Part shown: one piece after another, positions 1 through 64,000 of the stretch | How positions within the stretch are numbered: the stretch's first letter is position 1 | How the letters are laid out: the number at the start of each line of letters is the position of its first letter | Source: an uncultured Verrucomicrobiae bacterium | GTDB lineage: Bacteria > Verrucomicrobiota > Verrucomicrobiia > Chthoniobacterales > UBA10450 | DNA: 64,000 nucleotides | Assembly: GCA_963726745.1 (NCBI GenBank) | Contig: CAVSDR010000006.1 | Coordinates: forward strand, 608,001-672,000 | Reading direction: 5' to 3' | Position numbers and translations under genes: made by a program | Notes under the pieces: model-generated | What the model saw: only the letters and a program-made list of their open reading frames with translations | Told to the model about the DNA's origin: nothing | Databases searched by the model: none

Positions 1-628
1 CGACCTGCGCCTGGAGCACGTTGAAACGCGGGACCGTGCCGGCGTCGAAGCGGTTCTGCTGGTCGCCCAGCTGGCTGCGGAGAAGCGAAACCGATTCCTC
101 CTGCACGCCGATGAGCGCGCGGTTCAAGAGCACGAGGTAAAACTGCTGGCGCACGGTCGCGATGACGGTATCGATCGTGTCGCGGAAAGCGAAATAGGCA
201 GCATCACGCTGGAAGTCGGCCCCGCGAATCTGCGAAAGAACGCGCCCACCGGCAAAAATCACCTGCGATGCTTGCAAGCGGATCGCATAGGAGGTGTCCA
301 CAGAAGCAAAGTCGGTGCTCGCGCCGCCGCTGCCCCGACCAATCGTGCGCAGGTGCGGATCGGTGTTTGTCAGCGAAGCGGTGGCGTTGAACTGCGGGAG
401 CGCTTCGCCACGGACCTCGAGGTAAACGCCTTTCGCACGCTCGATCTCGAGCCGTGCCCGCTGGATGTCGGGGTTGCGCTGGAGCGCGGTCAGGACGGCC
501 TCCGGCAAGGTGTAACGCGGAGTCGCGGAGGAGCTTTGGATCAGACCATCGGAGCCGGCCAGGGAGGCCTCCGCAGAGGCGAAGAGAAGGGAAAGGACGA
601 CGAGCAGGGACGAGAAAATCTTACGCAT
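1..628 (-). CDS. TolC-family outer membrane efflux protein (partial, runs off window start)
   Basis: Manual translation from ATG at 628: signal peptide MRKIFSSLLVVVLSLLFASAEA, then TLPEAVLTALQRNPDIQRARLEIERAKG...VRQQFYLVL...QNRFDAGTVPRFNVLQAQV, a typical OEP/TolC pattern. Not listed in the ORF track because no stop lies in the window. Confidence 0.85.
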   Translation of the reverse strand, partial: MRKIFSSLLVVLSLLFASAEASLAGSDGLIQSSSATPRYTLPEAVLTALQRNPDIQRARLEIERAKGVYLEVRGEALPQFNATASLTNTDPHLRTIGRGSGGASTDFASVDTSYAIRLQASQVIFAGGRVLSQIRGADFQRDAAYFAFRDTIDTVIATVRQQFYLVLLNRALIGVQEESVSLLRSQLGDQQNRFDAGTVPRFNVLQAQV

Positions 629-861
629 GGAAACGAACGGGGAATGAAGTGGGAAGATTAACTGGTCACCCGGCATAGTCCAACCAGTTTCCCCGGGGAC
701 ATTGCAGGCGATGTGCCGCGGAGGGCGAATAGTCCTAAGCGCCTGAGGGAGGACTCGTTAGGGAAATCCTCGGCCGCCCTTTGAGCTAGCCAGCGTCCCG
801 TGGCCGGGATTCGGCGGTTCCAGATGTGGAACATGCGAGCGCGCAGACCAGAACCGGCTGG

Positions 862-1344
862 CTATTTCTTCGCGCAATAGGCGTGGATCTTGGTGTAGAT
901 CCGCAACCAGGCCTTCTGCTCTTCCGGGCTCAGGTGGTTCATCATCGTCATCAGGTTCTCCACCATCTCCAGCCGGATGCGCCGGACGAGCGCGCTCCCT
1001 TTTTCGGTGATGCAAACCATGACCTTGCGCCGGTCTTCGCGCGCGCTCGTGCGGACGACGTAGCCGAGATTTTCCAGGCGCGCGACCAATCCGCTGGCCG
1101 CTGCGGTGGTGTGCTCCATCTTGCGCGCGATCGCCGACATCGTCAGCACTTCGCTTTCATCGAGCGCCGTCAGGAGGAAGAACTGCGGAAAGGAGACATT
1201 CCCATCGGCGAGCTCGCGGCAGAGCCGCAGGATGAGGCAGCGTTGCAGCGCGAGAATGATATGCGCCAGGCGCTCCGCGTCGGCGCGATTACTCGCAGGC
1301 CGCTCGGTTAAAAGCGGGCGCGTTGGAAGAAGTGCCGAGTTCAA
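862..1344 (-). CDS. MarR-family transcriptional regulator
   Basis: Winged-helix MarR signature LTMSAIARKM...SGLVARLENLGYVVR...EDRRKVMVCITEKG; upstream of the TolC gene on the same strand. Confidence 0.9.
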   Translation of the reverse strand: MNSALLPTRPLLTERPASNRADAERLAHIILALQRCLILRLCRELADGNVSFPQFFLLTALDESEVLTMSAIARKMEHTTAAASGLVARLENLGYVVRTSAREDRRKVMVCITEKGSALVRRIRLEMVENLMTMMNHLSPEEQKAWLRIYTKIHAYCAKK

Positions 1345-1406
1345 CGGAGAAAGTTAGGGGCGCACTTCCGGGAGGTCAACCGAGCCGACACGCCGGCGCG
1401 CCCCAT

Positions 1407-2589
1407 TTACCGCCAGGTGAAAACGCGGCCCGCCGCACCGGCGGCGATGCACTCGCCCGGCGCCAGCCGCAGGAGCGCCGTGGCGCGGCTCAGGCCAAAG
1501 AGCGCATGCGATTCCTGCCGCCCCACGGTCTCAAATTTCCCGTCGCGCAGCGCGCCGCGGAGATAATGCGGACGGTCGCCCGGATTAGCCAGCGCCTCGG
1601 CCACTGGCGCGGAGAGACTCGCGAGACCGAGCGCCTCCTCGGCGGCGCCCATCAGCCGACGCAACGCCGGGCGCACAAAAAGCAGAAAGGTGACGAAGGC
1701 CGAGACCGGATTCCCTGGCAATCCAAAGACGAGGCAACCGTCCAGCCGTCCGAAGAGAAACGGCTTCCCCGGCTTTACCGCCACACGCCAAAGATCAAGG
1801 CTGCGCGCCCAGCTCCGTGAGCGCGGACTTCACCAGGTCGTGCGCTCCCACGGAGACGCCGCCGCTCACGATCACCACGTCAGCGGCGACCGCCGCGCGC
1901 AGGCTTTCGCCGATCGCGCCGCGCTCGTCGCGCGCGTGCACCCGCGACGCCACTTCCGCGCCCGCCTGTTGCACCAAGGCCGCGAGCATGAGCGAATTCG
2001 ACTCGTAGATTTGCCCCGGCGCCAAAGCAGCGCCCGCCGGCGCAAGCTCGTCGCCGGTCGAGAGCAGCGCGACCCGCGGCCGCCCGCCCACCGCCACCGT
2101 GTCCCAGCCCTGCGAGGCCAGCAGGCCCACAAGTGGCGCACTGATTTCCGTCCCCGGCGCGAAGAGCCTCTGCCCTTCCGCGAGATCGCCGCCCTGCCGC
2201 CGGACAAACTCGCCCGCCTCCGCGGTGGTCTGCAAAACGACCACGTCGCCTTCCGTGGTTGTCTCCTCCTGCATCACCACCGCATCCGCGCCCGCCGGCA
2301 GCGGCGCGCCGGTGAAAATCCGCGCCGCCTCGCCCGCGCACACGGTCAATTTCCGGTCCCGGCCAGCCGGTTGCTCGCCGATCACCCGCAGCCGCGCGCC
2401 CGGCGCCGTGTCCGCCGCGCGCACCGCGTAACCATCCATCGCCGAGTTGTCGAAACCCGGCAGCGCCACCTGCGCCCGCCGTTCCTCCGCCGCAAAATAG
2501 CCGACCGCTTCCAGCAACGGCACCCGGCGCGGCGGCAAGGGCCGCACCCGCGCGAGAATCTGCGCCCGCGCTTCCTCTTCGCCGATCAT
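1407..2589 (-). CDS. moeA: Molybdopterin molybdotransferase MoeA (split by a +1 indel near 1800)
   Basis: PGFDNSAMDGYA, IFTGAPLP, STGDEL and SGGVSVG in ORF 1795-2589; VKPGKP and GLPGNPVSA in ORF 1407-1784. Removing one C restores ELGAQ-LDLWRVAVKPGKP. Confidence 0.9.
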
Positions 2590-2942
2590 CGGTAAACGCG
2601 CTGCCCGCGCGCCGGCTCGCCGCTTAGGATGTCGGCGCTCACAAAAGGCCGCTTCCGTTCCGCGGTCACTTTCAGGCGCACGCTCTCGCCCGCCTCGGTG
2701 ATCGCAGTCAGCGGCGTCCCCGCCTCCGGTGGCGCGCCGGTGGCGCGCAGCTCGATCAAAACAAATTTGCCGACCAGATTCACCACCGCGATCTCGCCCA
2801 CGTAAGTCGGCGCGGTCACCGCCGGCGTCTTCGCCGTGACCGGAGTCTTGGGATGACAGGCCGCGAGCGCTAGCAGCAGCAGGAGCAAGCCGAGCGGCCG
2901 CAGGATTCCGCGCAGGCGTGGATTCGTTAGGCGGGGACGCAT
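2586..2942 (-). CDS. Hypothetical lipoprotein
   Basis: Basic N-terminus, hydrophobic stretch and lipobox LAAC; 4-nt overlap with the moeA start. Confidence 0.65.
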   Translation of the reverse strand: MRPRLTNPRLRGILRPLGLLLLLLALAACHPKTPVTAKTPAVTAPTYVGEIAVVNLVGKFVLIELRATGAPPEAGTPLTAITEAGESVRLKVTAERKRPFVSADILSGEPARGQRVYR

Positions 2943-3001
2943 TTATCGAGGGGCTCGGTTGACGACCATCCGCTCACCGCCATAGTCTCGCAACCCAAGT
3001 T

Positions 3002-3089
3002 GGTGAGGTGGCTGAGTGGTCGAAAGCAACGCTTTGCTAAAGCGTCGTACTCCAAAAGGGTACCGAGGGTTCGAATCCCTCCCTCACCG
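3002..3089 (+). tRNA. tRNA-Ser (GCT)
   Basis: GGTGAGG/CCTCACC acceptor stem, anticodon arm ACGCT-TTGCTAA-AGCGT, long variable arm, GGTTCGAATCC T-loop; CCA not encoded. Confidence 0.95.
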
Positions 3090-3099
3090 GGCCTCTATC

Positions 3100-5688
3100 G
3101 TGTCGCATCTCCCCACTTTTGGCGCGCGTCTGGCCCTTGGCGTAGCCCTGTTTTTAGCCGGCAACTTCAGCAGCCGCGCGGCTTCGTTTCTTTTCGATGC
3201 GGCGCATGCGCAGACGGCGGGGAATGCCGACTGGGTGATCGACCAGGACGCGGGCGGGCCGCAGCGTTTTCCCACGCCGGATCAGGCGACGGTGACGGCG
3301 ACCACGCCGGAGAATTACTGGAAAGGTGGCATCTCCGCGTGGGGGATCGAGCTGGTGAAGCGCGGCCACCAAGTGGAGACGCTCCCGGCGAGCGGCGTGT
3401 TGACGTATCAAAATGCCGGCAACGCCCAGGACCTTTCGCGTTACCAGGTGCTGGTGATCGACGAGCCGAACAAGGCTTTCACCGCGGCGGAGCGGACGGC
3501 GATCGTGAATTGGGTAAAGGCGGGCGGGAGTCTCTTCCTGATCGCGGATCACACCGGCTCGGACCGGAACGGTGACGGCAAGGATTCGGTCATGATCTGG
3601 AACGAGCTCTTCGCGAGCAACGGCGTGCAGGCCGCGCCGTTTGGCCTGGTGATCAATAGCGACAGCCTCTCGCCGCGGAATGAATCGGTCGACGGCACCG
3701 CGGGGAATCCGATCACGCGCGGAATAGCCGGCACGATCACGCAATTCAACTACGCCGACGGGGCCTCGCTCACGATCGACCCGACGAAGAACGCGAGCGT
3801 GAAAGGCGCGGTCTGGGCCAGCTCCACGCGCACGAACAGCAACGTGCTCGTGGCTTACGGGACCTTCGGCGCGGGCAAGTTCGTCGCCATCGGCGACAGC
3901 TCGCCGATGGACGACGGCACCGGTGCCGCCGGCGATGTGCTCTACGACGGCTGGACCGATGCCGGGGGGAACAACGGGCAACTGGTGATCAATGCCTCGC
4001 TCTGGCTGGCTACGCCGCTGGCCAACGCGCCCCCGCCTAACGACACCTTCCTGAGCGCCGCGGCGCTCGCCGGCCCCACGCCCAGCGCCACGGGGACAAA
4101 CGTGAACGCGACCAAGGAAACCGGCGAGCCGAACCACGGCGGCAACGCCGGGGGAAAATCGGTTTGGTGGAAATGGACCGCGCCCTCTTCGGGCACGGTC
4201 ACGCTCACGACCAGCGGGAGCAATTTCGACACGCTTCTCGGCGTCTACACCGGGGGCGCGGTCAACGCCCTCACCCTGGTCGCGGGGAATGACAACAGCG
4301 GCCCCGGCCTAACGAGCAGTGTCACTTTCAGCGCGACCGCGGGGCTGGTCTACGCGCTTGCGGTCGATGGGAACGGAGGCGCTGCGGGCAGCATTGCGCT
4401 CGCGCTCACTTTGACCGCGCCGCCCACCGGGGGCACGCCGGTGGCCTTCGCTTCCTGGAATTTTGACAGCACGCCGTATGCGAATCCGCTGCCGGCAAAT
4501 AGCGGCAGCGCTACGCTCGACTTCAGCGGCTGGGGCGGCACGGTAACGAACTTCGGCGGCGTGACCGGACAGGCGCTCGCGCTCCAGGGGACCGCGGGCA
4601 ATGGCACTTACATCGAGCTGGCTTTTTCCATGAGCGGCTATCGCGGCTTGAAGGTGGATTTCGCCACTCGCGGGACGGCCACCGGTTTCAGCAGCGGGAT
4701 TTGGTCGTGGAGCGTGAATGGCGGCGCCTTCACCACTTTGCCGGGCGTGAATACCGGCACCACCACAACCAGTTTCGTCGACAAGACGGTCGATTTCTCC
4801 GGTCAAACTGCGCTCGACCACGCCGCGTCCGTGCGCCTGCGCTACACCCTCAGCGGGAGCAGCGGCTCCTCGCCGAATGTGCGGATCGACGATCTCGTCC
4901 TGAGCGCAACCCAGGTTCCAGTAGTCAGCGTGGTCGTGACCAACGCCGACGCCTTCGAGGCCGGGATGCAGCCGGCCACGGTGGTGGTGAGCTCGTCGCT
5001 GGCCGCGGGCAGCGGCGGCCTGCCGGTTTCCTTCCAGCTCGGCGGGAGCGCGAGCGCGAGCGATTACTCGTTAGCCGGCAATTCGAGCGCGAACACGGTT
5101 ACGATCCCCGCGGGCGCGACCAGCGCGATGCTCACTTTCACTCCGATCGCCGACGGTAACCTGACGGAGTTCGACGAAAGCATAACCCTCGCGCTGGTCC
5201 AAAGTGCTGGCTATTTCCTCGGGACGCCGGCAGCCGCCAGCCTCACGATCCACGACGACACGCCCTACAATGCCACCTGGGCCGCGGCGCATCCGGGCTT
5301 CCAGGGCGCGCTCGCCGATCCGATGGCGGACCCGGACGCGGACGGAATTTCGAACCTCGAGGAGTTTGCCTACAACGGCGATCCTTTCCGCTCGGATCGC
5401 TCGATCCTGCCGGCGATCGCCGTCATGGAGTTCCCCGATCCGGCAGACGGCAATTTGAGCAAGCCGTATCCCACGATCTCGTTCCTGCGCCGGACGGACG
5501 CGCCCGACTTGGTCTACGCGGTGGAAATTTCCGACGACCTCCGCAATTGGACCAACGAGCTCGAGCAAATCTCGGCCACGCCCGACGCGGCGCCGAACAT
5601 GGAACGGGTGGTCTATCGCGGGCTCACCCCGCTGCGCGGAAACGGCGCCAAGCCCCGCGTTTTCCTGCGTGTGCGGGTGTCCTTTTGA
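3100..5688 (+). CDS. Large secreted multidomain protein (GATase-like/DUF4350-like N-domain, PPC-like domain, Calx-beta-like domain, verrucomicrobial C-terminal domain)
   Basis: Start moved to GTG at 3100 because 3016 lies inside the tRNA. Signal peptide, then FDAAHAQTAGNADW, PPNDTF...KSVWWKWTAP...FDTLLGVY, VTIPAG..SA..DG..EFDE, and C-terminal DPDADGISNLEEFA...YAVEISDDLRNW...FLRVRV. Confidence 0.75.
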   Translation: MSHLPTFGARLALGVALFLAGNFSSRAASFLFDAAHAQTAGNADWVIDQDAGGPQRFPTPDQATVTATTPENYWKGGISAWGIELVKRGHQVETLPASGVLTYQNAGNAQDLSRYQVLVIDEPNKAFTAAERTAIVNWVKAGGSLFLIADHTGSDRNGDGKDSVMIWNELFASNGVQAAPFGLVINSDSLSPRNESVDGTAGNPITRGIAGTITQFNYADGASLTIDPTKNASVKGAVWASSTRTNSNVLVAYGTFGAGKFVAIGDSSPMDDGTGAAGDVLYDGWTDAGGNNGQLVINASLWLATPLANAPPPNDTFLSAAALAGPTPSATGTNVNATKETGEPNHGGNAGGKSVWWKWTAPSSGTVTLTTSGSNFDTLLGVYTGGAVNALTLVAGNDNSGPGLTSSVTFSATAGLVYALAVDGNGGAAGSIALALTLTAPPTGGTPVAFASWNFDSTPYANPLPANSGSATLDFSGWGGTVTNFGGVTGQALALQGTAGNGTYIELAFSMSGYRGLKVDFATRGTATGFSSGIWSWSVNGGAFTTLPGVNTGTTTTSFVDKTVDFSGQTALDHAASVRLRYTLSGSSGSSPNVRIDDLVLSATQVPVVSVVVTNADAFEAGMQPATVVVSSSLAAGSGGLPVSFQLGGSASASDYSLAGNSSANTVTIPAGATSAMLTFTPIADGNLTEFDESITLALVQSAGYFLGTPAAASLTIHDDTPYNATWAAAHPGFQGALADPMADPDADGISNLEEFAYNGDPFRSDRSILPAIAVMEFPDPADGNLSKPYPTISFLRRTDAPDLVYAVEISDDLRNWTNELEQISATPDAAPNMERVVYRGLTPLRGNGAKPRVFLRVRVSF

Positions 5689-5727
5689 ACGGGTGCAAAA
5701 ACTCCCGGCGCTGGCCTGACAATTGCA

Positions 5728-6357
5728 TTGTCACCGGCGATGCCTGCGCCCATGCTCCGCCACTTCATGACTCCCCGACTCCTCGTTAGGCTGTTCCTCG
5801 CCGCGGCTGCGACCTTGCTCTGTGTGAGCTGCGCGGAGATGAACCAGCCGGTGGCTGGCGCCCGCAGCGAGCAGATGAAAACGGCCATGGCCGCGCCTGC
5901 GCCGAAACCGGCCTACTGGGACGATGTGGCCGGCAAAGGCCGGGCGAAAATTGTCGTCAAGCTGGAGGAACAGCGCGCGTATTTCTATCGCGGGAAAGTG
6001 ATCGTGGGCGAGTCGAACATCTCCACCGGGCGCAAGGGCTTCGAGACGCCGCCAGGGAAATACGCCGTGATTCAGAAGGACGAGCACCACGCCTCGAATC
6101 TCTACGGCGACTACGTCGATCCCGCGGGCAACGTGGTGAAGGCAAACGTCGACACCTCGAAAGAGAGCGCGCCGGAAGGGGCGACTTTCCGCGGCGCGCC
6201 GATGAAATATTTCCTGCGCTTCACCGGCGGCTACGGGATGCACGCCGGCTTCGTCCCGCGCTACCGCGCCTCGCACGGTTGCATCCGCATGCCGAGCGAG
6301 ATGGCGCAGCACTTCTTCACCGCGGCCGACAACGGCACGCCGGTGATCGTGGAATAA
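5728..6357 (+). CDS. L,D-transpeptidase (YkuD family), probable lipoprotein
   Basis: ISTG..GFETPPG and GMHAG...ASHGCIRM catalytic motif; the true start may be 5740 or 5767. Confidence 0.9.
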   Translation: MSPAMPAPMLRHFMTPRLLVRLFLAAAATLLCVSCAEMNQPVAGARSEQMKTAMAAPAPKPAYWDDVAGKGRAKIVVKLEEQRAYFYRGKVIVGESNISTGRKGFETPPGKYAVIQKDEHHASNLYGDYVDPAGNVVKANVDTSKESAPEGATFRGAPMKYFLRFTGGYGMHAGFVPRYRASHGCIRMPSEMAQHFFTAADNGTPVIVE

Positions 6358-6380
6358 CGAGCGGCTGCGACTGCTCGTTA
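6355..6380. terminator. Hairpin between convergent genes, built from two inverted partial copies of the TCGTTAG motif
   Basis: TAACGAGCGG-ctgcga-CTGCTCGTTA; each arm contains the TAA stop of one flanking gene. No U-tract. Confidence 0.55.
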
Positions 6381-6716
6381 GCCGGGCGGCCAAACCAGCG
6401 GCCGCTTCCCGAGCACGTGCACATGCAGGTGCGGCACGCTTTCGCCCGCATCCGGGCCACTGTTGATCACCACCCGGTAGCCGCTCGCGAGCAAGTCGAG
6501 CTTTTCCGCGACCACGCGCGTGGCCAGGAGGAGCTTCCCGAGCAGGGCCTCGTCTTCTTCGGTGGCCGCAGAGAGCCGCGGGATCACGCGCTTTGGCACG
6601 ATCAACACATGCACCGGCGCTTTCGGATCGACGTCGTGAAAGGCGAGCAGGTCGTCGGTTTCATGCACGATCTGCGCGGGGATTTCGCGCGCGATGATCT
6701 TTTCGAAAATCGTCAT
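6378..6716 (-). CDS. hinT: HIT-family nucleotide-binding protein (HinT-like)
   Basis: Starts MTIFEKII; histidine triad VPHLHVHVLG; ends WPPG. Confidence 0.92.
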   Translation of the reverse strand: MTIFEKIIAREIPAQIVHETDDLLAFHDVDPKAPVHVLIVPKRVIPRLSAATEEDEALLGKLLLATRVVAEKLDLLASGYRVVINSGPDAGESVPHLHVHVLGKRPLVWPPG

Positions 6717-6736
6717 CTTGCCGGCTAATTCTTCGC

Positions 6737-7297
6737 CTAACGAAGGGAGCAGCGCAGGTGCTGCAGGGCGGGATCGGCGGAGAGTTTTTCGCGCACGAAA
6801 CAGACGATCTCTTCGCGCAGGGTATCGCAAGCGCGGGTCCACATTTTCGCGCCGCGCAGGTGTTTCACGCAGGCCGCCAGGCCGACAAGTTGCAGGCTAT
6901 CCGTCCCGGTGCCGACGAGAGCGTGGATGCGTTTCTCCAGCCCGTCGAAAAAGGCCAGCTCGTACCCGGTGCCCGCGGCTTCCGCGACCTCCACCAGCGA
7001 GACCGAAATCGGCGGCGGCGCCGGCTCGAAGAAGGGAATGATTTCCTTGTAGCCAATGACCTTGAGGACGTAGCGGACCGTCTGCGAAAGCTGGCTGAAC
7101 GGCACCACCGGCTCGTCGTTTCGCAGCCGCAGGTAGAAAGTAATGCTCTCGGTAATGTGATCGGTGAGCCACCAACTCGGATAGCCCGCCTGGTCGGCCG
7201 CGCGGGTAATCGCGGCATGGAGCCATTGCTGATTGAACTCAAACAGCTGCCCGGAATCGCAGCGGAGATAGGGGAATTCTTCTTTAAACGCTACCAT
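6737..7297 (-). CDS. Hypothetical protein with ATP-cone-like N-terminal region, overlapping nrdR
   Basis: Starts MVAFKEE within the nrdR 3' end; FNQQWLHAAITRAA...ITESITFYL...LSQTVRYVLKVIGYKEI resembles the ATP-cone helix pattern. Confidence 0.65.
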   Translation of the reverse strand: MVAFKEEFPYLRCDSGQLFEFNQQWLHAAITRAADQAGYPSWWLTDHITESITFYLRLRNDEPVVPFSQLSQTVRYVLKVIGYKEIIPFFEPAPPPISVSLVEVAEAAGTGYELAFFDGLEKRIHALVGTGTDSLQLVGLAACVKHLRGAKMWTRACDTLREEIVCFVREKLSADPALQHLRCSLR

Positions 7298-7799
7298 GCC
7301 TGATCGCCTCCGGGGGAAAGAGTTCGCGCTGGGCCGCACTCGTCTTTACGCGGCGACCGAGGGCCTGGATGGCATCGACAAATTCCGTCACCTCCGCGAA
7401 GTGCTGGTGCACGGAGGCGTAGCGCAGGTAGGCCACCTCATCGATGTCCTTCAACTTCTCGAGCACCTTTCCTCCGATAATTTCCGAGGAAACTTCGCGC
7501 GTCCCGGCGGTCTCGAGTTCGTGGATGATCTCATCGACCATTTGCTCCAGGGTGACGAGGCTGACGGAACGCTTCTCGAAAGCGCGCGCCAGACTGTTGA
7601 CCAATTTCCGCCGCTCGAAGGTCTCGTGCGTGCGGTCCTTCTTGACCACGCGCAAGTCGGAGCGGTCGATTTGCTCGTAAGTGGTGTAGCGGTAAGAGCA
7701 CTGCAGGCAAACCCGACGGCGCCGAATAGTGGTTCCGTCCCGCGACTGGCGCGAGTCGATGACTTTGTCGTCATGAAACCCGCACTTTGGACAACGCAT
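7284..7799 (-). CDS. nrdR: Transcriptional repressor NrdR
   Basis: MRCPKC...KVIDSR...IRRRRVC..C..RYTTYE zinc ribbon; ATP cone; DEVAYLRYASV. Confidence 0.97.
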   Translation of the reverse strand: MRCPKCGFHDDKVIDSRQSRDGTTIRRRRVCLQCSYRYTTYEQIDRSDLRVVKKDRTHETFERRKLVNSLARAFEKRSVSLVTLEQMVDEIIHELETAGTREVSSEIIGGKVLEKLKDIDEVAYLRYASVHQHFAEVTEFVDAIQALGRRVKTSAAQRELFPPEAIRHGSV

Positions 7800-7897
7800 A
7801 GTGTCGGGTGAGTAGATACCACACCGTATCTTGTGGCGTCAAAGGTTTGCGCAGGATCTGCAAAAAAAACGCGCAGCCGCCGATGCCCCGATTACTC

Positions 7898-9253
7898 TTA
7901 GGGACAGCACGCCAACGCTGGCAAACCGCCCTGTCGCACCACGAGGCGTCCGCCGAGGATCACCGCGCGAATCCGGCGCGTGTGGCGGATTTGCTGGAGT
8001 GGGTTCGCGTCCAGCAGGACGAGGTCGGCCCGTTTCCCGACCGCAATTGATCCGCTCTCGGCATCTGCGCCGAGGAAACGCGCGGCCTCGAGAGTGGCCG
8101 CGCGGAGCGCTTCCGCAGGCGAAAGCCCCGCCGCGACCAAAAGCTCTAGCTCGAGATGAAGCGAACTGCCAGGGTAAACCAGCGGCATGGAGGCGTCGGT
8201 GCCCGCGAGGATCCGCGCGCCGGCCCGGTGCAAGGTGTGCACGAGCGCGCGGGCACGCTGCCAGCGCAGTTCCGCGATGCGATCGGGAGTCACATCTCGC
8301 TGTCTAAGGTGACGCGTCCAACGTGCTTGCTCATCGGCGCGCAGGAGCGGCCAGCGCGGATCGCGCCGGAAGGCATTCGCATTGCCCCGCGCTTCCAAGA
8401 ACGGCAGCACAAGTGTGGGCACCTGCGCCTGGCCGGCGCGCGCCAGGAGTCGCGCAACTTTCAGGGCCCGTTTCGCATCGAAGCCTTCCAGCGCCGCTTG
8501 CTCCTGCCCAGCGGCTGTGGCCACACCGCGCCGACGGGCCTCGAGGAAATTCACCTCGTTAGGCGCGGCGGCTTCGAGGAGCTGGGTAAGATGCTCGTTC
8601 GAACGCTGACCCGCGGCTGCGGCGGCGAGAATACTGACGGTTTCCGGGATGTGCCCGCAGACCGGCAGGTGCGAGGCGCGCGCTTCCGCCAAGGTTGCGT
8701 TCCAGGCCGGCTCCGGCAGCTCCGAAAAGACTTTCACGAAATCGGCGCCCGCGCGGCGGGCTGCCCGCACTTGCCGCCGCGCCTCGGCTGCAGAGGGACC
8801 GCGAATGAACACGCCAGCCGCGACAATCCGCGGAGCGAGGCGCTCTCCGCGACTTGTCTCCGCGCGCCAGCGTCGGATCGTGCGCAGGTCTTCCGGCCGG
8901 GCGGCCATCTCGCGCAGGCCAGTAACCCCGGCGGCCAGGAAAAGCGGGAACATCCAGTCGTTAGGCGGACGCCGGGTTGCGTTGTTGAAAAGATGGACGT
9001 GCAAGTCCACTAAGCCAGGAAGGAGAAAGTGCCCGCGGCCGTCCACACGCTCGGTCCCAGGCGGAAGCCGCACTGCTTCCGGCGCCACAATCGCCGCGAT
9101 CCGATCGCCTCGCACGACGACCGTGCGCGGCGGGAGCACCTTCCCCGCGGCCACGTCGACGATGGCAACACCCTCGATCGCCAGCAGCGGCTCCGCCCGC
9201 GTTGTCGCGGTCAACGCGATCACAAAGGCGAACGCGATTCCCCACAAGCGCAT
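7898..9253 (-). CDS. Secreted amidohydrolase-family protein
   Basis: Signal peptide; LLPGLVDLHVH, GADFVKV, ILAGTDA, GSIAVGKRADLVLLDANP. Confidence 0.88.
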   Translation of the reverse strand: MRLWGIAFAFVIALTATTRAEPLLAIEGVAIVDVAAGKVLPPRTVVVRGDRIAAIVAPEAVRLPPGTERVDGRGHFLLPGLVDLHVHLFNNATRRPPNDWMFPLFLAAGVTGLREMAARPEDLRTIRRWRAETSRGERLAPRIVAAGVFIRGPSAAEARRQVRAARRAGADFVKVFSELPEPAWNATLAEARASHLPVCGHIPETVSILAAAAAGQRSNEHLTQLLEAAAPNEVNFLEARRRGVATAAGQEQAALEGFDAKRALKVARLLARAGQAQVPTLVLPFLEARGNANAFRRDPRWPLLRADEQARWTRHLRQRDVTPDRIAELRWQRARALVHTLHRAGARILAGTDASMPLVYPGSSLHLELELLVAAGLSPAEALRAATLEAARFLGADAESGSIAVGKRADLVLLDANPLQQIRHTRRIRAVILGGRLVVRQGGLPALACCP

Positions 9254-9261
9254 GGGAAACG

Positions 9262-12039
9262 CTACCGCGGCGCGAACTCGAACTCTGCCTTGTCCTTCTT
9301 CTGCGAAAGGATGAGGTGGGCGGCGAATTTATTGCCGCGCTTGGACACGAAGTCCTCGATCAAGGGCGACTTGCCATCTTTTAACAGCGCTTTCACTTCC
9401 TCGGGTGTGATCTCGTGCTCGCAGAGTTTCTTGGTCAGCTTGAAGACCTCGCGGTTGTCCTGGTCCGGCTTACGCACGTAGTAGTTTTCGTCCAGCTCCA
9501 CCAGCTCGCCGCCGTGGACCTTGCTCTCGCCGATCACTTTCGCCTTCGAGAGATCGGCCTTGGCGCGCGCCTTCCGCTCGACCGGCTTCCCGTCTTTCCC
9601 GGTCTTCGCGGCGCGCGGCGGGAATTCCCAACGAATCTTCTCGTCCGCCTTGACCAGGAAGGCGTCAAAAGGCCGGTTCTTTTTCGAAGTGAAACCTTGG
9701 AGCAAATCGGTCTTTCCCTGCTCCACCAGCTTGATCGCCTGCTCGCGCGGGATCTCCTTCTTGCACATCAACCGCGGCAGCCGGAAGGCCTGCTTCCACT
9801 CACCGTTTTCCTGCTCGCGCAGGACGTAGTTTGAGCCGACTTCGCAGAGCTCCGCGCCGGTCGCCGGATCGGTCCAGAAGGATTCCACCGAGCCGAGGTC
9901 GACCTTGTCGCCGAAATCGTATTCCGCTTTCCACTTCGCGGTCTTTTCGTCCTTCACCAGGCGAAGGGTGGCGGCAAAACTATTGCGCGTTTTCGCCGAG
10001 ATGAAGCCGTCGAGCGGCCCGACGCTTCCCTTTTCCACCAGCTCGCGGATTTCGCTCTCCTCCATTTTCCGGCCGCCGATCACCTTGTAGAGCATGAACT
10101 CGCCGTCCTGCGACTTGTAGCCGCGCAGGGTTTCGCGCAGCGGTTTGCCATCGGTCGGCGAAAGGATGTCCGTCTCGCGCGCGACCGAGTCGTCTTCCTC
10201 GAAACCCTTCACCCGCGCCACGATTCCTTTCGTCTCCTCGACGATCTCGGCCATGAATTTTGCGCGTGGGAATTTCCCCTGCTCCATCAGGCGCAATTGA
10301 TGTTCCCATTCGCCCGTCATCGCCGGGCTGGTGATATCGGTCGCCTTCACCGCGGTGAGGAACTCGATCAACTGCTCGGCCTTTGCCGTGGGCACGAGCT
10401 CGCGCTGCTGGCGGTCCATATACTTCTGGTAGATCAGGCCGTCGATCGTGTCGGCGCGCGTGGCCGGAGTGCCGAGGCCGCGCTCTTTCATCGCCTCCGC
10501 CAGCTCCTCGTCCTCGACCAATTTGCCGGCTGTTTCCATCGCGGAAAGCAGCGTCGCTTCGGTGTAACGCGGCGGCGGCTTGGTCGCTTCGCTGTGGAGC
10601 GTGGCTTCGAGTGTCTTTGCCTGCGCGTTGTCTTCCTTGGACAACGCAGGAAGCGCCTTGTCGTCATCGACCGTGCCTTTGCCGTAAACTTCCAGCCAGC
10701 CAGCACTCGTTAGGACTTTGCCTTCGGTCTTGAACTTGTGGCCCGCGACCACGCTCAGGCGCGTGGTCACATCGAACTCGGCCGCCGGATAGAAAACCGC
10801 GATGAAACGGCGCGCGACCATGTCGTAGATCTTCGCCTCGGATTCATCGAGGTTCTTCGCCTCGGAAGCGGTCGGGATGATCGCAAAGTGATCGCTGATC
10901 TGCGCGTTGTTGAAGATGCGCTTGTTCGGCCGGACGTAATCCTTCGCCAGCGCCTTCTGCGCGTGCGTCCCAAGATTGCCGGCTAAATTAGCCAGCGTTT
11001 CCTTGACCGTGGGGATGTAATCCTCCGGCAGCGCGCGCGAATCGGTGCGCGGGTAGGTGAGCATCTTGTGCTTCTCGTAAAGTGCCTGCGCGATCTGCAG
11101 GGTGCGCTTGGCCGAGAAACCAAAACGGCCATTGGCCTCGCGTTGCAACGTCGTCAAGTCATAGAGCCGCGGCGCGATCTGCGAACTCCCTTTCTTCTCT
11201 TCCGAGACCTGCGCCAGCGGCTGGCCGGCGCATGCCCTAACGACTGCTTCTGCTTCCGCCTGCTCCCAGACGCGATCGATCCGGTCGTGCTCGTCGTTCT
11301 CCGCGCGCTTGAAATTGGCCCGCTGGAAAACGCCTTCGTAAGTCCCCTGCGCGATCTCGAATTTTGCAGTCACGCGCCAGTAATCCCGCGGCCGGAAATT
11401 CCGGATTTCGAGCTCCCGCGCGTAGACCATCGCCAGCGTAGGCGTCTGCACGCGGCCGACGGAAGCGACGTTGCCGGCGCGCGAGCCGAACATCCGCTTG
11501 GTGATCGCGCGGGTGCCGTTGATCCCGATGAGCCAGTCGCTCTCGCTGCGGGAGCGGGCGGCATCGGCCAGGCCCTGCATCTCCGCGCCATCGCGCAGGC
11601 GGGTGAAGCCATCGCGGATCGCCTGCGGGGTCATCGATTGCAGCCAAAGCCGCTTCACCGGGTGCTTGTTCTTCGCCAGCTGCGTGAGGTAGGCGAAAAT
11701 CAGTTCGCCCTCGCGGCCGGCGTCGCAGGCGTTGATCACTTCGGTCACGTCCTTGCGGGCGATGAGTTTTTTGAGCGTGTTGAATTTATCCTTCGAACTT
11801 TCGCTCGGCTTGAGCTCGAATTTCTCCGGGATGATCGGGAGCGTCTCGAGCCGCCAGAAGCCGTATTTCTTCTTGTCGATGTCCTCCGGCATGAGGAGTT
11901 CGGCCACGTGGCCAACGGCGGAGGCGACGATGTATTGCTCGTTCTCGAAGAAGTCGCCCTTCTTCGGAATCTTGCCCAAAACGCGCGCAATATCCGCGGC
12001 GACGGAAGGCTTCTCAGCAATGATCAATGACTTAGACAT
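9262..12039 (-). CDS. topB: DNA topoisomerase III (type IA) with C-terminal repeats
   Basis: MSKSLIIAEKPSVA, NACDAGREGELIF, GRVQTPTL, LTYPRTDS and GLGTPATRA; C-terminal GFxSK repeats. Confidence 0.93.
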   Translation of the reverse strand: MSKSLIIAEKPSVAADIARVLGKIPKKGDFFENEQYIVASAVGHVAELLMPEDIDKKKYGFWRLETLPIIPEKFELKPSESSKDKFNTLKKLIARKDVTEVINACDAGREGELIFAYLTQLAKNKHPVKRLWLQSMTPQAIRDGFTRLRDGAEMQGLADAARSRSESDWLIGINGTRAITKRMFGSRAGNVASVGRVQTPTLAMVYARELEIRNFRPRDYWRVTAKFEIAQGTYEGVFQRANFKRAENDEHDRIDRVWEQAEAEAVVRACAGQPLAQVSEEKKGSSQIAPRLYDLTTLQREANGRFGFSAKRTLQIAQALYEKHKMLTYPRTDSRALPEDYIPTVKETLANLAGNLGTHAQKALAKDYVRPNKRIFNNAQISDHFAIIPTASEAKNLDESEAKIYDMVARRFIAVFYPAAEFDVTTRLSVVAGHKFKTEGKVLTSAGWLEVYGKGTVDDDKALPALSKEDNAQAKTLEATLHSEATKPPPRYTEATLLSAMETAGKLVEDEELAEAMKERGLGTPATRADTIDGLIYQKYMDRQQRELVPTAKAEQLIEFLTAVKATDITSPAMTGEWEHQLRLMEQGKFPRAKFMAEIVEETKGIVARVKGFEEDDSVARETDILSPTDGKPLRETLRGYKSQDGEFMLYKVIGGRKMEESEIRELVEKGSVGPLDGFISAKTRNSFAATLRLVKDEKTAKWKAEYDFGDKVDLGSVESFWTDPATGAELCEVGSNYVLREQENGEWKQAFRLPRLMCKKEIPREQAIKLVEQGKTDLLQGFTSKKNRPFDAFLVKADEKIRWEFPPRAAKTGKDGKPVERKARAKADLSKAKVIGESKVHGGELVELDENYYVRKPDQDNREVFKLTKKLCEHEITPEEVKALLKDGKSPLIEDFVSKRGNKFAAHLILSQKKDKAEFEFAPR

Positions 12040-12087
12040 TCGCGTGCGCACCCCGAGAGGTGAGGCAAACAACTGACGCCGGCGGCC

Positions 12088-13192
12088 CTAGCCGAGTTTG
12101 ACGAAATATTTTCCCGGCAGCTGTTTGACGAGCCGTTTTAGCTCAAGGCGCAGGAGGGTAGAAGAGACGCTCCCGCTTGGCAAATTGGATTTTGCCGCGA
12201 TGTCGTCGATGGAAGTTTCGGTTTCGCGGATGGCTTCGAAAACGCGGCGTTCGTCTTCCGTCAGCTCAGGCAAGGGGCGCGCGGCCGCTTCCGGCGCGGG
12301 CTTGGTGTCGGGGAGGAGGAGATTCAGATCGTCGAGAATGTCGCCCGCTTCCGCGACCAGTTTGGCGCCCTGCTGGATCAAACGATTCGAACCCTGCGCG
12401 CTCGGGACATTGATGTGGCCAGGCACAGCGTAGACCGCGCGTCCCTGGTCCAGCGCCTGGGTCGCGGTGATGAGCGCGCCGCTGTTCAGCCCGGCTTCGA
12501 CGACGAGGATGCCGTGGCTCCAACCGCTGATGATGCGATTCCGCATCGGGAAGGTTTGGCGGTCCGGCTCCACCGTCATGGAAAACTCCGAGACGACCGC
12601 GCCGCCGCCGCTCGCAATTTTCTCGGCGAGGCCGGCGTTCTCCGGCGGGTAAAGCTTCATTAAACCGGAACCGATCACGGCAATGGTGCGGCCTTTCGCG
12701 GCGAGCGCGCCCTGATGCGCGGCGGTGTCGATTCCGCGCGCGAGACCGCTGACAATCGTCAGTCCCGCATAGGCCAACTGGTAGGCTAATTTCTTCGCGC
12801 TCTCGCTGCCGTAATGCGTCGTGCGACGGGAGCCAATCACGCCGATGGCGTGGCGGTCGCGCTCGAGGAGTTCGCCCCAGACGTAGAGCACGATCGGCGG
12901 CGCATGGATCTCGCGCAGTTGCCGCGAATACATCGGCGATTCCGCGGTGATGACCGTCGCGCCGAAATCGCGGATGCGCTGCCAGTTCCGCCGGCAAGAT
13001 CGACCGCGAGCTTTCCCAGTCGACGATCTGCGCCGCGACTTCCGCACCGATCCCTTCGACTGCGCGCAGCGCCGCGCCTTTTGCCTGGAGGACGCGCTCG
13101 GGCGTTTCGAAAACCTCGAGGAGCTTCCGCAGGCGCACCGGCCCCATCTTCGGGAGCATGTTCAGCGCGATGCAGGCCTCGGTGGAGTTCAT
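12088..13192 (-). CDS. dprA: DNA-processing protein DprA (several indels clustered at about 12975-13015)
   Basis: N-part ALNMLPKMGPVRLRKLLEVF; C-part IVSGLARGIDTAAHQGAL, FPMRNRIISG, EAGLNSGALIT, and C-terminal wHTH LLRLELKRLVKQLPG. Confidence 0.92.
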
Positions 13193-13270
13193 CTGCGAGC
13201 GCCGGTCGAGGACCGCGAGAAATTAGCCGGCAAGTTCATGGGGGAACCACCGATCGAGGAAACCCGGAGG

Positions 13271-13756
13271 CTAGAACGGAATCTCGTCGTCGTCCGGCTC
13301 GCCTTGCGGCGGGCGGGAAGGCGGAGCGCTGCTGGAGCGGTTGCTCGAGCGTTGCGGAGCCTGGCCGCTGCCGCGGCTTTCGCCGCCGCTGCCCGGACCT
13401 TCGTCGTCTCCGCCAGCGCCGGGCCGGCCACCGAGGAGCTGCATGGCTTCGCCGATGACCTTGAGCTTGGTGCGCTTTTGGCCGGACTGCTTGTCGTCCC
13501 AGGAATCCATCTGCAGGCGGCCTTCGATCAAGACCGGGCGGCCTTTCTTCAAATATTCTCCAGCGATTTCCGCGGTGCGCCCCCAGAGGGTGACGTCCAC
13601 AAAAGTGACTTCCTCGCGTTTCTCGCCGGCGTCGGTCGAGTAAACGCGGTTCACCGCGAGACCGATATCGGTGACCGCGCTGCCCTTGGGCGTGTAACGC
13701 ACCTCGGGGTCGCGGGTGAGATTCCCCATGAGGATGACTCGATTAAAGCTGGCCAT
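13271..13756 (-). CDS. ssb: Single-stranded DNA-binding protein
   Basis: NRVILMGNLTRDPEVRYTP; acidic tail DDDEIPF. Confidence 0.97.
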   Translation of the reverse strand: MASFNRVILMGNLTRDPEVRYTPKGSAVTDIGLAVNRVYSTDAGEKREEVTFVDVTLWGRTAEIAGEYLKKGRPVLIEGRLQMDSWDDKQSGQKRTKLKVIGEAMQLLGGRPGAGGDDEGPGSGGESRGSGQAPQRSSNRSSSAPPSRPPQGEPDDDEIPF

Positions 13757-13774
13757 CCGGCAGTTCTACTGAGG

Positions 13775-14107
13775 TTACTTCTCGGCCGCGACTTTTTTCG
13801 ACGAACCCTCGGAAGCCTTCGGCTTCAGGCGCTGGTAGTGCTGGCGATAGACTTCCGGGTCGAGCTTGAACTTCGAGCGCAGCTTGGTGATGAGCTGCGA
13901 ATCGGCGTGGAAGATGAAGTTCACGTAGTAGCCGCTATCGAGTTCGCCGGCCTGGTAGGAGAACTGCCGCTTGTCCATCTTCTGGACCTGCTCGACGTCG
14001 GCGCCTTCCTTGTGAAATTCGCCCTCGAGACGGTCGACGATGTCTTTAACGGTGTCCTCTTTGCCCTGAGCGTTCAGGACCAGCAATGCTTCGTAACGAT
14101 TCTTCAT
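13775..14107 (-). CDS. rpsF: 30S ribosomal protein S6
   Basis: MKNRYEALLVL...KRQFSY...GYYVNFIF; lies between pth and ssb. Confidence 0.92.
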   Translation of the reverse strand: MKNRYEALLVLNAQGKEDTVKDIVDRLEGEFHKEGADVEQVQKMDKRQFSYQAGELDSGYYVNFIFHADSQLITKLRSKFKLDPEVYRQHYQRLKPKASEGSSKKVAAEK

Positions 14108-14685
14108 GATTCCGGAAATTTGTTGAAGGTGTTCATCGCGGAAAGCAGCCCATTGTCAATGACGCACTTCACCGCCTCGGCCGCGCGCGCGACCGTTTTC
14201 TCGACCAAAGGCTGCTCTTCCGGGAAGAAGCGGCCGAGGACGAAATCGACCGCGCCATGCTCCGGCGCGGCGCCGATGCCAACGCGCAGCCGCGGGATCT
14301 GGTCGCTCCCGAACGAGACAATGATCGAGTCGATTCCATTATGCCCGCCGGTGCCGCCGGCGAGGCGCAGGCGCAGGCGGCCGAGCGGCAGCGCCATGTC
14401 ATCAAAAACAGCCAGCACTTCCTCCGGCTCGATCTTGTAGAATTGCGCCACCGCCGCGAGCGGAACGCCGCTGCGGTTCATGTAGCTCATCGGTTTAACC
14501 AGCAGGATGTCGCCGGTCTTGGCCCAGTGCGCGCCCCATTTCGCGGAGCGCTCCCACGGAACCCGCGCGTCCGCCGCCAGGCGGTCGAGGACCATGAAGC
14601 CGATGTTGTGACGCGTGCGCTCGTATTCGGCCCCGGGATTGCCCAGGCCCACGACCAGCCGCACTCGTTTCGGTTCGCCCGGCAC
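14104..14685 (-). CDS. pth: Peptidyl-tRNA hydrolase
   Basis: VGLGNPG.EY..TRHNIGF, KPMSYMNRSG, GGHNG, RLRVGIG. Confidence 0.97.
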   Translation of the reverse strand: MPGEPKRVRLVVGLGNPGAEYERTRHNIGFMVLDRLAADARVPWERSAKWGAHWAKTGDILLVKPMSYMNRSGVPLAAVAQFYKIEPEEVLAVFDDMALPLGRLRLRLAGGTGGHNGIDSIIVSFGSDQIPRLRVGIGAAPEHGAVDFVLGRFFPEEQPLVEKTVARAAEAVKCVIDNGLLSAMNTFNKFPES

Positions 14686-14725
14686 TTCTCGTTAGGCGAG
14701 AAAAACGCGCGTCGCAGCCGGCCGG

Positions 14726-15389
14726 CTACTTCTTGGCGTCCTTGCCGGCAGCGTCGGCGTCTTCCTTCTTCTCCTTGATCACTTCCGGCGCGGCAGGCGC
14801 GGCCGCGGTAACCGCCGGCGTCTCCTCGACCGTCGGAGCCAGGACAGAGAAAGCCGTCAAATCGGCCGGCACGCGGGTGCTCACACCTTCCGGCAGCGGC
14901 AGCTCGCGCACGTGAATGGCGTCGCCGACGTTCAAGGCGGAGACGTCCACCTGGATGCGTATCCGGCAGGTCTTTCGGGAGACATTCAATCGCGAGCGTG
15001 CGCAGGTTCTGCTCGAGCAGACCGCCGAAATTCTTCACGCCATTGGAGGTGCCGACCGGCTCCAGCGGCACGTCCGCCTGGATCTTCTCGTCCATCGAAA
15101 CCGCGTGGAAATCGACATGCAAGACGTCGCCGCCGATCGGGGCGTGCTGCACTTCCTGGATGAGCGCGAGGCGGTTGGCCCCATCAATCTCCAGCTCCAC
15201 GAGAATGTTCTCGCCGGAGGCATGGCTCAACATCGTGGCGATCTCGCGTCGCGAGACCTGCAAGGCTTCCGGCTGGGACTTTGCCCCGTAAATGACGGCC
15301 GGGACGGAGCCTTCTGCCTTGAGTTTCCGCACCGCGGAGCGGCCGAGGGCCGTCCGGCGTTGCGCCGCGAGTTTCACTTGTTTTGCCAT
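14726..15389 (-). CDS. rplY: 50S ribosomal protein L25/Ctc (one indel near 14960)
   Basis: MAKQVKLAAQRR...VPAVIYG...LHVDF; after the frame change IQVDVSALNVGDAIHVREL...PEVIKEKK. Confidence 0.93.
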
Positions 15390-15534
15390 GATGCTGTCTA
15401 GTTCGGGGACGTTTTTTCGAGCTGGTATGTATTGCCGGGAATCGCCGTTTTGCAAAGGGAATCGGCAGCAATCTCCCGGCGACCTTTCTCGCACCGGTGC
15501 AGGGGAAACCCCAGGCCGCTCTAAGTCCGGCCAA

Positions 15535-15550
15535 TGGCACCCGGTCTGCT
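15535..15550 (+). promoter_or_regulatory. Candidate sigma54 (-24/-12) promoter of the pilin trio
   Basis: TGGCACCCGGTCTGCT is GG-N10-GC and matches TGGCACG-N4-TTGCW; about 28 nt upstream of ATG 15578. Confidence 0.6.
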
Positions 15551-15577
15551 TATCAAGAACGGGATTTCCGCACCGTA

Positions 15578-16090
15578 ATGATCCTCTCGAACGCCCAACG
15601 CCGCCAGACTTCCGGTTTCTCGATCGTGGAGATCTGTATCGCCGTGCTCATCAGCACGCTCTTCGGAGCGGCCGCCTTCATGGTGAACACGCAAATCCTC
15701 AACAGCCTGCGCTCCCAGAAGGAGACCGCCGCCGCCACGCTGGTGCTGCAACAGCGGATGGAAACCTTTCGCGCCACAGCTTTCTCCAACATCGCCGACC
15801 GCGATTACGTGAAAAGGAACATCCTCGTCATCCCGACCGGGTCCGAGGATGCGCTGCAGAACCTCACGGAAACCATGACCGTGGGCGTTTACCCACCGGA
15901 CGGTTCCATCAACACCGTCGTCAGCCGGGACCCCAATCACCCGAATGGGCAGAACGTGACGCAAAACAACAACCTCGCGCTGGCCAAGCTCCTGCGGGTC
16001 GACATCACGGAACAGTGGACGAGCACCAACGGGCGGTCCCGCACCCGGCAGCTAACGTCCATTTTCGGAATCGGAAACATCGCCCCATGA
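15578..16090 (+). CDS. Type IV minor pilin / pseudopilin (PilV-like)
   Basis: Class III signal RRQTSG|FSIVEICIAVLISTLF with E5. Confidence 0.85.
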   Translation: MILSNAQRRQTSGFSIVEICIAVLISTLFGAAAFMVNTQILNSLRSQKETAAATLVLQQRMETFRATAFSNIADRDYVKRNILVIPTGSEDALQNLTETMTVGVYPPDGSINTVVSRDPNHPNGQNVTQNNNLALAKLLRVDITEQWTSTNGRSRTRQLTSIFGIGNIAP

Positions 16091-16650
16091 AGAGAAATTT
16101 TCGTCCCACTGCGGGTATGACCCTGGTGGAAATCATGATCACCGTGGGTTGCGCCTCCATCCTCATGGCGGCGGTCTTGATCTCCGGAGTGGCCCTGCAA
16201 CGCAGTGCGATGGCCGCGCAGCAATACGCCATCGCCGAGGCCGACCAAATGCGAGTGGAAGACTATATCGCGATGGATTCCCGGCGTTGCGTCTCCGCGA
16301 CTGTGCTCAACAACACCGTCACCTTCAGCATTCCGACATACTACGACAATACGGGCGCCCCGTTGAACCCGACCTACGATGCGTTCGGCGGCATCGGCTA
16401 CGGCACCGGGACGGTTCCCATTTCTTATTACAAAAGCGGCGACACCTTCGTGCGGAACGTCAATGGCACCGAGAGCGTGGTTGCGAGTGACGTCGCCTCC
16501 TTCAACGTCACCCCGATCGATCTCACCTCGAGCCTGAGCTGCTCGATCACTTTCCTCCCGCGCTTCACCAATGTGGCGCCGCCCGCGCCCATCGCCGGGA
16601 CCACGGTTTACATCAACACCTTCCTCCGCAACGCCTCGGCCCGCCAATAG
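16087..16650 (+). CDS. Type IV minor pilin / pseudopilin (PilW-like)
   Basis: MKRNFRPTAG|MTLVEIMITVGCASILMAAV; ATGA overlap with the upstream gene. Confidence 0.85.
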   Translation: MKRNFRPTAGMTLVEIMITVGCASILMAAVLISGVALQRSAMAAQQYAIAEADQMRVEDYIAMDSRRCVSATVLNNTVTFSIPTYYDNTGAPLNPTYDAFGGIGYGTGTVPISYYKSGDTFVRNVNGTESVVASDVASFNVTPIDLTSSLSCSITFLPRFTNVAPPAPIAGTTVYINTFLRNASARQ

Positions 16651-16654
16651 CCCT

Positions 16655-18133
16655 ATGAAACTCGCAACCCCCAAACACCCCGCCGGCAGCGTCCTCGTTA
16701 CCACCATCCTCACGGTCACTTTGATGGCCTTGATCTGCTCGGCCGCCTTGGTCGTTACCAGCCAAACGGCGACTACTTCCATGCAGACAGCCAGCTGGCA
16801 TCAAGCCCTTACCGGGGCGGAAGCCGCTGCCGACCAGGCGATGAATGCCCTCAATACCGACAACTGGGCTGGCTGGTACACGGTCACTGGCGCCCCCTCG
16901 AAAAGTCAACCCTCCGGCGGAGTCGCCGCTACTGCCAAGCCGACCGCCGGCAAATACAACTATTACATCCCGCCGGCACTAACCGTCCCCGGCGAAGGCG
17001 GAACCAACCTGACGATGTGGACTACGGTCGACAATGGCGGGCTGCCATTGGATCAAAACGGCAACCAGGCGTTTCGAATCCGTGCCGCCGGAACGGCCGC
17101 AATCGCCGGCCCAGCCCGGGCCTCGATGAACAAGCTGGATAACCAGCTCCGAAAAATCAGCCTGATCCGCGATAACCAGGCCGGGACCACGGTGGCCAAT
17201 CCGCAGGCGACCCGGCGGATTGAAATCATTGCTCTCCCGGTGGCGCAAAGCATCTGGGTGCGGGCGATGTTGCTGCGCAATCAGATCACCATGAGCGGTG
17301 GTGGGATAATCGACAGCTTCGACTCCACCAACCCATTCAAATCCACCAATGGTCTCTATGATATAACCAAGCGCCAAAACCACGGCGACGTCGCCACGAT
17401 CAATACCAACGGCGCCTCAGACCTAAAGAACACCTACGTCTACGGATCGCTGGCCTACAGCGGAGCTGCGGTCAAGAACACGACCAATGTCCAGGGCACC
17501 ATCTCTACGCCTTTCACAGCGACCGTTCCCGACACGGTCAAACCGACCTGGCCCAACGGCACCTACACCTCTCTGAGCAACGGCAACCCTGGAACTCTGA
17601 CCGCAGGCACGAAGCTGAGTCCTGCGAAATACAAAATCGGAACTCTCACCGTTCCCGGCGGAAATGTGCTGACGATCAATCCTTCGAACTCTGGGGTTGA
17701 TAACAACTACATCGAGGTTTGGGTGACCGGAAAATTCACCACCTCCGGCTCGGGCTACATCACCCAGGACCCTAACGTGCACGTAAAGTATATCGTTGAA
17801 GGCGACATCACGGTGAGCGGAAGCTCGTTTAGTAATCAAAGCGGACTGGCGAAGAATTTGGAAATTGTGGGGATCGGCGCTGGTAAATGCACCATCTCGG
17901 GCGGCGGTAATTTTATCGGCACGATCAACGCCCCAGGCTACGACCTGACCGTGTCGGGCTCCTCCAATCTCAGCGGCGCCTTCATTGCCAACTCGATGAA
18001 CATCAGCGGCGGCGCGAGCGTGCACTACGACGAATCGCTCGCGAAGAACGGCACGAGCACCACGCTGGGCAACTACGCATACGGCAGCTGGTTCGAGGAC
18101 AACTCGGCTGCGAAACGCGGCCTGCTCTTCTAG
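16655..18133 (+). CDS. PilX-like minor pilin with large C-terminal beta-helix domain
   Basis: KHPAG|SVLVTTILTVTLMAL (no E5, as in PilX/GspK), A..GAEAA..QA; G/S/T/N-rich C-terminus FIGTINAP...SGAFIANSMNISGGASVHYDE. Confidence 0.8.
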   Translation: MKLATPKHPAGSVLVTTILTVTLMALICSAALVVTSQTATTSMQTASWHQALTGAEAAADQAMNALNTDNWAGWYTVTGAPSKSQPSGGVAATAKPTAGKYNYYIPPALTVPGEGGTNLTMWTTVDNGGLPLDQNGNQAFRIRAAGTAAIAGPARASMNKLDNQLRKISLIRDNQAGTTVANPQATRRIEIIALPVAQSIWVRAMLLRNQITMSGGGIIDSFDSTNPFKSTNGLYDITKRQNHGDVATINTNGASDLKNTYVYGSLAYSGAAVKNTTNVQGTISTPFTATVPDTVKPTWPNGTYTSLSNGNPGTLTAGTKLSPAKYKIGTLTVPGGNVLTINPSNSGVDNNYIEVWVTGKFTTSGSGYITQDPNVHVKYIVEGDITVSGSSFSNQSGLAKNLEIVGIGAGKCTISGGGNFIGTINAPGYDLTVSGSSNLSGAFIANSMNISGGASVHYDESLAKNGTSTTLGNYAYGSWFEDNSAAKRGLLF

Positions 18134-19110
18134 CCGCCGCCTGCGGAATCGCGGCTACTCGCCTTGATTTCGAAAAGCGACGAGACGGATTCGTCGTTGT
18201 GAATCCGGACAATCCCCTGGCCCAAAAGCTCGGAGATGCAGAGCACGGTGGTGGTGAAATTCTCCACCTTGCGCACCGGGGTGCTGTTGGTGGTGATCAG
18301 TTCCTTGATCTGCGAATTTTGCAGGCGCTCGGTAGCGAGATCGACCAGGACCGCATGGGCGACACCAGCGTAGATATCGAGCGCGCCGTGCGCCTTCAAG
18401 ATGGTCGCAGCCGAAGTGAGTGTGCCGGCTGTTTCGGTGATGTCGTCGACTAAAAGGACGTCGCAGCCTTCGACTTCGCCAATGACATAAAGCGCCTTGG
18501 TCTCGGTCGCGCTTTTCCGCTGCTTCGCCACGATCGCCAGATTGCAGCCCAGCGCCTGGGAGTAGGCCGAGGCCATCTTCAAGCCGCCTACGTCGGGCGA
18601 AACCACCACGGTTTTGCGGGTCAACTTCGTCCGGAGGTAATCAATCAAAACCGGCATGGAATAAAGATGGTCCACCGGGATATCGAAAAATCCCTGCACC
18701 TGCTGCGCGTGCAGATCCATCGTCAGCACGCGGCTCACGCCGGCGGCCGTGAGTAAATTTGCCACCAACTTGGCGGTGATCGGGACGCGCGGCTTATCCT
18801 TGCGATCCTGGCGCGCGTAGCCAAAAAACGGGATCACGGCCGTGATGCGGGCCGCGCTGGCCCGGCGGGCGGCATCGACCATGATCAACAGCTCCATGAT
18901 GTGCTGGTTGGTCGGCGGCGATGTCGGCTGAATGATGAAAACGTCGCGCCCGCGGATGTTTTCCTCGAACTTTACGTAGGTCTCGCCATCAGGAAATGAG
19001 CTGATCGTGGCCGCGCCCAGAGGCGCGCCGATCGAGGCGCAGATGCGCTGCGCAAGTTCCTGGTTCGCGGAGCCGGTGAAGATTTTTAGTTCGGGCTGAA
19101 GGGCGTACAT
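18130..19110 (-). CDS. prs: Ribose-phosphate pyrophosphokinase
   Basis: FPDGE, YARQDRK, DLHAQQVQGFF, VSPDVGG, VDDITETAGT. Confidence 0.97.
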   Translation of the reverse strand: MYALQPELKIFTGSANQELAQRICASIGAPLGAATISSFPDGETYVKFEENIRGRDVFIIQPTSPPTNQHIMELLIMVDAARRASAARITAVIPFFGYARQDRKDKPRVPITAKLVANLLTAAGVSRVLTMDLHAQQVQGFFDIPVDHLYSMPVLIDYLRTKLTRKTVVVSPDVGGLKMASAYSQALGCNLAIVAKQRKSATETKALYVIGEVEGCDVLLVDDITETAGTLTSAATILKAHGALDIYAGVAHAVLVDLATERLQNSQIKELITTNSTPVRKVENFTTTVLCISELLGQGIVRIHNDESVSSLFEIKASSRDSAGGG

Positions 19111-19217
19111 GCGTCGAAAAAGCGGACGAGGAGCGCTAAGGTGGCGCGCCGAAAACGCGTTGGCAATCGATGAATCCTCTTGCGGAGGACGGTCGCGGCA
19201 CCGTTTAAAGTCGGACC

Positions 19218-20927
19218 ATGTCCCAGCCGGCTACCGCTATTCAGGATCGAATTCTGCGCATCATCGTCGTCGCCGGCAGCATCTGCGTTGCGCTCGGTCT
19301 CCTCTTTTACTTCGGGCACAAGCTGCTCCTGCGCTGGCAGGGGCCGCGGCTGGCAAAGCAAGCGCAGCTCGCGGTCTATCAGGACCGTCTCAAGGAAGCC
19401 TCATTGCTCGCCCGGCGCGCGCTCCAGATCAATCCGGACGACCCGGACGCCGCGCGCGCCGCTGCGGAAATCGCAGAAAAGCAAGGCCTGCCCGAGGCGA
19501 TCGAGTGGCGGCAACGCGTCTTGAAAGCGTTGCCAAATTCCGCCTCGGACCGGATCGCACTCGCATGGGCCGCATTGCGCTTCAAGAATCTGGAACTCGC
19601 TCGCACCACCCTGGCGGCCCTGCCGGAAGCCGACCGGCAAAGTGCAGCGTATCATGCAGCAGCGGCGGAATTAGCCGGCGCCTTGAATCAGCTTGAGGAA
19701 GCGGATGGGCATTACGCCGAGGCGCTCCGTCTCGAGCCAACAAACAATCAATATCGGTTTTCACGCGCCGTCCTGGGCCTTCGCCTCCTGGATCGTCGCT
19801 CGGCCGCAGAGGAAACTCTGCGCGGCCTGGCCGCCGACCCGGCGTTCGCTCCGAAAGCCCGTGGAGCGCTTCTCGCGGACGCCCTTTCGACTTTCGACTG
19901 GAGAAAGGCGCTGCCGATAGCAGAGGAAATCGCGCATCTCCCGGAGGCGACCTTCAACGATCAGATCGTTTATCTCGATTTACTGCGACGCACCGGGAGC
20001 GAGCTCCTGGGGAATTATCTACAGCAGTTGCAAGAGAAAGCCGCCGCCACGCCCGAGCACCTGGCCACATTACTCCTTTGGATGCGGGACAACGGCAAGG
20101 CGGAAGCAGCCTTGGCGTGGTCTGAAACTCTGCCCGCGGAAAGCAAGCAAGGCGGCAACGTCCAGGCGGCAATTGCCCTCTGCAATCTCACGCTGCAGAA
20201 ATGGGATGCATTGGAAGCGGCCGTGCGTGCTGGGCACTGGGAGAAATGGGAATATCTGCGCCTGGCCCTCCAGGCTCGGACGCTGAAGGAGCGGGCCAAC
20301 CGCGACCTGTTCGAAGAAACTTGGGAGAATGCTGTCTCCACCGCGACCGGACAGCCCAACGGGATCCCGCAACTGCTTCGCCTCGCAACGGAATGGGGCT
20401 GGACCCGGGAGCAACGCACTCTCTACTGGGCGCTCGCCGAGAATCCCGCAACGGCAAACACGGCGCTGCTTTGGCTCTACCAAAGTTACCGCGACGAAAA
20501 GAATACGCCTGGATTGCAGCGAGTAAGCGCGAAGCTTGCGCAAATTCATCCGGAGGACGACGCGGCGAAGAACAACTTGGTCATGTTTGCCCTTCTATTA
20601 GGCCGGGCAACGGACCGCGATTTCGAGACCGCTCACGCGCTTTTCGAGCGCCACCCCGGCGAGGCGACCTTCGTTTCGACCTATGCCTACTCTCTCTTGC
20701 TCCAGGGCAAAAAGCAGGAGGCGCGACAGGTCATGGAAGCGTTGCGGCCCGATCAATTGGAGGAGGAAAGCACCGCGGCCTATTATGGTCTCATCCTGGC
20801 TGCGAACGGTGCTGGCACGGCCGCCCAACGCTACCTGGCGCTGGCAAAAACCGGACCACTCCTTCCGGAAGAACAAAAATTGATCGCCGAAGCCGAGAAA
20901 AAGATGCGAGACTCCGATTCGAGGTGA
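19218..20927 (+). CDS. Membrane-anchored TPR-repeat protein
   Basis: Single N-terminal TM helix; TPR-like ARRALQINPD and YAEALRLEP; C-terminal FVSTYA..YYGLILAA..LLPEE. Paralog of 27556-29256. Confidence 0.75.
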   Translation: MSQPATAIQDRILRIIVVAGSICVALGLLFYFGHKLLLRWQGPRLAKQAQLAVYQDRLKEASLLARRALQINPDDPDAARAAAEIAEKQGLPEAIEWRQRVLKALPNSASDRIALAWAALRFKNLELARTTLAALPEADRQSAAYHAAAAELAGALNQLEEADGHYAEALRLEPTNNQYRFSRAVLGLRLLDRRSAAEETLRGLAADPAFAPKARGALLADALSTFDWRKALPIAEEIAHLPEATFNDQIVYLDLLRRTGSELLGNYLQQLQEKAAATPEHLATLLLWMRDNGKAEAALAWSETLPAESKQGGNVQAAIALCNLTLQKWDALEAAVRAGHWEKWEYLRLALQARTLKERANRDLFEETWENAVSTATGQPNGIPQLLRLATEWGWTREQRTLYWALAENPATANTALLWLYQSYRDEKNTPGLQRVSAKLAQIHPEDDAAKNNLVMFALLLGRATDRDFETAHALFERHPGEATFVSTYAYSLLLQGKKQEARQVMEALRPDQLEEESTAAYYGLILAANGAGTAAQRYLALAKTGPLLPEEQKLIAEAEKKMRDSDSR

Positions 20928-21101
20928 GATTTGCGGCGAAATTCGCAGGGCTGACTCTCAAGAATGACCAAGCAAAAATAGTGCTTGCAGTCATTATGAT
21001 TTTTATAATACGGTTTCGAATGTCGCTTGAATCTCCAATTAAGCGCTTGCAGATCGCCAACCGAAATCGCTAAACCAAACCTAGAGATCACCGAATACAT
21101 C

Positions 21102-22040
21102 ATGACAAAACGCTTCTACTCCTCCTTGAACGGTCTCACCCCCACTGCCCTTTGCGCCTTCGCATTGCTTTTCGGGAATCCGTTGTCCGCCAATGCCTCC
21201 TTCTCGAATATGCTGGCTCCGGCTGAGTATTATGCGGTTCTCGCCCTGAACGGGAATATCCAGCAATCCGGTCCTCTTCCTCCGTCGGGCGACAATCAGA
21301 ACAACATCCAAGGGAATATTGGTGTGGCCTCCAGTGGCTATAAATATCAAGGCAGCGGGAGCGTGAATACGCCTGGCTCCTTCGATATCCACACGGGCTC
21401 GAACTTCCAAACCTCCTCCCATGGCATCCAAGGGCCGGTAAACCAAAATTCCGCGGCAGACGCCCGTTTGGAAGCGGCAAAAGCCGCCGCGTTCGACACC
21501 TCCGCTTTTTTTGCCAGCCAGACGCCAACCGCGACCTACGGGTCGCTCGGTGGAGACTTTACGATCTCGCAGTCCAGCGTGGGCAACTACGTCTTCAACA
21601 TTAGTTCGATTAGCCTATCCGGGAACGACCGCATCACCCTGAGCGCCCCTGCAGGCAGCTGCTTCGTCCTAAACATTACCGGTAACATGTCCTTCTCGGG
21701 CTCGACCCACATCTCGTTGGCTGGCGGGCTGACCCCGGCGAACGTCCTCTACAACGTTCTCGGAACCGGCTCGGCGGTTTCTTTCAGCGGAGGCGGTAAT
21801 TCGTCTGGCGTTGATGGAATTATTCTCGCTGTGAATCGGAGCATTCAAATCTCACCCGGCTTGATCAACGGTGCGGTGATTGGGCGCGATATTAATATGT
21901 CTTCCGGCGCGAGCGTTATCGGGGTGGTGCCGGAAGTGAATGCGAGCCTCGTTATTCCTGGGTTCCTCGGCCTGATCATTCTCGCTTCGTCCGGCCGCTT
22001 TCTTCGCCGGAAAAGCGATTCGACTGATCTCTCCGTATAA
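21102..22040 (+). CDS. PEP-CTERM-type surface protein with choice-of-anchor A / ice-binding-like beta-helix domain
   Basis: Signal peptide; FVLNITG...GGLTPANVLYNV...GIILA; tail VPEVNAS-hydrophobic helix-RFLRRK. Confidence 0.75.
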   Translation: MTKRFYSSLNGLTPTALCAFALLFGNPLSANASFSNMLAPAEYYAVLALNGNIQQSGPLPPSGDNQNNIQGNIGVASSGYKYQGSGSVNTPGSFDIHTGSNFQTSSHGIQGPVNQNSAADARLEAAKAAAFDTSAFFASQTPTATYGSLGGDFTISQSSVGNYVFNISSISLSGNDRITLSAPAGSCFVLNITGNMSFSGSTHISLAGGLTPANVLYNVLGTGSAVSFSGGGNSSGVDGIILAVNRSIQISPGLINGAVIGRDINMSSGASVIGVVPEVNASLVIPGFLGLIILASSGRFLRRKSDSTDLSV

Positions 22041-22064
22041 TTTCGGTTTGGTTCTGCTCTGGTT

Positions 22065-22096
22065 AGCGGCCGCCCGAGTGGGCGGCCGCTTTTTTT
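22065..22096 (+). terminator. Rho-independent terminator
   Basis: AGCGGCCGCCC-gagt-GGGCGGCCGCT followed by TTTTTT. Confidence 0.9.
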
Positions 22097-22270
22097 ATCC
22101 GAACTCGCGGAAGAACCCTTAAGGATTTCCGGCAACTTCAAACTTAAAGGATTCAGTCGGCAGCCTTTACATTTTTCTCGTATCTTAAAACTCATCGCCA
22201 ACATTGAACCGTTTGTAAATCCCTGTTCGCCAATTGGTTAAGTCCACGTTCACATGATCAGAATAGAGTC

Positions 22271-22286
22271 TGGCACGCAATCGGCT
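22271..22286 (+). promoter_or_regulatory. Candidate sigma54 (-24/-12) promoter
   Basis: TGGCACGCAATCGGCT has a perfect -24 box and GG-N10-GC spacing; about 50 nt upstream of GTG 22335. The -12 box is imperfect. Confidence 0.45.
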
Positions 22287-22334
22287 AAGATTAAACACCC
22301 ACCTGTTCCAAAAGCGCTGAACCCCCAAACGCCC

Positions 22335-23288
22335 GTGAATTATTTACCCCGCATCGCATCATTAGGAGTCGTGGCTTTCCTCACTGCCGCCTCGAGCGTT
22401 TCCGCTCTCCCAGTGAATCTGGGCTCAGCAGGTCCGCAAAACTGGGGAGTTCTGCAGGTCGGCGACGGCACGATCACGCAGCAACAAACCAGTCTCTCCA
22501 ACCCGCAGGGCGGCATCATTGGGACAGTGGGTATCCAACAAAACGGCAAACTGCAGGGAAGCGGACCGCAAATCGTCGGCGATCTCTATTTAGGGGATAA
22601 CGCCAGCGCGCAGTTTAGCGGCAGTTACACGAACAATCAGCCGGTCACGGGAATCACGCATCTCGGTTCTGGGGCAACCGTTGGACCGGGGAGCTATTCT
22701 TTTAATCGCGTCAGTGACAATCCTCAGGCTCTGCTCAATCAGGCCCGTCTGGATGCGATCGCTGCATCCAGCGCAGCCTCGGCGCTCACCCCCACGTCCG
22801 CTTTACAGTCAATCAACCTGAAGACTGAGCTGACCTTGACCCCGGGGATCTACAATTTGAGCACCTTTCAACTGGATCACACTACGCTCACGCTGTCGGG
22901 TAGCGGGTCCTTTGTTTTCAACATTTCCAGCACGTTCAAGCTAAACAGCGGAAAGATCCTGCTCGCTAACGGGGCGATCGAGTCCGAAGTGCTCTTTAAT
23001 TATACTGGCACCAAGGATGTCGCGTTCTCCGGGGGCGGAAATGACTCCGAGCTTCACGGCATCATCCTGGCTTTGAATGCCAAGGTCAGCCTCGCGCCCG
23101 GCTTGGTCGTCGGCGAGATCATCAGCGGGAAAGATATCTCGATCGTTTCCGGCGCGATCGTAAAGCAAATGACGCCACCGATGAGCGTGCCTGATGCCTC
23201 CTCGACACTCTTCCTCCTCAGTCTGGCGACCGCGGGTTTGCTTGCGGCCAGGCATCGCGTGCTGTCTCTCCGCGGGACTCTTCGCTAG
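22335..23288 (+). CDS. VPDSG-CTERM (PEP-CTERM-like) surface protein with ice-binding-like beta-helix domain
   Basis: GTG start gives signal peptide ...FLTAASSVSA|LPVNLGSAG; LTPGIY, FVFNI, VLFNY..GIILA; tail VPDASSTLFLLSLATAGLLAARHR. Confidence 0.8.
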   Translation: MNYLPRIASLGVVAFLTAASSVSALPVNLGSAGPQNWGVLQVGDGTITQQQTSLSNPQGGIIGTVGIQQNGKLQGSGPQIVGDLYLGDNASAQFSGSYTNNQPVTGITHLGSGATVGPGSYSFNRVSDNPQALLNQARLDAIAASSAASALTPTSALQSINLKTELTLTPGIYNLSTFQLDHTTLTLSGSGSFVFNISSTFKLNSGKILLANGAIESEVLFNYTGTKDVAFSGGGNDSELHGIILALNAKVSLAPGLVVGEIISGKDISIVSGAIVKQMTPPMSVPDASSTLFLLSLATAGLLAARHRVLSLRGTLR

Positions 23289-23419
23289 CCCATGCCGGCG
23301 CCGAGGCCTCGGCGTTCGTTTCCGGTCTTAGACCATCCGCGCGGTTGCCCTTAACCCCATCCGCGATTTCTTGGTGCGCGAAGTCTCGAGCTTCGCCATC
23401 ATTCGGTTTCCGCTCCGCC

Positions 23420-26400
23420 ATGCGCTTGCTCTCGGGATACGCTGCTCGCCTTTCTGTCTTGATGCTTCTCGCGGGCTGCCTTTGCAGCTGTTCGGGAGAA
23501 GCGCGCAAGCAGAGCCATTTGCGGCGTGGCGATCAGTTTTTCGCCGCGGAGAAGTTTCCGGAAGCACAGCTGGAATATCTCAGCGCCCTCCAGTTCACTC
23601 CTCCGGACGTCGGTGCGCTGCGCCGCCTCGGGCACATTTCGCTGGCTAATGGCGCTCTCCCACGCGCCTATGCCTACTACTCGAAAGCGTTTGCGCTCCA
23701 GCCGGCGAACCCGGAGCCGCTTGCCAAGATCGCCCGGGTCGTCCTGCTCCTGGGCGAGAAGCAAGAGGCGCAAAAGCAGGCTGCGGAAGCGCTCGTCCGC
23801 ATGCCGGGTAATGGCGAAGCACTGCTCGTTTTGGCAGACGCCATCGGCAATGACGACGATGCGCACGTTGCCGAACAAGCGCTCTGGGAAACGCGGGCTC
23901 ATCCGACCGCGGCTTCCCATCTCGCCTGGTCACGCATCGCCCTCTATCGCGGGGACTCGCTTTGGGCAGAAAGCGAGCTGCGCCAAGCGTTGCAAGCGGA
24001 CCCGCGCTTTGCCGAAGCGCAACTCGCCCTCGCGAAACTGGAGGCCGCGCAAGGTCACCCCGACGCTTCCCGCTTGGAGTTCAGCCGCGCACTTGAGCTT
24101 GCTCCCCTCCGTTCCGAGGCCCCGATCGCGTATGCTCGCTTTTTGCTGGATGTCGACGGGTCGGGCGCTGCGCAGGCCTACCTTGAAAAAATCAACGAGC
24201 GGGCTCCCGATTTCCTTTTCGGCTGGCAACTCCAAGCCGAGCTCGCGTTTGCAGAGAAACAATGGGAGCGCGCGACCCACGCCTTGGAGAAAGTCTTCGC
24301 GTACGATGGCGATTCCATTCCCGCCCGCCTCCTGGAAAGTGAAATCTCCCTTACAGTCGGCGAGCCGACCAAAGCCGTAGGCACGCTCGAGCGACTCGTC
24401 GCTGCTTTCCCTGATGTGCCTCTTCTAAACTACCGCCTGGCACGTGCCTACCTGGCAAATAACCAAGCCGACGAGGCCGAATCCGTCTTGCAAAAGGCTC
24501 TCGCCCGCACGCCCGACTTCGGCAGTGCCATCCTCCTGCTCGCGCAAGTGAAAGTGGAGAAGGGCGACCCTGCGTTCGCCGCCCCCCTGCTCCAGCGTTT
24601 GCTCGAGAAACAGCCGGCACTTTCCACCGCTCGCCTCTTGTTGGCGCAAGCTTATCAAGCCTCTGGCCGAGGCGACGAAGCCATCGCCGTCTTGCGCGAA
24701 GAGACCGAGCGCAACCCGCAATCAGCCGACGCCTTCGTTGCGCTCGGCGAAATCCTGCATCGGAACGACCACGTTGCAGAGGCGCGCGCCGCCTTCCAGC
24801 GAGCCTCGGAACTCGATCCCGCCGCGCTCCAGCCTTGGGCGGCCTTGGTCGAACTCGACCTGGCCACCGGCGACTTCGCCGCCGCGACGGCGCGGGTCGA
24901 GAGCCGCTTGCGGGAAGCACCCCGGCTAGCACCCGCACATTTTCTCCTCGGGAAAATCGCTTACGCGCAGAAGAATTGGGCCGCTGCCGAGCAGGCGCTA
25001 TCGGCCACGCTTGCGCTGGATCCACATCTTGCAGGTGCCGCGGAGTTGCTCGTCTCGACCCACCTCGCAGCCGAGAACGTCCCCTTGGCGGTCGAACGCC
25101 TTCAGCGGGAACTCCAACGCGATCCCGCCAATGAGCAGAATTTAACCACGCTCGCGCTGCTCTACCACTCCACGGGCCAGTTCGAGCCGGCGCGCGACGT
25201 CTACGAAAAACTCCTCGCGCTCAATCCCGCTTCGCGGGCCGCCTTGAACAATCTCGCCTTTCTCTATGCCGATCATTTCCGGCAATTCGACCGCGCCTAC
25301 GAGCTCGCCCGCCGCGCCCGCCTGCTCCAACCCGGCGATCCTGCGGTGGCGGACACGCTCGGGTGGGTTTTGTTCCGCCAGGCGCGTTACCCGGAGGCGT
25401 TCACGCTCCTGCGCGAGGCCGCGCTGCGTCTGCCGGATAATCCCGAGGCGCAGGCACACTTTGGGACCGTGAGTTACATGATGGACAAGCTGGACCTCGC
25501 CCGCACCGCCTTCGCCAAAGCGGCCGCCGCGCCCGGCGATTCTGCCGGCAAAACGGAGGCCGCCCGCTGGCTGGCCTTCCTCGATACCAATTCCGGCGAG
25601 GCGCGCGATTTTTCCGTGCAACAACTCGAGGCCCTGGTGCAGGAGCGGCCGGAGGATGTGATCGCGCGCACCCGGCTGGGTGAGGCCTACGAGCGCGAAG
25701 GACTGGTGGTCCAGGCCGCGGCTGCTTTCGAAAAAGCGCTCAATGCCAATCCAAATTTAGTCAGCGCGATGGTCCGCCTGGCGAAGTTATACGCCGGACC
25801 AATCGCGAAACCGGCGCAGGCCTTGGCGCTGGCCAAGCGCGCCCGCGAGCTGGCTCCCACGGACCCGAAGATAACCGCCGTGCTGGGGCGGATCGCCTCC
25901 CAGCTGGGCCAGTTTGCCTGGGCCTACAATCTCCTGCAAATGAGCACCCGCGACCGCCCGGAGGATGTCGCCCTGCTCTTCGATTTTGCCTGCGCCACCT
26001 ACGGCGTCGGCAAAACCCAGGAAGCCCGCGCGCTCCTGCAGCGCGTCGTCGCGGCCGCGCCACCGCCGCCGATCGCCTCCGAGGCGGACGTTTACCTCCG
26101 CCTTCTGACGCTCGCGGAACGGCCGGAGGAACTCGGCGCGCACGAGGAGGAAATCTCTCGTCTCCGGCAAGCTCATCCCGATTCCCTGCCTGCGGCGATG
26201 GTCTTCGCCGCCTGGCAAAAAGTTAAAGGCCAGCCGCAGGCCGCTGCCGCCACTTACGGCGAGCTGCTCCGGCGTTTCCCTGATTTCGCACCCGCCCAGC
26301 ACTCGTTAGCCAGCATCCTGGCGGAGGACGAGAGCCAGCTCGATCGCGCCTATGAGCTGGCGACAAAGGCACGGCAGGCGATGCCGGCCGATCCCGCGGT

Positions 26401-26647
26401 GGCGCGGCTCCTGGGCGAACTTTGCGTGCGTAGAAAGCAATACCCCTACGGCGCGCAGCTCCTGCAGGAGAGTGCGAAGGCTGCCCCGCTCGATCCGCGC
26501 GGGCTCTACTTCCTCGCCGTCGCCTGGCTAAACACCGACCAAACCAGCGAAGCGCAAAGTGCTTTCGAGCGTGCGCTGCAGGCGGGCTTGGCGGAGCCTC
26601 TGGCCACGCTCGCGAAAAAAGCCGTGGGCAATCTTAAGCCAGATTGA
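23420..26647 (+). CDS. Long TPR-repeat lipoprotein, PrsT-like (PEP-CTERM system associated)
   Basis: Lipoprotein-like signal LAGCLCSC; many TPRs; ALNNLAFLYA and VADTLGWVLF motifs typical of PrsT-like proteins; flanked by PEP-CTERM genes. Confidence 0.8.
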   Translation: MRLLSGYAARLSVLMLLAGCLCSCSGEARKQSHLRRGDQFFAAEKFPEAQLEYLSALQFTPPDVGALRRLGHISLANGALPRAYAYYSKAFALQPANPEPLAKIARVVLLLGEKQEAQKQAAEALVRMPGNGEALLVLADAIGNDDDAHVAEQALWETRAHPTAASHLAWSRIALYRGDSLWAESELRQALQADPRFAEAQLALAKLEAAQGHPDASRLEFSRALELAPLRSEAPIAYARFLLDVDGSGAAQAYLEKINERAPDFLFGWQLQAELAFAEKQWERATHALEKVFAYDGDSIPARLLESEISLTVGEPTKAVGTLERLVAAFPDVPLLNYRLARAYLANNQADEAESVLQKALARTPDFGSAILLLAQVKVEKGDPAFAAPLLQRLLEKQPALSTARLLLAQAYQASGRGDEAIAVLREETERNPQSADAFVALGEILHRNDHVAEARAAFQRASELDPAALQPWAALVELDLATGDFAAATARVESRLREAPRLAPAHFLLGKIAYAQKNWAAAEQALSATLALDPHLAGAAELLVSTHLAAENVPLAVERLQRELQRDPANEQNLTTLALLYHSTGQFEPARDVYEKLLALNPASRAALNNLAFLYADHFRQFDRAYELARRARLLQPGDPAVADTLGWVLFRQARYPEAFTLLREAALRLPDNPEAQAHFGTVSYMMDKLDLARTAFAKAAAAPGDSAGKTEAARWLAFLDTNSGEARDFSVQQLEALVQERPEDVIARTRLGEAYEREGLVVQAAAAFEKALNANPNLVSAMVRLAKLYAGPIAKPAQALALAKRARELAPTDPKITAVLGRIASQLGQFAWAYNLLQMSTRDRPEDVALLFDFACATYGVGKTQEARALLQRVVAAAPPPPIASEADVYLRLLTLAERPEELGAHEEEISRLRQAHPDSLPAAMVFAAWQKVKGQPQAAAATYGELLRRFPDFAPAQHSLASILAEDESQLDRAYELATKARQAMPADPAVARLLGELCVRRKQYPYGAQLLQESAKAAPLDPRGLYFLAVAWLNTDQTSEAQSAFERALQAGLAEPLATLAKKAVGNLKPD

Positions 26648-26780
26648 AGCCAACTCCGGAGCTTTTCTCGGTTTCTCGCGAAGATTCTCTTTACATTGCG
26701 CCGTTTTTTTCTACAAAGTCCACGGTCAGAGCGGCTGCAGGCAAAGGGTGCCGCAGACCGCACCGGGAATCAAAAACATC

Positions 26781-27473
26781 ATGACCTCACATCGCTTCTT
26801 CGCCAAAACGTCATTGCTCGCCTTGGCTTTGCTCTGCGCCGCCTCCACCTCTTGGGCGGCCTTGGTTACCTGGGTCCTTAACCCCTCAAATCTTAATGCC
26901 GATGTCGGCTCGCCCACCCGCAGCTACACCGTCTCCGGCTTCAACATTGTCGCCTCCGGTTACGATCACCTCGCGGGCGGCGATCGTCTCCACCAGCTCC
27001 ACTACAAGTCGGAGCCGCCTGAGGGTGGCGCCATGGAGATCGGCCTCGGCCTTCAGAACACGAACGCAAACGAGCTCAATCTCATGCCGGATGGCACTCC
27101 GGAGCACTACATCCAGCTCGATTTGCGCTCGATCCTCGCCTTGGGCTTCGTGAACGGAAAAATCCAGGTCGCAAGCATGCAGGTGGGCGAAGGTTTCCGC
27201 CTCTTCGGTTCGAATAGCGCTGGCGTCCTCGGCTTGCAGCTTCCTGGCACCTGGACCGGCCTCGCCTTCGACAATCAATTTGTCTCCGTGCCGAACTTCG
27301 GCGCCTTCCAGTTTATCTCCGTCGCGGCCAACAGCGGACGCGTCCTGCCGGTGGCGTTTCAGGCCGAGATCAACCCGATCCCGGAGATGAGCGCGTTTTA
27401 CCCGATCATCGGGCTGGTGGCCGCGGTTTCGGTGGCGCAGGTCATTCGCCGCCGGCGCGCGGCTCTGCTCTAG
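26781..27473 (+). CDS. PEP-CTERM-type surface protein
   Basis: Signal peptide ...AASTSWA; tail IPEMSAFYPIIGLVAAVSVAQVIRRRR. Confidence 0.78.
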   Translation: MTSHRFFAKTSLLALALLCAASTSWAALVTWVLNPSNLNADVGSPTRSYTVSGFNIVASGYDHLAGGDRLHQLHYKSEPPEGGAMEIGLGLQNTNANELNLMPDGTPEHYIQLDLRSILALGFVNGKIQVASMQVGEGFRLFGSNSAGVLGLQLPGTWTGLAFDNQFVSVPNFGAFQFISVAANSGRVLPVAFQAEINPIPEMSAFYPIIGLVAAVSVAQVIRRRRAALL

Positions 27474-27500
27474 ACTTTCTGGATTCCTGTTTGGTTAAGG

Positions 27501-27533
27501 ACGGCCGCTCGCAAGGGCGGCCGTTTTCTTTTT
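27501..27533 (+). terminator. Rho-independent terminator
   Basis: ACGGCCGCTC-gcaa-GGGCGGCCGT followed by TTTCTTTTT. Confidence 0.85.
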
Positions 27534-27555
27534 CTCCGCATCTCCATCTTGCCGG

Positions 27556-29256
27556 CTAGTCCAGACCAGCCTGCGCCTTTCGCACGAGGGCTCGTTCTTC
27601 CGGGAGGAGCGCTGCTGCATCGCTCCGGCGCAGGAACGCGCGCGCCTTTTCCTTCTCGCCCGCCGCGGCCAGGATGAGCCCGTAATAGGTCGCCACCGCC
27701 GGTTCTTGCAGCTGCGCGTCGCTCAACCGGTTCATCGCCGCCAGAGCTGCCTTGAGATCGCCCCGCGTGAGCAGGCCAAAGGCGTAGGTCGAGACGAAGC
27801 CGCCATTGCCCGGCTCCTTCGCCACCAAGTCGGCAGCGACTTTGCGCGCCCGCTCCAGGTCCACGCCCAGCAGCATCGAGATTTGGGCCAGGTTGTTGGC
27901 CAGAGCGCGATCCTCCGGCCGGAGCTCGGCAAATTTCGTCAGCGTGCGATAAAGCCCGGGTGTGTCCTCCCGTTTCGCATAGTGCTGGTAGAGCGTCTGC
28001 AAAGCCTGGAACTGCATCTCTGGCGCGCGACTGAGTGTCCAGAGCATCTCGATCGCCTCCTCCTGCCAGCCCCAATCGGCCACCGTTTGCGCGAGCAGCG
28101 CCAGCGCCTGCGGGTTTGCCGCCGCTTTCTGCGCGGCAGCCAGTTCCTGCTCGGCCGCGAGTTCTTTCTCTGTGCCGCGGAGCGCGCGCGCGAGAAAGGC
28201 ATGCCGCAAGAAGTCAAAGCCGCCCCAGCTCCCGGCACTCGTTAGGCGTTCGAGCTGGGCCCAATTTTTCTCCTGGGCGTGCGCCTCTGCCACCGCCATC
28301 GGCACCGGCCATTTCCCCAGCGTTTCGGCCGAGATGTTGCCGGCAAATTGAATCGCCTCGGCCGCCAAGCCGTTGCGCACCATCCAGAGCAGGAGGGCCG
28401 AGAGATCCGCCGGCTGCGCCCTCGCTTCATCTTTCAATCGGGTGAAATAGCCGGCAAATTCCGCCGCCTGCATCTGCCGCAAAATCTCCAGGTAAAGCAG
28501 CCGATCGCTGAAGATCGCCTCCGGCAGCGCCTGCAATTCCTCCGCGAGCACGCGCGCCTCCTCCGCCGGTTCGCCGCGGGCCACGCGGTCGATCACGAGC
28601 GTGCGCAGGGCCGCCGCGCGCTGCTTCGGGTCGGTGCGCAATTCTTCCAGCGCCCGCCGCGCCTCCGCCCGGTTCCCCGGCTCCGGGGAACTCAATCGCA
28701 CCAGCGCGAGCTGGAATTTGTAACCCTGATTCTGCGGGTCGAGCGCAACCGCCTTCGCCCAATGCGCCTCGGCGTTCGCCGCATCCTGCCGCAACTCGGC
28801 GAGCTTGCCCGAGGCGGCGTGGAACGGCGCCCAATCGCCTGCGCTGCCCGCAAGTGCGTCGAGCGTCTTCGCCGCAGTTATCAGGTCGCTTGCTCGCAGC
28901 GCGCTCCGGGTCAGCGCGAGGGCATCGTCGCGCGAGCCCGGCTGCGCCAGGAGGACTTTCCGCCGCCACTCCACTGCCGAGGGATCGCCCGCCTGCTCGG
29001 TGATTTCCGCAATGGTGCGCATGGCCTCGACGTTGTCCGGATTCAACTGCAGCGCGCGCCGCGCGATCAGGCTCGCGCTTTTCAGGTCGCCGCCGCTTAG
29101 GACAGCGGCTGCCTGGCGAACGAGGTGCCCTTCCTGCCAGTGTCGGTAACTCCGAAAGCTTCCCCAGAGCAGCGCGACCAGCAGAGCGAACCCGCCCACG
29201 CCCGCGAAGAGCAGCGTGAGGAACGTGCGTTCTGTCCGATTAAACGAAAGGTCCAA
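27556..29256 (-). CDS. Membrane-anchored TPR-repeat protein (paralog of 19218-20927)
   Basis: TM helix; ARRALQLNPD, AVEWRRKV, FVSTYA, YYGLILAA, LLPEE. Start uncertain (TTG 29256 chosen). Confidence 0.75.
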   Translation of the reverse strand: MDLSFNRTERTFLTLLFAGVGGFALLVALLWGSFRSYRHWQEGHLVRQAAAVLSGGDLKSASLIARRALQLNPDNVEAMRTIAEITEQAGDPSAVEWRRKVLLAQPGSRDDALALTRSALRASDLITAAKTLDALAGSAGDWAPFHAASGKLAELRQDAANAEAHWAKAVALDPQNQGYKFQLALVRLSSPEPGNRAEARRALEELRTDPKQRAAALRTLVIDRVARGEPAEEARVLAEELQALPEAIFSDRLLYLEILRQMQAAEFAGYFTRLKDEARAQPADLSALLLWMVRNGLAAEAIQFAGNISAETLGKWPVPMAVAEAHAQEKNWAQLERLTSAGSWGGFDFLRHAFLARALRGTEKELAAEQELAAAQKAAANPQALALLAQTVADWGWQEEAIEMLWTLSRAPEMQFQALQTLYQHYAKREDTPGLYRTLTKFAELRPEDRALANNLAQISMLLGVDLERARKVAADLVAKEPGNGGFVSTYAFGLLTRGDLKAALAAMNRLSDAQLQEPAVATYYGLILAAAGEKEKARAFLRRSDAAALLPEERALVRKAQAGLD

Positions 29257-29368
29257 GAGGCTCAGGGTAATTTGCGCCTCGGGCGAGTCAACGCGCGCGC
29301 GCCCGCCGCACCCGGCGCTTGCCGCCACCGGGCTCCGCGGGCATTTTACCAGCGCTTTCTCCGCTGCC

Positions 29369-30307
29369 ATGAACCCCGATCCGATCCGCGTCGACCGCGT
29401 CACCACCAGCTCGAAAATTTTCGCGCACACCCGTTGGGATGCGCTCCCCGCGCTCGCGGGCCTGTTCCATCTGGCCTTCTTTTTCGCGCTCTTCTTCCTC
29501 TACCCGCGCCTGCCGCTCTGGGTCATGCTCGTGCTCGGGTTTACCTACGCGCTCATGGTCAACGCGAACATCAACGGCGTGGGCCACAACTTCATCCACA
29601 ACCCTTTCTTCCGCGCGCCCCTGCTCAATCGCCTCTTCGGCATCACCCAGTCGATGGCCTGCTGCTTTTCGCAGACCTACTACGACGTGGTCCACATGCA
29701 GCATCATAAAGGGAACAGCGACCGCAAAGGCGAGGACGGCGAGACGATCGATTGGCTCTCGATCTACCGGCATGGGCACGACGACGAGCCGGAAAATCCC
29801 TGGAGCTACGTCTTCCTGAGCTTCTTCCGCGACAACCCCGCGGCGATCGCACGCGAGTTAAAAAAACGCGGCCGCAGCGAGTTGATCTGGGGCAATCTCG
29901 AGCTCGCTGCTTTCGCGACCACGCTCTTCGTGATGTTCCTTTTCAACTGGCGCTACGTGATCTTTTTCTTCCTCCCGTTCTTCTATCTCGGGCACTGCTT
30001 CAGTTACTTAAACGGCTACTTCCGCCACTACGGGGCCGATCCCGACAAGCCGATCGCCTGGGGCGTGAGCAGCTACGGTCGGCTCTACAACTGGCTCTTT
30101 TTCTACAACGGCTACCACGCCGAGCATCACTTCCGCCCAAAGGTGCACTGGACGCAGATGGAGCGTTTCCATTCCCAGATCGCCGATCTCCAGGAAGCCG
30201 AAGGCGTGCGCGTCATCCAGCACGCGCACATGCTTGGCTTCCTCGACCCCAACCTGCCGAAGCGCGGCGATCGCGACGCGAAGCCGGAGTTCCAGCCCAG
30301 CGCCTAA
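29369..30307 (+). CDS. Membrane fatty-acid desaturase family protein
   Basis: Three His boxes HNFIH, HMQHH and HAEHH, plus TM segments. Confidence 0.88.
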   Translation: MNPDPIRVDRVTTSSKIFAHTRWDALPALAGLFHLAFFFALFFLYPRLPLWVMLVLGFTYALMVNANINGVGHNFIHNPFFRAPLLNRLFGITQSMACCFSQTYYDVVHMQHHKGNSDRKGEDGETIDWLSIYRHGHDDEPENPWSYVFLSFFRDNPAAIARELKKRGRSELIWGNLELAAFATTLFVMFLFNWRYVIFFFLPFFYLGHCFSYLNGYFRHYGADPDKPIAWGVSSYGRLYNWLFFYNGYHAEHHFRPKVHWTQMERFHSQIADLQEAEGVRVIQHAHMLGFLDPNLPKRGDRDAKPEFQPSA

Positions 30308-30331
30308 CGAGCGGTCTGTCGCCGCGTGGGC

Positions 30332-31580
30332 TTAGCGCGGATCAGTTACCCGGCCCAGGAAAAGACAAACGCCGCTGGGCACGTGCTGGATCGCGTAGAG
30401 AAACGGGCGATCCACCTTCACTTCCACCGGCTCATCCTGGCCCGGCGCGGCGGTGGTTGCCATCATCACCGCCGCAGTGGCCGCGGCGGCTTCGGTCCCC
30501 TGCTCGTCGACTGCGACGAAGGTTTTGTGGAAGACATCGGAGATGTAAAGATACTCGTCCGGCTTGCGTTCCGCCATTCGGCTAAAGTCCGCGCTCCCCT
30601 GTGGCAGGTCGAACATGGCCTGCAGACCCATCGCCTGTAAGTGCCGCGAAAGCTCCAGCGTTTCCGGGCTAAACTTGAAGCGCGGCAGATGCAAATCCAC
30701 CCGCACCCCCGGCAGCTTCGCGCCCGCGGCGAAGATCCCAGGCTCGAGCTTTTTCTCGAGCGCGCCGAGCCCGTTCTTCTCGTTAGGCAGCAAGATCAGG
30801 AGCTGAAATTCCTCGCCCGCATACGGCAGGGCCACGCTCGTGTAGCCGTCGCCCTGGGCATATCCCAGAGACAGCACCTTCCGCATCATCGGCACTTTCG
30901 CGGGCGTCTCGCCGTTGATCTGGAAGAGCTCCGGTTCAGTCGCGCTTTTGCTAAACTCATGCGCCCAGGGCGCCTTGAAATAGAGCGCGTTCACCAGCAC
31001 CAAGCGCGTCTGCTCGTCCAGCGGCGAAGGAATCAGGTTCTCGATCCGCTCTCGCGTTTGCTCCGCGACCCATTGGTTGATCCGTCGGGTTGCAGACGCG
31101 GCGTTGGCCTTGAAATCGAGCGGCTCCGGCGGGGCGCCGAAGTTTGCCTGCACCTCGGCGAGAAATTCCGGCCGAAGCACGAAGCCCTTTTGCGGGAAGA
31201 GGCGATTGGCCACCGCGAGCACGATCGGTTCACTGGGACCGCCATACTTCTTCGCGTTTTGCGCCTCCGTCGCCCTGCGGGCCACGCTCTCGCCGAGCGC
31301 CTTTTGCAGCGCGTGGAAAGCAGCCGACGATTCGTTAGGCGGCAACTTCAGCGCGCGGAGCATTTCCGCGCGGGTCGCGGCCTTCCGCGCCCGCCAGGGT
31401 CATCGCGAGGGCCTGGCTGATCGAGTAGGGCGAAAGGCAGAGATTCCCCGGGCTGCCCGCCACTTGCTGGTAAAGCGCCACGCCGAAGGCATTGGTCGAT
31501 TGCACCGCCGGGGCGAAGTCGCTGCCTAAAACCGGCCCGGCGAGCGCGCAAGCCATCAGGCTACGGACGAAAAGTCGCAC
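30332..31580 (-). CDS. Secreted serpin (one indel near 31381)
   Basis: NAFGVALY..NLCLSPYSISQALAM (N-part); INQWV..T..RI, LVNALYFKAPW, hinge EQGTEAAAAT, VDRPFLY...LFLGRV.DP. Confidence 0.9.
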
Positions 31581-31845
31581 GCAGCTTTTCCTTTTTCTCC
31601 TCGCAATCCTGCTGCAGCCGGCGCGTTTCGATCGCGAGTTGTTTCTCCAGCGTTTCCGCCTCCTCGTAGCTGCCGCCGCCACGGGCGGTGCGGATTTGCT
31701 CCTTCAGGAAAAGCTCTTTCTCCGCGATTTTTGCGCGATAGCTGGAGTCGATCTCCGCGAGCTGCGCTTTTTGCTCATCGCTCAATTCCACCGTGGGCGC
31801 GCTTTGCTGCAAGCGCTCCATCGCCAACTCATAGGCCGATTTCAT
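31561..31845 (-). CDS. Small hypothetical coiled-coil protein
   Basis: MKSAYELAMERL...YRAKIAEKE; overlaps the serpin start; typical codon usage. Confidence 0.7.
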   Translation of the reverse strand: MKSAYELAMERLQQSAPTVELSDEQKAQLAEIDSSYRAKIAEKELFLKEQIRTARGGGSYEEAETLEKQLAIETRRLQQDCEEKKEKLRATFRP

Positions 31846-31928
31846 CTTCCCTGAGACTCCGGCGCGCGCCGGGAAACGCAACTGCCGCGCTTTGGCAAGC
31901 GTTCCCTCCGCGGGTAGGTTGCGCGCGC

Positions 31929-32705
31929 ATGGCAAAAATTCGGCTCCTGAGCACAGACTTTGACGGCACCCTGGTGGCGCACCAGTCCGACCCGGTGCTG
32001 GACGCGCGCTGCATGGCCTTGATCGCGGAGCTGCAAAAAGAAGGCGCCATCTGGGCGATCAACACCGGCCGCTCGATGGCCTTGCTCGAGTCCGGCCTGG
32101 TCGATTTCGACTTCCCGGTGCGGCCGGATTTTATCCTCACGAGCGAGCGCGATGTCTTCCGCCCGGCGCCGAAGGGGCGCGGAAACTGGGAGCCGTTTGG
32201 CGATTGGAACCAGCGCGTGGCGCGCGATCACCAGGAGCTCTACACCTCGGCCGCGCCGATCTTTGCCGAGGTGCTCGACTTCGTCCAGCGGCACACGAAC
32301 GCCCGCGTGCTCCACGAGACGCATGGGCCCGAGGGATTGATCGCGGAGAGCGAGGAGGAGATGGCGCGAATCCTCGAGTTTGTGGACGAGGTGCGCACGA
32401 AGCACGCGAAGTTCCACTACCAGCACAACACGGTTTACCTGCGTTTTTGCCACGCGGATTACCATAAGGGCGCGGCCCTGGCGGAGCTGGCGCGCTTAAT
32501 CGAAATCCCGCGCGAAGAAACCTTCGCCGCGGGCGATCACTTCAACGATCTCTCGATGCTCGACGGGCGTTACGCCGCGCTCCCGGCCTGCCCGGGGAAT
32601 GCGATCCCGGAAGTGAAGGAAACCGTGCGGGCCGCCGACGGCTATGTGGCCGAGAGCCTCTGCGGTGCAGGCGTGTTTGAGGCGCTGCGCTACTTCGCTG
32701 CCTGA
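31929..32705 (+). CDS. HAD-superfamily hydrolase, subfamily IIB
   Basis: Motif I DFDGT, motif II NTGR, KG.AL, GDHFNDLSML. Confidence 0.9.
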   Translation: MAKIRLLSTDFDGTLVAHQSDPVLDARCMALIAELQKEGAIWAINTGRSMALLESGLVDFDFPVRPDFILTSERDVFRPAPKGRGNWEPFGDWNQRVARDHQELYTSAAPIFAEVLDFVQRHTNARVLHETHGPEGLIAESEEEMARILEFVDEVRTKHAKFHYQHNTVYLRFCHADYHKGAALAELARLIEIPREETFAAGDHFNDLSMLDGRYAALPACPGNAIPEVKETVRAADGYVAESLCGAGVFEALRYFAA

Positions 32706-33208
32706 GCCTCGGCGAGCTGCAGCTCGGGCGTTTCCTCGAGGAGCTCGTTCAGCGGCGGCCATTGCACCGAGCTGTCCATGTCGCGGAAAGCGTGGAGATA
32801 AATCGCGACCGTCTCCGCCGGATATTTAGCCAGCAACTTGTCGATCGCGGCCTTGAGTTTCTCCTTCGAAGGACACGGACCAAGGTCCTCGACGGTGCCA
32901 TCGGGATCGTGCGCGATCTCCAGGGCATCGAGGAAATCGCAAAGCATCTGCTTGTTCGCGCCCAAGAGCCAGGCCTGCACCAGGTGGCTTGCGAGAGTGT
33001 CGCTCAACGGCCGACTCAGCGCCTGCTTCATCCAGGGAAACCGCTCGTTAGGCGGTTTCCGCTCCACGAAAACGCCACGCAGGTTGCGCTGGTTCGCCAG
33101 GCCTTGGATCGCGGCCTTGTAGACCGGCTTCTCCTCCTTTTGCAGGAAGAGAAAAATTTCCGCGGCCACCGCGGGCGACATTTTCTGGAACAGTTCGTGG
33201 GCTCTCAT
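32690..33208 (-). CDS. Hypothetical protein
   Basis: 172-aa ORF with normal composition (MLCDFLDALEI.H..G.VE.L); no family recognised. Confidence 0.7.
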   Translation of the reverse strand: MRAHELFQKMSPAVAAEIFLFLQKEEKPVYKAAIQGLANQRNLRGVFVERKPPNERFPWMKQALSRPLSDTLASHLVQAWLLGANKQMLCDFLDALEIAHDPDGTVEDLGPCPSKEKLKAAIDKLLAKYPAETVAIYLHAFRDMDSSVQWPPLNELLEETPELQLAEAQAAK

Positions 33209-33215
33209 GCAGGGC

Positions 33216-33965
33216 TCATGTTTCGCCCAAGGGATCGGCCGTCGCCAGCGCCAATGGCTGATCGGCGACGATTTTTCCCGCGAAGGTGTTGGTCATGTAA
33301 GTCAGGATCAAAACCCAGAAAGTGAGCGCGAGCGCAAAGAGCGGATACTGCAGCGGGAGCGGGAGCGCGTAGATGATCGCCATCAACGGACCCCAAACCG
33401 CCCAGGTGGCTACAAGCGTGGGGACGATCTTGTCGCGGTAGTGCGTCCAGGTAAGCGCGCGCCGCAGCGAGCGCCAGGAGAAGCCTTCGTTTTTCCACTC
33501 GTAGACCAGCACCTCCGCGGGCGCGGCCAGGAAGGGATTGTAGCCAAACTGGTCGACGCAAACTTTTGCCACCAAGACGGGGAAGGTGACCGCGGTGCCG
33601 AACCAGATCGCGTTATAGCGATACATCAGGTCGACCAGGATGCCGTCAACCGCCCAAGTGGGAATGGTGAAGGCGAGGTTGCGCAGATTTTGCCGGCTCA
33701 TTTTTCCCCGTTGGAAAAAGCCGATGACGAAAAGTTCCGGCAGGAGTGCGCCGGCGATCACGGCCGAGCCGACGACGAAAACCAGCCCGTGCGCCTCGCG
33801 ATAGGCAGCAAGATGTTCGAGCGCGCGATGGACCGGCGGCGCAAAATAGTAGCCCACCAAGAGCGCGAGCATGAACGCCTGGAGGATGAAGCCGGGAAGC
33901 GCGTTCGCCTTGGCCGCTTCCCAACCAAGGGCGAACGGATGCGGGCGGCGGGCGCGGGCGGACAT
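33216..33965 (-). CDS. Membrane protein, Mpv17/PMP22-like
   Basis: KVCVDQFGYNP...IVPTLVATWAVWGP...LPL.LQ.P..FW resembles the Mpv17/PMP22 pattern. Confidence 0.6.
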   Translation of the reverse strand: MSARARRPHPFALGWEAAKANALPGFILQAFMLALLVGYYFAPPVHRALEHLAAYREAHGLVFVVGSAVIAGALLPELFVIGFFQRGKMSRQNLRNLAFTIPTWAVDGILVDLMYRYNAIWFGTAVTFPVLVAKVCVDQFGYNPFLAAPAEVLVYEWKNEGFSWRSLRRALTWTHYRDKIVPTLVATWAVWGPLMAIIYALPLPLQYPLFALALTFWVLILTYMTNTFAGKIVADQPLALATADPLGET

Positions 33966-34053
33966 GCGGCCAAAGCTGTCGCCGGCGCGGCGCGCGGCAA
34001 GTGCTTTCCGGCGCGCGGTTGGACGCGCGGGCTGCGCGCCCTTACTTTGCCGC

Positions 34054-35142
34054 GTGCAACCCGCGGCCAAACCTTCGATTTACTCCTGCTCGCTGGAGGA
34101 ATTGCGCGCGCACCTGGCGGAGCACGGGCAGCCGGCCTACCGCGCGAAACAGATCACCGATTGGCTCTACAAAAAACGCGTCGCGTCCTACGACGCGATG
34201 ACCGATCTGCCGCAGGCGTTGCGCACTTACCTCGCAGAGCACTTTGAGCTGCGTCCACTCGAACTGGTGCGCCTTCTCGGTTCCAAGGATACGACGCAGA
34301 AATTTCTTTTTCGGCTGCGCGACGAAAACCTGATCGAGGCGGTCCTGATTCCCGCGTCGCCCGCGCTCTACGGGCAAACCTCGGATCGCCGGACGATCTG
34401 CGTTTCCAGCCAGGTCGGCTGCGCTTACGGCTGCAAGTTTTGCGCGAGCGGACTCGATGGCTGGACGCGGAACCTCGATGCGGGCGAGATCGTGCAGCAG
34501 TTGCTCGCGGTCGAGGCCGAGAGCGGTGAGCGGATCGACAACGTCGTCTTCATGGGGATGGGCGAGCCGCTGGCTAATATGCAGAATCTTCTGCGCGCGA
34601 TCGCGATCATCAATCAGCCCTGGGGCATGGAGATTGGCGCGCGCCACATCACCGTCTCGACCAGCGGGCTGGCGCCGCAGATTCGGCAATTGGCTAACGA
34701 GACCACGCAGTTCCGCCTGGCGCTTTCGCTCCATGGCGCGACCGATGAAGTCCGCAGCCAGATCATGCCGGTGAACCGGAAGTATCCGCTCGAAGTGCTG
34801 CTCGAGGCTTGCGACGAATATGTCGCGAAGAAGCGGCGGATGCTCTTCGAATACATTCTGATCAACGACATCAACGACACCGAGGAACAGGCGCACGCGC
34901 TCGCGAAAATCGCGCGGAGGTTGTCGGCTAAAATCAATCTCATCCCCTACAATACGGTCGAGGGACTGGAGTGGACCCGGCCGCCACGCGCGCGGCAGGA
35001 GCGCTTCGCCGCGATCCTGCGCGAGCAGGGCGTGGTCGCGACGCTGCGCCGCGAGAAAGGGCACGACATTGCCGCAGCCTGCGGCCAACTGCGCCTGCAA
35101 ACCAAGCGCCGCGAAACGGAGACACGCGCAGCCGCAAGCTAG
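34054..35142 (+). CDS. rlmN: 23S rRNA/tRNA m2A methyltransferase RlmN
   Basis: TICVSSQVGCAYGCKFCA, FMGMGEP, INLIPYN, DIAAACGQL. Confidence 0.96.
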   Translation: MQPAAKPSIYSCSLEELRAHLAEHGQPAYRAKQITDWLYKKRVASYDAMTDLPQALRTYLAEHFELRPLELVRLLGSKDTTQKFLFRLRDENLIEAVLIPASPALYGQTSDRRTICVSSQVGCAYGCKFCASGLDGWTRNLDAGEIVQQLLAVEAESGERIDNVVFMGMGEPLANMQNLLRAIAIINQPWGMEIGARHITVSTSGLAPQIRQLANETTQFRLALSLHGATDEVRSQIMPVNRKYPLEVLLEACDEYVAKKRRMLFEYILINDINDTEEQAHALAKIARRLSAKINLIPYNTVEGLEWTRPPRARQERFAAILREQGVVATLRREKGHDIAAACGQLRLQTKRRETETRAAAS

Positions 35143-35186
35143 GGAAAACTTTTGCGCGGGTTCGCAAGGTGCTCTAGAAAGAAATC

Positions 35187-35867
35187 ATGTCCGGCTACGA
35201 TCCAGAGCCCGATCGCGCTTGGGACGAGTACGATTGGGAGCGCTTTCTCCAGAAGCAGGATGAGAAAACGGAGAAGTACATGGAGCTGCTCGAGAAGTAT
35301 CTCGACCATCCGCAGCGCGACCAAATCATTGCCCGCGAGATGGGTTGGTCGAAGCTCTTGAACACGGGTGAAGAGTGGAACGATGAGGAGGCCGAGCTCC
35401 TCCCGCAGATCGACGACGAAGACGAGGAGATCGAGGAAGTGGACGCGCCCACTGCGATCGAGCAGATCATGGCCGGGAATGAGAGCTTCGAGGACCACAG
35501 TCTCTACCGCGCGGCTTTCGCCCTGACCGTCTGGATCGACCAGCTCTTCGATGAAACGCCCACGCTGCAAAGCGAGCCGGCGGCGGTGAAGCTGGCCACG
35601 CACGCGGCGCTCGCGAGCGCGAAATTAGCCGCCGCCTTGAGCGACGACGACGTGGACGAAATCGGAATGACGATCGCCTATTTGAAGCGCGCGCTGAAGG
35701 CGATCACGAACTCGATGGAAGCGGCCGGGCAATTGTTAGGCGAGCGCCTGATTTCCCCGCGGCAGCATGCGGTCGTCTTGCAGCGCCTCTTCCAGGTGCG
35801 CGACGGCATCATTACCCTGATGGGTGAGTACCGCGGCGAATGGCTCCGGCGCTTCGGCAGCCTTTGA
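35187..35867 (+). CDS. Hypothetical acidic helical protein
   Basis: WDEYDWERFL...IAYLKRAL; coherent ORF between rlmN and the sigma factor. Confidence 0.7.
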   Translation: MSGYDPEPDRAWDEYDWERFLQKQDEKTEKYMELLEKYLDHPQRDQIIAREMGWSKLLNTGEEWNDEEAELLPQIDDEDEEIEEVDAPTAIEQIMAGNESFEDHSLYRAAFALTVWIDQLFDETPTLQSEPAAVKLATHAALASAKLAAALSDDDVDEIGMTIAYLKRALKAITNSMEAAGQLLGERLISPRQHAVVLQRLFQVRDGIITLMGEYRGEWLRRFGSL

Positions 35868-35916
35868 GTCGCGACGTGCCCGCGGTTGAATGAAATAGCG
35901 GGAATTCCGTCCATCT

Positions 35917-36528
35917 ATGCATACGGAAACGACCACGGCCCCGGCCGAAGTCTCAGATCACGATTTGGTGGCTCGCTGCCAGGAAGGTGACACGGAGGCC
36001 TTCGATCAGCTCGTGGGGCGTTACCGCACCCGAGTTTTTGGCATGATTTACAACATGGTGCATAGCGAACAGGACGCCTGGGATCTGGCCCAGGATAGTT
36101 TCCTGAAGGCGTGGAAATCCATTGGCCGCTTCCGCGGGCAATCGAGCTTCTACACCTGGATCTATCGCATCGTGATGAATGTGACCATCGACTGGCTGCG
36201 CAAAAAGCAGGTCAAGGGTACTGGCGCGGAGTTTGACGACGCGATCCAGCTTAAGGAAGTGGACCCGGCTTCGCGCACCCTGCCGAAGGCCGATGCGCTC
36301 CCGCACCAGCGGATGATGCACGGGGAAATCCGCCAGCGGATCGATGCCGCGATCGCCCAGCTCACGCCGGAACATCGCGCGGTCATTTTGATGAAGGAGA
36401 TCGAGGACATGCAATACCACGAGATTGCGGAAAGCCTCGGCTGCTCCATCGGCACGGTGATGTCGCGCCTGTTTTATGCGCGCAAGAAATTGCAGAATTT
36501 GTTGAGGGATCTTTATGAAAACGTTTGA
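35917..36528 (+). CDS. ECF sigma-70 factor (RpoE-like)
   Basis: GDTEAFDQLV, DLAQDSF.KAW, FYTWIYRI, EIAESLGCSIGTVMSRLFYAR. Confidence 0.93.
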   Translation: MHTETTTAPAEVSDHDLVARCQEGDTEAFDQLVGRYRTRVFGMIYNMVHSEQDAWDLAQDSFLKAWKSIGRFRGQSSFYTWIYRIVMNVTIDWLRKKQVKGTGAEFDDAIQLKEVDPASRTLPKADALPHQRMMHGEIRQRIDAAIAQLTPEHRAVILMKEIEDMQYHEIAESLGCSIGTVMSRLFYARKKLQNLLRDLYENV

Positions 36529-37039
36529 GGAAAAGTGGACTGCCTGGCTCGACGGCGAGCTCAGCGGGAAAGAGCTGGCAGAGTTTGAGGCCTCGCTCCC
36601 GGACCCGCATGCTGCTGCGCAGGAGAAGCGCGAGGCACAGCAGCTCGGCCGGTTTCTCAAGGAACAGCTCAGCCTGCAGACGATGGCGAACGCGGACTTT
36701 TTCCAGCATCAGCTGCGGGAAGAGATTGCGCGCGAGCGTGCGCTCGCGACGCCGGCCCGCCCCGCGGCGCCGGTGGCAGCGGGTTGGTGGAGCATCGGCC
36801 GGCTGCTCTGGATGGGTGCGTCTGCGATGGCGGTGTTTGCGCTCTGCACGTTCTTCATTCTCCGCGACCAGCCAAATGCTGGCCGTTCGAGTTATCTCAC
36901 GCAGATCCAGAATGCGCGCATCGATCCCGTGACCAGCCCGGATGCGACCGTGTCGGTCTTCGAGACGAAGGAAGACCGCGTCACCGTGATCTGGATGAGC
37001 GGCCTGGAAATGTTGCCCTCGGAATACGCCGCGAAGTAA
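36515..37039 (+). CDS. Putative anti-sigma factor
   Basis: Overlaps the sigma factor; AWLDGELS..E..EFE N-terminus; single TM helix. Confidence 0.75.
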   Translation: MKTFEEKWTAWLDGELSGKELAEFEASLPDPHAAAQEKREAQQLGRFLKEQLSLQTMANADFFQHQLREEIARERALATPARPAAPVAAGWWSIGRLLWMGASAMAVFALCTFFILRDQPNAGRSSYLTQIQNARIDPVTSPDATVSVFETKEDRVTVIWMSGLEMLPSEYAAK

Positions 37040-37476
37040 TGCGCGCGCTCGCCCCTCTCGTCCTTTGCTTTGCGCTCCTGGTGTCTGCCAGCGGCGCGCA
37101 GGCTGGCGAGAGCGTCTGGAGCGGAATCGTGATCGCGCAAAATGTGGCCAACCCGGCGCCGATGCCGCCGGAGTTGAAACCCTTTGAGGGCACGCTCAAG
37201 GCGATCTTTGGCTACAACCAATTCCAAGTCATCGGGCAGGAGCGCCGCCGGCTGAAGACCGGCGAGGAAGAATGGCTCGCGCGGAGTAAATATTTCTCGC
37301 TGCAGGTGAAATCACAGGCCGCGGAAAAGGCCGGCTATGCGCTCAACCTCAAGCTTTACCAGGAAAGCAAAGTCCTGCTGGAGACCGAGGCGCGTTTGAC
37401 CGAGAGCAGCCCGCTGGTGATTCGCGGGCCGCAGATCGGCGACGGCCAGCTGGTGGTTTTGCTCGTCCTCGAGTAA
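37039..37476 (+). CDS. Hypothetical secreted protein
   Basis: Signal peptide MRALAPLVLCFALLVSASGAQA; TAATG coupling to the anti-sigma gene. Confidence 0.7.
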   Translation: MRALAPLVLCFALLVSASGAQAGESVWSGIVIAQNVANPAPMPPELKPFEGTLKAIFGYNQFQVIGQERRRLKTGEEEWLARSKYFSLQVKSQAAEKAGYALNLKLYQESKVLLETEARLTESSPLVIRGPQIGDGQLVVLLVLE

Positions 37477-37695
37477 CCCCGGCGCAACTCTGCGCGCGGC
37501 GCGAAATTTTTGCTCCCGCGGGAGAATTCGCATTGACGGCCCGGAACGGAAGCGGCATGAAGCCTGCTCAAGTTTAACCGTCTCTCCATCAATGCTGACT
37601 ATCGGTTCCTTTGCCATCGCCCTCTCCGCCGTCCTTGGCTGCGTCTGGTGGGCTTGCGCGAAAGACCGCGGCCAGATGTGAGCGCCAGTTAAACT

Positions 37696-38472
37696 ATGCT
37701 CTCTCAAGAGGACCTGAAATGGATTGCCGCCACGTCGACGGAGTTGAACTCGATGTTGCAACAGATCTCGCGCTACGCGGACCTGGCTCGCACCCAGCGC
37801 CCTGAGGGCAATTATCTCGAGATGATGGGCGATCGAGTCGATCGCGCCACTCGCACCACCCAGGCCCTGTTCGACCGCGTCACCTCCGCCATCCTCGAAA
37901 GTAAAGTCGCCCGCCCAGCGACGGATGGGAAAAGCTTCCCGCCGTTCTCGGTGCTCCCGGCGCCGAGCAGCTCCGCGAGCCTCCCAGTGCGCGCGCCGAG
38001 CACCCCTCCTGCGCCGGTCGCGTCCCGTCCGCCCGCGCGGCCGGTCCACACGCCGCCTACGCCGGCGCTTCCCATCCGGAATGCGACGGGCGCGCGCGAA
38101 CTGCTGCTCTTGATCGATGACGATGCCGACATGGCCGAGGTGGCCACGCAGGTCCTGACCGCCGAAGGCTACAAGGTAATCGTCGCGCGCGACGGAGTGG
38201 AGGCGCTGGAAATCTACCGGCACGCTGGCGGCGACATCCGGCTGGTCATTCTCGATTTCTTCCTTCCCGTGCTCGATGGCGACGCCGTCTTCGACGAACT
38301 GCAAACGCTCAACCCGAACATCGCCGTCGTCTTGAGCAGCGGCTTTGCCGAGCAGACGAAGCTCAGCGCCATGCTCGCGCGCGGCTTGCGCGGCTTCATC
38401 CCAAAGCCCTACACGCGCGCGAAATTGCTCGAGCAGGTCCGCTCGATTCTCGACGCCAGCCGCGCGGCCTAA
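37696..38472 (+). CDS. Response-regulator receiver protein with N-terminal degenerate HisKA-like helices and Pro-rich linker
   Basis: REC motifs LLIDDD, VILDFFLP, LSSG, FIPKPY. Confidence 0.82.
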   Translation: MLSQEDLKWIAATSTELNSMLQQISRYADLARTQRPEGNYLEMMGDRVDRATRTTQALFDRVTSAILESKVARPATDGKSFPPFSVLPAPSSSASLPVRAPSTPPAPVASRPPARPVHTPPTPALPIRNATGARELLLLIDDDADMAEVATQVLTAEGYKVIVARDGVEALEIYRHAGGDIRLVILDFFLPVLDGDAVFDELQTLNPNIAVVLSSGFAEQTKLSAMLARGLRGFIPKPYTRAKLLEQVRSILDASRAA

Positions 38473-38606
38473 CGAGCGCAAGAACGCGCGCGCTTCGGGT
38501 TTCCGCGGAATTGCCTAACGAGACATCTCGTCGGCTATTTTTTTTCGCCGCCGCTTGATTGCTTCCGCTCGCTGGCACCGATTTAGCTTCTGCAGGGAGC
38601 ACGGCC

Positions 38607-39686
38607 ATGGCGCGCATTGACTCCTTCTTCAAATTGATGTCCGAGCAAAAAGCCTCGGATCTTCACCTCTCGACCAACAACCCGCCGATGCTGCGGATCA
38701 ACGGCGACCTCGTGCGGGTCGACTATCCGCCGCTGCAAAACGACGACCTCAAGGCGATGGTCTACGAGATCGCGCCCGAGGGGAAAATCAAAACCTTCGA
38801 GGAGCAATCCGACGTCGACTTCGGCTACGAAGTCCCCGGTGTCGCCCGTTACCGCGCAAATTTCTTCCAACAGAAATACGGCATCTCCGCGGTCTTTCGT
38901 TTGATTCCCTCGACCGTGCTCACGGTGGAGCAGCTCAACCTGCCGCCGGTGCTGAAGAAATTTCCGCTGCTCAAGAAAGGCCTCGTGCTCGTTACCGGCC
39001 CGACCGGTTCCGGCAAGTCGACCACGCTCGCGGCGATGATGGATTACGCGAACATGCAGCGCAACGACCACATCATCACGGTCGAGGACCCGATCGAGTT
39101 TGTGCACCGGAGCCAGAACTGCCTGGTGCAGCATCGCGAAGTGGGCGTGCATACGCGTTCCTTTTCCGCCGCTCTGCGCGGCGCGCTCCGCGAGGATCCG
39201 GATATTCTTCTCGTGGGCGAAATGCGCGATCTGGAGACGATCGAGCTCGCGCTGACCGCAGCCGCCACGGGTCACCTTGTGTTCGGCACGCTCCACACTT
39301 CGAGCGCGGCCAAAGCGGTCGACCGCATCATCGACGTCTTTCCCACGAGCCAGCAAAACCAGATCCGCGCGACCCTCGCGGAATCGCTCAAGGGCGTGAT
39401 CGCGCAAAACCTTTTCAAGCGCATCGACAAGCCCGGCCGCGTGGCCGCGCTGGAGATTTTAGTCGTCGACATGGCGATCGCGAACCTCGTGCGCGAAGCC
39501 AAGACGCACCAAATCCCCGGCATGATCCAGGTCGGCAAGAAGAAGGGCAACCAGCCGCTGGACGACGCAATCATGGAGCACCTGCGCCACCAGCGCGTCT
39601 CCGCGGAGGAAGCCTACGAGAAGTGCATCGACCGGAAAAAATTCCGCCCTTTCCTGAAAGAGCCGCCCATGGACGGGGAGGAATAA
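38607..39686 (+). CDS. pilT: Type IV pilus retraction ATPase PilT
   Basis: ASDLHL, GPTGSGKSTT, EDPIEF, ALREDPD.ILVGEMRD, TGHLVFGTLHT, IANLVRE. Confidence 0.93.
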   Translation: MARIDSFFKLMSEQKASDLHLSTNNPPMLRINGDLVRVDYPPLQNDDLKAMVYEIAPEGKIKTFEEQSDVDFGYEVPGVARYRANFFQQKYGISAVFRLIPSTVLTVEQLNLPPVLKKFPLLKKGLVLVTGPTGSGKSTTLAAMMDYANMQRNDHIITVEDPIEFVHRSQNCLVQHREVGVHTRSFSAALRGALREDPDILLVGEMRDLETIELALTAAATGHLVFGTLHTSSAAKAVDRIIDVFPTSQQNQIRATLAESLKGVIAQNLFKRIDKPGRVAALEILVVDMAIANLVREAKTHQIPGMIQVGKKKGNQPLDDAIMEHLRHQRVSAEEAYEKCIDRKKFRPFLKEPPMDGEE

Positions 39687-39699
39687 GCGGAGCACGACC

Positions 39700-40868
39700 A
39701 TGAGAATCCCAGAATTAAACAACATTCTCCTGGCGATGCTGCAGACCTATGACGGCATCTCCGACCTCAATTTTTCCGTGGGCCACCCGTTGCAGGTGGA
39801 AGATTTCGGCGAGCTGAAACCGGTCTACATCGACCCGCCGATCGAGGCGCTCACGCCCTACCAGACGGAGCAGATCGCGCTCACCCTGATGCAGGGAAAT
39901 CGCCGGCTGATGTACGATTACCTCACCGGCGGCTCCTGCGACAGCAGCTACTCGTTAGGCGACGACGCCCGCTTCCGCGTGAATATTTTCCGCCAGCAGG
40001 GCCATTTTTCGATCGTCCTGCGGAAGCTCGAGGGCTCCGTGCCTTCGATCGAAGTCCTGGGCCTTTCCAGCATCTTTAAGGAAATCGCGCGCGAAAAAAC
40101 GGGGCTGGTCCTGGTCACCGGCGCCACTGGCAGCGGGAAGACGACCACGCTGGCGGCAATTCTTAACGAGATCAACCAGACCCAGCCGGTGCACGTGATC
40201 ACGCTGGAAGACCCGATCGAATACGTCCACCCGAAGCTCAAGGCGACCTTCAACCAGCGCGAACTGGGACACGATTTCAACAACTACCCAAATGGTCTCC
40301 GTGCTGCCCTGCGCCAGGCGCCCAAGGTCATCCTCGTGGGCGAAATGCGCGACCGCGCGACCGTGGAAGTGGCGCTCATGGCCGCGGAAACCGGTCACCT
40401 CGTCCTCAGCACCCTGCACACGGTCGATGCCGGGCAATCGATCAACCGTATCCTCGGCCTCTTCTCGTTAGGCGAGGAGCAACAGCTCCGCATCCGTCTT
40501 TCCGATAGCCTGCGCTACATCGTCAGCCAGCGCCTGGCGCCGAAGATCGGCGGCGGCCGGCAATTGCTCACCGAGGTCATGGGGCACAACCTCCGGACCA
40601 AGGAAGCGATCGCCCTCGGCGAAGGCGAGCACCGGAGCTTTTACGAGATCATCGAGAGCAGCTCGACCTACGGATGGATGACGTTCGACCAGTGCATCCT
40701 TCGCGCTTACGAAGAACGACTCACATCACCGAGGAGACCGCGCGCCTCTTTGCTTCCCGCAAGGGCCGCATCTCCCGCGGGATCGACTTGGTGCAGAAAG
40801 CCCGCGGGGTCGATAACGACCTCGATTCCGGCCTGCGCCTCGACGTGCCGGTCAACGCCTTCCGCTAA
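39700..40868 (+). CDS. PilT/PilU-family ATPase paralog (indel near 40720)
   Basis: GATGSGKTTT, EDPIEY, ALRQAPKVILVGEMRD, TGHLVLSTLHT; the C-terminus continues in ORF 40674-40868 (ITEETARLFASRKG). Confidence 0.88.
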
Positions 40869-40877
40869 TCCACTCCC

Positions 40878-41342
40878 ATGGCTAACGAATCCGAATCTTT
40901 CTTCGACGCCGGCGATAACACCGCGCTCGTCTGCGTGGATCATCAGCAATACCAGAAGCTGGTCGTGCCGCAGCTGATCGACATCAACTACAAGGTCCAC
41001 CTCGGACTCTTCGAGGAAGACGTCCTCGTGAAGCTGCAGACCTACCACTACAACGTGGTCGTCGTTTACGAGAACTTCAAAGGCTCCACCCTGCCGACCA
41101 ATCCCATCCTGCAGCACATGGTGAAACGCTCCGGCTCGCAGCGGCGCCAGCACTTCGTGGTGCTCCTGAGCCATCGCTTCCCGACGAACGACGCCATGAG
41201 CGCCTTCGTGCAAAGCGTCGACCAGATCATCAACATCGGCGACCTTGCGCAGTTCAAGCCCGTCCTGCGCCGCGGCGTGGCTCAATACCGCGAGCTTTAC
41301 CAGCCCTTCCAGGAGACGCTCAAGGCCGTGCAGACGCTCTAG
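40878..41342 (+). CDS. Hypothetical protein downstream of the pilT pair (degenerate receiver-like alpha/beta domain)
   Basis: ALVC...YNVVVVYENF...RRQHFVVLLS..F.T.D...AFVQSVD; 9 nt after the second ATPase gene. Confidence 0.7.
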   Translation: MANESESFFDAGDNTALVCVDHQQYQKLVVPQLIDINYKVHLGLFEEDVLVKLQTYHYNVVVVYENFKGSTLPTNPILQHMVKRSGSQRRQHFVVLLSHRFPTNDAMSAFVQSVDQIINIGDLAQFKPVLRRGVAQYRELYQPFQETLKAVQTL

Positions 41343-41385
41343 GCCGGGCTTCGCCGCTTGACGCCGCCAGTCATCGCGCCGGAAA

Positions 41386-41712
41386 TTGCCGACGCCATGT
41401 CTCTCCGTTTTCCCCTTTCCCACTGTGAGCGCTGAACCTCCCGCGCCCGAGAAAAAGGCCGCGAGACCGGCCAGCGGCCAGCCCATTCCGCTGCGGCCTG
41501 GCCGCAGCCAGAAAGGACGCTCGAAACTTAACCAACCTGCCGAGCCGCCCCCGCCGCCGCCCGCGGCGACCGAACAGCCCGCACCCGCCAAGCCCGCGCC
41601 CTTTGAGGACGAGCCACTCATCCGCCGCATGCGCCTGAAGCGCTCCGGCCAGATAACGCAGGAATTGATCACGCCGCCCGAGCCCGACGACAAAAAAGAA
41701 GAAGAATATTAG
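41386..41712 (+). CDS. Small Pro-rich hypothetical protein
   Basis: ORF with acidic end DDKKEEEY; start uncertain (GTG near 41425 also possible). Confidence 0.4.
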   Translation: MPTPCLSVFPFPTVSAEPPAPEKKAARPASGQPIPLRPGRSQKGRSKLNQPAEPPPPPPAATEQPAPAKPAPFEDEPLIRRMRLKRSGQITQELITPPEPDDKKEEEY

Positions 41713-41760
41713 CCGGCAACTTCAGCGCTGAAGCCGGCGCCGCCGCCGTGAAAACGAAGG

Positions 41761-41836
<76 letters not shown>

Positions 41837-41921
41837 GTCGTGTGCCTGCCGCCGCGAGCGCGGAGCAGTCGAGCACTATGCAAGAATCCGTGCAGGCGGC
41901 AAGCGCCCAAATCGCTGGCTG

Positions 41922-42491
41922 TCACTCGAAAGTGCGCATCAAGGCCGCGGCCCGCGTGAGCCGGTGCATGTAATCGGTGCGCGCGATCTCGACCCCGCCG
42001 AAACGACGCAGGTGCGGCGTGAGCCACTGCGTGTCCAGGAGGACAAAACGCCGCGCGCGCAGGTGCTCCACGAGCGCACAGAGCGCGACCTTGGAGGCAT
42101 CGGTCACCTCATGGAACATCGACTCGCCGAAGAAAGCGCCGCCTAACGAGACACCATAGAGACCGCCCACGAGCTTCCCCGCCTGCCACGCTTCCACCGA
42201 GTGCGCATGCCCGAGCTCGTGCAGCCGGGTGTAGCTGCGCACGATCTCGCGGTTAATCCAGGTCTCCTCGCGCTCCGCGCAGCAGCGCATGATCTGCGGG
42301 AAGGCGGTGTTGCGCCGGATCTCAAACTCCCCCTTCCGCAACACCCGGGCGAGCGCATGCGGCACGTGGAATTCCTCCAGCGGAATGATCCCGCGCGGGT
42401 CGGGCGAGAACCACTCGATCGAGCCGTCCTCCATGCCCATCGGGAACACTCCCAGGCGATAACCCTGGAGCAGAACCTCGGGCGCAATCAT
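41922..42491 (-). CDS. aat: Leucyl/phenylalanyl-tRNA--protein transferase
   Basis: Y..GVFPM, WFSPDPRG, TWIN, AHSVEAW, LVGGLYGV..GGAFFGESMF, LLDTQ..T.HL. Confidence 0.95.
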   Translation of the reverse strand: MIAPEVLLQGYRLGVFPMGMEDGSIEWFSPDPRGIIPLEEFHVPHALARVLRKGEFEIRRNTAFPQIMRCCAEREETWINREIVRSYTRLHELGHAHSVEAWQAGKLVGGLYGVSLGGAFFGESMFHEVTDASKVALCALVEHLRARRFVLLDTQWLTPHLRRFGGVEIARTDYMHRLTRAAALMRTFE

Positions 42492-42590
42492 CGCCGCGAT
42501 TCTTCGGTGCGAACTGCCCGTGTGCAACTGCGGCGCGAGGAGCGTCGGGCATTTTCTTGCAATGAAAGGGGTCGCCTTTAATCTGCCCAA

Positions 42591-42785
42591 GTGAAGACAC
42601 TGTTGCTCGCGCTGCTGGCCGGAGCGCTCCTGGGATGTGCCAATGATGGGCCGACCTCGCAGGAATTAGGCGACCAATTGGGCCGCGGCGTCCGGGGCGA
42701 AGGCCAGCTGGGCACGATCGATCGCTCGAATGATCCCTACGTGAAGGCGCGCGAAGGCGAGGCGATGAAGCCGGAAGCGCAATGA
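42591..42785 (+). CDS. Small lipoprotein
   Basis: [16 protein letters not shown] lipobox; ATGA overlap with guaA. Confidence 0.6.
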
Positions 42786-44374
42786 GCGTCGCCGCGCCTT
42801 CGGCGCACTCGAAGATCCTGATCCTTGATTTCGGATCGCAGTACACCCAGGTCATCGCGCGGCGCATTCGCGAGTGCCAGGTCTACTCGGAAATCGTCCG
42901 CTACGACATTCCCGCAACCGAAGTGGCCGCCTCGCGTCCGAACGGGATCGTCCTCTCCGGCGGGCCGGCGAGCGTCTACGATGAAAAGGCGCCGCAGCTC
43001 GACCCGCAGATCTTCTCGTTAGGCATTCCGGTGCTGGGGATTTGCTACGGGATGCAGTTGATGGCGCGGCACCTTGGCGGCGAGGTGGAATACAGCCGGC
43101 AACGCGAGTACGGCGCCGGCTTGCTGCACGTCGCGCCCGGTTCGCAGCTCTTCAAGGGCGTGGGCGAACAGCTCGATATCTGGAACAGCCATGGCGACAA
43201 GGTGACGAAGCTCCCGGAAGGCTTCCGCGCCGCGGGTCACACGGATAACTCACCGCTGGCTGCGATCGAGAACGCCGACGCGCGGCTCTACGGCCTGCAG
43301 TTTCATCCCGAGGTCGGCCACACCCCGCGCGGGAAAGAGATCATCCAGAATTTTGTCTACGATATCTGCCGCTGCGCGATGGATTGGACCATGGGCTCGT
43401 TCATCGACGAAGCCTGTGCGCGCGTGCGCCAGCAGGTGGGCGATCAGAAGGTCGTGCTCGGACTGAGCGGTGGCGTCGATTCCTCGGTCGTAGCGGCCTT
43501 GCTGCACAAGGCAATTGGCGACCAGTTAACCTGCATCTTCGTGAACAACGGCCTCCTGCGCGCGCGCGAAGACGAGGTGGTGAAACGCATCTTCGGCGAG
43601 AACTTTCACCTCAAGCTCAAGTACGTCGACGCGTCCGAACGCTTCCTCTCCAAGCTCAAGGGCGTGACCGACCCCGAGCAGAAGCGGAAGATTATTGGCA
43701 ACGAATTCATCGACGTTTTCCAGCACGCGACCGAGGAGTTGCTCGAGGAAGACCAGGCGAACGCGTCGGCCCACGGCGGCTATCATTTCCTCGCGCAAGG
43801 CACGCTCTACCCGGACGTGATCGAGAGCGTTTCGATCAGCGGCAATCCGGCGCACCTGATCAAGAGTCATCACAATGTCGGCGGCCTGCCGGAGAAGATG
43901 CACTTCGAGCTGGTGGAACCGGTGCGGCAACTCTTCAAGGACGAGGTGCGCCAAGCCGGCTTGCAACTCGGGCTACCGAAGGAAGTGGTCTATCGCCAGC
44001 CATTCCCCGGGCCCGGCCTGGCGGTGCGCATCCTCGGCGAGGTCACGCCCGAGCGGCTGCGCATTCTCCGCGAAGCGGATACGATCGTAACCAGCGAGAT
44101 GGAAGCGGCCGACTGGTATTACCGCGTCTGGCAATCCTTCGCGGTCCTCCTGCCAGTCCGTTCCGTGGGGGTGATGGGCGACCAGCGAACCTACGAAGAC
44201 ACGATCGCGCTGCGGATTGTTGAAAGTCAGGACGGGATGACGGCCGATTGGGTGCGCGTGCCCTACGAGCTGCTCGCGCGCATCTCGACCCGCATCATCA
44301 ACGAGGTCAAAGGCGTCAATCGCGTCTGCTACGATATCTCGAGCAAGCCACCGAGCACGATCGAGTGGGAGTGA
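42782..44374 (+). CDS. guaA: GMP synthase (glutamine-hydrolysing)
   Basis: [52 protein letters not shown]. Confidence 0.98.
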
Positions 44375-44377
44375 GCG

Positions 44378-45022
44378 CTAGAAGCTGAAGCCTGCCCCGA
44401 TGGCCCCGCCGAGTTGGTCGATCCCATAGTTCGGCTTCGAGAGGCTCGCGTTCGAGATGTGGCGATAGCTCGCCTCGGCGTTGAGCGACCAGGTGTCGTT
44501 GAGGAGAAAACGCACGCCGCCGATCGCCTGGAGATTGAAATTGAAATCGGTGCTGACCGCATTCCCCGCGGCCGGGCCGTGCTCGATATCGGTGTAAATC
44601 CAGCCGCCGCCGGCCTGGAAATATGGGACCAGGCGCGCGCCGCGCTGGATGAAGTTGTAGCGAAAGAAATAGGTGTTCCCGAAGACGAAATTGCCGGCGC
44701 CATGGAAGATCGGGCCGCCAAAAAGTTCGCCGAGAAACTCGAGGTTGCCGCGGAGAATCCCCGGGCCGGTCGGCTGGTAAATCATGATGCCGAGGCGCGT
44801 GGTGTTGAGCGCGTAGTCGATCGTCGGGCGCACATTCCCGCGGCGATCGAAAAGGAAGAAAGTGCCCACAAGATCTTCCAACTCCCAAGAGCCGCGGTCG
44901 AAGCGGCTGCTGAGATCGCGCGGGTGGCTGTCGCTCTCACGCAGGGTCAGGTCCCCCGCCCTGGTGGAAGCGATCGTGAGCAGGCAAAGCAACGCAACGA
45001 CGACCGGGCGAAGATTCTTCAT
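44378..45022 (-). CDS. PagL-like / acyloxyacyl hydrolase outer-membrane beta-barrel
   Basis: Signal peptide; PYFQAGGG, FNF, YRHISNA...N.G.D; C-terminal Phe. Confidence 0.8.
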   Translation of the reverse strand: MKNLRPVVVALLCLLTIASTRAGDLTLRESDSHPRDLSSRFDRGSWELEDLVGTFFLFDRRGNVRPTIDYALNTTRLGIMIYQPTGPGILRGNLEFLGELFGGPIFHGAGNFVFGNTYFFRYNFIQRGARLVPYFQAGGGWIYTDIEHGPAAGNAVSTDFNFNLQAIGGVRFLLNDTWSLNAEASYRHISNASLSKPNYGIDQLGGAIGAGFSF

Positions 45023-45071
45023 GGCGGGAGGATGCAAGACGAGAGCAGGCCTGCTGTCAATCACGCGCTCG

Positions 45072-45554
45072 CTAGCGGCTGGCGCGCGCCGGCGCCGGCA
45101 GGAACCAAAGCGCCGCGAGCGCGCCAAGGAGCGCGAGGTCGATGAGCATATGGGAGGTGAAGCTAAGGCCCTTGCTCACGCTCCCGAAGCACCCGCAATC
45201 GAGATTAATCCCCCGCGCGTGCGCGGAGATGGTCGCGCCGATGAAGACCACCATGAGTCCGGTTAAAATAGCCAGCGCTCCGTAGCGCAGGCGCCCGACG
45301 ATGAGCGCGAGGCCGCAAAGGATCTCGACCCACGGAAGGTAAAAGGCCAGCCGCACCGCGAGCCCGTACGGGAGCAGGTGAAAATTGCGCACGTCGATCG
45401 CGAACTGCACCGGGTCCCAGGCCTTGAGTGCGCCGGCGTAGACGAAGAGGCCCCCTACGGCCAGCGCAAGCAGAGTCCACAGAAGCGAGCGCGCCGCCGG
45501 CGCGGCCCGGCCGGATTGCATCAAGGGCGATTGCACATGCGAAGAAGTGCTCAC
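45072..45554 (-). CDS. MauE/DoxX-family membrane protein
   Basis: FVYAG..K..DP..F, LPWVE...G, RGINLDCGCFG. Confidence 0.88.
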   Translation of the reverse strand: MSTSSHVQSPLMQSGRAAPAARSLLWTLLALAVGGLFVYAGALKAWDPVQFAIDVRNFHLLPYGLAVRLAFYLPWVEILCGLALIVGRLRYGALAILTGLMVVFIGATISAHARGINLDCGCFGSVSKGLSFTSHMLIDLALLGALAALWFLPAPARASR

Positions 45555-45982
45555 TTTTTTTGCGCCTCCTGCCAGGTTTCCCAGCCGCCGTGAAGCACGT
45601 AGACGTTGCCGAGGCCGGCTTCCGTCCGGAGGCGGCGCGCAACCTCATGGCTCAAGGCGCACGATTGGCTGCTGCAATAAACCACCGTCCGTTTTTCGGG
45701 CGACCAGGCGAGGAGGAAAGGAGGCAGCAGCTCGTTCCAGCGATCTTCATTCAGCGAGATCGCGCCGGGAATGTGGCTCTCGCCAAATTGCGCATCCGGC
45801 CGCGCATCGACCCAAAGGGTGGTCTCGCCCCACTCCTGCGCCTGCTGCACCGAAACCTCGTCCTTGGTGTAAGCCGCGGCGTCCCAGGCGATGCGTTCGC
45901 GCTGGTAAACGGCCTGGCCGATGGCGGGAATGAAGGCCAGCGCGAGGAGGATCAACGCCTGCCGCAGAAAAGCGCCCTTCAC
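45551..45982 (-). CDS. Rhodanese-like domain protein
   Basis: WVDAR...F...HIPGA, VVYCSSQSC, VYVLHGGW..W. Confidence 0.88.
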   Translation of the reverse strand: MKGAFLRQALILLALAFIPAIGQAVYQRERIAWDAAAYTKDEVSVQQAQEWGETTLWVDARPDAQFGESHIPGAISLNEDRWNELLPPFLLAWSPEKRTVVYCSSQSCALSHEVARRLRTEAGLGNVYVLHGGWETWQEAQKK

Positions 45983-45985
45983 AGC

Positions 45986-46657
45986 CTAACGATTCCCCAT
46001 CTCGCCCGTGGTCACGCGCGCGGTGGCGTAGAACGCCTGCGGGTAATCCGGCTGGATGGTCAGGACGGCGTTCAAAGGCTTGCTCGTGTCCTTCGGCTGC
46101 ACCTTGATCTTGAACTCGCCGGCGGCCGAGCCTTTCTCCACCTCTGCCTGGAAATCGGCGCTGGACGATTTGACGTCTAATTTCGTGATCGCCACATCCT
46201 TGGCCGCCTTCACCGTGATCATTTTTGGCTTGGGCGCCTCGCCCTGCTGCCAAAAGACGAACGCCGGCTGAATCTCCACCGGCTGCGCGACCGTCGCCTT
46301 GAGCACGAGATTAATCAGCGGCGCGTTCGGATCGTCCGTCTCGACTGCGATCATCTTCTGCTGGAGCCCGGTGCGGCCGCCGATCTTAAGCGTCGCGGTG
46401 AGGTTGCCGCCTTCGCCCGGAGCGACATCCTTTTTCTCGATCGTGGCCACGGTGCAACCGCAGGAGGTGCGCACATTGGTGATCTTGATCGGCTTGTCGG
46501 TTTTGTTCGTGTAATGGAACTGCGCCACGGTCTCGGCATCGCCCGCTTTCGGATGGAGTTCGACCTCGGTTTTCTCCCAGGTGAGCTGCGCCTGCGTGCT
46601 GCCCAAAGCGCCGGCTAAAACGAGAGCAACGAGGGAAGCGCGGCGGCGAAGATGCAT
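45986..46657 (-). CDS. DUF1573-domain secreted protein
   Basis: F.YTN....I.I.NV.TSCGCT...V.PGE.G.L motif; signal peptide. Confidence 0.82.
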   Translation of the reverse strand: MHLRRRASLVALVLAGALGSTQAQLTWEKTEVELHPKAGDAETVAQFHYTNKTDKPIKITNVRTSCGCTVATIEKKDVAPGEGGNLTATLKIGGRTGLQQKMIAVETDDPNAPLINLVLKATVAQPVEIQPAFVFWQQGEAPKPKMITVKAAKDVAITKLDVKSSSADFQAEVEKGSAAGEFKIKVQPKDTSKPLNAVLTIQPDYPQAFYATARVTTGEMGNR

Positions 46658-46715
46658 GGAGGAAGCAAAGAGGTTCCGCGTTTTGCTGTCAAACCCCCAA
46701 GCGGAGCTCGGCGTT

Positions 46716-47603
46716 TTAGACAGCAACATGAGCACGCACATAATCCGCCACGGCCTCGCGCCAGCTGCGCGGGGTGGTCTTCGTTAGGCGAGTGAACCGG
46801 TCAGTCGAAAGCACGGTGTAAATCGGCCGGCGGGCGACGAAGTTTTTCATCTCCGCGAGGGTAATGGCGTCGACTCGATGCGCGCGCAGCGCGACTCCCG
46901 CCTGCCGGCAGCAATCGAGCGCCCATTGCCCGTATTCCTGCCAGCTGCATGCGCCCGCATTGGCCAGGTGCACCACTCCGCCGGGGAGCGCGCGGTCGAA
47001 GAACGGCCGCAGCATCGCGGCGATGTCCTGCGTGTAGGTGGGCGCGGAAATTTTATCCGCGACCGCGGCGACGCGTTCCTCCTTTAGCGCCTGGCCGATG
47101 ACCCAATCGATGAAGCTCGGCCGGTCCGGGCCGAAAACCCAGGAGACGCGCGCGACCAGATGGTCGGGGTCGACCGCGAGCACGCGCCGTTCGCCCTCGA
47201 GTTTGCTGGCGCCGTAAACGCTGATCGGCTCGGCGGCGTCGTCCTCGGTGTAGGGCGCGCGTTTCTCGCCATCGAAAACGTAATCGGTGCTGACGTGCAA
47301 AAGGCGCGCGCCCTTCGCGGAACAGATTTCCGCCAGCACGCGCGGCGCCTCGGCATTGAGCGCGAAGGCTTCCTCGGGCTCGGTCTCGCAACGGTCAACC
47401 AGGGTTTGCGCCGCGGTGTTGATCAGGAGATCGAACGGCAACGGCTCAAGCGTGCGGCGCAGCTGCGCGAGGTCGCCAAGATCCAGTTCCGCGCGGCGAA
47501 ACGGGACGACGGTGAATTCGGAAGCGTAGGCGCGCGCGAGCGCCATCCCGAGCCGGCCGCCGGCGCCGACCAAAGCGACGGTTAATTTTTCTCCCGCGGA
47601 CAT
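46716..47603 (-). CDS. rfbD: dTDP-4-dehydrorhamnose reductase
   Basis: GAGGRLG, AA.T.VD.CE, HVSTDYVFDG, P.SVYGASKLEGE. Confidence 0.93.
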   Translation of the reverse strand: MSAGEKLTVALVGAGGRLGMALARAYASEFTVVPFRRAELDLGDLAQLRRTLEPLPFDLLINTAAQTLVDRCETEPEEAFALNAEAPRVLAEICSAKGARLLHVSTDYVFDGEKRAPYTEDDAAEPISVYGASKLEGERRVLAVDPDHLVARVSWVFGPDRPSFIDWVIGQALKEERVAAVADKISAPTYTQDIAAMLRPFFDRALPGGVVHLANAGACSWQEYGQWALDCCRQAGVALRAHRVDAITLAEMKNFVARRPIYTVLSTDRFTRLTKTTPRSWREAVADYVRAHVAV

Positions 47604-47635
47604 GGGGGAGACTCTAGCGCGGGCGCCGACGGCGG

Positions 47636-50030
47636 CTACCGCACCGCGGGCGATTCCAACCGCTGGGCGCGCGCGGCTACCGGCGGCGCCACCACGACGA
47701 CGCGGTAGAAAGCCATCGGAAGGCTGGCATCGCCCGGGGCGACAAATTGCGCGGAGCCGTTGCTCGCGGGGGTGAGATTGGCCACGCCGCTCACCGGCGT
47801 CCAAGTGGGGCTGTTGAAGGTGAGTTTGCGCTCAAGGCGATAGGTCGTGCCGCCCATGGCGTTGAAGGTGACCACGACGTTGCCGCCCTGCTTCGCGATG
47901 CTGGTGATGATCAACTGCGGCTCGACCGAGACCACGGTGAGAACCACGCCGGTGGCGCTGACATCCGAGCGCACGGTGAAGCCGCTGCTGTTGATGGTGG
48001 AGAAATTTCCGCTCGCGCCGCTGCTGCTGATGATCGCGAAAGTCTGGCCAACCGAGGGGTTGAAGCCATTCGCGAGGCTAAGATTGAGCGTGCCTGCGAT
48101 CGAAGCCGCGCCGCTGACCGCGAGCCGATCAAAGCCGCTCCCGGGTGCGGTGCCGCCGAGTTGGATCTCAAGGTTGCCGTTGCTTGTCTGGTTATAGCTG
48201 CCGTTCACGGTCAAAGTGCCGAGCGCGCCAGAACCGGGGGAAACGGTGCCGCCGCTGTTGACGGTGACGCTACCGACCGCGCCGGTGCCGCCGAGGGTGG
48301 CCCCGGTGTTAACGACGACAGGGCTGGTGACGCTGCCGTTCACCAGCAGGATGCCGTTCGAGACCGTGGTCGTGCCGATGTAATTGTTCGTGCCGGTGAG
48401 GGTGAGCGTGCCGGCGCCGAGGAGCGGGCCACCGGCTTTGGTAAGCCCGCCGCTGCCGGTGAAGTTGCCGGCAAAAACTCCGGTGTGGCCGTTGGTTTCG
48501 AAACGGAGGCCGCCAGCCGAGATGTTGAAGTTGTTCGGCAAAGTGGTGTCGGCCTCGAGCCGGACGTAGCCGCCATTCGAGGTCAGGCTGGTGAAGCTGA
48601 GCACAGGGTCGGTCCCGAGGATGAGGCCGCCATTGCCGTAAAGCAGCGTCGCGGCCGCGGTCACCTGGCCGTTGCCGGAGACGTGCACTGCGCCGGGGCC
48701 GCCGGCGCCGGTGGTGTTGCCGCCGATGTAGAGGTTGCCGCCTAAAATCCATTTCGACCCGCCGGTCACGTAAACGTCGCCGCTTGAGCTCGGGTTCGCT
48801 GCCACGAAACCGTCGACGCTCGCATTCACGACCGCGCCGCTGGCAATTTCCAACAGCCCAATGCCGTTGCTGCCCACCGTGAGGCCGGTGTTATTCCAAG
48901 TGCTCCCCGCCCCGGTCACCATGACCGAACCGGAAGCGCTGCCATCGCGTCCGAGGACGCCGTTGCCGTTAATGACCACGCCGCCGCCGAGGATCTGCAT
49001 CCGCCCCGCAGTCGTGGCACCCACAGTCATGGCCCCGGTGCCGCCGCCGGCCGCCGGAGATCGGGGCGAAGTCGGCAATGTAGAGGCCGGGCGCGGTGGT
49101 CGAGCCGTTATCGACTTCGACAAAGCTGGTGTTGAAGACCTTGAGCACCGACGACTGGGCCGCGCCGCCGGTGAGGAGACGCAGGCTGCCGTTGCCGCCG
49201 CTGACGCCACTGGTGCCGACACCGCCGATGTAGAGGCCGTAAACGCTGTACCAAAATCCGCCCGAGTTGATCGTGACGGACCCGCTGGAACCGCCCAGGC
49301 GGGCGACTGAAGCCTCGCCATTGGCAACCACGCCGTTGTTGGAAATGGTGAGCGTGGCCGCGCCGGCCCGGCCCACATCGATCGGCTGGTTCGAGAGCGA
49401 CCAGTAGGAATTGGTCCCGGTGACGACCGCGGTGCCATCCGACCCGCTGGTGGCGGCGATCTGCGTGGCGCCGGTGGCCGCGAGAGCCCCGCCTTCCAGG
49501 TTCCAGAAGCCGTGGCTATTCCCGCTGCCGATCGTGAGATCGGGGATGTAGAAGAAGGTGTTCACGCCGGTGATGAGAACTGAACCAGTCGATCCTTGGT
49601 TGCCGGAGCCGACGGCGAAGAGGCCGCCGTTTTCGGTAAACGAGGAACCGTTGCGGACCTCGAGCAGGCCGTTGCCGACGACTCCGGTGGCGGTGGAGCC
49701 ACCAACGACCACGTTGCTGGCGACGGTTAACCCGCCCACGCCGGCGGTGCCGAGGCGGAGCGTCCCGGTGTTCCCGGTGCCCGCAGGCACGCCGAGGAAG
49801 AGCTGCTGTGCATTAGCCATCGAGCTGTTGAGCAGCGCGGTGCCGCCATTGGAGATGACGGCGTCGATGCTGGACGAGGGAAGCTGATTCCCGGTCCAAT
49901 TCCCGCTGTTAAACCAATCGCCGGTGGCGGGATTGATCCATTCCGTTTGGGCGGCGCTCAGGTTTTGGGAAAGAAACAGCGAGATGGGCGCCAGAAGGAC
50001 CGCGCATAGCTGGAGGGAATGTCTACGCAT
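47636..50030 (-). CDS. Secreted protein with T5SS/PEP-CTERM-associated and autotransporter-associated beta-strand repeats (indel near 49050)
   Basis: Signal peptide; W....GDWF...NW; repeated G...VTG.GS.W units; GGLTKAG...GTLTLTGTNNY.G.TTVSNG.L; no beta-barrel; ends YRLERK...W...FYRV. Confidence 0.8.
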
Positions 50031-50200
50031 ATCGAGTAATGAAAAACGCGGTTTAGTCTAGAATATGTCCTGATTATGGAACGTGGGGAGGCGCCGCGGG
50101 CCATCCTTGGTAGCACTTGACCGCCTGCTTTGCACGACAATTTTCGCCGCGAAACGCGAGAAAACCTCCCGCACCGGCGTTCGCCTTCGCACCCAGAACG

Positions 50201-50235
50201 CAAAAGCCTGGCAAAGGTTTCCCCTTGCCAGGCTG
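50201..50235 (-). terminator. Probable intrinsic terminator of the 50263-54087 gene
   Basis: Minus strand AGCCTGGCAAGGG-gaaa-CCTTTGCCAGGCT followed by TTTG. Confidence 0.7.
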
Positions 50236-50262
50236 CGTGAGGTCTAACGGTCGATCGCTGTC

Positions 50263-53200
50263 TTAGCGGGCGCTGACTGTTTCCACCCGGGGCGTCAAGG
50301 TGCCGCCGGCAGCAGCGCGGACGATGATCGCGTCGCCGCCGTTGATCGCGCCGTCGAGGTTGACGTCGGAGCGGAAGTTCGGCGCCGTCAACGGACCACC
50401 TGAACGGTTGCGCGTCTGGATGACGTCGCCGCTGTTCACGAAGGTGTCGCCAGTGGTATCACCGAGGAGGACGTTCAAGCCGCCGCGCACGGTGTTGCTG
50501 AGGTTGCCGGCATTATCCTGAACGCCGTTGAGCGTGATCCCGAGGTGCTGCGCATCAGTGACTCCGGTGAGTTGAACGACATACTCGCTCGGGTTGCTGC
50601 CGATGGCGCTGCTGGCCACCGTGCCGGTGCCCGTGAGGGAGACGCTGGCGACGCTGTTGAGCGGGTTTGCGAAGGTGAAGACGACGGTGTGCTCGCCGTT
50701 CGCGCCGCCGGTGCGGCATTCGATTCCAACACCGTTCAGGCCGAGGTCGAGATCCAGCGGACCGGCGCCTGCATGCGTCTTGCGCGAGACCACGCTGTTG
50801 AGCGTGACCGGCGTCGGCACCGGACCGGAGGGCAACGGCCAGGCGAAGGCGCCGCGGCCGCGGGTCCAGACCGAGAGGGTAGTCGCGCCGCGATCGATCT
50901 GCATATCCCAGATCATGACTGCGGGCATACCGTCCTTGAAGCGATACCAGACCGGCGAAGCGGCGGTGATGTCGTTCGTGTAGTAGAGGCCAAAGTCCGT
51001 GCCGGCGAAGACCTGCTGCGGGAAGTTCGGGTTGCTGATGACCGAACCGACGGGGATGTCCGGCAGGTTGCCGGTCTTGTCGAGCCAGGTGAAGGTCGCG
51101 CAGGTATCGCCGCAAGTGACCTGGAAGACGTGGCCCGGAGTAGTCGGCGAGTTGGCGTTGAAACCGCCTACGCCGGCGTAACCGACCGGGACGTTGCGCG
51201 CCGGGACCACGGGATCGAGAGCAACGCTAAGGATCGGGCGATTAGGCAGCACACTGTTGCCGCCGGTCACGTTGACCCAATTCGCCTGGCTGGCGGTGCC
51301 GGTGCCGAGGTTGAACCCGATTTGCACGTTGCCGTCGTTCGTCCCGACGATCGCGACCGAGTAATATTTCGGCGAATACTTCACCTGGTTGATGTAGGAA
51401 CGATTGCCCAAGGTCCCCTTGGTCAGGTTCGGCCCCGCGGCGGCGCCGACCGGGTTGTTCGTGATATACCAGGCGGTCGTGGGGACGGTGGCGCCAGCGC
51501 CGCTGATCGTCTCGTAAACGCGGGTGGTGGCGGCCAGCAAGCGGCCGCAACCGGTCGTCGGGCCGGCCGCGTCGCAGTCGTCGCCGCCGGGGATGCCACC
51601 GTGGAAGAGATTAATCGGCAGAACGAAGGACTGCTGGTCGCCCGTCCAGGCGCCGCGGCTGCTGGTGTAGGTCGCGCCAGAGTTCGAGCAATTGCTCACG
51701 CAACGGCTGAGGCCGCCGCTGTTATTGCCCTGCCAGACACGCAGGCTGCCGGGCAGACCGCCCTGGGTGGTTCCGCCGAGGAAACCGTTGCCGTTCATCG
51801 TGGTGTTGGTGCCGTTCTCGGTGAATTCGATGAAGTTCCCTACAGGGCCAGGAATCACCGAGGTCACGATCACATTCGCACCCGTGCCGCTGGCGGTCAC
51901 TTCCGTGGAATCGCGATTGATCGCGGTGCGGATGTTCGTGGCCGCGGTGTTCACCGTGGTGCTGGCCACGACGTTCCCGGGGCTGGTTCCCGACGCGACC
52001 CAAGTGAAGGTGACGCTGCCGATTTTGAAGGTCTCGCCCGCGATCGTGCCGCCAGTGGTCACAACCATGGTCCCTTGCGCCTGCGTCTGGCCGGTGCCGA
52101 TCGGATCGATCTGGCCGGAGAAGCCATCGCCGCCGAGGCCCATCTGCCATTGCACCGGACCGGTCGGGGTGCCGTTAAAGGTCACCGAGCTCGGGCCGTT
52201 ATCCTGCGCCCCGCCCACCGCCATGGGGTTGCTGGCGTTGGCAAAATTGCCGGAGATATCGCCGGCGTAGAATTCGATCGTGTTCAGACCGTTGTCCATA
52301 TTGAACCAGGTCGGGCGCGCGGTCCCTTCCTGCACAACATCGGCATTGGTGGTCGCGAAGATGCCGCCATCGCTGCCTTCCAGGAGAATGCTGGACGAGC
52401 CTGGGATGAAGGCGAGGGCATGATGGTCCACATGGACCACGTGGTTGGCCACAGGGGTGCCGCTATAGCCGCAGGTGACGTTGTAGAAGGTCGAGCCGGT
52501 CCGGTTCGCCACCCAGGTATCAAAGGTATCCACGAAGAGGCGGTCAGGATTGTTCGGATCCACCGCCAGGCCCTGGTCGTACCAGTTCTGCGGGTAGTCG
52601 CCGCCGCCGGCCGCTCCCGAACCCACGGCCGAAGTGCCGCCCGTCGCGCAGGCGCGCAGCGAACCGCCGGCTGAGCCTTGCATGAAGCTCCAGCTATTCC
52701 CGCCATCGATGCTCGACCAGACGCCGAGTTGGCAGCCGGAGCCGCCGCCGCAGCCGCTCGCCGTGTTGCCGGCGATCGAGCCGACCTGGGCGTAGATGTA
52801 ATTCGGGTTGCTCGGGGCGACCGCGATGTCCATCCGGCTCAATTGATTGCCGGTGGTCGCGTTGACGTAGGGATCGCCGCTGCCGGCATTCATCAAGGCG
52901 CCGGTAGTGTAAGGGCTGCCAGTCACCGCGGTGCCAAAGACGAAGCCGTTGTCGTTGCGCGTGAGGAGCGTGAAATCTGTCGGGCAACCGCTCGCGGGCA
53001 TGGTGCCTTTGTAGAGGCCGTTCGCGCCCTGCGCGCCGAGATCGTATTGCACTGGGGTCGCAAAGCCACGCGTGCCGATGGCCGCGAGGATGCGGGTCAC
53101 CCCGCCGCCCATGTCGGTCAGTTCGAGACCGGTAATGTCATGGCGCTGGGTGTTGAAGTTATTTGTGACGCAAGGTCCGGTCCAGCTCACGCCGCCGTCG

Positions 53201-54087
53201 TAGGAGAAGAAAAGGCCCTTCTTAGTCCCAGCGACCACGCGGCTGCTGCTGTTCGGGTCCACCCGGACTTTGCCGACGGCATCATACTGGGGGAACTGCC
53301 CCGCAGGCTGCACATAGGCCGCGCCGAAAACCGCCGAGCCGAGCACGGCCCAGGTTTTGCCGCCGTCGGTCGTCTTCAGGATGCCCTGGCTGCCCATGGA
53401 GAAGGAACCGAAATTCAAGTCGCCGGTGCCGGCGTAGAGGACGTTGTGGTTGCGCGGATCCATCGCCAGGGTGTCGACCGACGTCGTCGCGATCAAGGGA
53501 TCGTCCGTGGTCACGGTCCAGCTGGTCGTGGGGGTGCAGCAGTTGGTCGTCTTCCAGACGCCGCCGTTGACCGCGCCGATGTAGGCCGTGATCGAGCCGT
53601 TCGTCGTCGTCGTTGGGTCCACCGCGATCGCGTTCACGCGTCCTTGGGTGATGCCGTAATCATAGCAACCGGAGCAGCCGGTCATGCGTTCCGGCGCCGG
53701 CCCGAGCGCGGTGAACGTGGTCGGGTCGAGTCCGGCCGTCGAACGGTCGCGGTTGTAGCTGCGGGCGTTGATCCCGAGCGGAAGTTCGCGGCTGATGAGC
53801 GAATCCTGCTCCGCGGCCTGGCGCACCCACGCGGGGTCGAAGCGTCCAGTCGGATAAGTGAGGCGGTCGTGCCACATCAACTCCATGCGCGCGAGGTCAT
53901 CGGCCTCGCCCCCGGGCACGGGCATGTAACGCGGGGCTTCGTCCTTCTCGGCGACCGCGGGCACTACGGCCTGCGGGATTCCGGCGAGCGCAAAGAACGC
54001 CAGGAGGCCACCAAAGGAACAGAAAGCCAGGCCAAGCAGGAGGCGGCGCTTGGAAAAGCCGGAGGGAGTTGGGGATTTTAGTTTCAT
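50263..54087 (-). CDS. Large secreted BNR/Asp-box beta-propeller protein with C-terminal dockerin-like domain
   Basis: GRVNAIAVDP, GGVWKT, LYAGTGD, KTTDGGKTW, S.DGG.SW Asp-boxes, HVDHHA, T.GRG; C-terminal VVSRKTH...GIECR...GDTTGD..VNSGD...RSDVNLDG.IN.GD. Confidence 0.82.
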   Translation of the reverse strand: MKLKSPTPSGFSKRRLLLGLAFCSFGGLLAFFALAGIPQAVVPAVAEKDEAPRYMPVPGGEADDLARMELMWHDRLTYPTGRFDPAWVRQAAEQDSLISRELPLGINARSYNRDRSTAGLDPTTFTALGPAPERMTGCSGCYDYGITQGRVNAIAVDPTTTTNGSITAYIGAVNGGVWKTTNCCTPTTSWTVTTDDPLIATTSVDTLAMDPRNHNVLYAGTGDLNFGSFSMGSQGILKTTDGGKTWAVLGSAVFGAAYVQPAGQFPQYDAVGKVRVDPNSSSRVVAGTKKGLFFSYDGGVSWTGPCVTNNFNTQRHDITGLELTDMGGGVTRILAAIGTRGFATPVQYDLGAQGANGLYKGTMPASGCPTDFTLLTRNDNGFVFGTAVTGSPYTTGALMNAGSGDPYVNATTGNQLSRMDIAVAPSNPNYIYAQVGSIAGNTASGCGGGSGCQLGVWSSIDGGNSWSFMQGSAGGSLRACATGGTSAVGSGAAGGGDYPQNWYDQGLAVDPNNPDRLFVDTFDTWVANRTGSTFYNVTCGYSGTPVANHVVHVDHHALAFIPGSSSILLEGSDGGIFATTNADVVQEGTARPTWFNMDNGLNTIEFYAGDISGNFANASNPMAVGGAQDNGPSSVTFNGTPTGPVQWQMGLGGDGFSGQIDPIGTGQTQAQGTMVVTTGGTIAGETFKIGSVTFTWVASGTSPGNVVASTTVNTAATNIRTAINRDSTEVTASGTGANVIVTSVIPGPVGNFIEFTENGTNTTMNGNGFLGGTTQGGLPGSLRVWQGNNSGGLSRCVSNCSNSGATYTSSRGAWTGDQQSFVLPINLFHGGIPGGDDCDAAGPTTGCGRLLAATTRVYETISGAGATVPTTAWYITNNPVGAAAGPNLTKGTLGNRSYINQVKYSPKYYSVAIVGTNDGNVQIGFNLGTGTASQANWVNVTGGNSVLPNRPILSVALDPVVPARNVPVGYAGVGGFNANSPTTPGHVFQVTCGDTCATFTWLDKTGNLPDIPVGSVISNPNFPQQVFAGTDFGLYYTNDITAASPVWYRFKDGMPAVMIWDMQIDRGATTLSVWTRGRGAFAWPLPSGPVPTPVTLNSVVSRKTHAGAGPLDLDLGLNGVGIECRTGGANGEHTVVFTFANPLNSVASVSLTGTGTVASSAIGSNPSEYVVQLTGVTDAQHLGITLNGVQDNAGNLSNTVRGGLNVLLGDTTGDTFVNSGDVIQTRNRSGGPLTAPNFRSDVNLDGAINGGDAIIVRAAAGGTLTPRVETVSAR

Positions 54088-54276
54088 ACGGGATTTTGAG
54101 GGCGGGAGAGTGGTCAGGACGCGCCGCCACTGACAAGGAAAACTTTTTTTATTTTCAATCTCTCGAGGAAGTTGCGAATACATCGGGCTTTCCCATAAAA
54201 ACCAGACGCGGCTTCTGCGGCCGCGCCGGTTTTAGCCGACACTTTCACCCTCCAGCGCCCTCCCCGGCGGGAACGG

Positions 54277-56473
54277 TTACGGCAGCATTTGCCCGGCCCG
54301 TGACCGCGCGATGATGGCGTCGCCCGCGTTAATGAAACCGTCCGCGTTCAGGTCCGAGCGGACCGTCGTGGCGTCCGGACTGCCGGAGCGGCTGCGCACC
54401 TGCAGGCTGTCGCCGACATTGACCGTCCCGTCGCCGTTACTGTCGCCATAGAGAAACGCGATCGGCACCACGATGTCGCCCACGCCGCTGCCATCGTTCA
54501 CGCCTGCAAGCGTAACACTTAACCGGGAAACATCCGGCACATTGGCGAGATTGACCGTGATCACACTCCCGCTTGAGCTCGCGCTGCTAACCGTGGCCGG
54601 GCTCGTCACCGAAGCCCCGCTAAAGGTGACCGCAGTCGGAAACGTCACGACAATCTTGTGCTGGCCTGCGACCGGCCCGACGCGGCATTCGATCCCGCTG
54701 TTGCCGACGAGTGGCAGGTTAATATCGAGATCGCCTTCCGCGGCGTGCGCTTTCCGCGAAACCGCGGCACTCACCGGCGGCGCATACGGGAAGCGGAATT
54801 TCCCGATGCGCGTGCCCCAGGCCGAGCTGCTGGTGGCGGGATAGTATTCGTTCGTGTGCCAGAAGGAAAAGTTGTCCGCCGGATCGATCCCAAGTGCGCT
54901 GTAGTCGCCCCAGCGCCCGCTCGAGCTGGTCTGGTGCCCGCCGCCGGCGATGAGCACTGCCTCGCCTTGCGCAAGAGTATTCACTGGGTCCGCCGCGAGC
55001 CGTCCGGCATAACGAATCCCGGGCTCGATCGTGCTTCCGGAAGCCGAGTAGGCGATCGCCATGTTGCCCGCAGCATCGACCGAGATGCTGGGCATGAAGC
55101 GCCAGAGCCCATCGGCGGCGTTGGTGAAGGTCTGCTGCTGCGCCGCGGTCGCGGGAATCGTCCCGCCGGTGACGTTAAATTGATACCAGCGAATGCCGGT
55201 GGGGCCGGTGCCGGCCTGGTTATTGTTCACCGTGTGCGCGGCCCAAAGCGACTCGACCCCGGCGCGATTTTGGTAGACCACCGGCGACATGATCTTGTCG
55301 CCTAAAGTATCGAGCTTCGCCGTGGTGCCATTCTGCGGCACGATCAAGGTCGTGCTGGTGTAGGCATCCACAAAACCACTCACGGTGATGTCCGCATTGG
55401 CAGTGTGGTTTGCGCCCACGCCAAAGGTGGAATTCGCCGGCGTGGTGAAATCCGGCTGGAAGCGCCAGACGTGCACCTTCGTCTGGACCACACCGGCAGC
55501 GCCCGGGCTATCGATCGCGAGCAGATATTCCGCGGTCCCGGCCGGCGGCGGGCTCCCAGCGCGGAAGGTGGCCGCGACCAGGCTGTAGGCATCGCCGATG
55601 GTGGCAGCGTCAATCGTGTAGGCGATGGCGCCGGCATTAGGCGCGCCGGTGCCGTTGACCATCGCCTGGCGCGGCAGGGCAAAGACGCGCACGCCGTTAA
55701 AGGTGGTGTTGCTGCTGAAGAGATTCACCGTCAGGTAGTAGGCGTTCGGCCACAGCGCGATCTTCCCGTAATCGCCGAAGTGTGACGGGTTCGCCGGGTC
55801 GATCTGGACCGCGTAGAGCCACCAGCCGCCCGAGACCGGGATCGCTCGTCTTCGAGACGCCGATGCACTGGTAAAACGACACGCCGGGGAAAGCCGGGAA
55901 CGCAAAGTCGCTGACTACCCAGCGATCCGCGAGATGATCATAGAGCACCAGGCCGTCGCCTTGGTTTTGGTTTAAGCCGCACGGCGTGCCGCTGCTCGCG
56001 AGCCCGGAAAAAAAGCTGTTGTAGGTCGTGGGCGCGAGCAGCTGGTTGCCCGCCTTGTCGATGATCTTGATGCTGGAATTAACCGACTGGATGTAGTGGT
56101 TCGGCCCGACGTCGCCGTGCGTGTCCGGCGGCAGGCAACCGCAGCCGCTCTGCGCGGAATTAATCCCGGCAAAGGTCGCAAGCGGCGCCGGCATGGTCAC
56201 CGCCTGCGCGACCCGCCGCACGGCCCGGATCGCATCCTGTGCATCCGTTCCTTGGAACGCTGGGTAACGGGTAAGCCGCTGCTCATCAGCTTCCATCGTC
56301 GCCGGCTCAAACGGCAGGTCGCGCAGGTCGGTATCCATCGAGACCGGCCCGATCAATGGGACCACATCTGGCTGGCCCGCGGCCGGAGCCTTTCCGTCCG
56401 GCTCCGCAGCGGCGACGGGAAACGTCAGGAGCGTGAGGGCGAAAATGTGGGCGAGGCCAAGTATCTTTTTCAT
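54277..56473 (-). CDS. Secreted protein (uncharacterised propeller-like domain) with C-terminal dockerin-like domain (indel near 55838)
   Basis: Signal peptide; PPDTHGDVGPNHYIQSVN, DYGK, RWGDYS; C-terminal AVSRKAH...GIECR...GDSNGDGTVN.GD...RSDLNADG.IN.GD. Confidence 0.8.
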
Positions 56474-56524
56474 AAAAGCGGGGAAGGACGAGAACAGAAG
56501 TCTTTTGCCCGCCAAAAGTCACGC

Positions 56525-58285
56525 CTAATCCAGGGTGTAAGCCTCGACCGTGGCCACACCGAGGCTCCCGTTCTTGCCGCGCACGATCGCGGTGTGCGCC
56601 GTCGGCGGAAGCGTGGCCACGATGGCCGCCTCGAGGTCGTTTGGCGGCGGCACCGTGCTGTCGATGATCTCCTGCTGCTGGCCGCCGGTGCGCCAGTTAT
56701 CGTTTGTCGCCAGGAGCACGCCGTCTTTGTTGTAAAGCTCGAGCGTGGGGTCGGCTAATTTGTTCGCGACCGCGAGCGACGGCCCGAGCGAGCGCACGAT
56801 CACTTTCTTGTTCGTCGTCCCGGTGATGATGAAGCCGCCGATCATGACGTCATTCCCGGTCTGGACAAAGCCGCGGCTGGAGATGTTTGCCAGGGTGGAA
56901 TCGGCCGCCGGATCGAGGTCGTAGATTTCCACCGAGCCAATCCCGGTGCCGCCGCCGACGCCGCGGACGATCGCGGTGTAAGCGGTGCGATTCGCTGGCA
57001 AAGTCGCGATGAGCGCGGCCTCGAGGTCATTCGTCGGCGGGACCGTGCTGTCGATGATCGCCTGCTCCTGGCCGCCGGTGCGCCAGTTGTCATTCGTCGC
57101 GATCAAGCCGCCCGGTCCGTGCAATTCCAGGATCGGGTCGGCTAATTTGCCGGCCAGATTGTAGGACGGCCCGAGCGAGCGAATGATCACCCGCTTCGGC
57201 TGCGTGCCGGTGACGATGAAACCGCCGATGAGGACGTTGTCGCCCGTGCCCACATTCATTCGCGTGGAGATATTGCCGAAGCGCGCCGGGGCGCCGACTG
57301 CGGCCGCGAGGTAATCGACTTTCGCGTTCAACAAGCCGCTGACGGTGGTCGTGCGCTGCGTAGTCGCGACGCCGCTGCCGCTGAAGGTCGCGGTGTAGGC
57401 GCCGTTCCCCGGCACCGGCACGGAGTAGCCGCCAGACGCGCTCGTGATCGCAAAGAAGTTCGAGCCGTTCACGTCCACGCGGACGCCGCCGATCCCCTCG
57501 CCCGGGTCGTAGAAATTGTTTCCGTTGGCATCGTTGTAGACCACGCCGGTGACAAAGGGCGTGCCGCCGCTCTGCGTGCCGAAGTTTTGCACCACGTAGA
57601 AGGAATCCCACGGGCCGCCGGGCTGGCCGGGATTATTCTGGTTATCCGTGCCCACGGAAATGCCGATGCCGGCCTCGCGCCAAAAGCCGAGCATGGTCGT
57701 GTTGCGATGACCGCGGCCGGGCACGGTCAGGTCGGTGAAGAGATCGTTGTGCGCCTGGAGGATGGCGCTGATTAATTTCGCGCCGCTATACGGTCCGCTC
57801 CCCTGCGACTCGGCGATGGCGACATTCTCCGCGCCCGGAAAAAATCCGGAAGTGGTCGTGGGCCCGTTATACGTCGCTTTCACATAGCCGGTAGCCGCGA
57901 TGCGCTGGTCCGGCGTGCTTCCGCCAAAGGTGTGGGGCGAGCCGCCGAGGAAAAATTGGTCGGCGTTGTTGAGATTGTTTGCATGGTTTTGCGCGGCGGT
58001 CTGGAGCTGCGGATTCCACGAGAGCGGCTGGTTCGCATTCGCAATCGTCCACACTTCGCCATTGTAATTCGGCGGGCCTTCCTGCAACCCGCTTAAGCCC
58101 AAGCGCGTCGCCTCCGCGCCGCCGTTGGCCCGCGCGCGGTTGATCAGCTCGAGCATGTATTGCTGCTCATTCGAGGGGTTGCCGATGGAATACTGCGTCT
58201 GCCCCTGCGCTCCGGCCGCGAGCGCGAGCAATCCCACCACCACACCAACCCCAGCCCCAAAACGACGAAACTCCGTAGCATGCAT
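56525..58285 (-). CDS. Secreted CAP/SCP-domain protein with tandem 'NISTR' C-terminal domain
   Basis: EQQYMLELINRAR, L..AAQNH, ENVA, GHR..ML, GIG, QNFG; then GNISTR...LIGGFIV...NDNW twice. Confidence 0.82.
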   Translation of the reverse strand: MHATEFRRFGAGVGVVVGLLALAAGAQGQTQYSIGNPSNEQQYMLELINRARANGGAEATRLGLSGLQEGPPNYNGEVWTIANANQPLSWNPQLQTAAQNHANNLNNADQFFLGGSPHTFGGSTPDQRIAATGYVKATYNGPTTTSGFFPGAENVAIAESQGSGPYSGAKLISAILQAHNDLFTDLTVPGRGHRNTTMLGFWREAGIGISVGTDNQNNPGQPGGPWDSFYVVQNFGTQSGGTPFVTGVVYNDANGNNFYDPGEGIGGVRVDVNGSNFFAITSASGGYSVPVPGNGAYTATFSGSGVATTQRTTTVSGLLNAKVDYLAAAVGAPARFGNISTRMNVGTGDNVLIGGFIVTGTQPKRVIIRSLGPSYNLAGKLADPILELHGPGGLIATNDNWRTGGQEQAIIDSTVPPTNDLEAALIATLPANRTAYTAIVRGVGGGTGIGSVEIYDLDPAADSTLANISSRGFVQTGNDVMIGGFIITGTTNKKVIVRSLGPSLAVANKLADPTLELYNKDGVLLATNDNWRTGGQQQEIIDSTVPPPNDLEAAIVATLPPTAHTAIVRGKNGSLGVATVEAYTLD

Positions 58286-58344
58286 GGGCGCACGCTACGG
58301 AGTTCGCGAATTTCTCTCAAGCCTCGAGAGGCTGAGAATGCTGA

Positions 58345-61300
58345 CTAATTTAAGGTGTAGGCTTCCACCGTAGCCACCCCGGTGCTGCCGTCTTTGCCGC
58401 GAACGATCACAGTGTGAGCGGTCGACGGCAGGGTGGCGACGATCGCCGCTTCGAGGTCGTTCGGCGGAGCCACGGTGCTGTCGATGATCTCCTGCTGCTG
58501 GCCGCCGGTGCGCCAGTCGTCATTCGAGGCGATGAGCACGCCGTTGGCGTTGTAGAGCTCGAGCGTCGGGTTCGCGAGTTTCCCCGCAACCGTAAGGCTC
58601 GGCCCGAGCGAACGGACGATTACTTTCTTCATGCCGCCGCCGCGGATAATGAAGCCGCCGATCATGACGTTGTCCGCTGTCTGGACAAAGCCGCGGCTGC
58701 AGATGTTCGCCAGGGCGGAATCAGCCGTCGGATTGAGGTCGTAGATTTCCACTGAGGCGATGCCGGTGCCGCCATCCTTCCCACGCACAATCGCGGTGTA
58801 ACCGGTGCGGCCCGCAGGGAGCGTGGCCACGATTGCCGGCTCGAGATCGTTCGAGGGAGCGACCGTGCTGTCGATGATCTCCTGCTCCTGACCACCGGCG
58901 CGCCAGTTGTCATTCGAGGTGATCAAGCCGCCAGGACCGTAGAGCTCCAGCGTCGGGTCGGCCAATTTGCCGGCAAAAGTGTAGGACGGTCCGATCGCGC
59001 GGATGATGACTTTCTTCGGCGCCGTGCCGGTAACGATGAACCCGCCGATGAGGGCGTTGTCGCCCGTCTCCACGCGCATGCGAGTGGCGATGTTGCCGAA
59101 GATGGTCGGCGTCGCGCTCGGGGTCGGCGTGGGAGTCGAGTCGGGTCGGGGTCGGGGTCGCTGTAGGCGTTGGCGTGGCCGTTGGGGTCGGCGTCGGCGT
59201 CGGCGTTGGCGTAGCCGTCGGAGTCGGCGTCGGAGTCGGAGTCGGCGTCGGGGTCGGGGTGCCGGCGTTGATCGTCAGGTCGGCGTCCGAGATGTCGAAG
59301 AAGACGTTGCCCACCGCTTCGACCTTGATGCGGCCGGTGGTGGTGTCGACGTTCGGCAAGGTCACGCTGGCGCTGCCGTTGTTCGGAACCGAGCCCGCGA
59401 GGACGGTCGGGAAGGTTTGCCCGCCATCGGTCGAGAGGCTGATCTTCACATTCGCGGCGTTCACTGGCGCGGCGTTGGTGTTGGCCACACTCCAGGTCAC
59501 AGTCACGGCGGTGTTGCCAGTGAGCGTGGTGGCAGTGTTCGGCGCGGTGATCACGAACGGGCCGCTGGCTGCATCGACCGTTACGGTGGTGCCGGCATCG
59601 ACCACGCCGCCGCGACCGTCGCGTGCGACCACGCGGAAGTTCATCGTGCGGGCGACAGCCGGCAGGATCTCGCCGGTCACGCAAGTGATCCCGGTCTCGC
59701 AGACTGCACCCATCGGCGAAGTGCCGGTGAAGGTGAGAGGCGGGAGGTTCGCGTTATTCAGGATGTAAGGCAGGCTCGGGAAGGTGCGCGTAGGGCTGGC
59801 CGAGGGCGCGTAGACGCGGAAGAGCGGGCGCAAAACGCCATCGCTATCCTGATCGTAAGCGCCGGGCGGCATCCCCTCGGGACCGCTGGCCGCGGCCGCG
59901 AGATCGTATTCTTCCCAGGAGTAGCTCAAGGGATCGTTGTCGGCGTCGGTGCCGAGCGCGGTGAGCGCAAACGGCGTCTGCTTTGGAATGGTGTAGCTGG
60001 CGCCGGCACTGACCGTGGGGACGTTGTTCCCCGTGGCGGTGTTCGTGCCGCAGCTGCCGCCGCCCGTGGCGTCGGCTAATTCCGTGAAGATCTGCGTCAG
60101 GCTGCGCACCGAGAAGGTGTCGAGCGAATACTGCTGCAGGTTGCGCGCGCCGCAGATGCCGACGTAGGACATGATCGTCGAGCCGCTGGCCGGCTCGTAG
60201 GCGTCATTCGCCGAGCGCGTGCTGCAGGTGCCGGTTTCCTTGGTGTTATAGGTGTGCTGTGCGGAGAGCTGGTGTCCCATTTCGTGCGCCACGTAGTCGA
60301 CCCAGAACGGGTCGCCCGTAGGGGGGACGCGCGCGGAATAGCCTTCCCCCTTTTGCGCCGAGCAAATCGAGGGGCTGCTGGCCACGCCGCCGCCGCCGGT
60401 GCCGAAGAGATGGCCGAGATCGTAATTGGCATTGCCAACGATGGTATCGAGCTGGGTCTGGTTAATCGAAAGCTGGTTGGTGTTGTCGGTGTTGTCGTAG
60501 GGGTCGGTCGCCGGGTCCGGGAAGACGATGTTTTTGCCCGAGACGAGCGTGAGCGCGACCGAGAGATCGCGCCGGTAGATGGTATTGATCCGGTTGACCG
60601 CGTTCATCACGTCGGCAAAAGCGGCATCCTGCCCGCCGCGGTTCACGGTGTATTCCCCGGTGGTGGCAATGGCCACGCGGTAGGTGCGAAGATTCGCGCC
60701 GTTGCTAAAGCGCGGAGCGATCGCGCGCTTCGCGGTCTTTTCCTGCGAGGGGCCCGGGTGCTTCGTCTCGTCGGCTAAATAGCGATCGAGTTCGCAATGG
60801 AAAGCGTTCTGCGCCGCAGCGACGTCGCTCTTGAAGTAAGTCACGCAATGCGCGCGATCGCTCGCGCTGCGCGGATCGACCAAATACGCGCCATCCTTCC
60901 CGATCACGTAGGCCGAGAATCCTTCCCGCGACCAGCTCAAGCGTGCCACCGCAGTGGTGTCGTCGAGGCCGCGCGCGGAATAGGTCTTCCAATCCGGGCG
61001 CTCCGCCGCGGCTTTGCCGGCGAGCATCGGGGACTCTTCGATCCGGAAACGCTCCACCTGCCCATCCGGGCGCGGCAGCGTGATCTCGATTGCGATCATT
61101 TCGGCCGCAGGCGTGAACTCCATCGGCGCGCTCTCCAGGATGGATTCCATCGCCGGGACGTCGAGCGCCAGGGTGCGTGCGCCCGCCGGAGCAGAGTGGT
61201 TTTGCGGCAGGGCCGCCAACTCTTTCTGGTCGACGCTGCGCCACAGAGTCGATTGCGCGGCAGCAGTGGCCGCGAGGAAGACACACGCCAAGCTGGCGGC

Positions 61301-61357
61301 GAATAAAGGCTGCAAACGTAGGAGCGCTCGGAAGCGCAGAGGACAATTCTTTATCAT
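58345..61357 (-). CDS. Secreted reprolysin-like (M12B) zinc metallopeptidase with Pro-Thr linker and tandem 'NISTR' C-terminal domain (indel in the linker near 59145)
   Basis: Pro-domain; AHEMGHQLSAQH zinc motif; Met-turn STIMSY; (PT)n linker; ORF 58345-59079 supplies the C-terminal domain. Confidence 0.85.
59105..59262 (-). repeat. Hexanucleotide-like tandem repeat encoding the (Pro-Thr)n linker
   Basis: Repeated TCGGCG/TCGGGG/TCGGAG units on the + strand; translate as TPTPTP on the - strand. Confidence 0.85.
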
Positions 61358-61468
61358 GTGGATTTTCGAGATTCTCAGACACGCGTCAGTCACCTGCACA
61401 CTTTATGCAGGTTCATGCGCGGGCGGACGTTAGCGCGGAAGAGCTGGTTTTCCAGCGCTATGATAAAA

Positions 61469-62458
61469 TTAATAGCGCCCAGCGCGTTCGAGCAGCGGCT
61501 GCCACCAATGCTGGTTTGCCAAATACCAGTCGATCGTCGCTTCAAGGCCTTCGCGGAAGTGGTGCCGCGGGCTCCACTTCAACTCCTGGAGCGCGAAGGA
61601 GGAATCGATCGCATACCGCCGGTCGTGCCCCAACCGGTCGGTCACAAATTGAATCAGCGAATGCGGCTTCCCGAGCTTGTCCAGGATCAGGCGCACGACG
61701 TCGATGTTCACCATCTCGCTGTTGCCGCCGAAGTTGTAGACCGTGCCCGGTTTCCCCTCGAAAAGCGCGGCCACGATCCCGGCGCAATGATCTTCCACGT
61801 GGATCCAGTCGCGCACGTTTTGCCCATCGCCGTAGACCGGGAGCGGCTCGTCGCGCATCGCCTTGATGATCATCAACGGGATCAGCTTCTCGGGAAATTG
61901 ATACGGCCCATAGTTGTTCGAGCAGCGGGTCACCACGACCTCCTGGTCGAAGGTCTTGTGCGAGGCGAGGGCAATCAAATCCGCGCCCGCCTTGCTCGCG
62001 GAATAGGGCGAGCTCGGCTCGATCGGCGATTGCTCGGTGAAGCGGCCGGTCGCGCCTAACGAGCCGTAGACCTCGTCGGTCGAGACCTGGACGAACCGCT
62101 GCACCCCGTGGCGCCGGGCGCAGTCGAGCAGGATGCTGGTGCCGACGACGTTCGTGTGGATGAAATTTTGCGGATCGTTGATCGAGCGATCGACGTGCGA
62201 TTCGGCCGCGAAGTTGACCACGGCAAAAAAAAGATGCTCGCGCATGAGCGCATCCATCTGGTCGGCGTTGGCGATGTCCGCCTGGAAGAACTCGTAGCGC
62301 TCGCCATGTTCCTCCGCCACCCCGTCGAGGTTGGCCAGGTTCCCCGCGTAAGTCAGGACATCGACATTGCTCAGCGACGCCTGCTTGTAATGTTCGAGAA
62401 CGTAGCGAATAAAGTTGCTCCCGATGAAGCCGCAGCCGCCCGTAACTAAAATGCGCAT
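61469..62458 (-). CDS. rfbB: dTDP-glucose 4,6-dehydratase
   Basis: ILVTGGCGFIGSNF, LTYAGN, AAESHVDRSI, VSTDEVYGSL, PYSASKA, DRLGHDRRYA. Confidence 0.97.
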   Translation of the reverse strand: MRILVTGGCGFIGSNFIRYVLEHYKQASLSNVDVLTYAGNLANLDGVAEEHGERYEFFQADIANADQMDALMREHLFFAVVNFAAESHVDRSINDPQNFIHTNVVGTSILLDCARRHGVQRFVQVSTDEVYGSLGATGRFTEQSPIEPSSPYSASKAGADLIALASHKTFDQEVVVTRCSNNYGPYQFPEKLIPLMIIKAMRDEPLPVYGDGQNVRDWIHVEDHCAGIVAALFEGKPGTVYNFGGNSEMVNIDVVRLILDKLGKPHSLIQFVTDRLGHDRRYAIDSSFALQELKWSPRHHFREGLEATIDWYLANQHWWQPLLERAGRY

Positions 62459-64000
62459 GGCAGCGCGTACTAGCAGTGCCCCCCACGCCGCGCTAGCGGA
62501 TTCTCCCGCGGGCTTCGATTGGACGCCTTGGGCCATCCTCGCCGTCGGCGCTTTCCTGCGCCTCTTCCTCCTGGCCTTGAAGCCGCCGCATTTCGACGAG
62601 GGGATCAACGGCTGGTTTGTCGACCAGATGACCAAGAACGGCTTCTACCGTTACGACCCGACGAACTACCACGGGCCGCTCCATTTCTACATTCTCTTCC
62701 TCGCGCAAACGCTCTTCGGCCGGAACCTCTGGGCCTTACGGATGCCGGTGGTTCTCGGCAGTCTCGCGAGCCTCTGGTTGATGTTTAAGTTCGAGCCATT
62801 CCTCGGCCGGCGAGTGGCCCGGCTGGCAGCGCTCGCGATGGCCGTCTCCCCGGCTTTCGTTTTCTACGGTCGCTACTCCATCCACGAAGTTTGGATGCTC
62901 CTTTTCTCCATGCTCTTCCTCCTGGGCTTGATCGGTCTTTGGCGGAAAGGCGAGACCGCCTACCTCTGGTGCACCGGCCTGGGAATAGCCGGCATGATCC
63001 TGACCAAGGAGACTTACATCATCCATCTTGGCTGCGCCCTTATCGCCGGTGGCGTCGCCTGGGTTTCGCACAAGATCACTCCGGCGACGGACGCGAGCCG
63101 CGCCGAACAACAGTGGGGCCACCGCGACCTCCTCCTCGTTATCGGCGTCGGCCTGCTGGCGATCGTCTTCTTTTATTCCGGCACCTTCATGAACTTGAAA
63201 GGTCTCAAGGGACTCTATGAGACTTTCGGCGCTTGGTTCGCCACCGGCACCAATGGCAACGGCCACGAGAAACCCTGGCCTTACTGGCTGGAATTAATCG
63301 GCCGCTACGAGATTCCGGTCGCGCTCGGCTTACTGGCTTGCGCGCTTTGCCAGTTCTTCAAGGAAATCAGCCTGCGTTATCTGGCGATCTACGCGGTCGG
63401 GTTGCTCGCGGCCTACAGCATCGTGCATTACAAGACGCCTTGGTGCATCATTAGCATCGTCTGGCCCTTCTTCTTCGTTTTTGCCGCCGGCATTTATTTG
63501 CTCGAGGCCCGGATTGCCCGGCTTGGCCTGGGACTGGCGGCCCTCGCCCTTCTCCTCTCGCTGGTGCTTTGCGTGCGATTGAACTTCTTTCGCGCGACCA
63601 CCGACACCGAGCCTTATGTTTACGTCCAGACTTACAACGACGTCCGGCTGCTTACCAAACCGGTCTTGGCTTTGGCAAAAGCCGATCCGCGCAACTACCA
63701 AATGGTTGGCCACATAATTCGCGCGAGCGCCTATCCCCTCCCCTGGATGCTGGGCGATTTTCCCAAGGTAGGTTATTACGAGAAGGATTCCCTGCCCTCG
63801 CCGCTCGACGCGGCTTTCCTGCTCGTGCAGGAGGATAAAGTCGCCGGGGTGGAAGCGAAGCTGCACGAGAGTTACTACACCATGCCGCTGACGATTCGGC
63901 CTTACCAGGATACTTCCAAGCTCTACTTAAACGCGCGCGTCTTTAAGGATTTCTTCCAGGGCAAAGTGCCGGACTTCCCGGGAGCAAATCCTCTCCGATG
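62457..64000 (+). CDS. GT-C / PMT-like (family 39) membrane glycosyltransferase, TIGR03663/Agl23-like (stop not inside window)
   Basis: Manual translation: FLRLFLLALKPPHFDEGING...YRYDPTNYHGP...SPAFVFYGRYSIHE...TKE...GHEKPWPYW...YKTPW; frame open to the window end. Confidence 0.8.
   Translation, partial: MAARTSSAPHAALADSPAGFDWTPWAILAVGAFLRLFLLALKPPHFDEGINGWFVDQMTKNGFYRYDPTNYHGPLHFYILFLAQTLFGRNLWALRMPVVLGSLASLWLMFKFEPFLGRRVARLAALAMAVSPAFVFYGRYSIHEVWMLLFSMLFLLGLIGLWRKGETAYLWCTGLGIAGMILTKETYIIHLGCALIAGGVAWVSHKITPATDASRAEQQWGHRDLLLVIGVGLLAIVFFYSGTFMNLKGLKGLYETFGAWFATGTNGNGHEKPWPYWLELIGRYEIPVALGLLACALCQFFKEISLRYLAIYAVGLLAAYSIVHYKTPWCIISIVWPFFFVFAAGIYLLEARIARLGLGLAALALLLSLVLCVRLNFFRATTDTEPYVYVQTYNDVRLLTKPVLALAKADPRNYQMVGHIIRASAYPLPWMLGDFPKVGYYEKDSLPSPLDAAFLLVQEDKVAGVEAKLHESYYTMPLTIRPYQDTSKLYLNARVFKDFFQGKVPDFPGANPLR

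What the first reader, a model, noticed from the sequence alone, without database searches (positions are those of the whole stretch)
754..62063. Highly iterated non-palindromic motif CTCGTTAGGC: candidate DNA-uptake-sequence-like (or HIP1-like) element in a verrucomicrobial genome
Seen: at least 22 exact TCGTTAGGC 9-mers in 64 kb by manual scan. Fifteen extend to CTCGTTAGGC; 13 are on + and 9 on -; about 9 further one-mismatch copies exist, most often TCGTTAGCC. A zero-order model at about 65% GC predicts about 0.4 copies, so enrichment is roughly 50-fold (about 1 per 3 kb). Most copies lie in conserved coding sequence, in several frames, using codons that are rare here. TCG-TTA-GGC encodes S-L-G in guaA, aat, rfbB and the pilT paralog. 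CCT-AAC-GAx encodes P-N-E/D in the serpin, the amidohydrolase and the 3100 gene. CTA-ACG encodes L-T in rfbD and topB, and GTT-AGG encodes V-R in the L,D-transpeptidase and topB. The residues fit the family consensus, so the DNA motif appears to drive synonymous codon choice. Established: this is how Neisseria DUS, Pasteurellaceae USS and cyanobacterial HIP1 behave. Inference: it could be a self-DNA recognition signal for transformation (dprA, ssb, pilT/U and pilins are in this window), a methyltransferase-linked iterated site, or a nucleoid-protein site. I know of no such element described for Verrucomicrobiota, but cannot search to confirm this.
Basis: partly seen in the sequence, partly recalled or inferred. 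Interest (0 to 1): 0.92.

Follow-up and report, generated by a model that had tools for sequence, protein, structure and literature searches.

The report
Genome-wide DNA words in soil Verrucomicrobia
An uncultured soil bacterium and most of its family write the nine-letter DNA word TCGTTAGGC hundreds to thousands of times into their genomes, even against their own codon habits, much like the 'self' tags that some bacteria use to recognise their own DNA, and related lineages carry variant or entirely different words.

Summary
The window holds 22 exact TCGTTAGGC (13+/9-, 0.43 expected). The genome holds 1312 (one per 2.6 kb). Inside genes there are 922 copies against 19 in synonymous-codon shuffles.

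The word is sharply defined and is not part of a longer repeat. It shows no replication or transcription polarity. Sites are kept in relatives at about 76% DNA identity: 21 of 30 site-genome pairs, against 11-14% of all aligned 9-mers.

It is enriched in all 24 same-genus genomes and, by my reading of the table, in 33 of 36 genera of the family. It is depleted in 16 genomes of sister families. Dialects exist. A second word, TTAGCCAGC-like, is almost private to this genome. A third, AAGATCGACA, dominates other genera.

I found no reader. A ComP homologue, Vsr, two methyltransferases, a pilin-like gene and ComEC presence were all tested and none explains the words.

Best reading, at moderate confidence: a DNA-uptake or self-recognition word system of the DUS/USS/HIP1 kind. 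I found no publication of it. This scan has noted analogous words in other phyla, but not this word.

The parts
2924..2932 (+). W1 (TCGTTAGGC) copy, antisense in ORF 2586-2942(-), frame CTA-ACG (L-T)
4035..4043 (-). W1 copy, antisense in ORF 3016-5688(+), frame CCT-AAC-GAx (P-N-D)
4307..4315 (-). W1 copy, antisense in ORF 3016-5688(+), frame CTA-ACG (L-T); kept in G007
5783..5791 (+). W1 copy, sense in the L,D-transpeptidase gene, frame GTT-AGG (V-R)
6735..6743 (-). W1 copy whose TAG is the stop codon of ORF 6737-7339(-); kept in 4 of 4 aligned relatives
8556..8564 (+). W1 copy, antisense in the amidohydrolase gene, P-N-E frame
8958..8966 (+). W1 copy, antisense in the amidohydrolase gene, P-N-D frame
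14689..14697 (+). W1 copy, intergenic beside pth; kept in 3 of 4 aligned relatives
28239..28247 (+). W1 copy, antisense in TPR-protein ORF 27556-29430(-), L-T frame
30302..30310 (-). W1 copy, intergenic, downstream of the serpin gene
30780..30788 (+). W1 copy, antisense in the serpin gene, P-N-E frame
31332..31340 (+). W1 copy, antisense in the serpin gene, P-N-E frame
33045..33053 (+). W1 copy, antisense in ORF 32690-33208(-), P-N-E frame; kept in 2 of 2 aligned relatives
38467..38475 (-). W1 copy whose complement TAA is the stop codon of the response-regulator gene 37696-38472(+); not kept in 3 aligned relatives
38513..38521 (-). W1 copy, intergenic, upstream of the first PilT-like gene; not kept in 3 aligned relatives
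39952..39960 (+). W1 copy, sense S-L-G in the second PilT-like ATPase; shared by 8 of 29 genus members (6 of 26 without unpublished genomes)
40465..40473 (+). W1 copy, sense F-S-L-G-E in the second PilT-like ATPase; shared by 15 of 29 genus members (12 of 26 without unpublished genomes). Genomes without the word mostly read TCGCTCGGC at the same S-L-G.
42141..42149 (-). W1 copy, sense S-L-G in the leucyl/phenylalanyl-tRNA protein transferase gene
43016..43024 (+). W1 copy, sense F-S-L-G-I in guaA; 24 of 77 orthologues from named MAGs carry the word here
45984..45992 (-). W1 copy whose TAG is the stop codon of the DUF1573 gene 45986-46741(-)
46781..46789 (+). W1 copy, intergenic; last copy before a 15.3-kb stretch without W1
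62054..62062 (-). W1 copy, intergenic; first copy after the W1-free stretch
754..763 (+). One-mismatch copy CTCGTTAGGG
5067..5076 (+). One-mismatch copy CTCGTTAGCC (commonest variant genome-wide, 240 copies)
6374..6383 (+). One-mismatch copy CTCGTTAGCC
10706..10715 (+). One-mismatch copy CTCGTTAGGA
26302..26311 (+). One-mismatch copy CTCGTTAGCC
34692..34701 (-). One-mismatch copy CTCGTTAGCC
46790..62053 (.). 15.3-kb stretch with no W1 copy, holding genes for large secreted proteins. It has 9 copies of the second word W2, about the 9.1 expected.
1585..1593 (+). W2 (TTAG-N-C-R-R-C, not preceded by TCG) copy; relatives read other letters here
3154..3162 (+). W2 copy
6720..6728 (-). W2 copy
8299..8307 (-). 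W2 copy
10978..10986 (-). W2 copy, back to back with the copy at 10988; not kept in 4 relatives
10988..10996 (+). W2 copy; relatives read AGATTGGCCAGG-like sequence
13223..13231 (+). W2 copy
18445..18453 (-). W2 copy in the prs gene; relatives read CTGTTGGTCGAC-like sequence
19671..19679 (+). W2 copy
23641..23649 (-). W2 copy
25757..25765 (+). W2 copy
31521..31529 (-). W2 copy
32826..32834 (+). W2 copy; not kept in 2 relatives
34569..34577 (-). W2 copy
34923..34931 (-). W2 copy
41709..41717 (+). W2 copy
42666..42674 (+). W2 copy
46610..46618 (-). W2 copy
46716..46724 (+). W2 copy
48737..48745 (-). W2 copy inside the W1-free stretch
51242..51250 (+). W2 copy inside the W1-free stretch
54232..54240 (+). 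W2 copy inside the W1-free stretch
55297..55305 (-). W2 copy inside the W1-free stretch
56750..56758 (-). W2 copy inside the W1-free stretch
57137..57145 (-). W2 copy inside the W1-free stretch
58340..58348 (-). W2 copy inside the W1-free stretch
60071..60079 (-). W2 copy inside the W1-free stretch
60770..60778 (-). W2 copy inside the W1-free stretch
12088..13047 (-). dprA (DNA_processg_A + DprA_WH), in the operon rplY-pth-rpsF-ssb-dprA-topoisomerase. Context only; not shown to be linked to the word.
38559..40977 (+). Two adjacent PilT/PilU-like ATPase genes (T2SSE). Context only.
15497..16090 (+). Pilin-like ORF with G|FSIVE prepilin motif, followed by a second N_methyl ORF and a DUF7305 gene (16571-18133). 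Tested as a reader candidate and rejected by its distribution.

Best explanation
TCGTTAGGC (W1; fuller form in this genome W-N-N-A-C-TCGTTAGGC) is a protein-read 'self' word of the kind known as DNA uptake sequences. A still unidentified sequence-specific reader favours DNA that carries the word. The most likely setting is uptake or recombination of DNA from relatives through the type IV pilus / ComEA / ComEC / DprA route that the genome encodes. Copies created by point mutation therefore spread and are retained, inside genes as well, wherever the protein tolerates S-L-G, P-N-D/E, L-T, V-R or a stop codon.

Shown: the word is real, acts at DNA level, is sharply specified, is strand- and replichore-neutral, is conserved between species, is family-wide with dialects, and is nearly absent from sister families.

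For: Abundance and specificity
- The genome holds 1312 copies. In CDS there are 922 against 19.2 in synonymous-codon shuffles.
- 24 of the 27 single-mismatch variants have 134 copies or fewer; the exceptions are three changes at position 7, the commonest at 240. 300 same-composition permuted 9-mers have a median of 15.5.
- Flanks return to background beyond -5, and the flank preferences are the same in copies outside my gene calls.

Cost paid in coding sequence
- TTA is 2.9% of Leu codons, yet 420 of 732 S-L-G tripeptides use it in the word.
- S-L-G itself is 1.61x over composition and P-N-E is 2.39x.
- 157 of 2583 ORFs end on the word's own TAG or TAA.

No polarity
- Motif strand against GC skew gives rho = -0.005, and the per-bin strand split fits 50:50 (chi2 70 on 64 df).
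- 507 copies are sense and 415 antisense to my ORF calls.

Conservation
- 21 of 30 site-genome pairs are kept in five relatives at about 76% identity, against 11-14% of all aligned 9-mers.
- At the conserved PilT-like S-L-G site, genomes rich in the word read TCGTTAGGC and poor ones mostly read TCGCTCGGC.
- 24 of 77 guaA orthologues carry the word at the same site.

Phylogenetic range
- All 24 same-genus genomes hold 138-2412 copies, against 20-118 for the reversed-word control. Sixteen genomes of 15 sister families hold 1-19, below their controls.
- Across 120 family genomes the ratio to control runs from 0.45 to 56, and G089 holds 4336 copies in 3.2 Mb.

Dialects and turnover, as in DUS
- G089 has other flank preferences. 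Genus g22 keeps C-N4-TCTCGTTAG but not GGC. g49 uses AAGATCGACA. G063 has no word.
- W3 reaches 4653 copies in G066, which also holds 1803 W1.

Machinery present
- ComEC, a small ComEA-like HHH protein, DprA, SSB, three secretin hits, PilT-like ATPases and pilin-like genes.

Other
- The largest W1-free stretches tend to have lower GC, and density per 20-kb bin correlates with GC (r = 0.57).
- Published parallel: HIP1 is now proposed as an uptake signal (abstract of PMC13756078).
Against: - No uptake experiment exists, and no member of the family is shown to be competent.
- The competence genes do not discriminate. ComEC was found in 115 of 121 family genomes, including the word-poor genera g22, g39 and g49.
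- No ComP_DUS domain scores above the cut-off (best 21.9 against 27.3 bits).
- The one pilin-like gene I followed is not found in the word-rich G013 but is found in the word-less G063.
- Unlike Neisseria DUS, the copies do not form inverted-repeat pairs. Only 11 pairs lie within 100 bp, 5 of them in opposite orientation.
- The shortage of short gaps in this genome (69 against 144 expected below 300 bp) could suggest 'one copy per fragment is enough', but it is not seen in the densest genome sampled, G089 (109 against 113).
- Two or three unrelated words in one genome have no precedent among proven uptake sequences.
- Site conservation and even spread fit a chromosome-architecture role equally well.
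Confidence: 0.42

Rival explanations
1. Chromosome-architecture sites. W1 (and W2, W3) are docking sites for abundant nucleoid or chromosome-organising proteins, as Xu, Lawrence and Durand proposed for HIP1. Selection keeps them spread over the chromosome.
For: - Sites are conserved between species.
- They are spread over all contigs without polarity.
- Short gaps are depleted in this genome.
- The HIP1 precedent comes from the abstract of PMC5861425.
- The words are restricted to one family, which fits a lineage-specific protein.
Against: - A housekeeping architecture protein should not tolerate a 30-fold range of site density within one genus (43 to 709 per Mb).
- It should not tolerate complete loss in G063 or replacement by unrelated words.
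- The short-gap depletion is absent in G089.
- I did not test for long-range periodicity.
Confidence: 0.2
2. Methylation-linked word (HIP1 / Campylobacter RAATTY type). A resident orphan methyltransferase marks the word, and the mark is what is selected or read, for repair, for uptake, or as protection from a restriction-like nuclease.
For: - A solitary beta-class N6/N4 methyltransferase (C3:981245-982039) was found in every family genome asked: 5 of 5, 3 of 3 and 7 of 7.
- It is patchy elsewhere in the order, in 10 of 83 genomes.
- HIP1 is read by the DmtA and DmtC methylases (abstract of PMC13756078).
- The effect of HIP1 on transformation is methylation-dependent (title and start of abstract of bioRxiv 10.1101/2024.09.10.611283).
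Against: - The same methyltransferase is intact in the word-less G063 and in G073, which uses another word.
- Three sister-family genomes that have it (G199, G185, G209) show no short iterated word in 89-140 kb each.
- The only C5 methyltransferase is sporadic, in 10 of 121 family genomes.
- No Vsr was found.
- A contiguous asymmetric 9-14 bp site is unusual for a methyltransferase (my own knowledge).
Confidence: 0.15
3. Neutral replenishment. A biased repair or gene-conversion process keeps creating the word, which has no function of its own.
For: The words arise by point substitution at existing codons, without indels. Density behaves as a slowly drifting lineage trait.
Against: - All nine positions are specified, and the near-cognate variants are rare. 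A very-short-patch type process fixes one position only (my own knowledge).
- Individual sites persist across about 24% sequence divergence, far above background. This is the argument used against neutral replenishment for HIP1 (abstract of PMC5861425).
- No Vsr was found.
Confidence: 0.08
4. Polar recombination or segregation signal (Chi for RecBCD/AddAB, or KOPS for FtsK).
For: The word is short, asymmetric and over-represented, at a density like that of E. coli Chi (my own knowledge).
Against: There is no strand bias anywhere: 631 against 681 overall, and 151/152 and 154/166 in the lowest and highest GC-skew quartiles, with rho = -0.005.
Confidence: 0.03
5. Fragment of a mobile or repeated element (REP, MITE), or an assembly artefact.
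For: None beyond the high copy number.
Against: - Flanks are at background beyond 5 bases.
- Copies lie in frame in conserved genes, without gaps in alignments.
- The word is enriched in more than 100 independent assemblies.
Confidence: 0.01

Closest known systems
DNA uptake sequences of Neisseriaceae (DUS, eight dialects, read by the minor pilin ComP; Frye et al. 2013, PMC3630211; passages read)
   Same: - A short non-palindromic word with thousands of copies per genome on both strands.
- A conserved core with lineage-specific dialects that follow phylogeny.
- Some family members have no word.
- The word is rare in neighbouring taxa, so it discriminates self from foreign DNA.
   Different: - The sequence and the phylum differ.
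- No ComP_DUS domain was found.
- There are no inverted-repeat pairs.
- Most copies lie inside genes.
- Up to two or three unrelated words coexist in one genome.
- No uptake data exist.
Uptake signal sequences of Pasteurellaceae (USS, 9-bp core with weaker flanking preferences; PMC3458573, PMC1626085 and PMC2817400 seen only as search listings and abstract starts)
   Same: - A 9-bp asymmetric core plus weaker flanking positions (here W at -5, A at -2, C at -1).
- Most copies are in coding sequence, in the frames that give tolerable peptides.
- There is a visible effect on the proteome (S-L-G 1.61x, P-N-E 2.39x).
- The receptor is unknown.
   Different: The sequence differs. The density range across relatives is much wider (13 to 4336 copies). 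Competence is unproven.
HIP1 (GCGATCGC) of cyanobacteria (PMC5861425 and PMC13756078, abstracts and outlines read)
   Same: - Hyper-abundance of similar magnitude (15- to 300-fold in those abstracts; about 48-fold here).
- Sites are conserved between genomes.
- No RNA or peptide role is evident.
- Variant words occur in some lineages.
- The function was long unknown and is now linked to transformation.
   Different: HIP1 is a palindrome with known cognate methylases. W1 is asymmetric, and the methyltransferases tested here do not track it. Long-range periodicity was not tested here.
Iterated words noted earlier by this scan in other phyla (e1-4229674 Pontibacter octamer with dialects, e1-5282430 Microbacterium octamer, e1-2189362 Bacteroidota word)
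   Same: The same kind of observation: a genome-wide, frame-independent short word, with dialects in one case and an unknown reader.
   Different: The words and taxa differ. These are unchecked AI notes that I did not test. None concerns this word or this family.

Membership tests
DNA uptake sequences (DUS/USS) | Short asymmetric word, hundreds to thousands of copies, both strands, far above chance | tested here: met
   1312 copies. 922 in CDS against 19.2 in synonymous-codon shuffles.
DNA uptake sequences (DUS/USS) | DNA carrying the word is taken up or transforms preferentially | not testable with these tools
   No cultured member and no experiment. This is the defining feature, and it remains open.
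DNA uptake sequences (DUS/USS) | Competence machinery encoded (type IV pilus parts, secretin, ComEA, ComEC, DprA) | tested here: met
   It does not discriminate: ComEC is also in word-poor genera (115 of 121).
DNA uptake sequences (DUS/USS) | Dedicated receptor of the ComP type (Pfam ComP_DUS) | tested here: not met
   Best hit 21.9 bits against a cut-off of 27.3. The USS receptor is itself unknown, so this bears on DUS membership only.
DNA uptake sequences (DUS/USS) | Dialects with a conserved core that follow phylogeny; word rare outside the group | tested here: met
DNA uptake sequences (DUS/USS) | Inverted-repeat pairs acting as terminators (a Neisseria trait, not universal) | tested here: not met
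   11 pairs within 100 bp against 50 expected; 5 of them in opposite orientation.
HIP1-type iterated palindromes | Palindromic word | tested here: not met
   TCGTTAGGC is not its own reverse complement.
HIP1-type iterated palindromes | Sites conserved between genomes beyond background | tested here: met
   21 of 30 against 11-14%. Only 10 distinct sites, and the relatives are not independent.
HIP1-type iterated palindromes | Cognate methyltransferase(s) whose presence tracks the word | tested here: not met
   The C5 methyltransferase is in 10 of 121 genomes. The beta-class methyltransferase is present with and without words. Type I-like methyltransferases were not followed.
HIP1-type iterated palindromes | Long-range (10-90 kb) periodicity | not tested
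   The genome is in 7 contigs; I did not run it.
Chi / KOPS polar motifs | Orientation bias with respect to replication | tested here: not met
   rho = -0.005; chi2 70 on 64 df.
REP / MITE repeats | Longer conserved unit, usually intergenic and able to fold | tested here: not met
   Flanks are at background. 70% of copies lie inside my ORF calls.

The most novel reading that the evidence does not exclude
This family of abundant, uncultured soil Verrucomicrobia runs a multi-word 'barcode' system. Several unrelated short DNA words (TCGTTAGGC, AAGATCGACA, TTAG-N-C-R-R-C, plus dialects) would each be read by its own exchangeable reader. The readers are gained, lost and combined among lineages. The resulting word combination would define with whom a cell exchanges or accepts DNA. 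That is a combinatorial self-recognition code, not the single word known from Neisseriaceae and Pasteurellaceae.
Probability: 0.3. Interest if true: 0.9.

Novelty: new variant of a known kind. Interest (0 to 1): 0.76.

Why it matters
By the submitters' labels on the nearest public records, the genomes are uncultured soil Chthoniobacterales, some labelled Candidatus Udaeobacter. From my own knowledge, this group is among the most abundant soil bacteria.

A family-wide, conserved, highly discriminating DNA word would be the first genomic sign in this phylum of sequence-specific self-DNA recognition. The word occurs 1312 times here, against 1-19 times in sister-family genomes.

- It gives a concrete handle for testing natural transformation in organisms nobody can yet grow.
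- It gives a design rule for future genetic tools: put the word on the construct, as was done for HIP1.
- It gives a natural data set for finding the unknown readers by phylogenetic profiling: three words, dialects, and densities from 0 to 1500 per Mb across more than 100 genomes.
- It also distorts codon usage, stop-codon choice and even tripeptide frequencies, which matters for anyone modelling these genomes.

Tried and rejected
1. Maximal-order Markov expectation. It is uninformative, because the sub-words are themselves made almost only of the motif (expected about equals observed). I used synonymous-codon shuffles and a dicodon expectation instead.

2. Replichore or transcription polarity: none.

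3. Longer repeat or inverted-repeat pairing: none.

4. Dialect in the low-density same-genus genome G002. I found none. W1 is still 19 against 0.8 expected in 400 kb, so the genome is simply sparse.

5. ComEC presence as a predictor: 115 of 121, including word-poor genera.

6. C5 methyltransferase as reader: 10 of 121, patchy and mobile-looking.

7. Family-universal beta-class methyltransferase as reader. It is also in the word-less G063 and in three sister-family genomes without words.

8. Vsr: not found; the genome is 94.7% complete.

9. Pilin-like gene window:15578-16087 as a ComP analogue: not found in G013, G073 or G089; found in G063 and G098.

10. ComP_DUS Pfam: below cut-off.

11. Same function for W1 and W2: there is no cross-avoidance between them, and their phylogenetic ranges are quite different.

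12. Short-gap depletion as a general property: seen in G000 but not in G089 W1 or G073 W3.

13. Iterated words in sister families: none in 120-140 kb each of G030, G031 and G028.

14. Literature:
- The exact 9-mer or its complement stands in 130 papers. The 20 listed are primers and unrelated constructs.
- 'Verrucomicrobia' plus 'DNA uptake sequence' gives 3 papers, none on this by title.
- 'Udaeobacter' plus 'DNA uptake' gives 2 papers, neither on this by title and abstract start.

15. Not used: sequencing-run and read-laying tools, structure and complex prediction. None would have answered an open question here.

Full report
**The observation**

The window (G000:C6:608001-672000) holds exactly 22 TCGTTAGGC, 13 on + and 9 on -. 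Dinucleotide-preserving shuffles give 0.43 on average and never more than 3. Fifteen sites carry the extra 5' C, and six further copies with the leading C differ at one base, four of them CTCGTTAGCC.

By my own ORF calls, 14 of the 22 lie inside ORFs: 4 as S-L-G, 6 as P-N-D/E, 3 as L-T and 1 as V-R. Three supply the stop codon of a gene and 5 are intergenic (Pfam names).

**Genome-wide counts**

The 3.41-Mb genome (7 contigs, 63.7% GC) holds 631 + 681 = 1312 copies, one per 2.6 kb. CTCGTTAGGC and its complement are the two commonest 10-mers of the genome. 300 same-composition permuted 9-mers have a median of 15.5 copies and a maximum of 209.

I called 2591 ORF-based genes with a codon-usage score (83% of the genome). 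These are my own rough calls and miss short genes. Inside them lie 922 copies. Twenty shuffles that keep every protein sequence and every gene's codon counts give 6.5 + 12.7 = 19.2, about 48-fold fewer. A dicodon expectation is itself inflated by the motif, yet it gives only 142 against 420 in the S-L-G frame, and 10.5 against 144 for CCT-AAC-GAG. The maximal-order Markov model is uninformative, because the sub-words consist almost only of the motif.

**Anatomy**

The nine core positions are sharply specified. Most single-base variants have 0-50 copies. The tolerated ones are at the 3' end (position 7 G>C 240, >T 123, >A 80; position 8 C>G 134), plus position 1 C>T (121) and position 5 A>C (79). 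TCATTAGGC occurs 0 times.

Upstream there are weaker preferences: C at -1 (62%, A 2%), A at -2 (43%, C 9%), A or T at -5 (69%). Beyond that the flanks are at background. The same preferences hold in the 252 copies outside my gene calls. So they belong to the DNA signal and not to codons, and the word is not part of a longer repeat.

All four stop-free frames are used: 419 S-L-G, 88 V-R, 215 L-T and 200 P-N-D/E. The cost is visible. TTA is 2.9% of Leu codons, but 420 of 732 S-L-G tripeptides are written TCG-TTA-GGC. S-L-G is 1.61x and P-N-E 2.39x over composition, while their permutations are not uniformly raised.

In 157 of 2583 ORFs the word's own TAG (67) or TAA (90) is the stop codon. The cheapest place in a gene is therefore used heavily. 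Positions within genes are otherwise uniform.

**What it is not**

- There is no polarity. Both strands are about equal in every 50-kb bin. The strand bias is uncorrelated with GC skew (rho = -0.005) and with gene strand (rho = -0.0003), and the per-bin split fits 50:50 (chi2 70 on 64 df). That removes Chi and KOPS.
- Copies do not pair as inverted repeats. There are 11 pairs within 100 bp against 50 expected.
- In orthologue alignments the word replaces synonymous codons without gaps. It is therefore not an inserted element.
- Its enrichment in more than 100 independent assemblies excludes an artefact.

**Spacing**

In this genome short gaps are scarce: below 50 bp, 5 against 25; below 300 bp, 69 against 144. 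Long gaps are over-frequent (CV 1.14). The largest W1-free stretches tend to have lower GC (0.593-0.600 against 0.637), and density per 20-kb bin correlates with GC (r = 0.57).

The short-gap shortage is not general. It is absent in 200 kb of the densest genome, G089 (109 against 113 below 300 bp), and for the third word in G073. I do not lean on it.

**Phylogenetic range**

- All 24 same-genus genomes hold 138-2412 copies, against 20-118 for the reversed-word control. Sixteen genomes from 15 other families of the order hold 1-19, below their controls.
- In a draw of 120 genomes from 36 genera of the family, the ratio to control runs from 0.45 (G063, 13 copies) to 56 (G089, 4336 copies in 3.2 Mb).
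- By my reading of that table, 33 of 36 genera have at least one genome at 2x the control or more. The exceptions are g29, g39 and g49.
- On a single-locus tree of 29 genus members, density follows clades.
- The nearest named public records are uncultured soil MAGs labelled Chthoniobacterales, Spartobacteria, Verrucomicrobia(e) or Candidatus Udaeobacter.

Claims that include unpublished genomes: G001, G008 and G156 are part. G042, G046 and G053 are part. I give counts without them where it matters.

**Conservation**

At the F-S-L-G-E site of the second PilT-like ATPase (window 40465), 15 of 29 genus members carry the word (12 of 26 without unpublished genomes). All word-rich genomes have it, and the word-poor ones mostly read TCGCTCGGC for the same peptide. 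At window 39952 the figure is 8 of 29 (6 of 26). At the guaA F-S-L-G-I site, 24 of 77 orthologues from named MAGs carry it.

I aligned the window against five word-rich relatives (G013, G024, G007, G148, G010) at 75-78% identity. Of 30 site-genome pairs, 21 are kept, against 11-14% of all aligned 9-mers. This rests on only 10 distinct sites in related genomes. The two intergenic sites upstream of the PilT-like genes are not kept.

**Dialects and other words**

De novo k-mer ranking of fetched stretches shows the following.

| Genome (genus) | Finding |
|---|---|
| G089 (g41) | 1525 W1 per Mb, with other flank preferences (T at -1, R-A downstream) |
| G098 (g22) | Keeps C-N4-TCTCGTTAG but not the GGC |
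| G073 (g49) | Uses a different word, AAGATCGACA(A) |
| G063 (g39) | Has none |

That third word (W3) turned out to be hugely abundant in many genera. G066 has 4653 copies in 2.9 Mb and also holds 1803 W1. G045 has 2607. Genera g25, g30, g38, g32, g50, g47, g46, g49, g29, g27 and g23 have hundreds to about 1600. It is rare in g1, g41, g19 and g34. G000 has 22, against a control of 0.

G000 itself carries a second word family (W2): A/T-rich, then TTAG-N-C-R-R-C. Counts are TTAGCCAGC 459, TTAGCCGGC 299, TTAGCCGAC 265 and TTAGACAGC 122, for 1642 copies not preceded by TCG. Most are in genes, as TTA-GCC-AGC or antisense CTG-GCT-AAx.

W2 is almost private to this genome. TTAGCCAGC is above its control only in G000 (479), G015 (127) and the unpublished G046 (136), out of 121 family genomes. 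None of 25 W2 site-genome pairs is kept in the five relatives, which read ordinary codons there. So W2 is young and W1 is old. The two words do not avoid each other, and W2 occurs at near-normal density in W1-free stretches (117 against 156 expected over the 14 largest).

Three sister-family genomes show no such words in 120-140 kb each.

The genome encodes ComEC, a 103-aa ComEA-like HHH protein, DprA, SSB, three secretin hits, two PilT-like ATPases and pilin-like genes. None of this discriminates:

- ComEC is in 115 of 121 family genomes, including the word-poor genera.
- dprA and ssb sit in a ribosomal-protein operon.
- No ComP_DUS domain reaches the cut-off.
- The pilin-like gene beside that operon is not found in word-rich G013 but is found in word-less G063.
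- There is no Vsr.
- The single C5 methyltransferase is sporadic: 10 of 121, with identities that ignore phylogeny.
- A solitary beta-class N6/N4 methyltransferase is in every family genome asked and in only 10 of 83 genomes of other families. It is also intact in G063 and G073. Three sister-family genomes that have it show no iterated short word.
- Type I-like methyltransferase fragments at contig ends were not followed.

**Reading**

Three facts need explaining together. All nine positions are specified. Individual sites persist across about 24% divergence. And the word is replaced by dialects or unrelated words in sister lineages. The most economical account is one or more sequence-specific protein readers whose action favours DNA carrying the word.

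Among known systems this is what DNA uptake sequences do. The DUS literature shows the same pattern of a conserved core, dialects and word-less family members (passages of PMC3630211). HIP1, long unexplained, is now also proposed to be an uptake signal (abstract of PMC13756078).

I therefore rank an uptake or recombination self-recognition signal first (0.42). A chromosome-architecture role comes second (0.20), as proposed for HIP1 in the abstract of PMC5861425. A methylation-linked signal comes third (0.15). Neutral replenishment, Chi/KOPS and repeats or artefact are unlikely.

Membership in DUS or USS is not established, because the defining feature, biased uptake, cannot be tested here. The ComP feature was tested and not met.

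**Novelty**

I found no description in the held literature. Most subscription-journal papers are not in that library. This scan has noted analogous words in other phyla, but not this word or family.

The kind is known. What is new is the phylum, the family-wide scale in abundant uncultured soil bacteria, and the coexistence and turnover of several unrelated words.

Noticed in passing
whole genome G000 (my ORF calls): Stop-codon usage is nearly even (TAG 911, TGA 858, TAA 814 of 2583 ORFs). That is unusual for a 64% GC genome. Part of it comes from W1 (157 stops) and W2 copies that supply TAG or TAA. My gene calls are rough, so this needs a proper annotation.
   Followed up: partly
G000 genome-wide; 12-mers: A GTTGGC hexamer tandem (GCGTTGGCGTTG and its rotations, about 100 copies each) ranks top among 12-mers. 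It is probably one or a few tandem-repeat arrays or a repeat-rich gene. I did not locate it.
   Followed up: no
G199:C1:1900001-2040000 (loci L234-L240): A sister-family genome holds about 167 copies of one long repeat in 140 kb. All of its sub-words have the same count (for example CCCCATTGAAG and GTCCGCACG), as a very large CRISPR-like array would give.
   Followed up: no
G002:C10:1-400000 (loci L035-L054): A low-W1 genus member shows over-represented TAGGAGTAGGAGTA-type words (18-20 copies against less than 1 expected) and GTCATCCCGAGC (30 against 1.3). They may be tandem repeats or another young word.
   Followed up: no
window 10978-10996: Two W2 copies lie back to back and form a near-palindrome (GCCGGCTAA-A-TTAGCCAGC type). 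Similar back-to-back pairs appear elsewhere in the genome (examples).
   Followed up: no
G000:C3:981245-982039 (L055): A solitary beta-class N6/N4 DNA methyltransferase, distantly CcrM/YhdJ-like, is conserved at 65-78% identity in every family genome asked but is patchy in the rest of the order. Its target and role are unknown.
   Followed up: partly
G000:C4:371899-372432 and C6:336-1251 (L056, L057, L059): Type I / MADS-like adenine methyltransferase pieces sit at two contig ends. They may be one defence locus broken by the assembly.
   Followed up: no
window 46790-62053: A block of genes for large secreted proteins (dockerin, CAP, reprolysin-like metalloprotease, and 1305-aa and 599-aa proteins without Pfam hits) lacks the old word W1 entirely but has the young word W2 at normal density.
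   Followed up: partly
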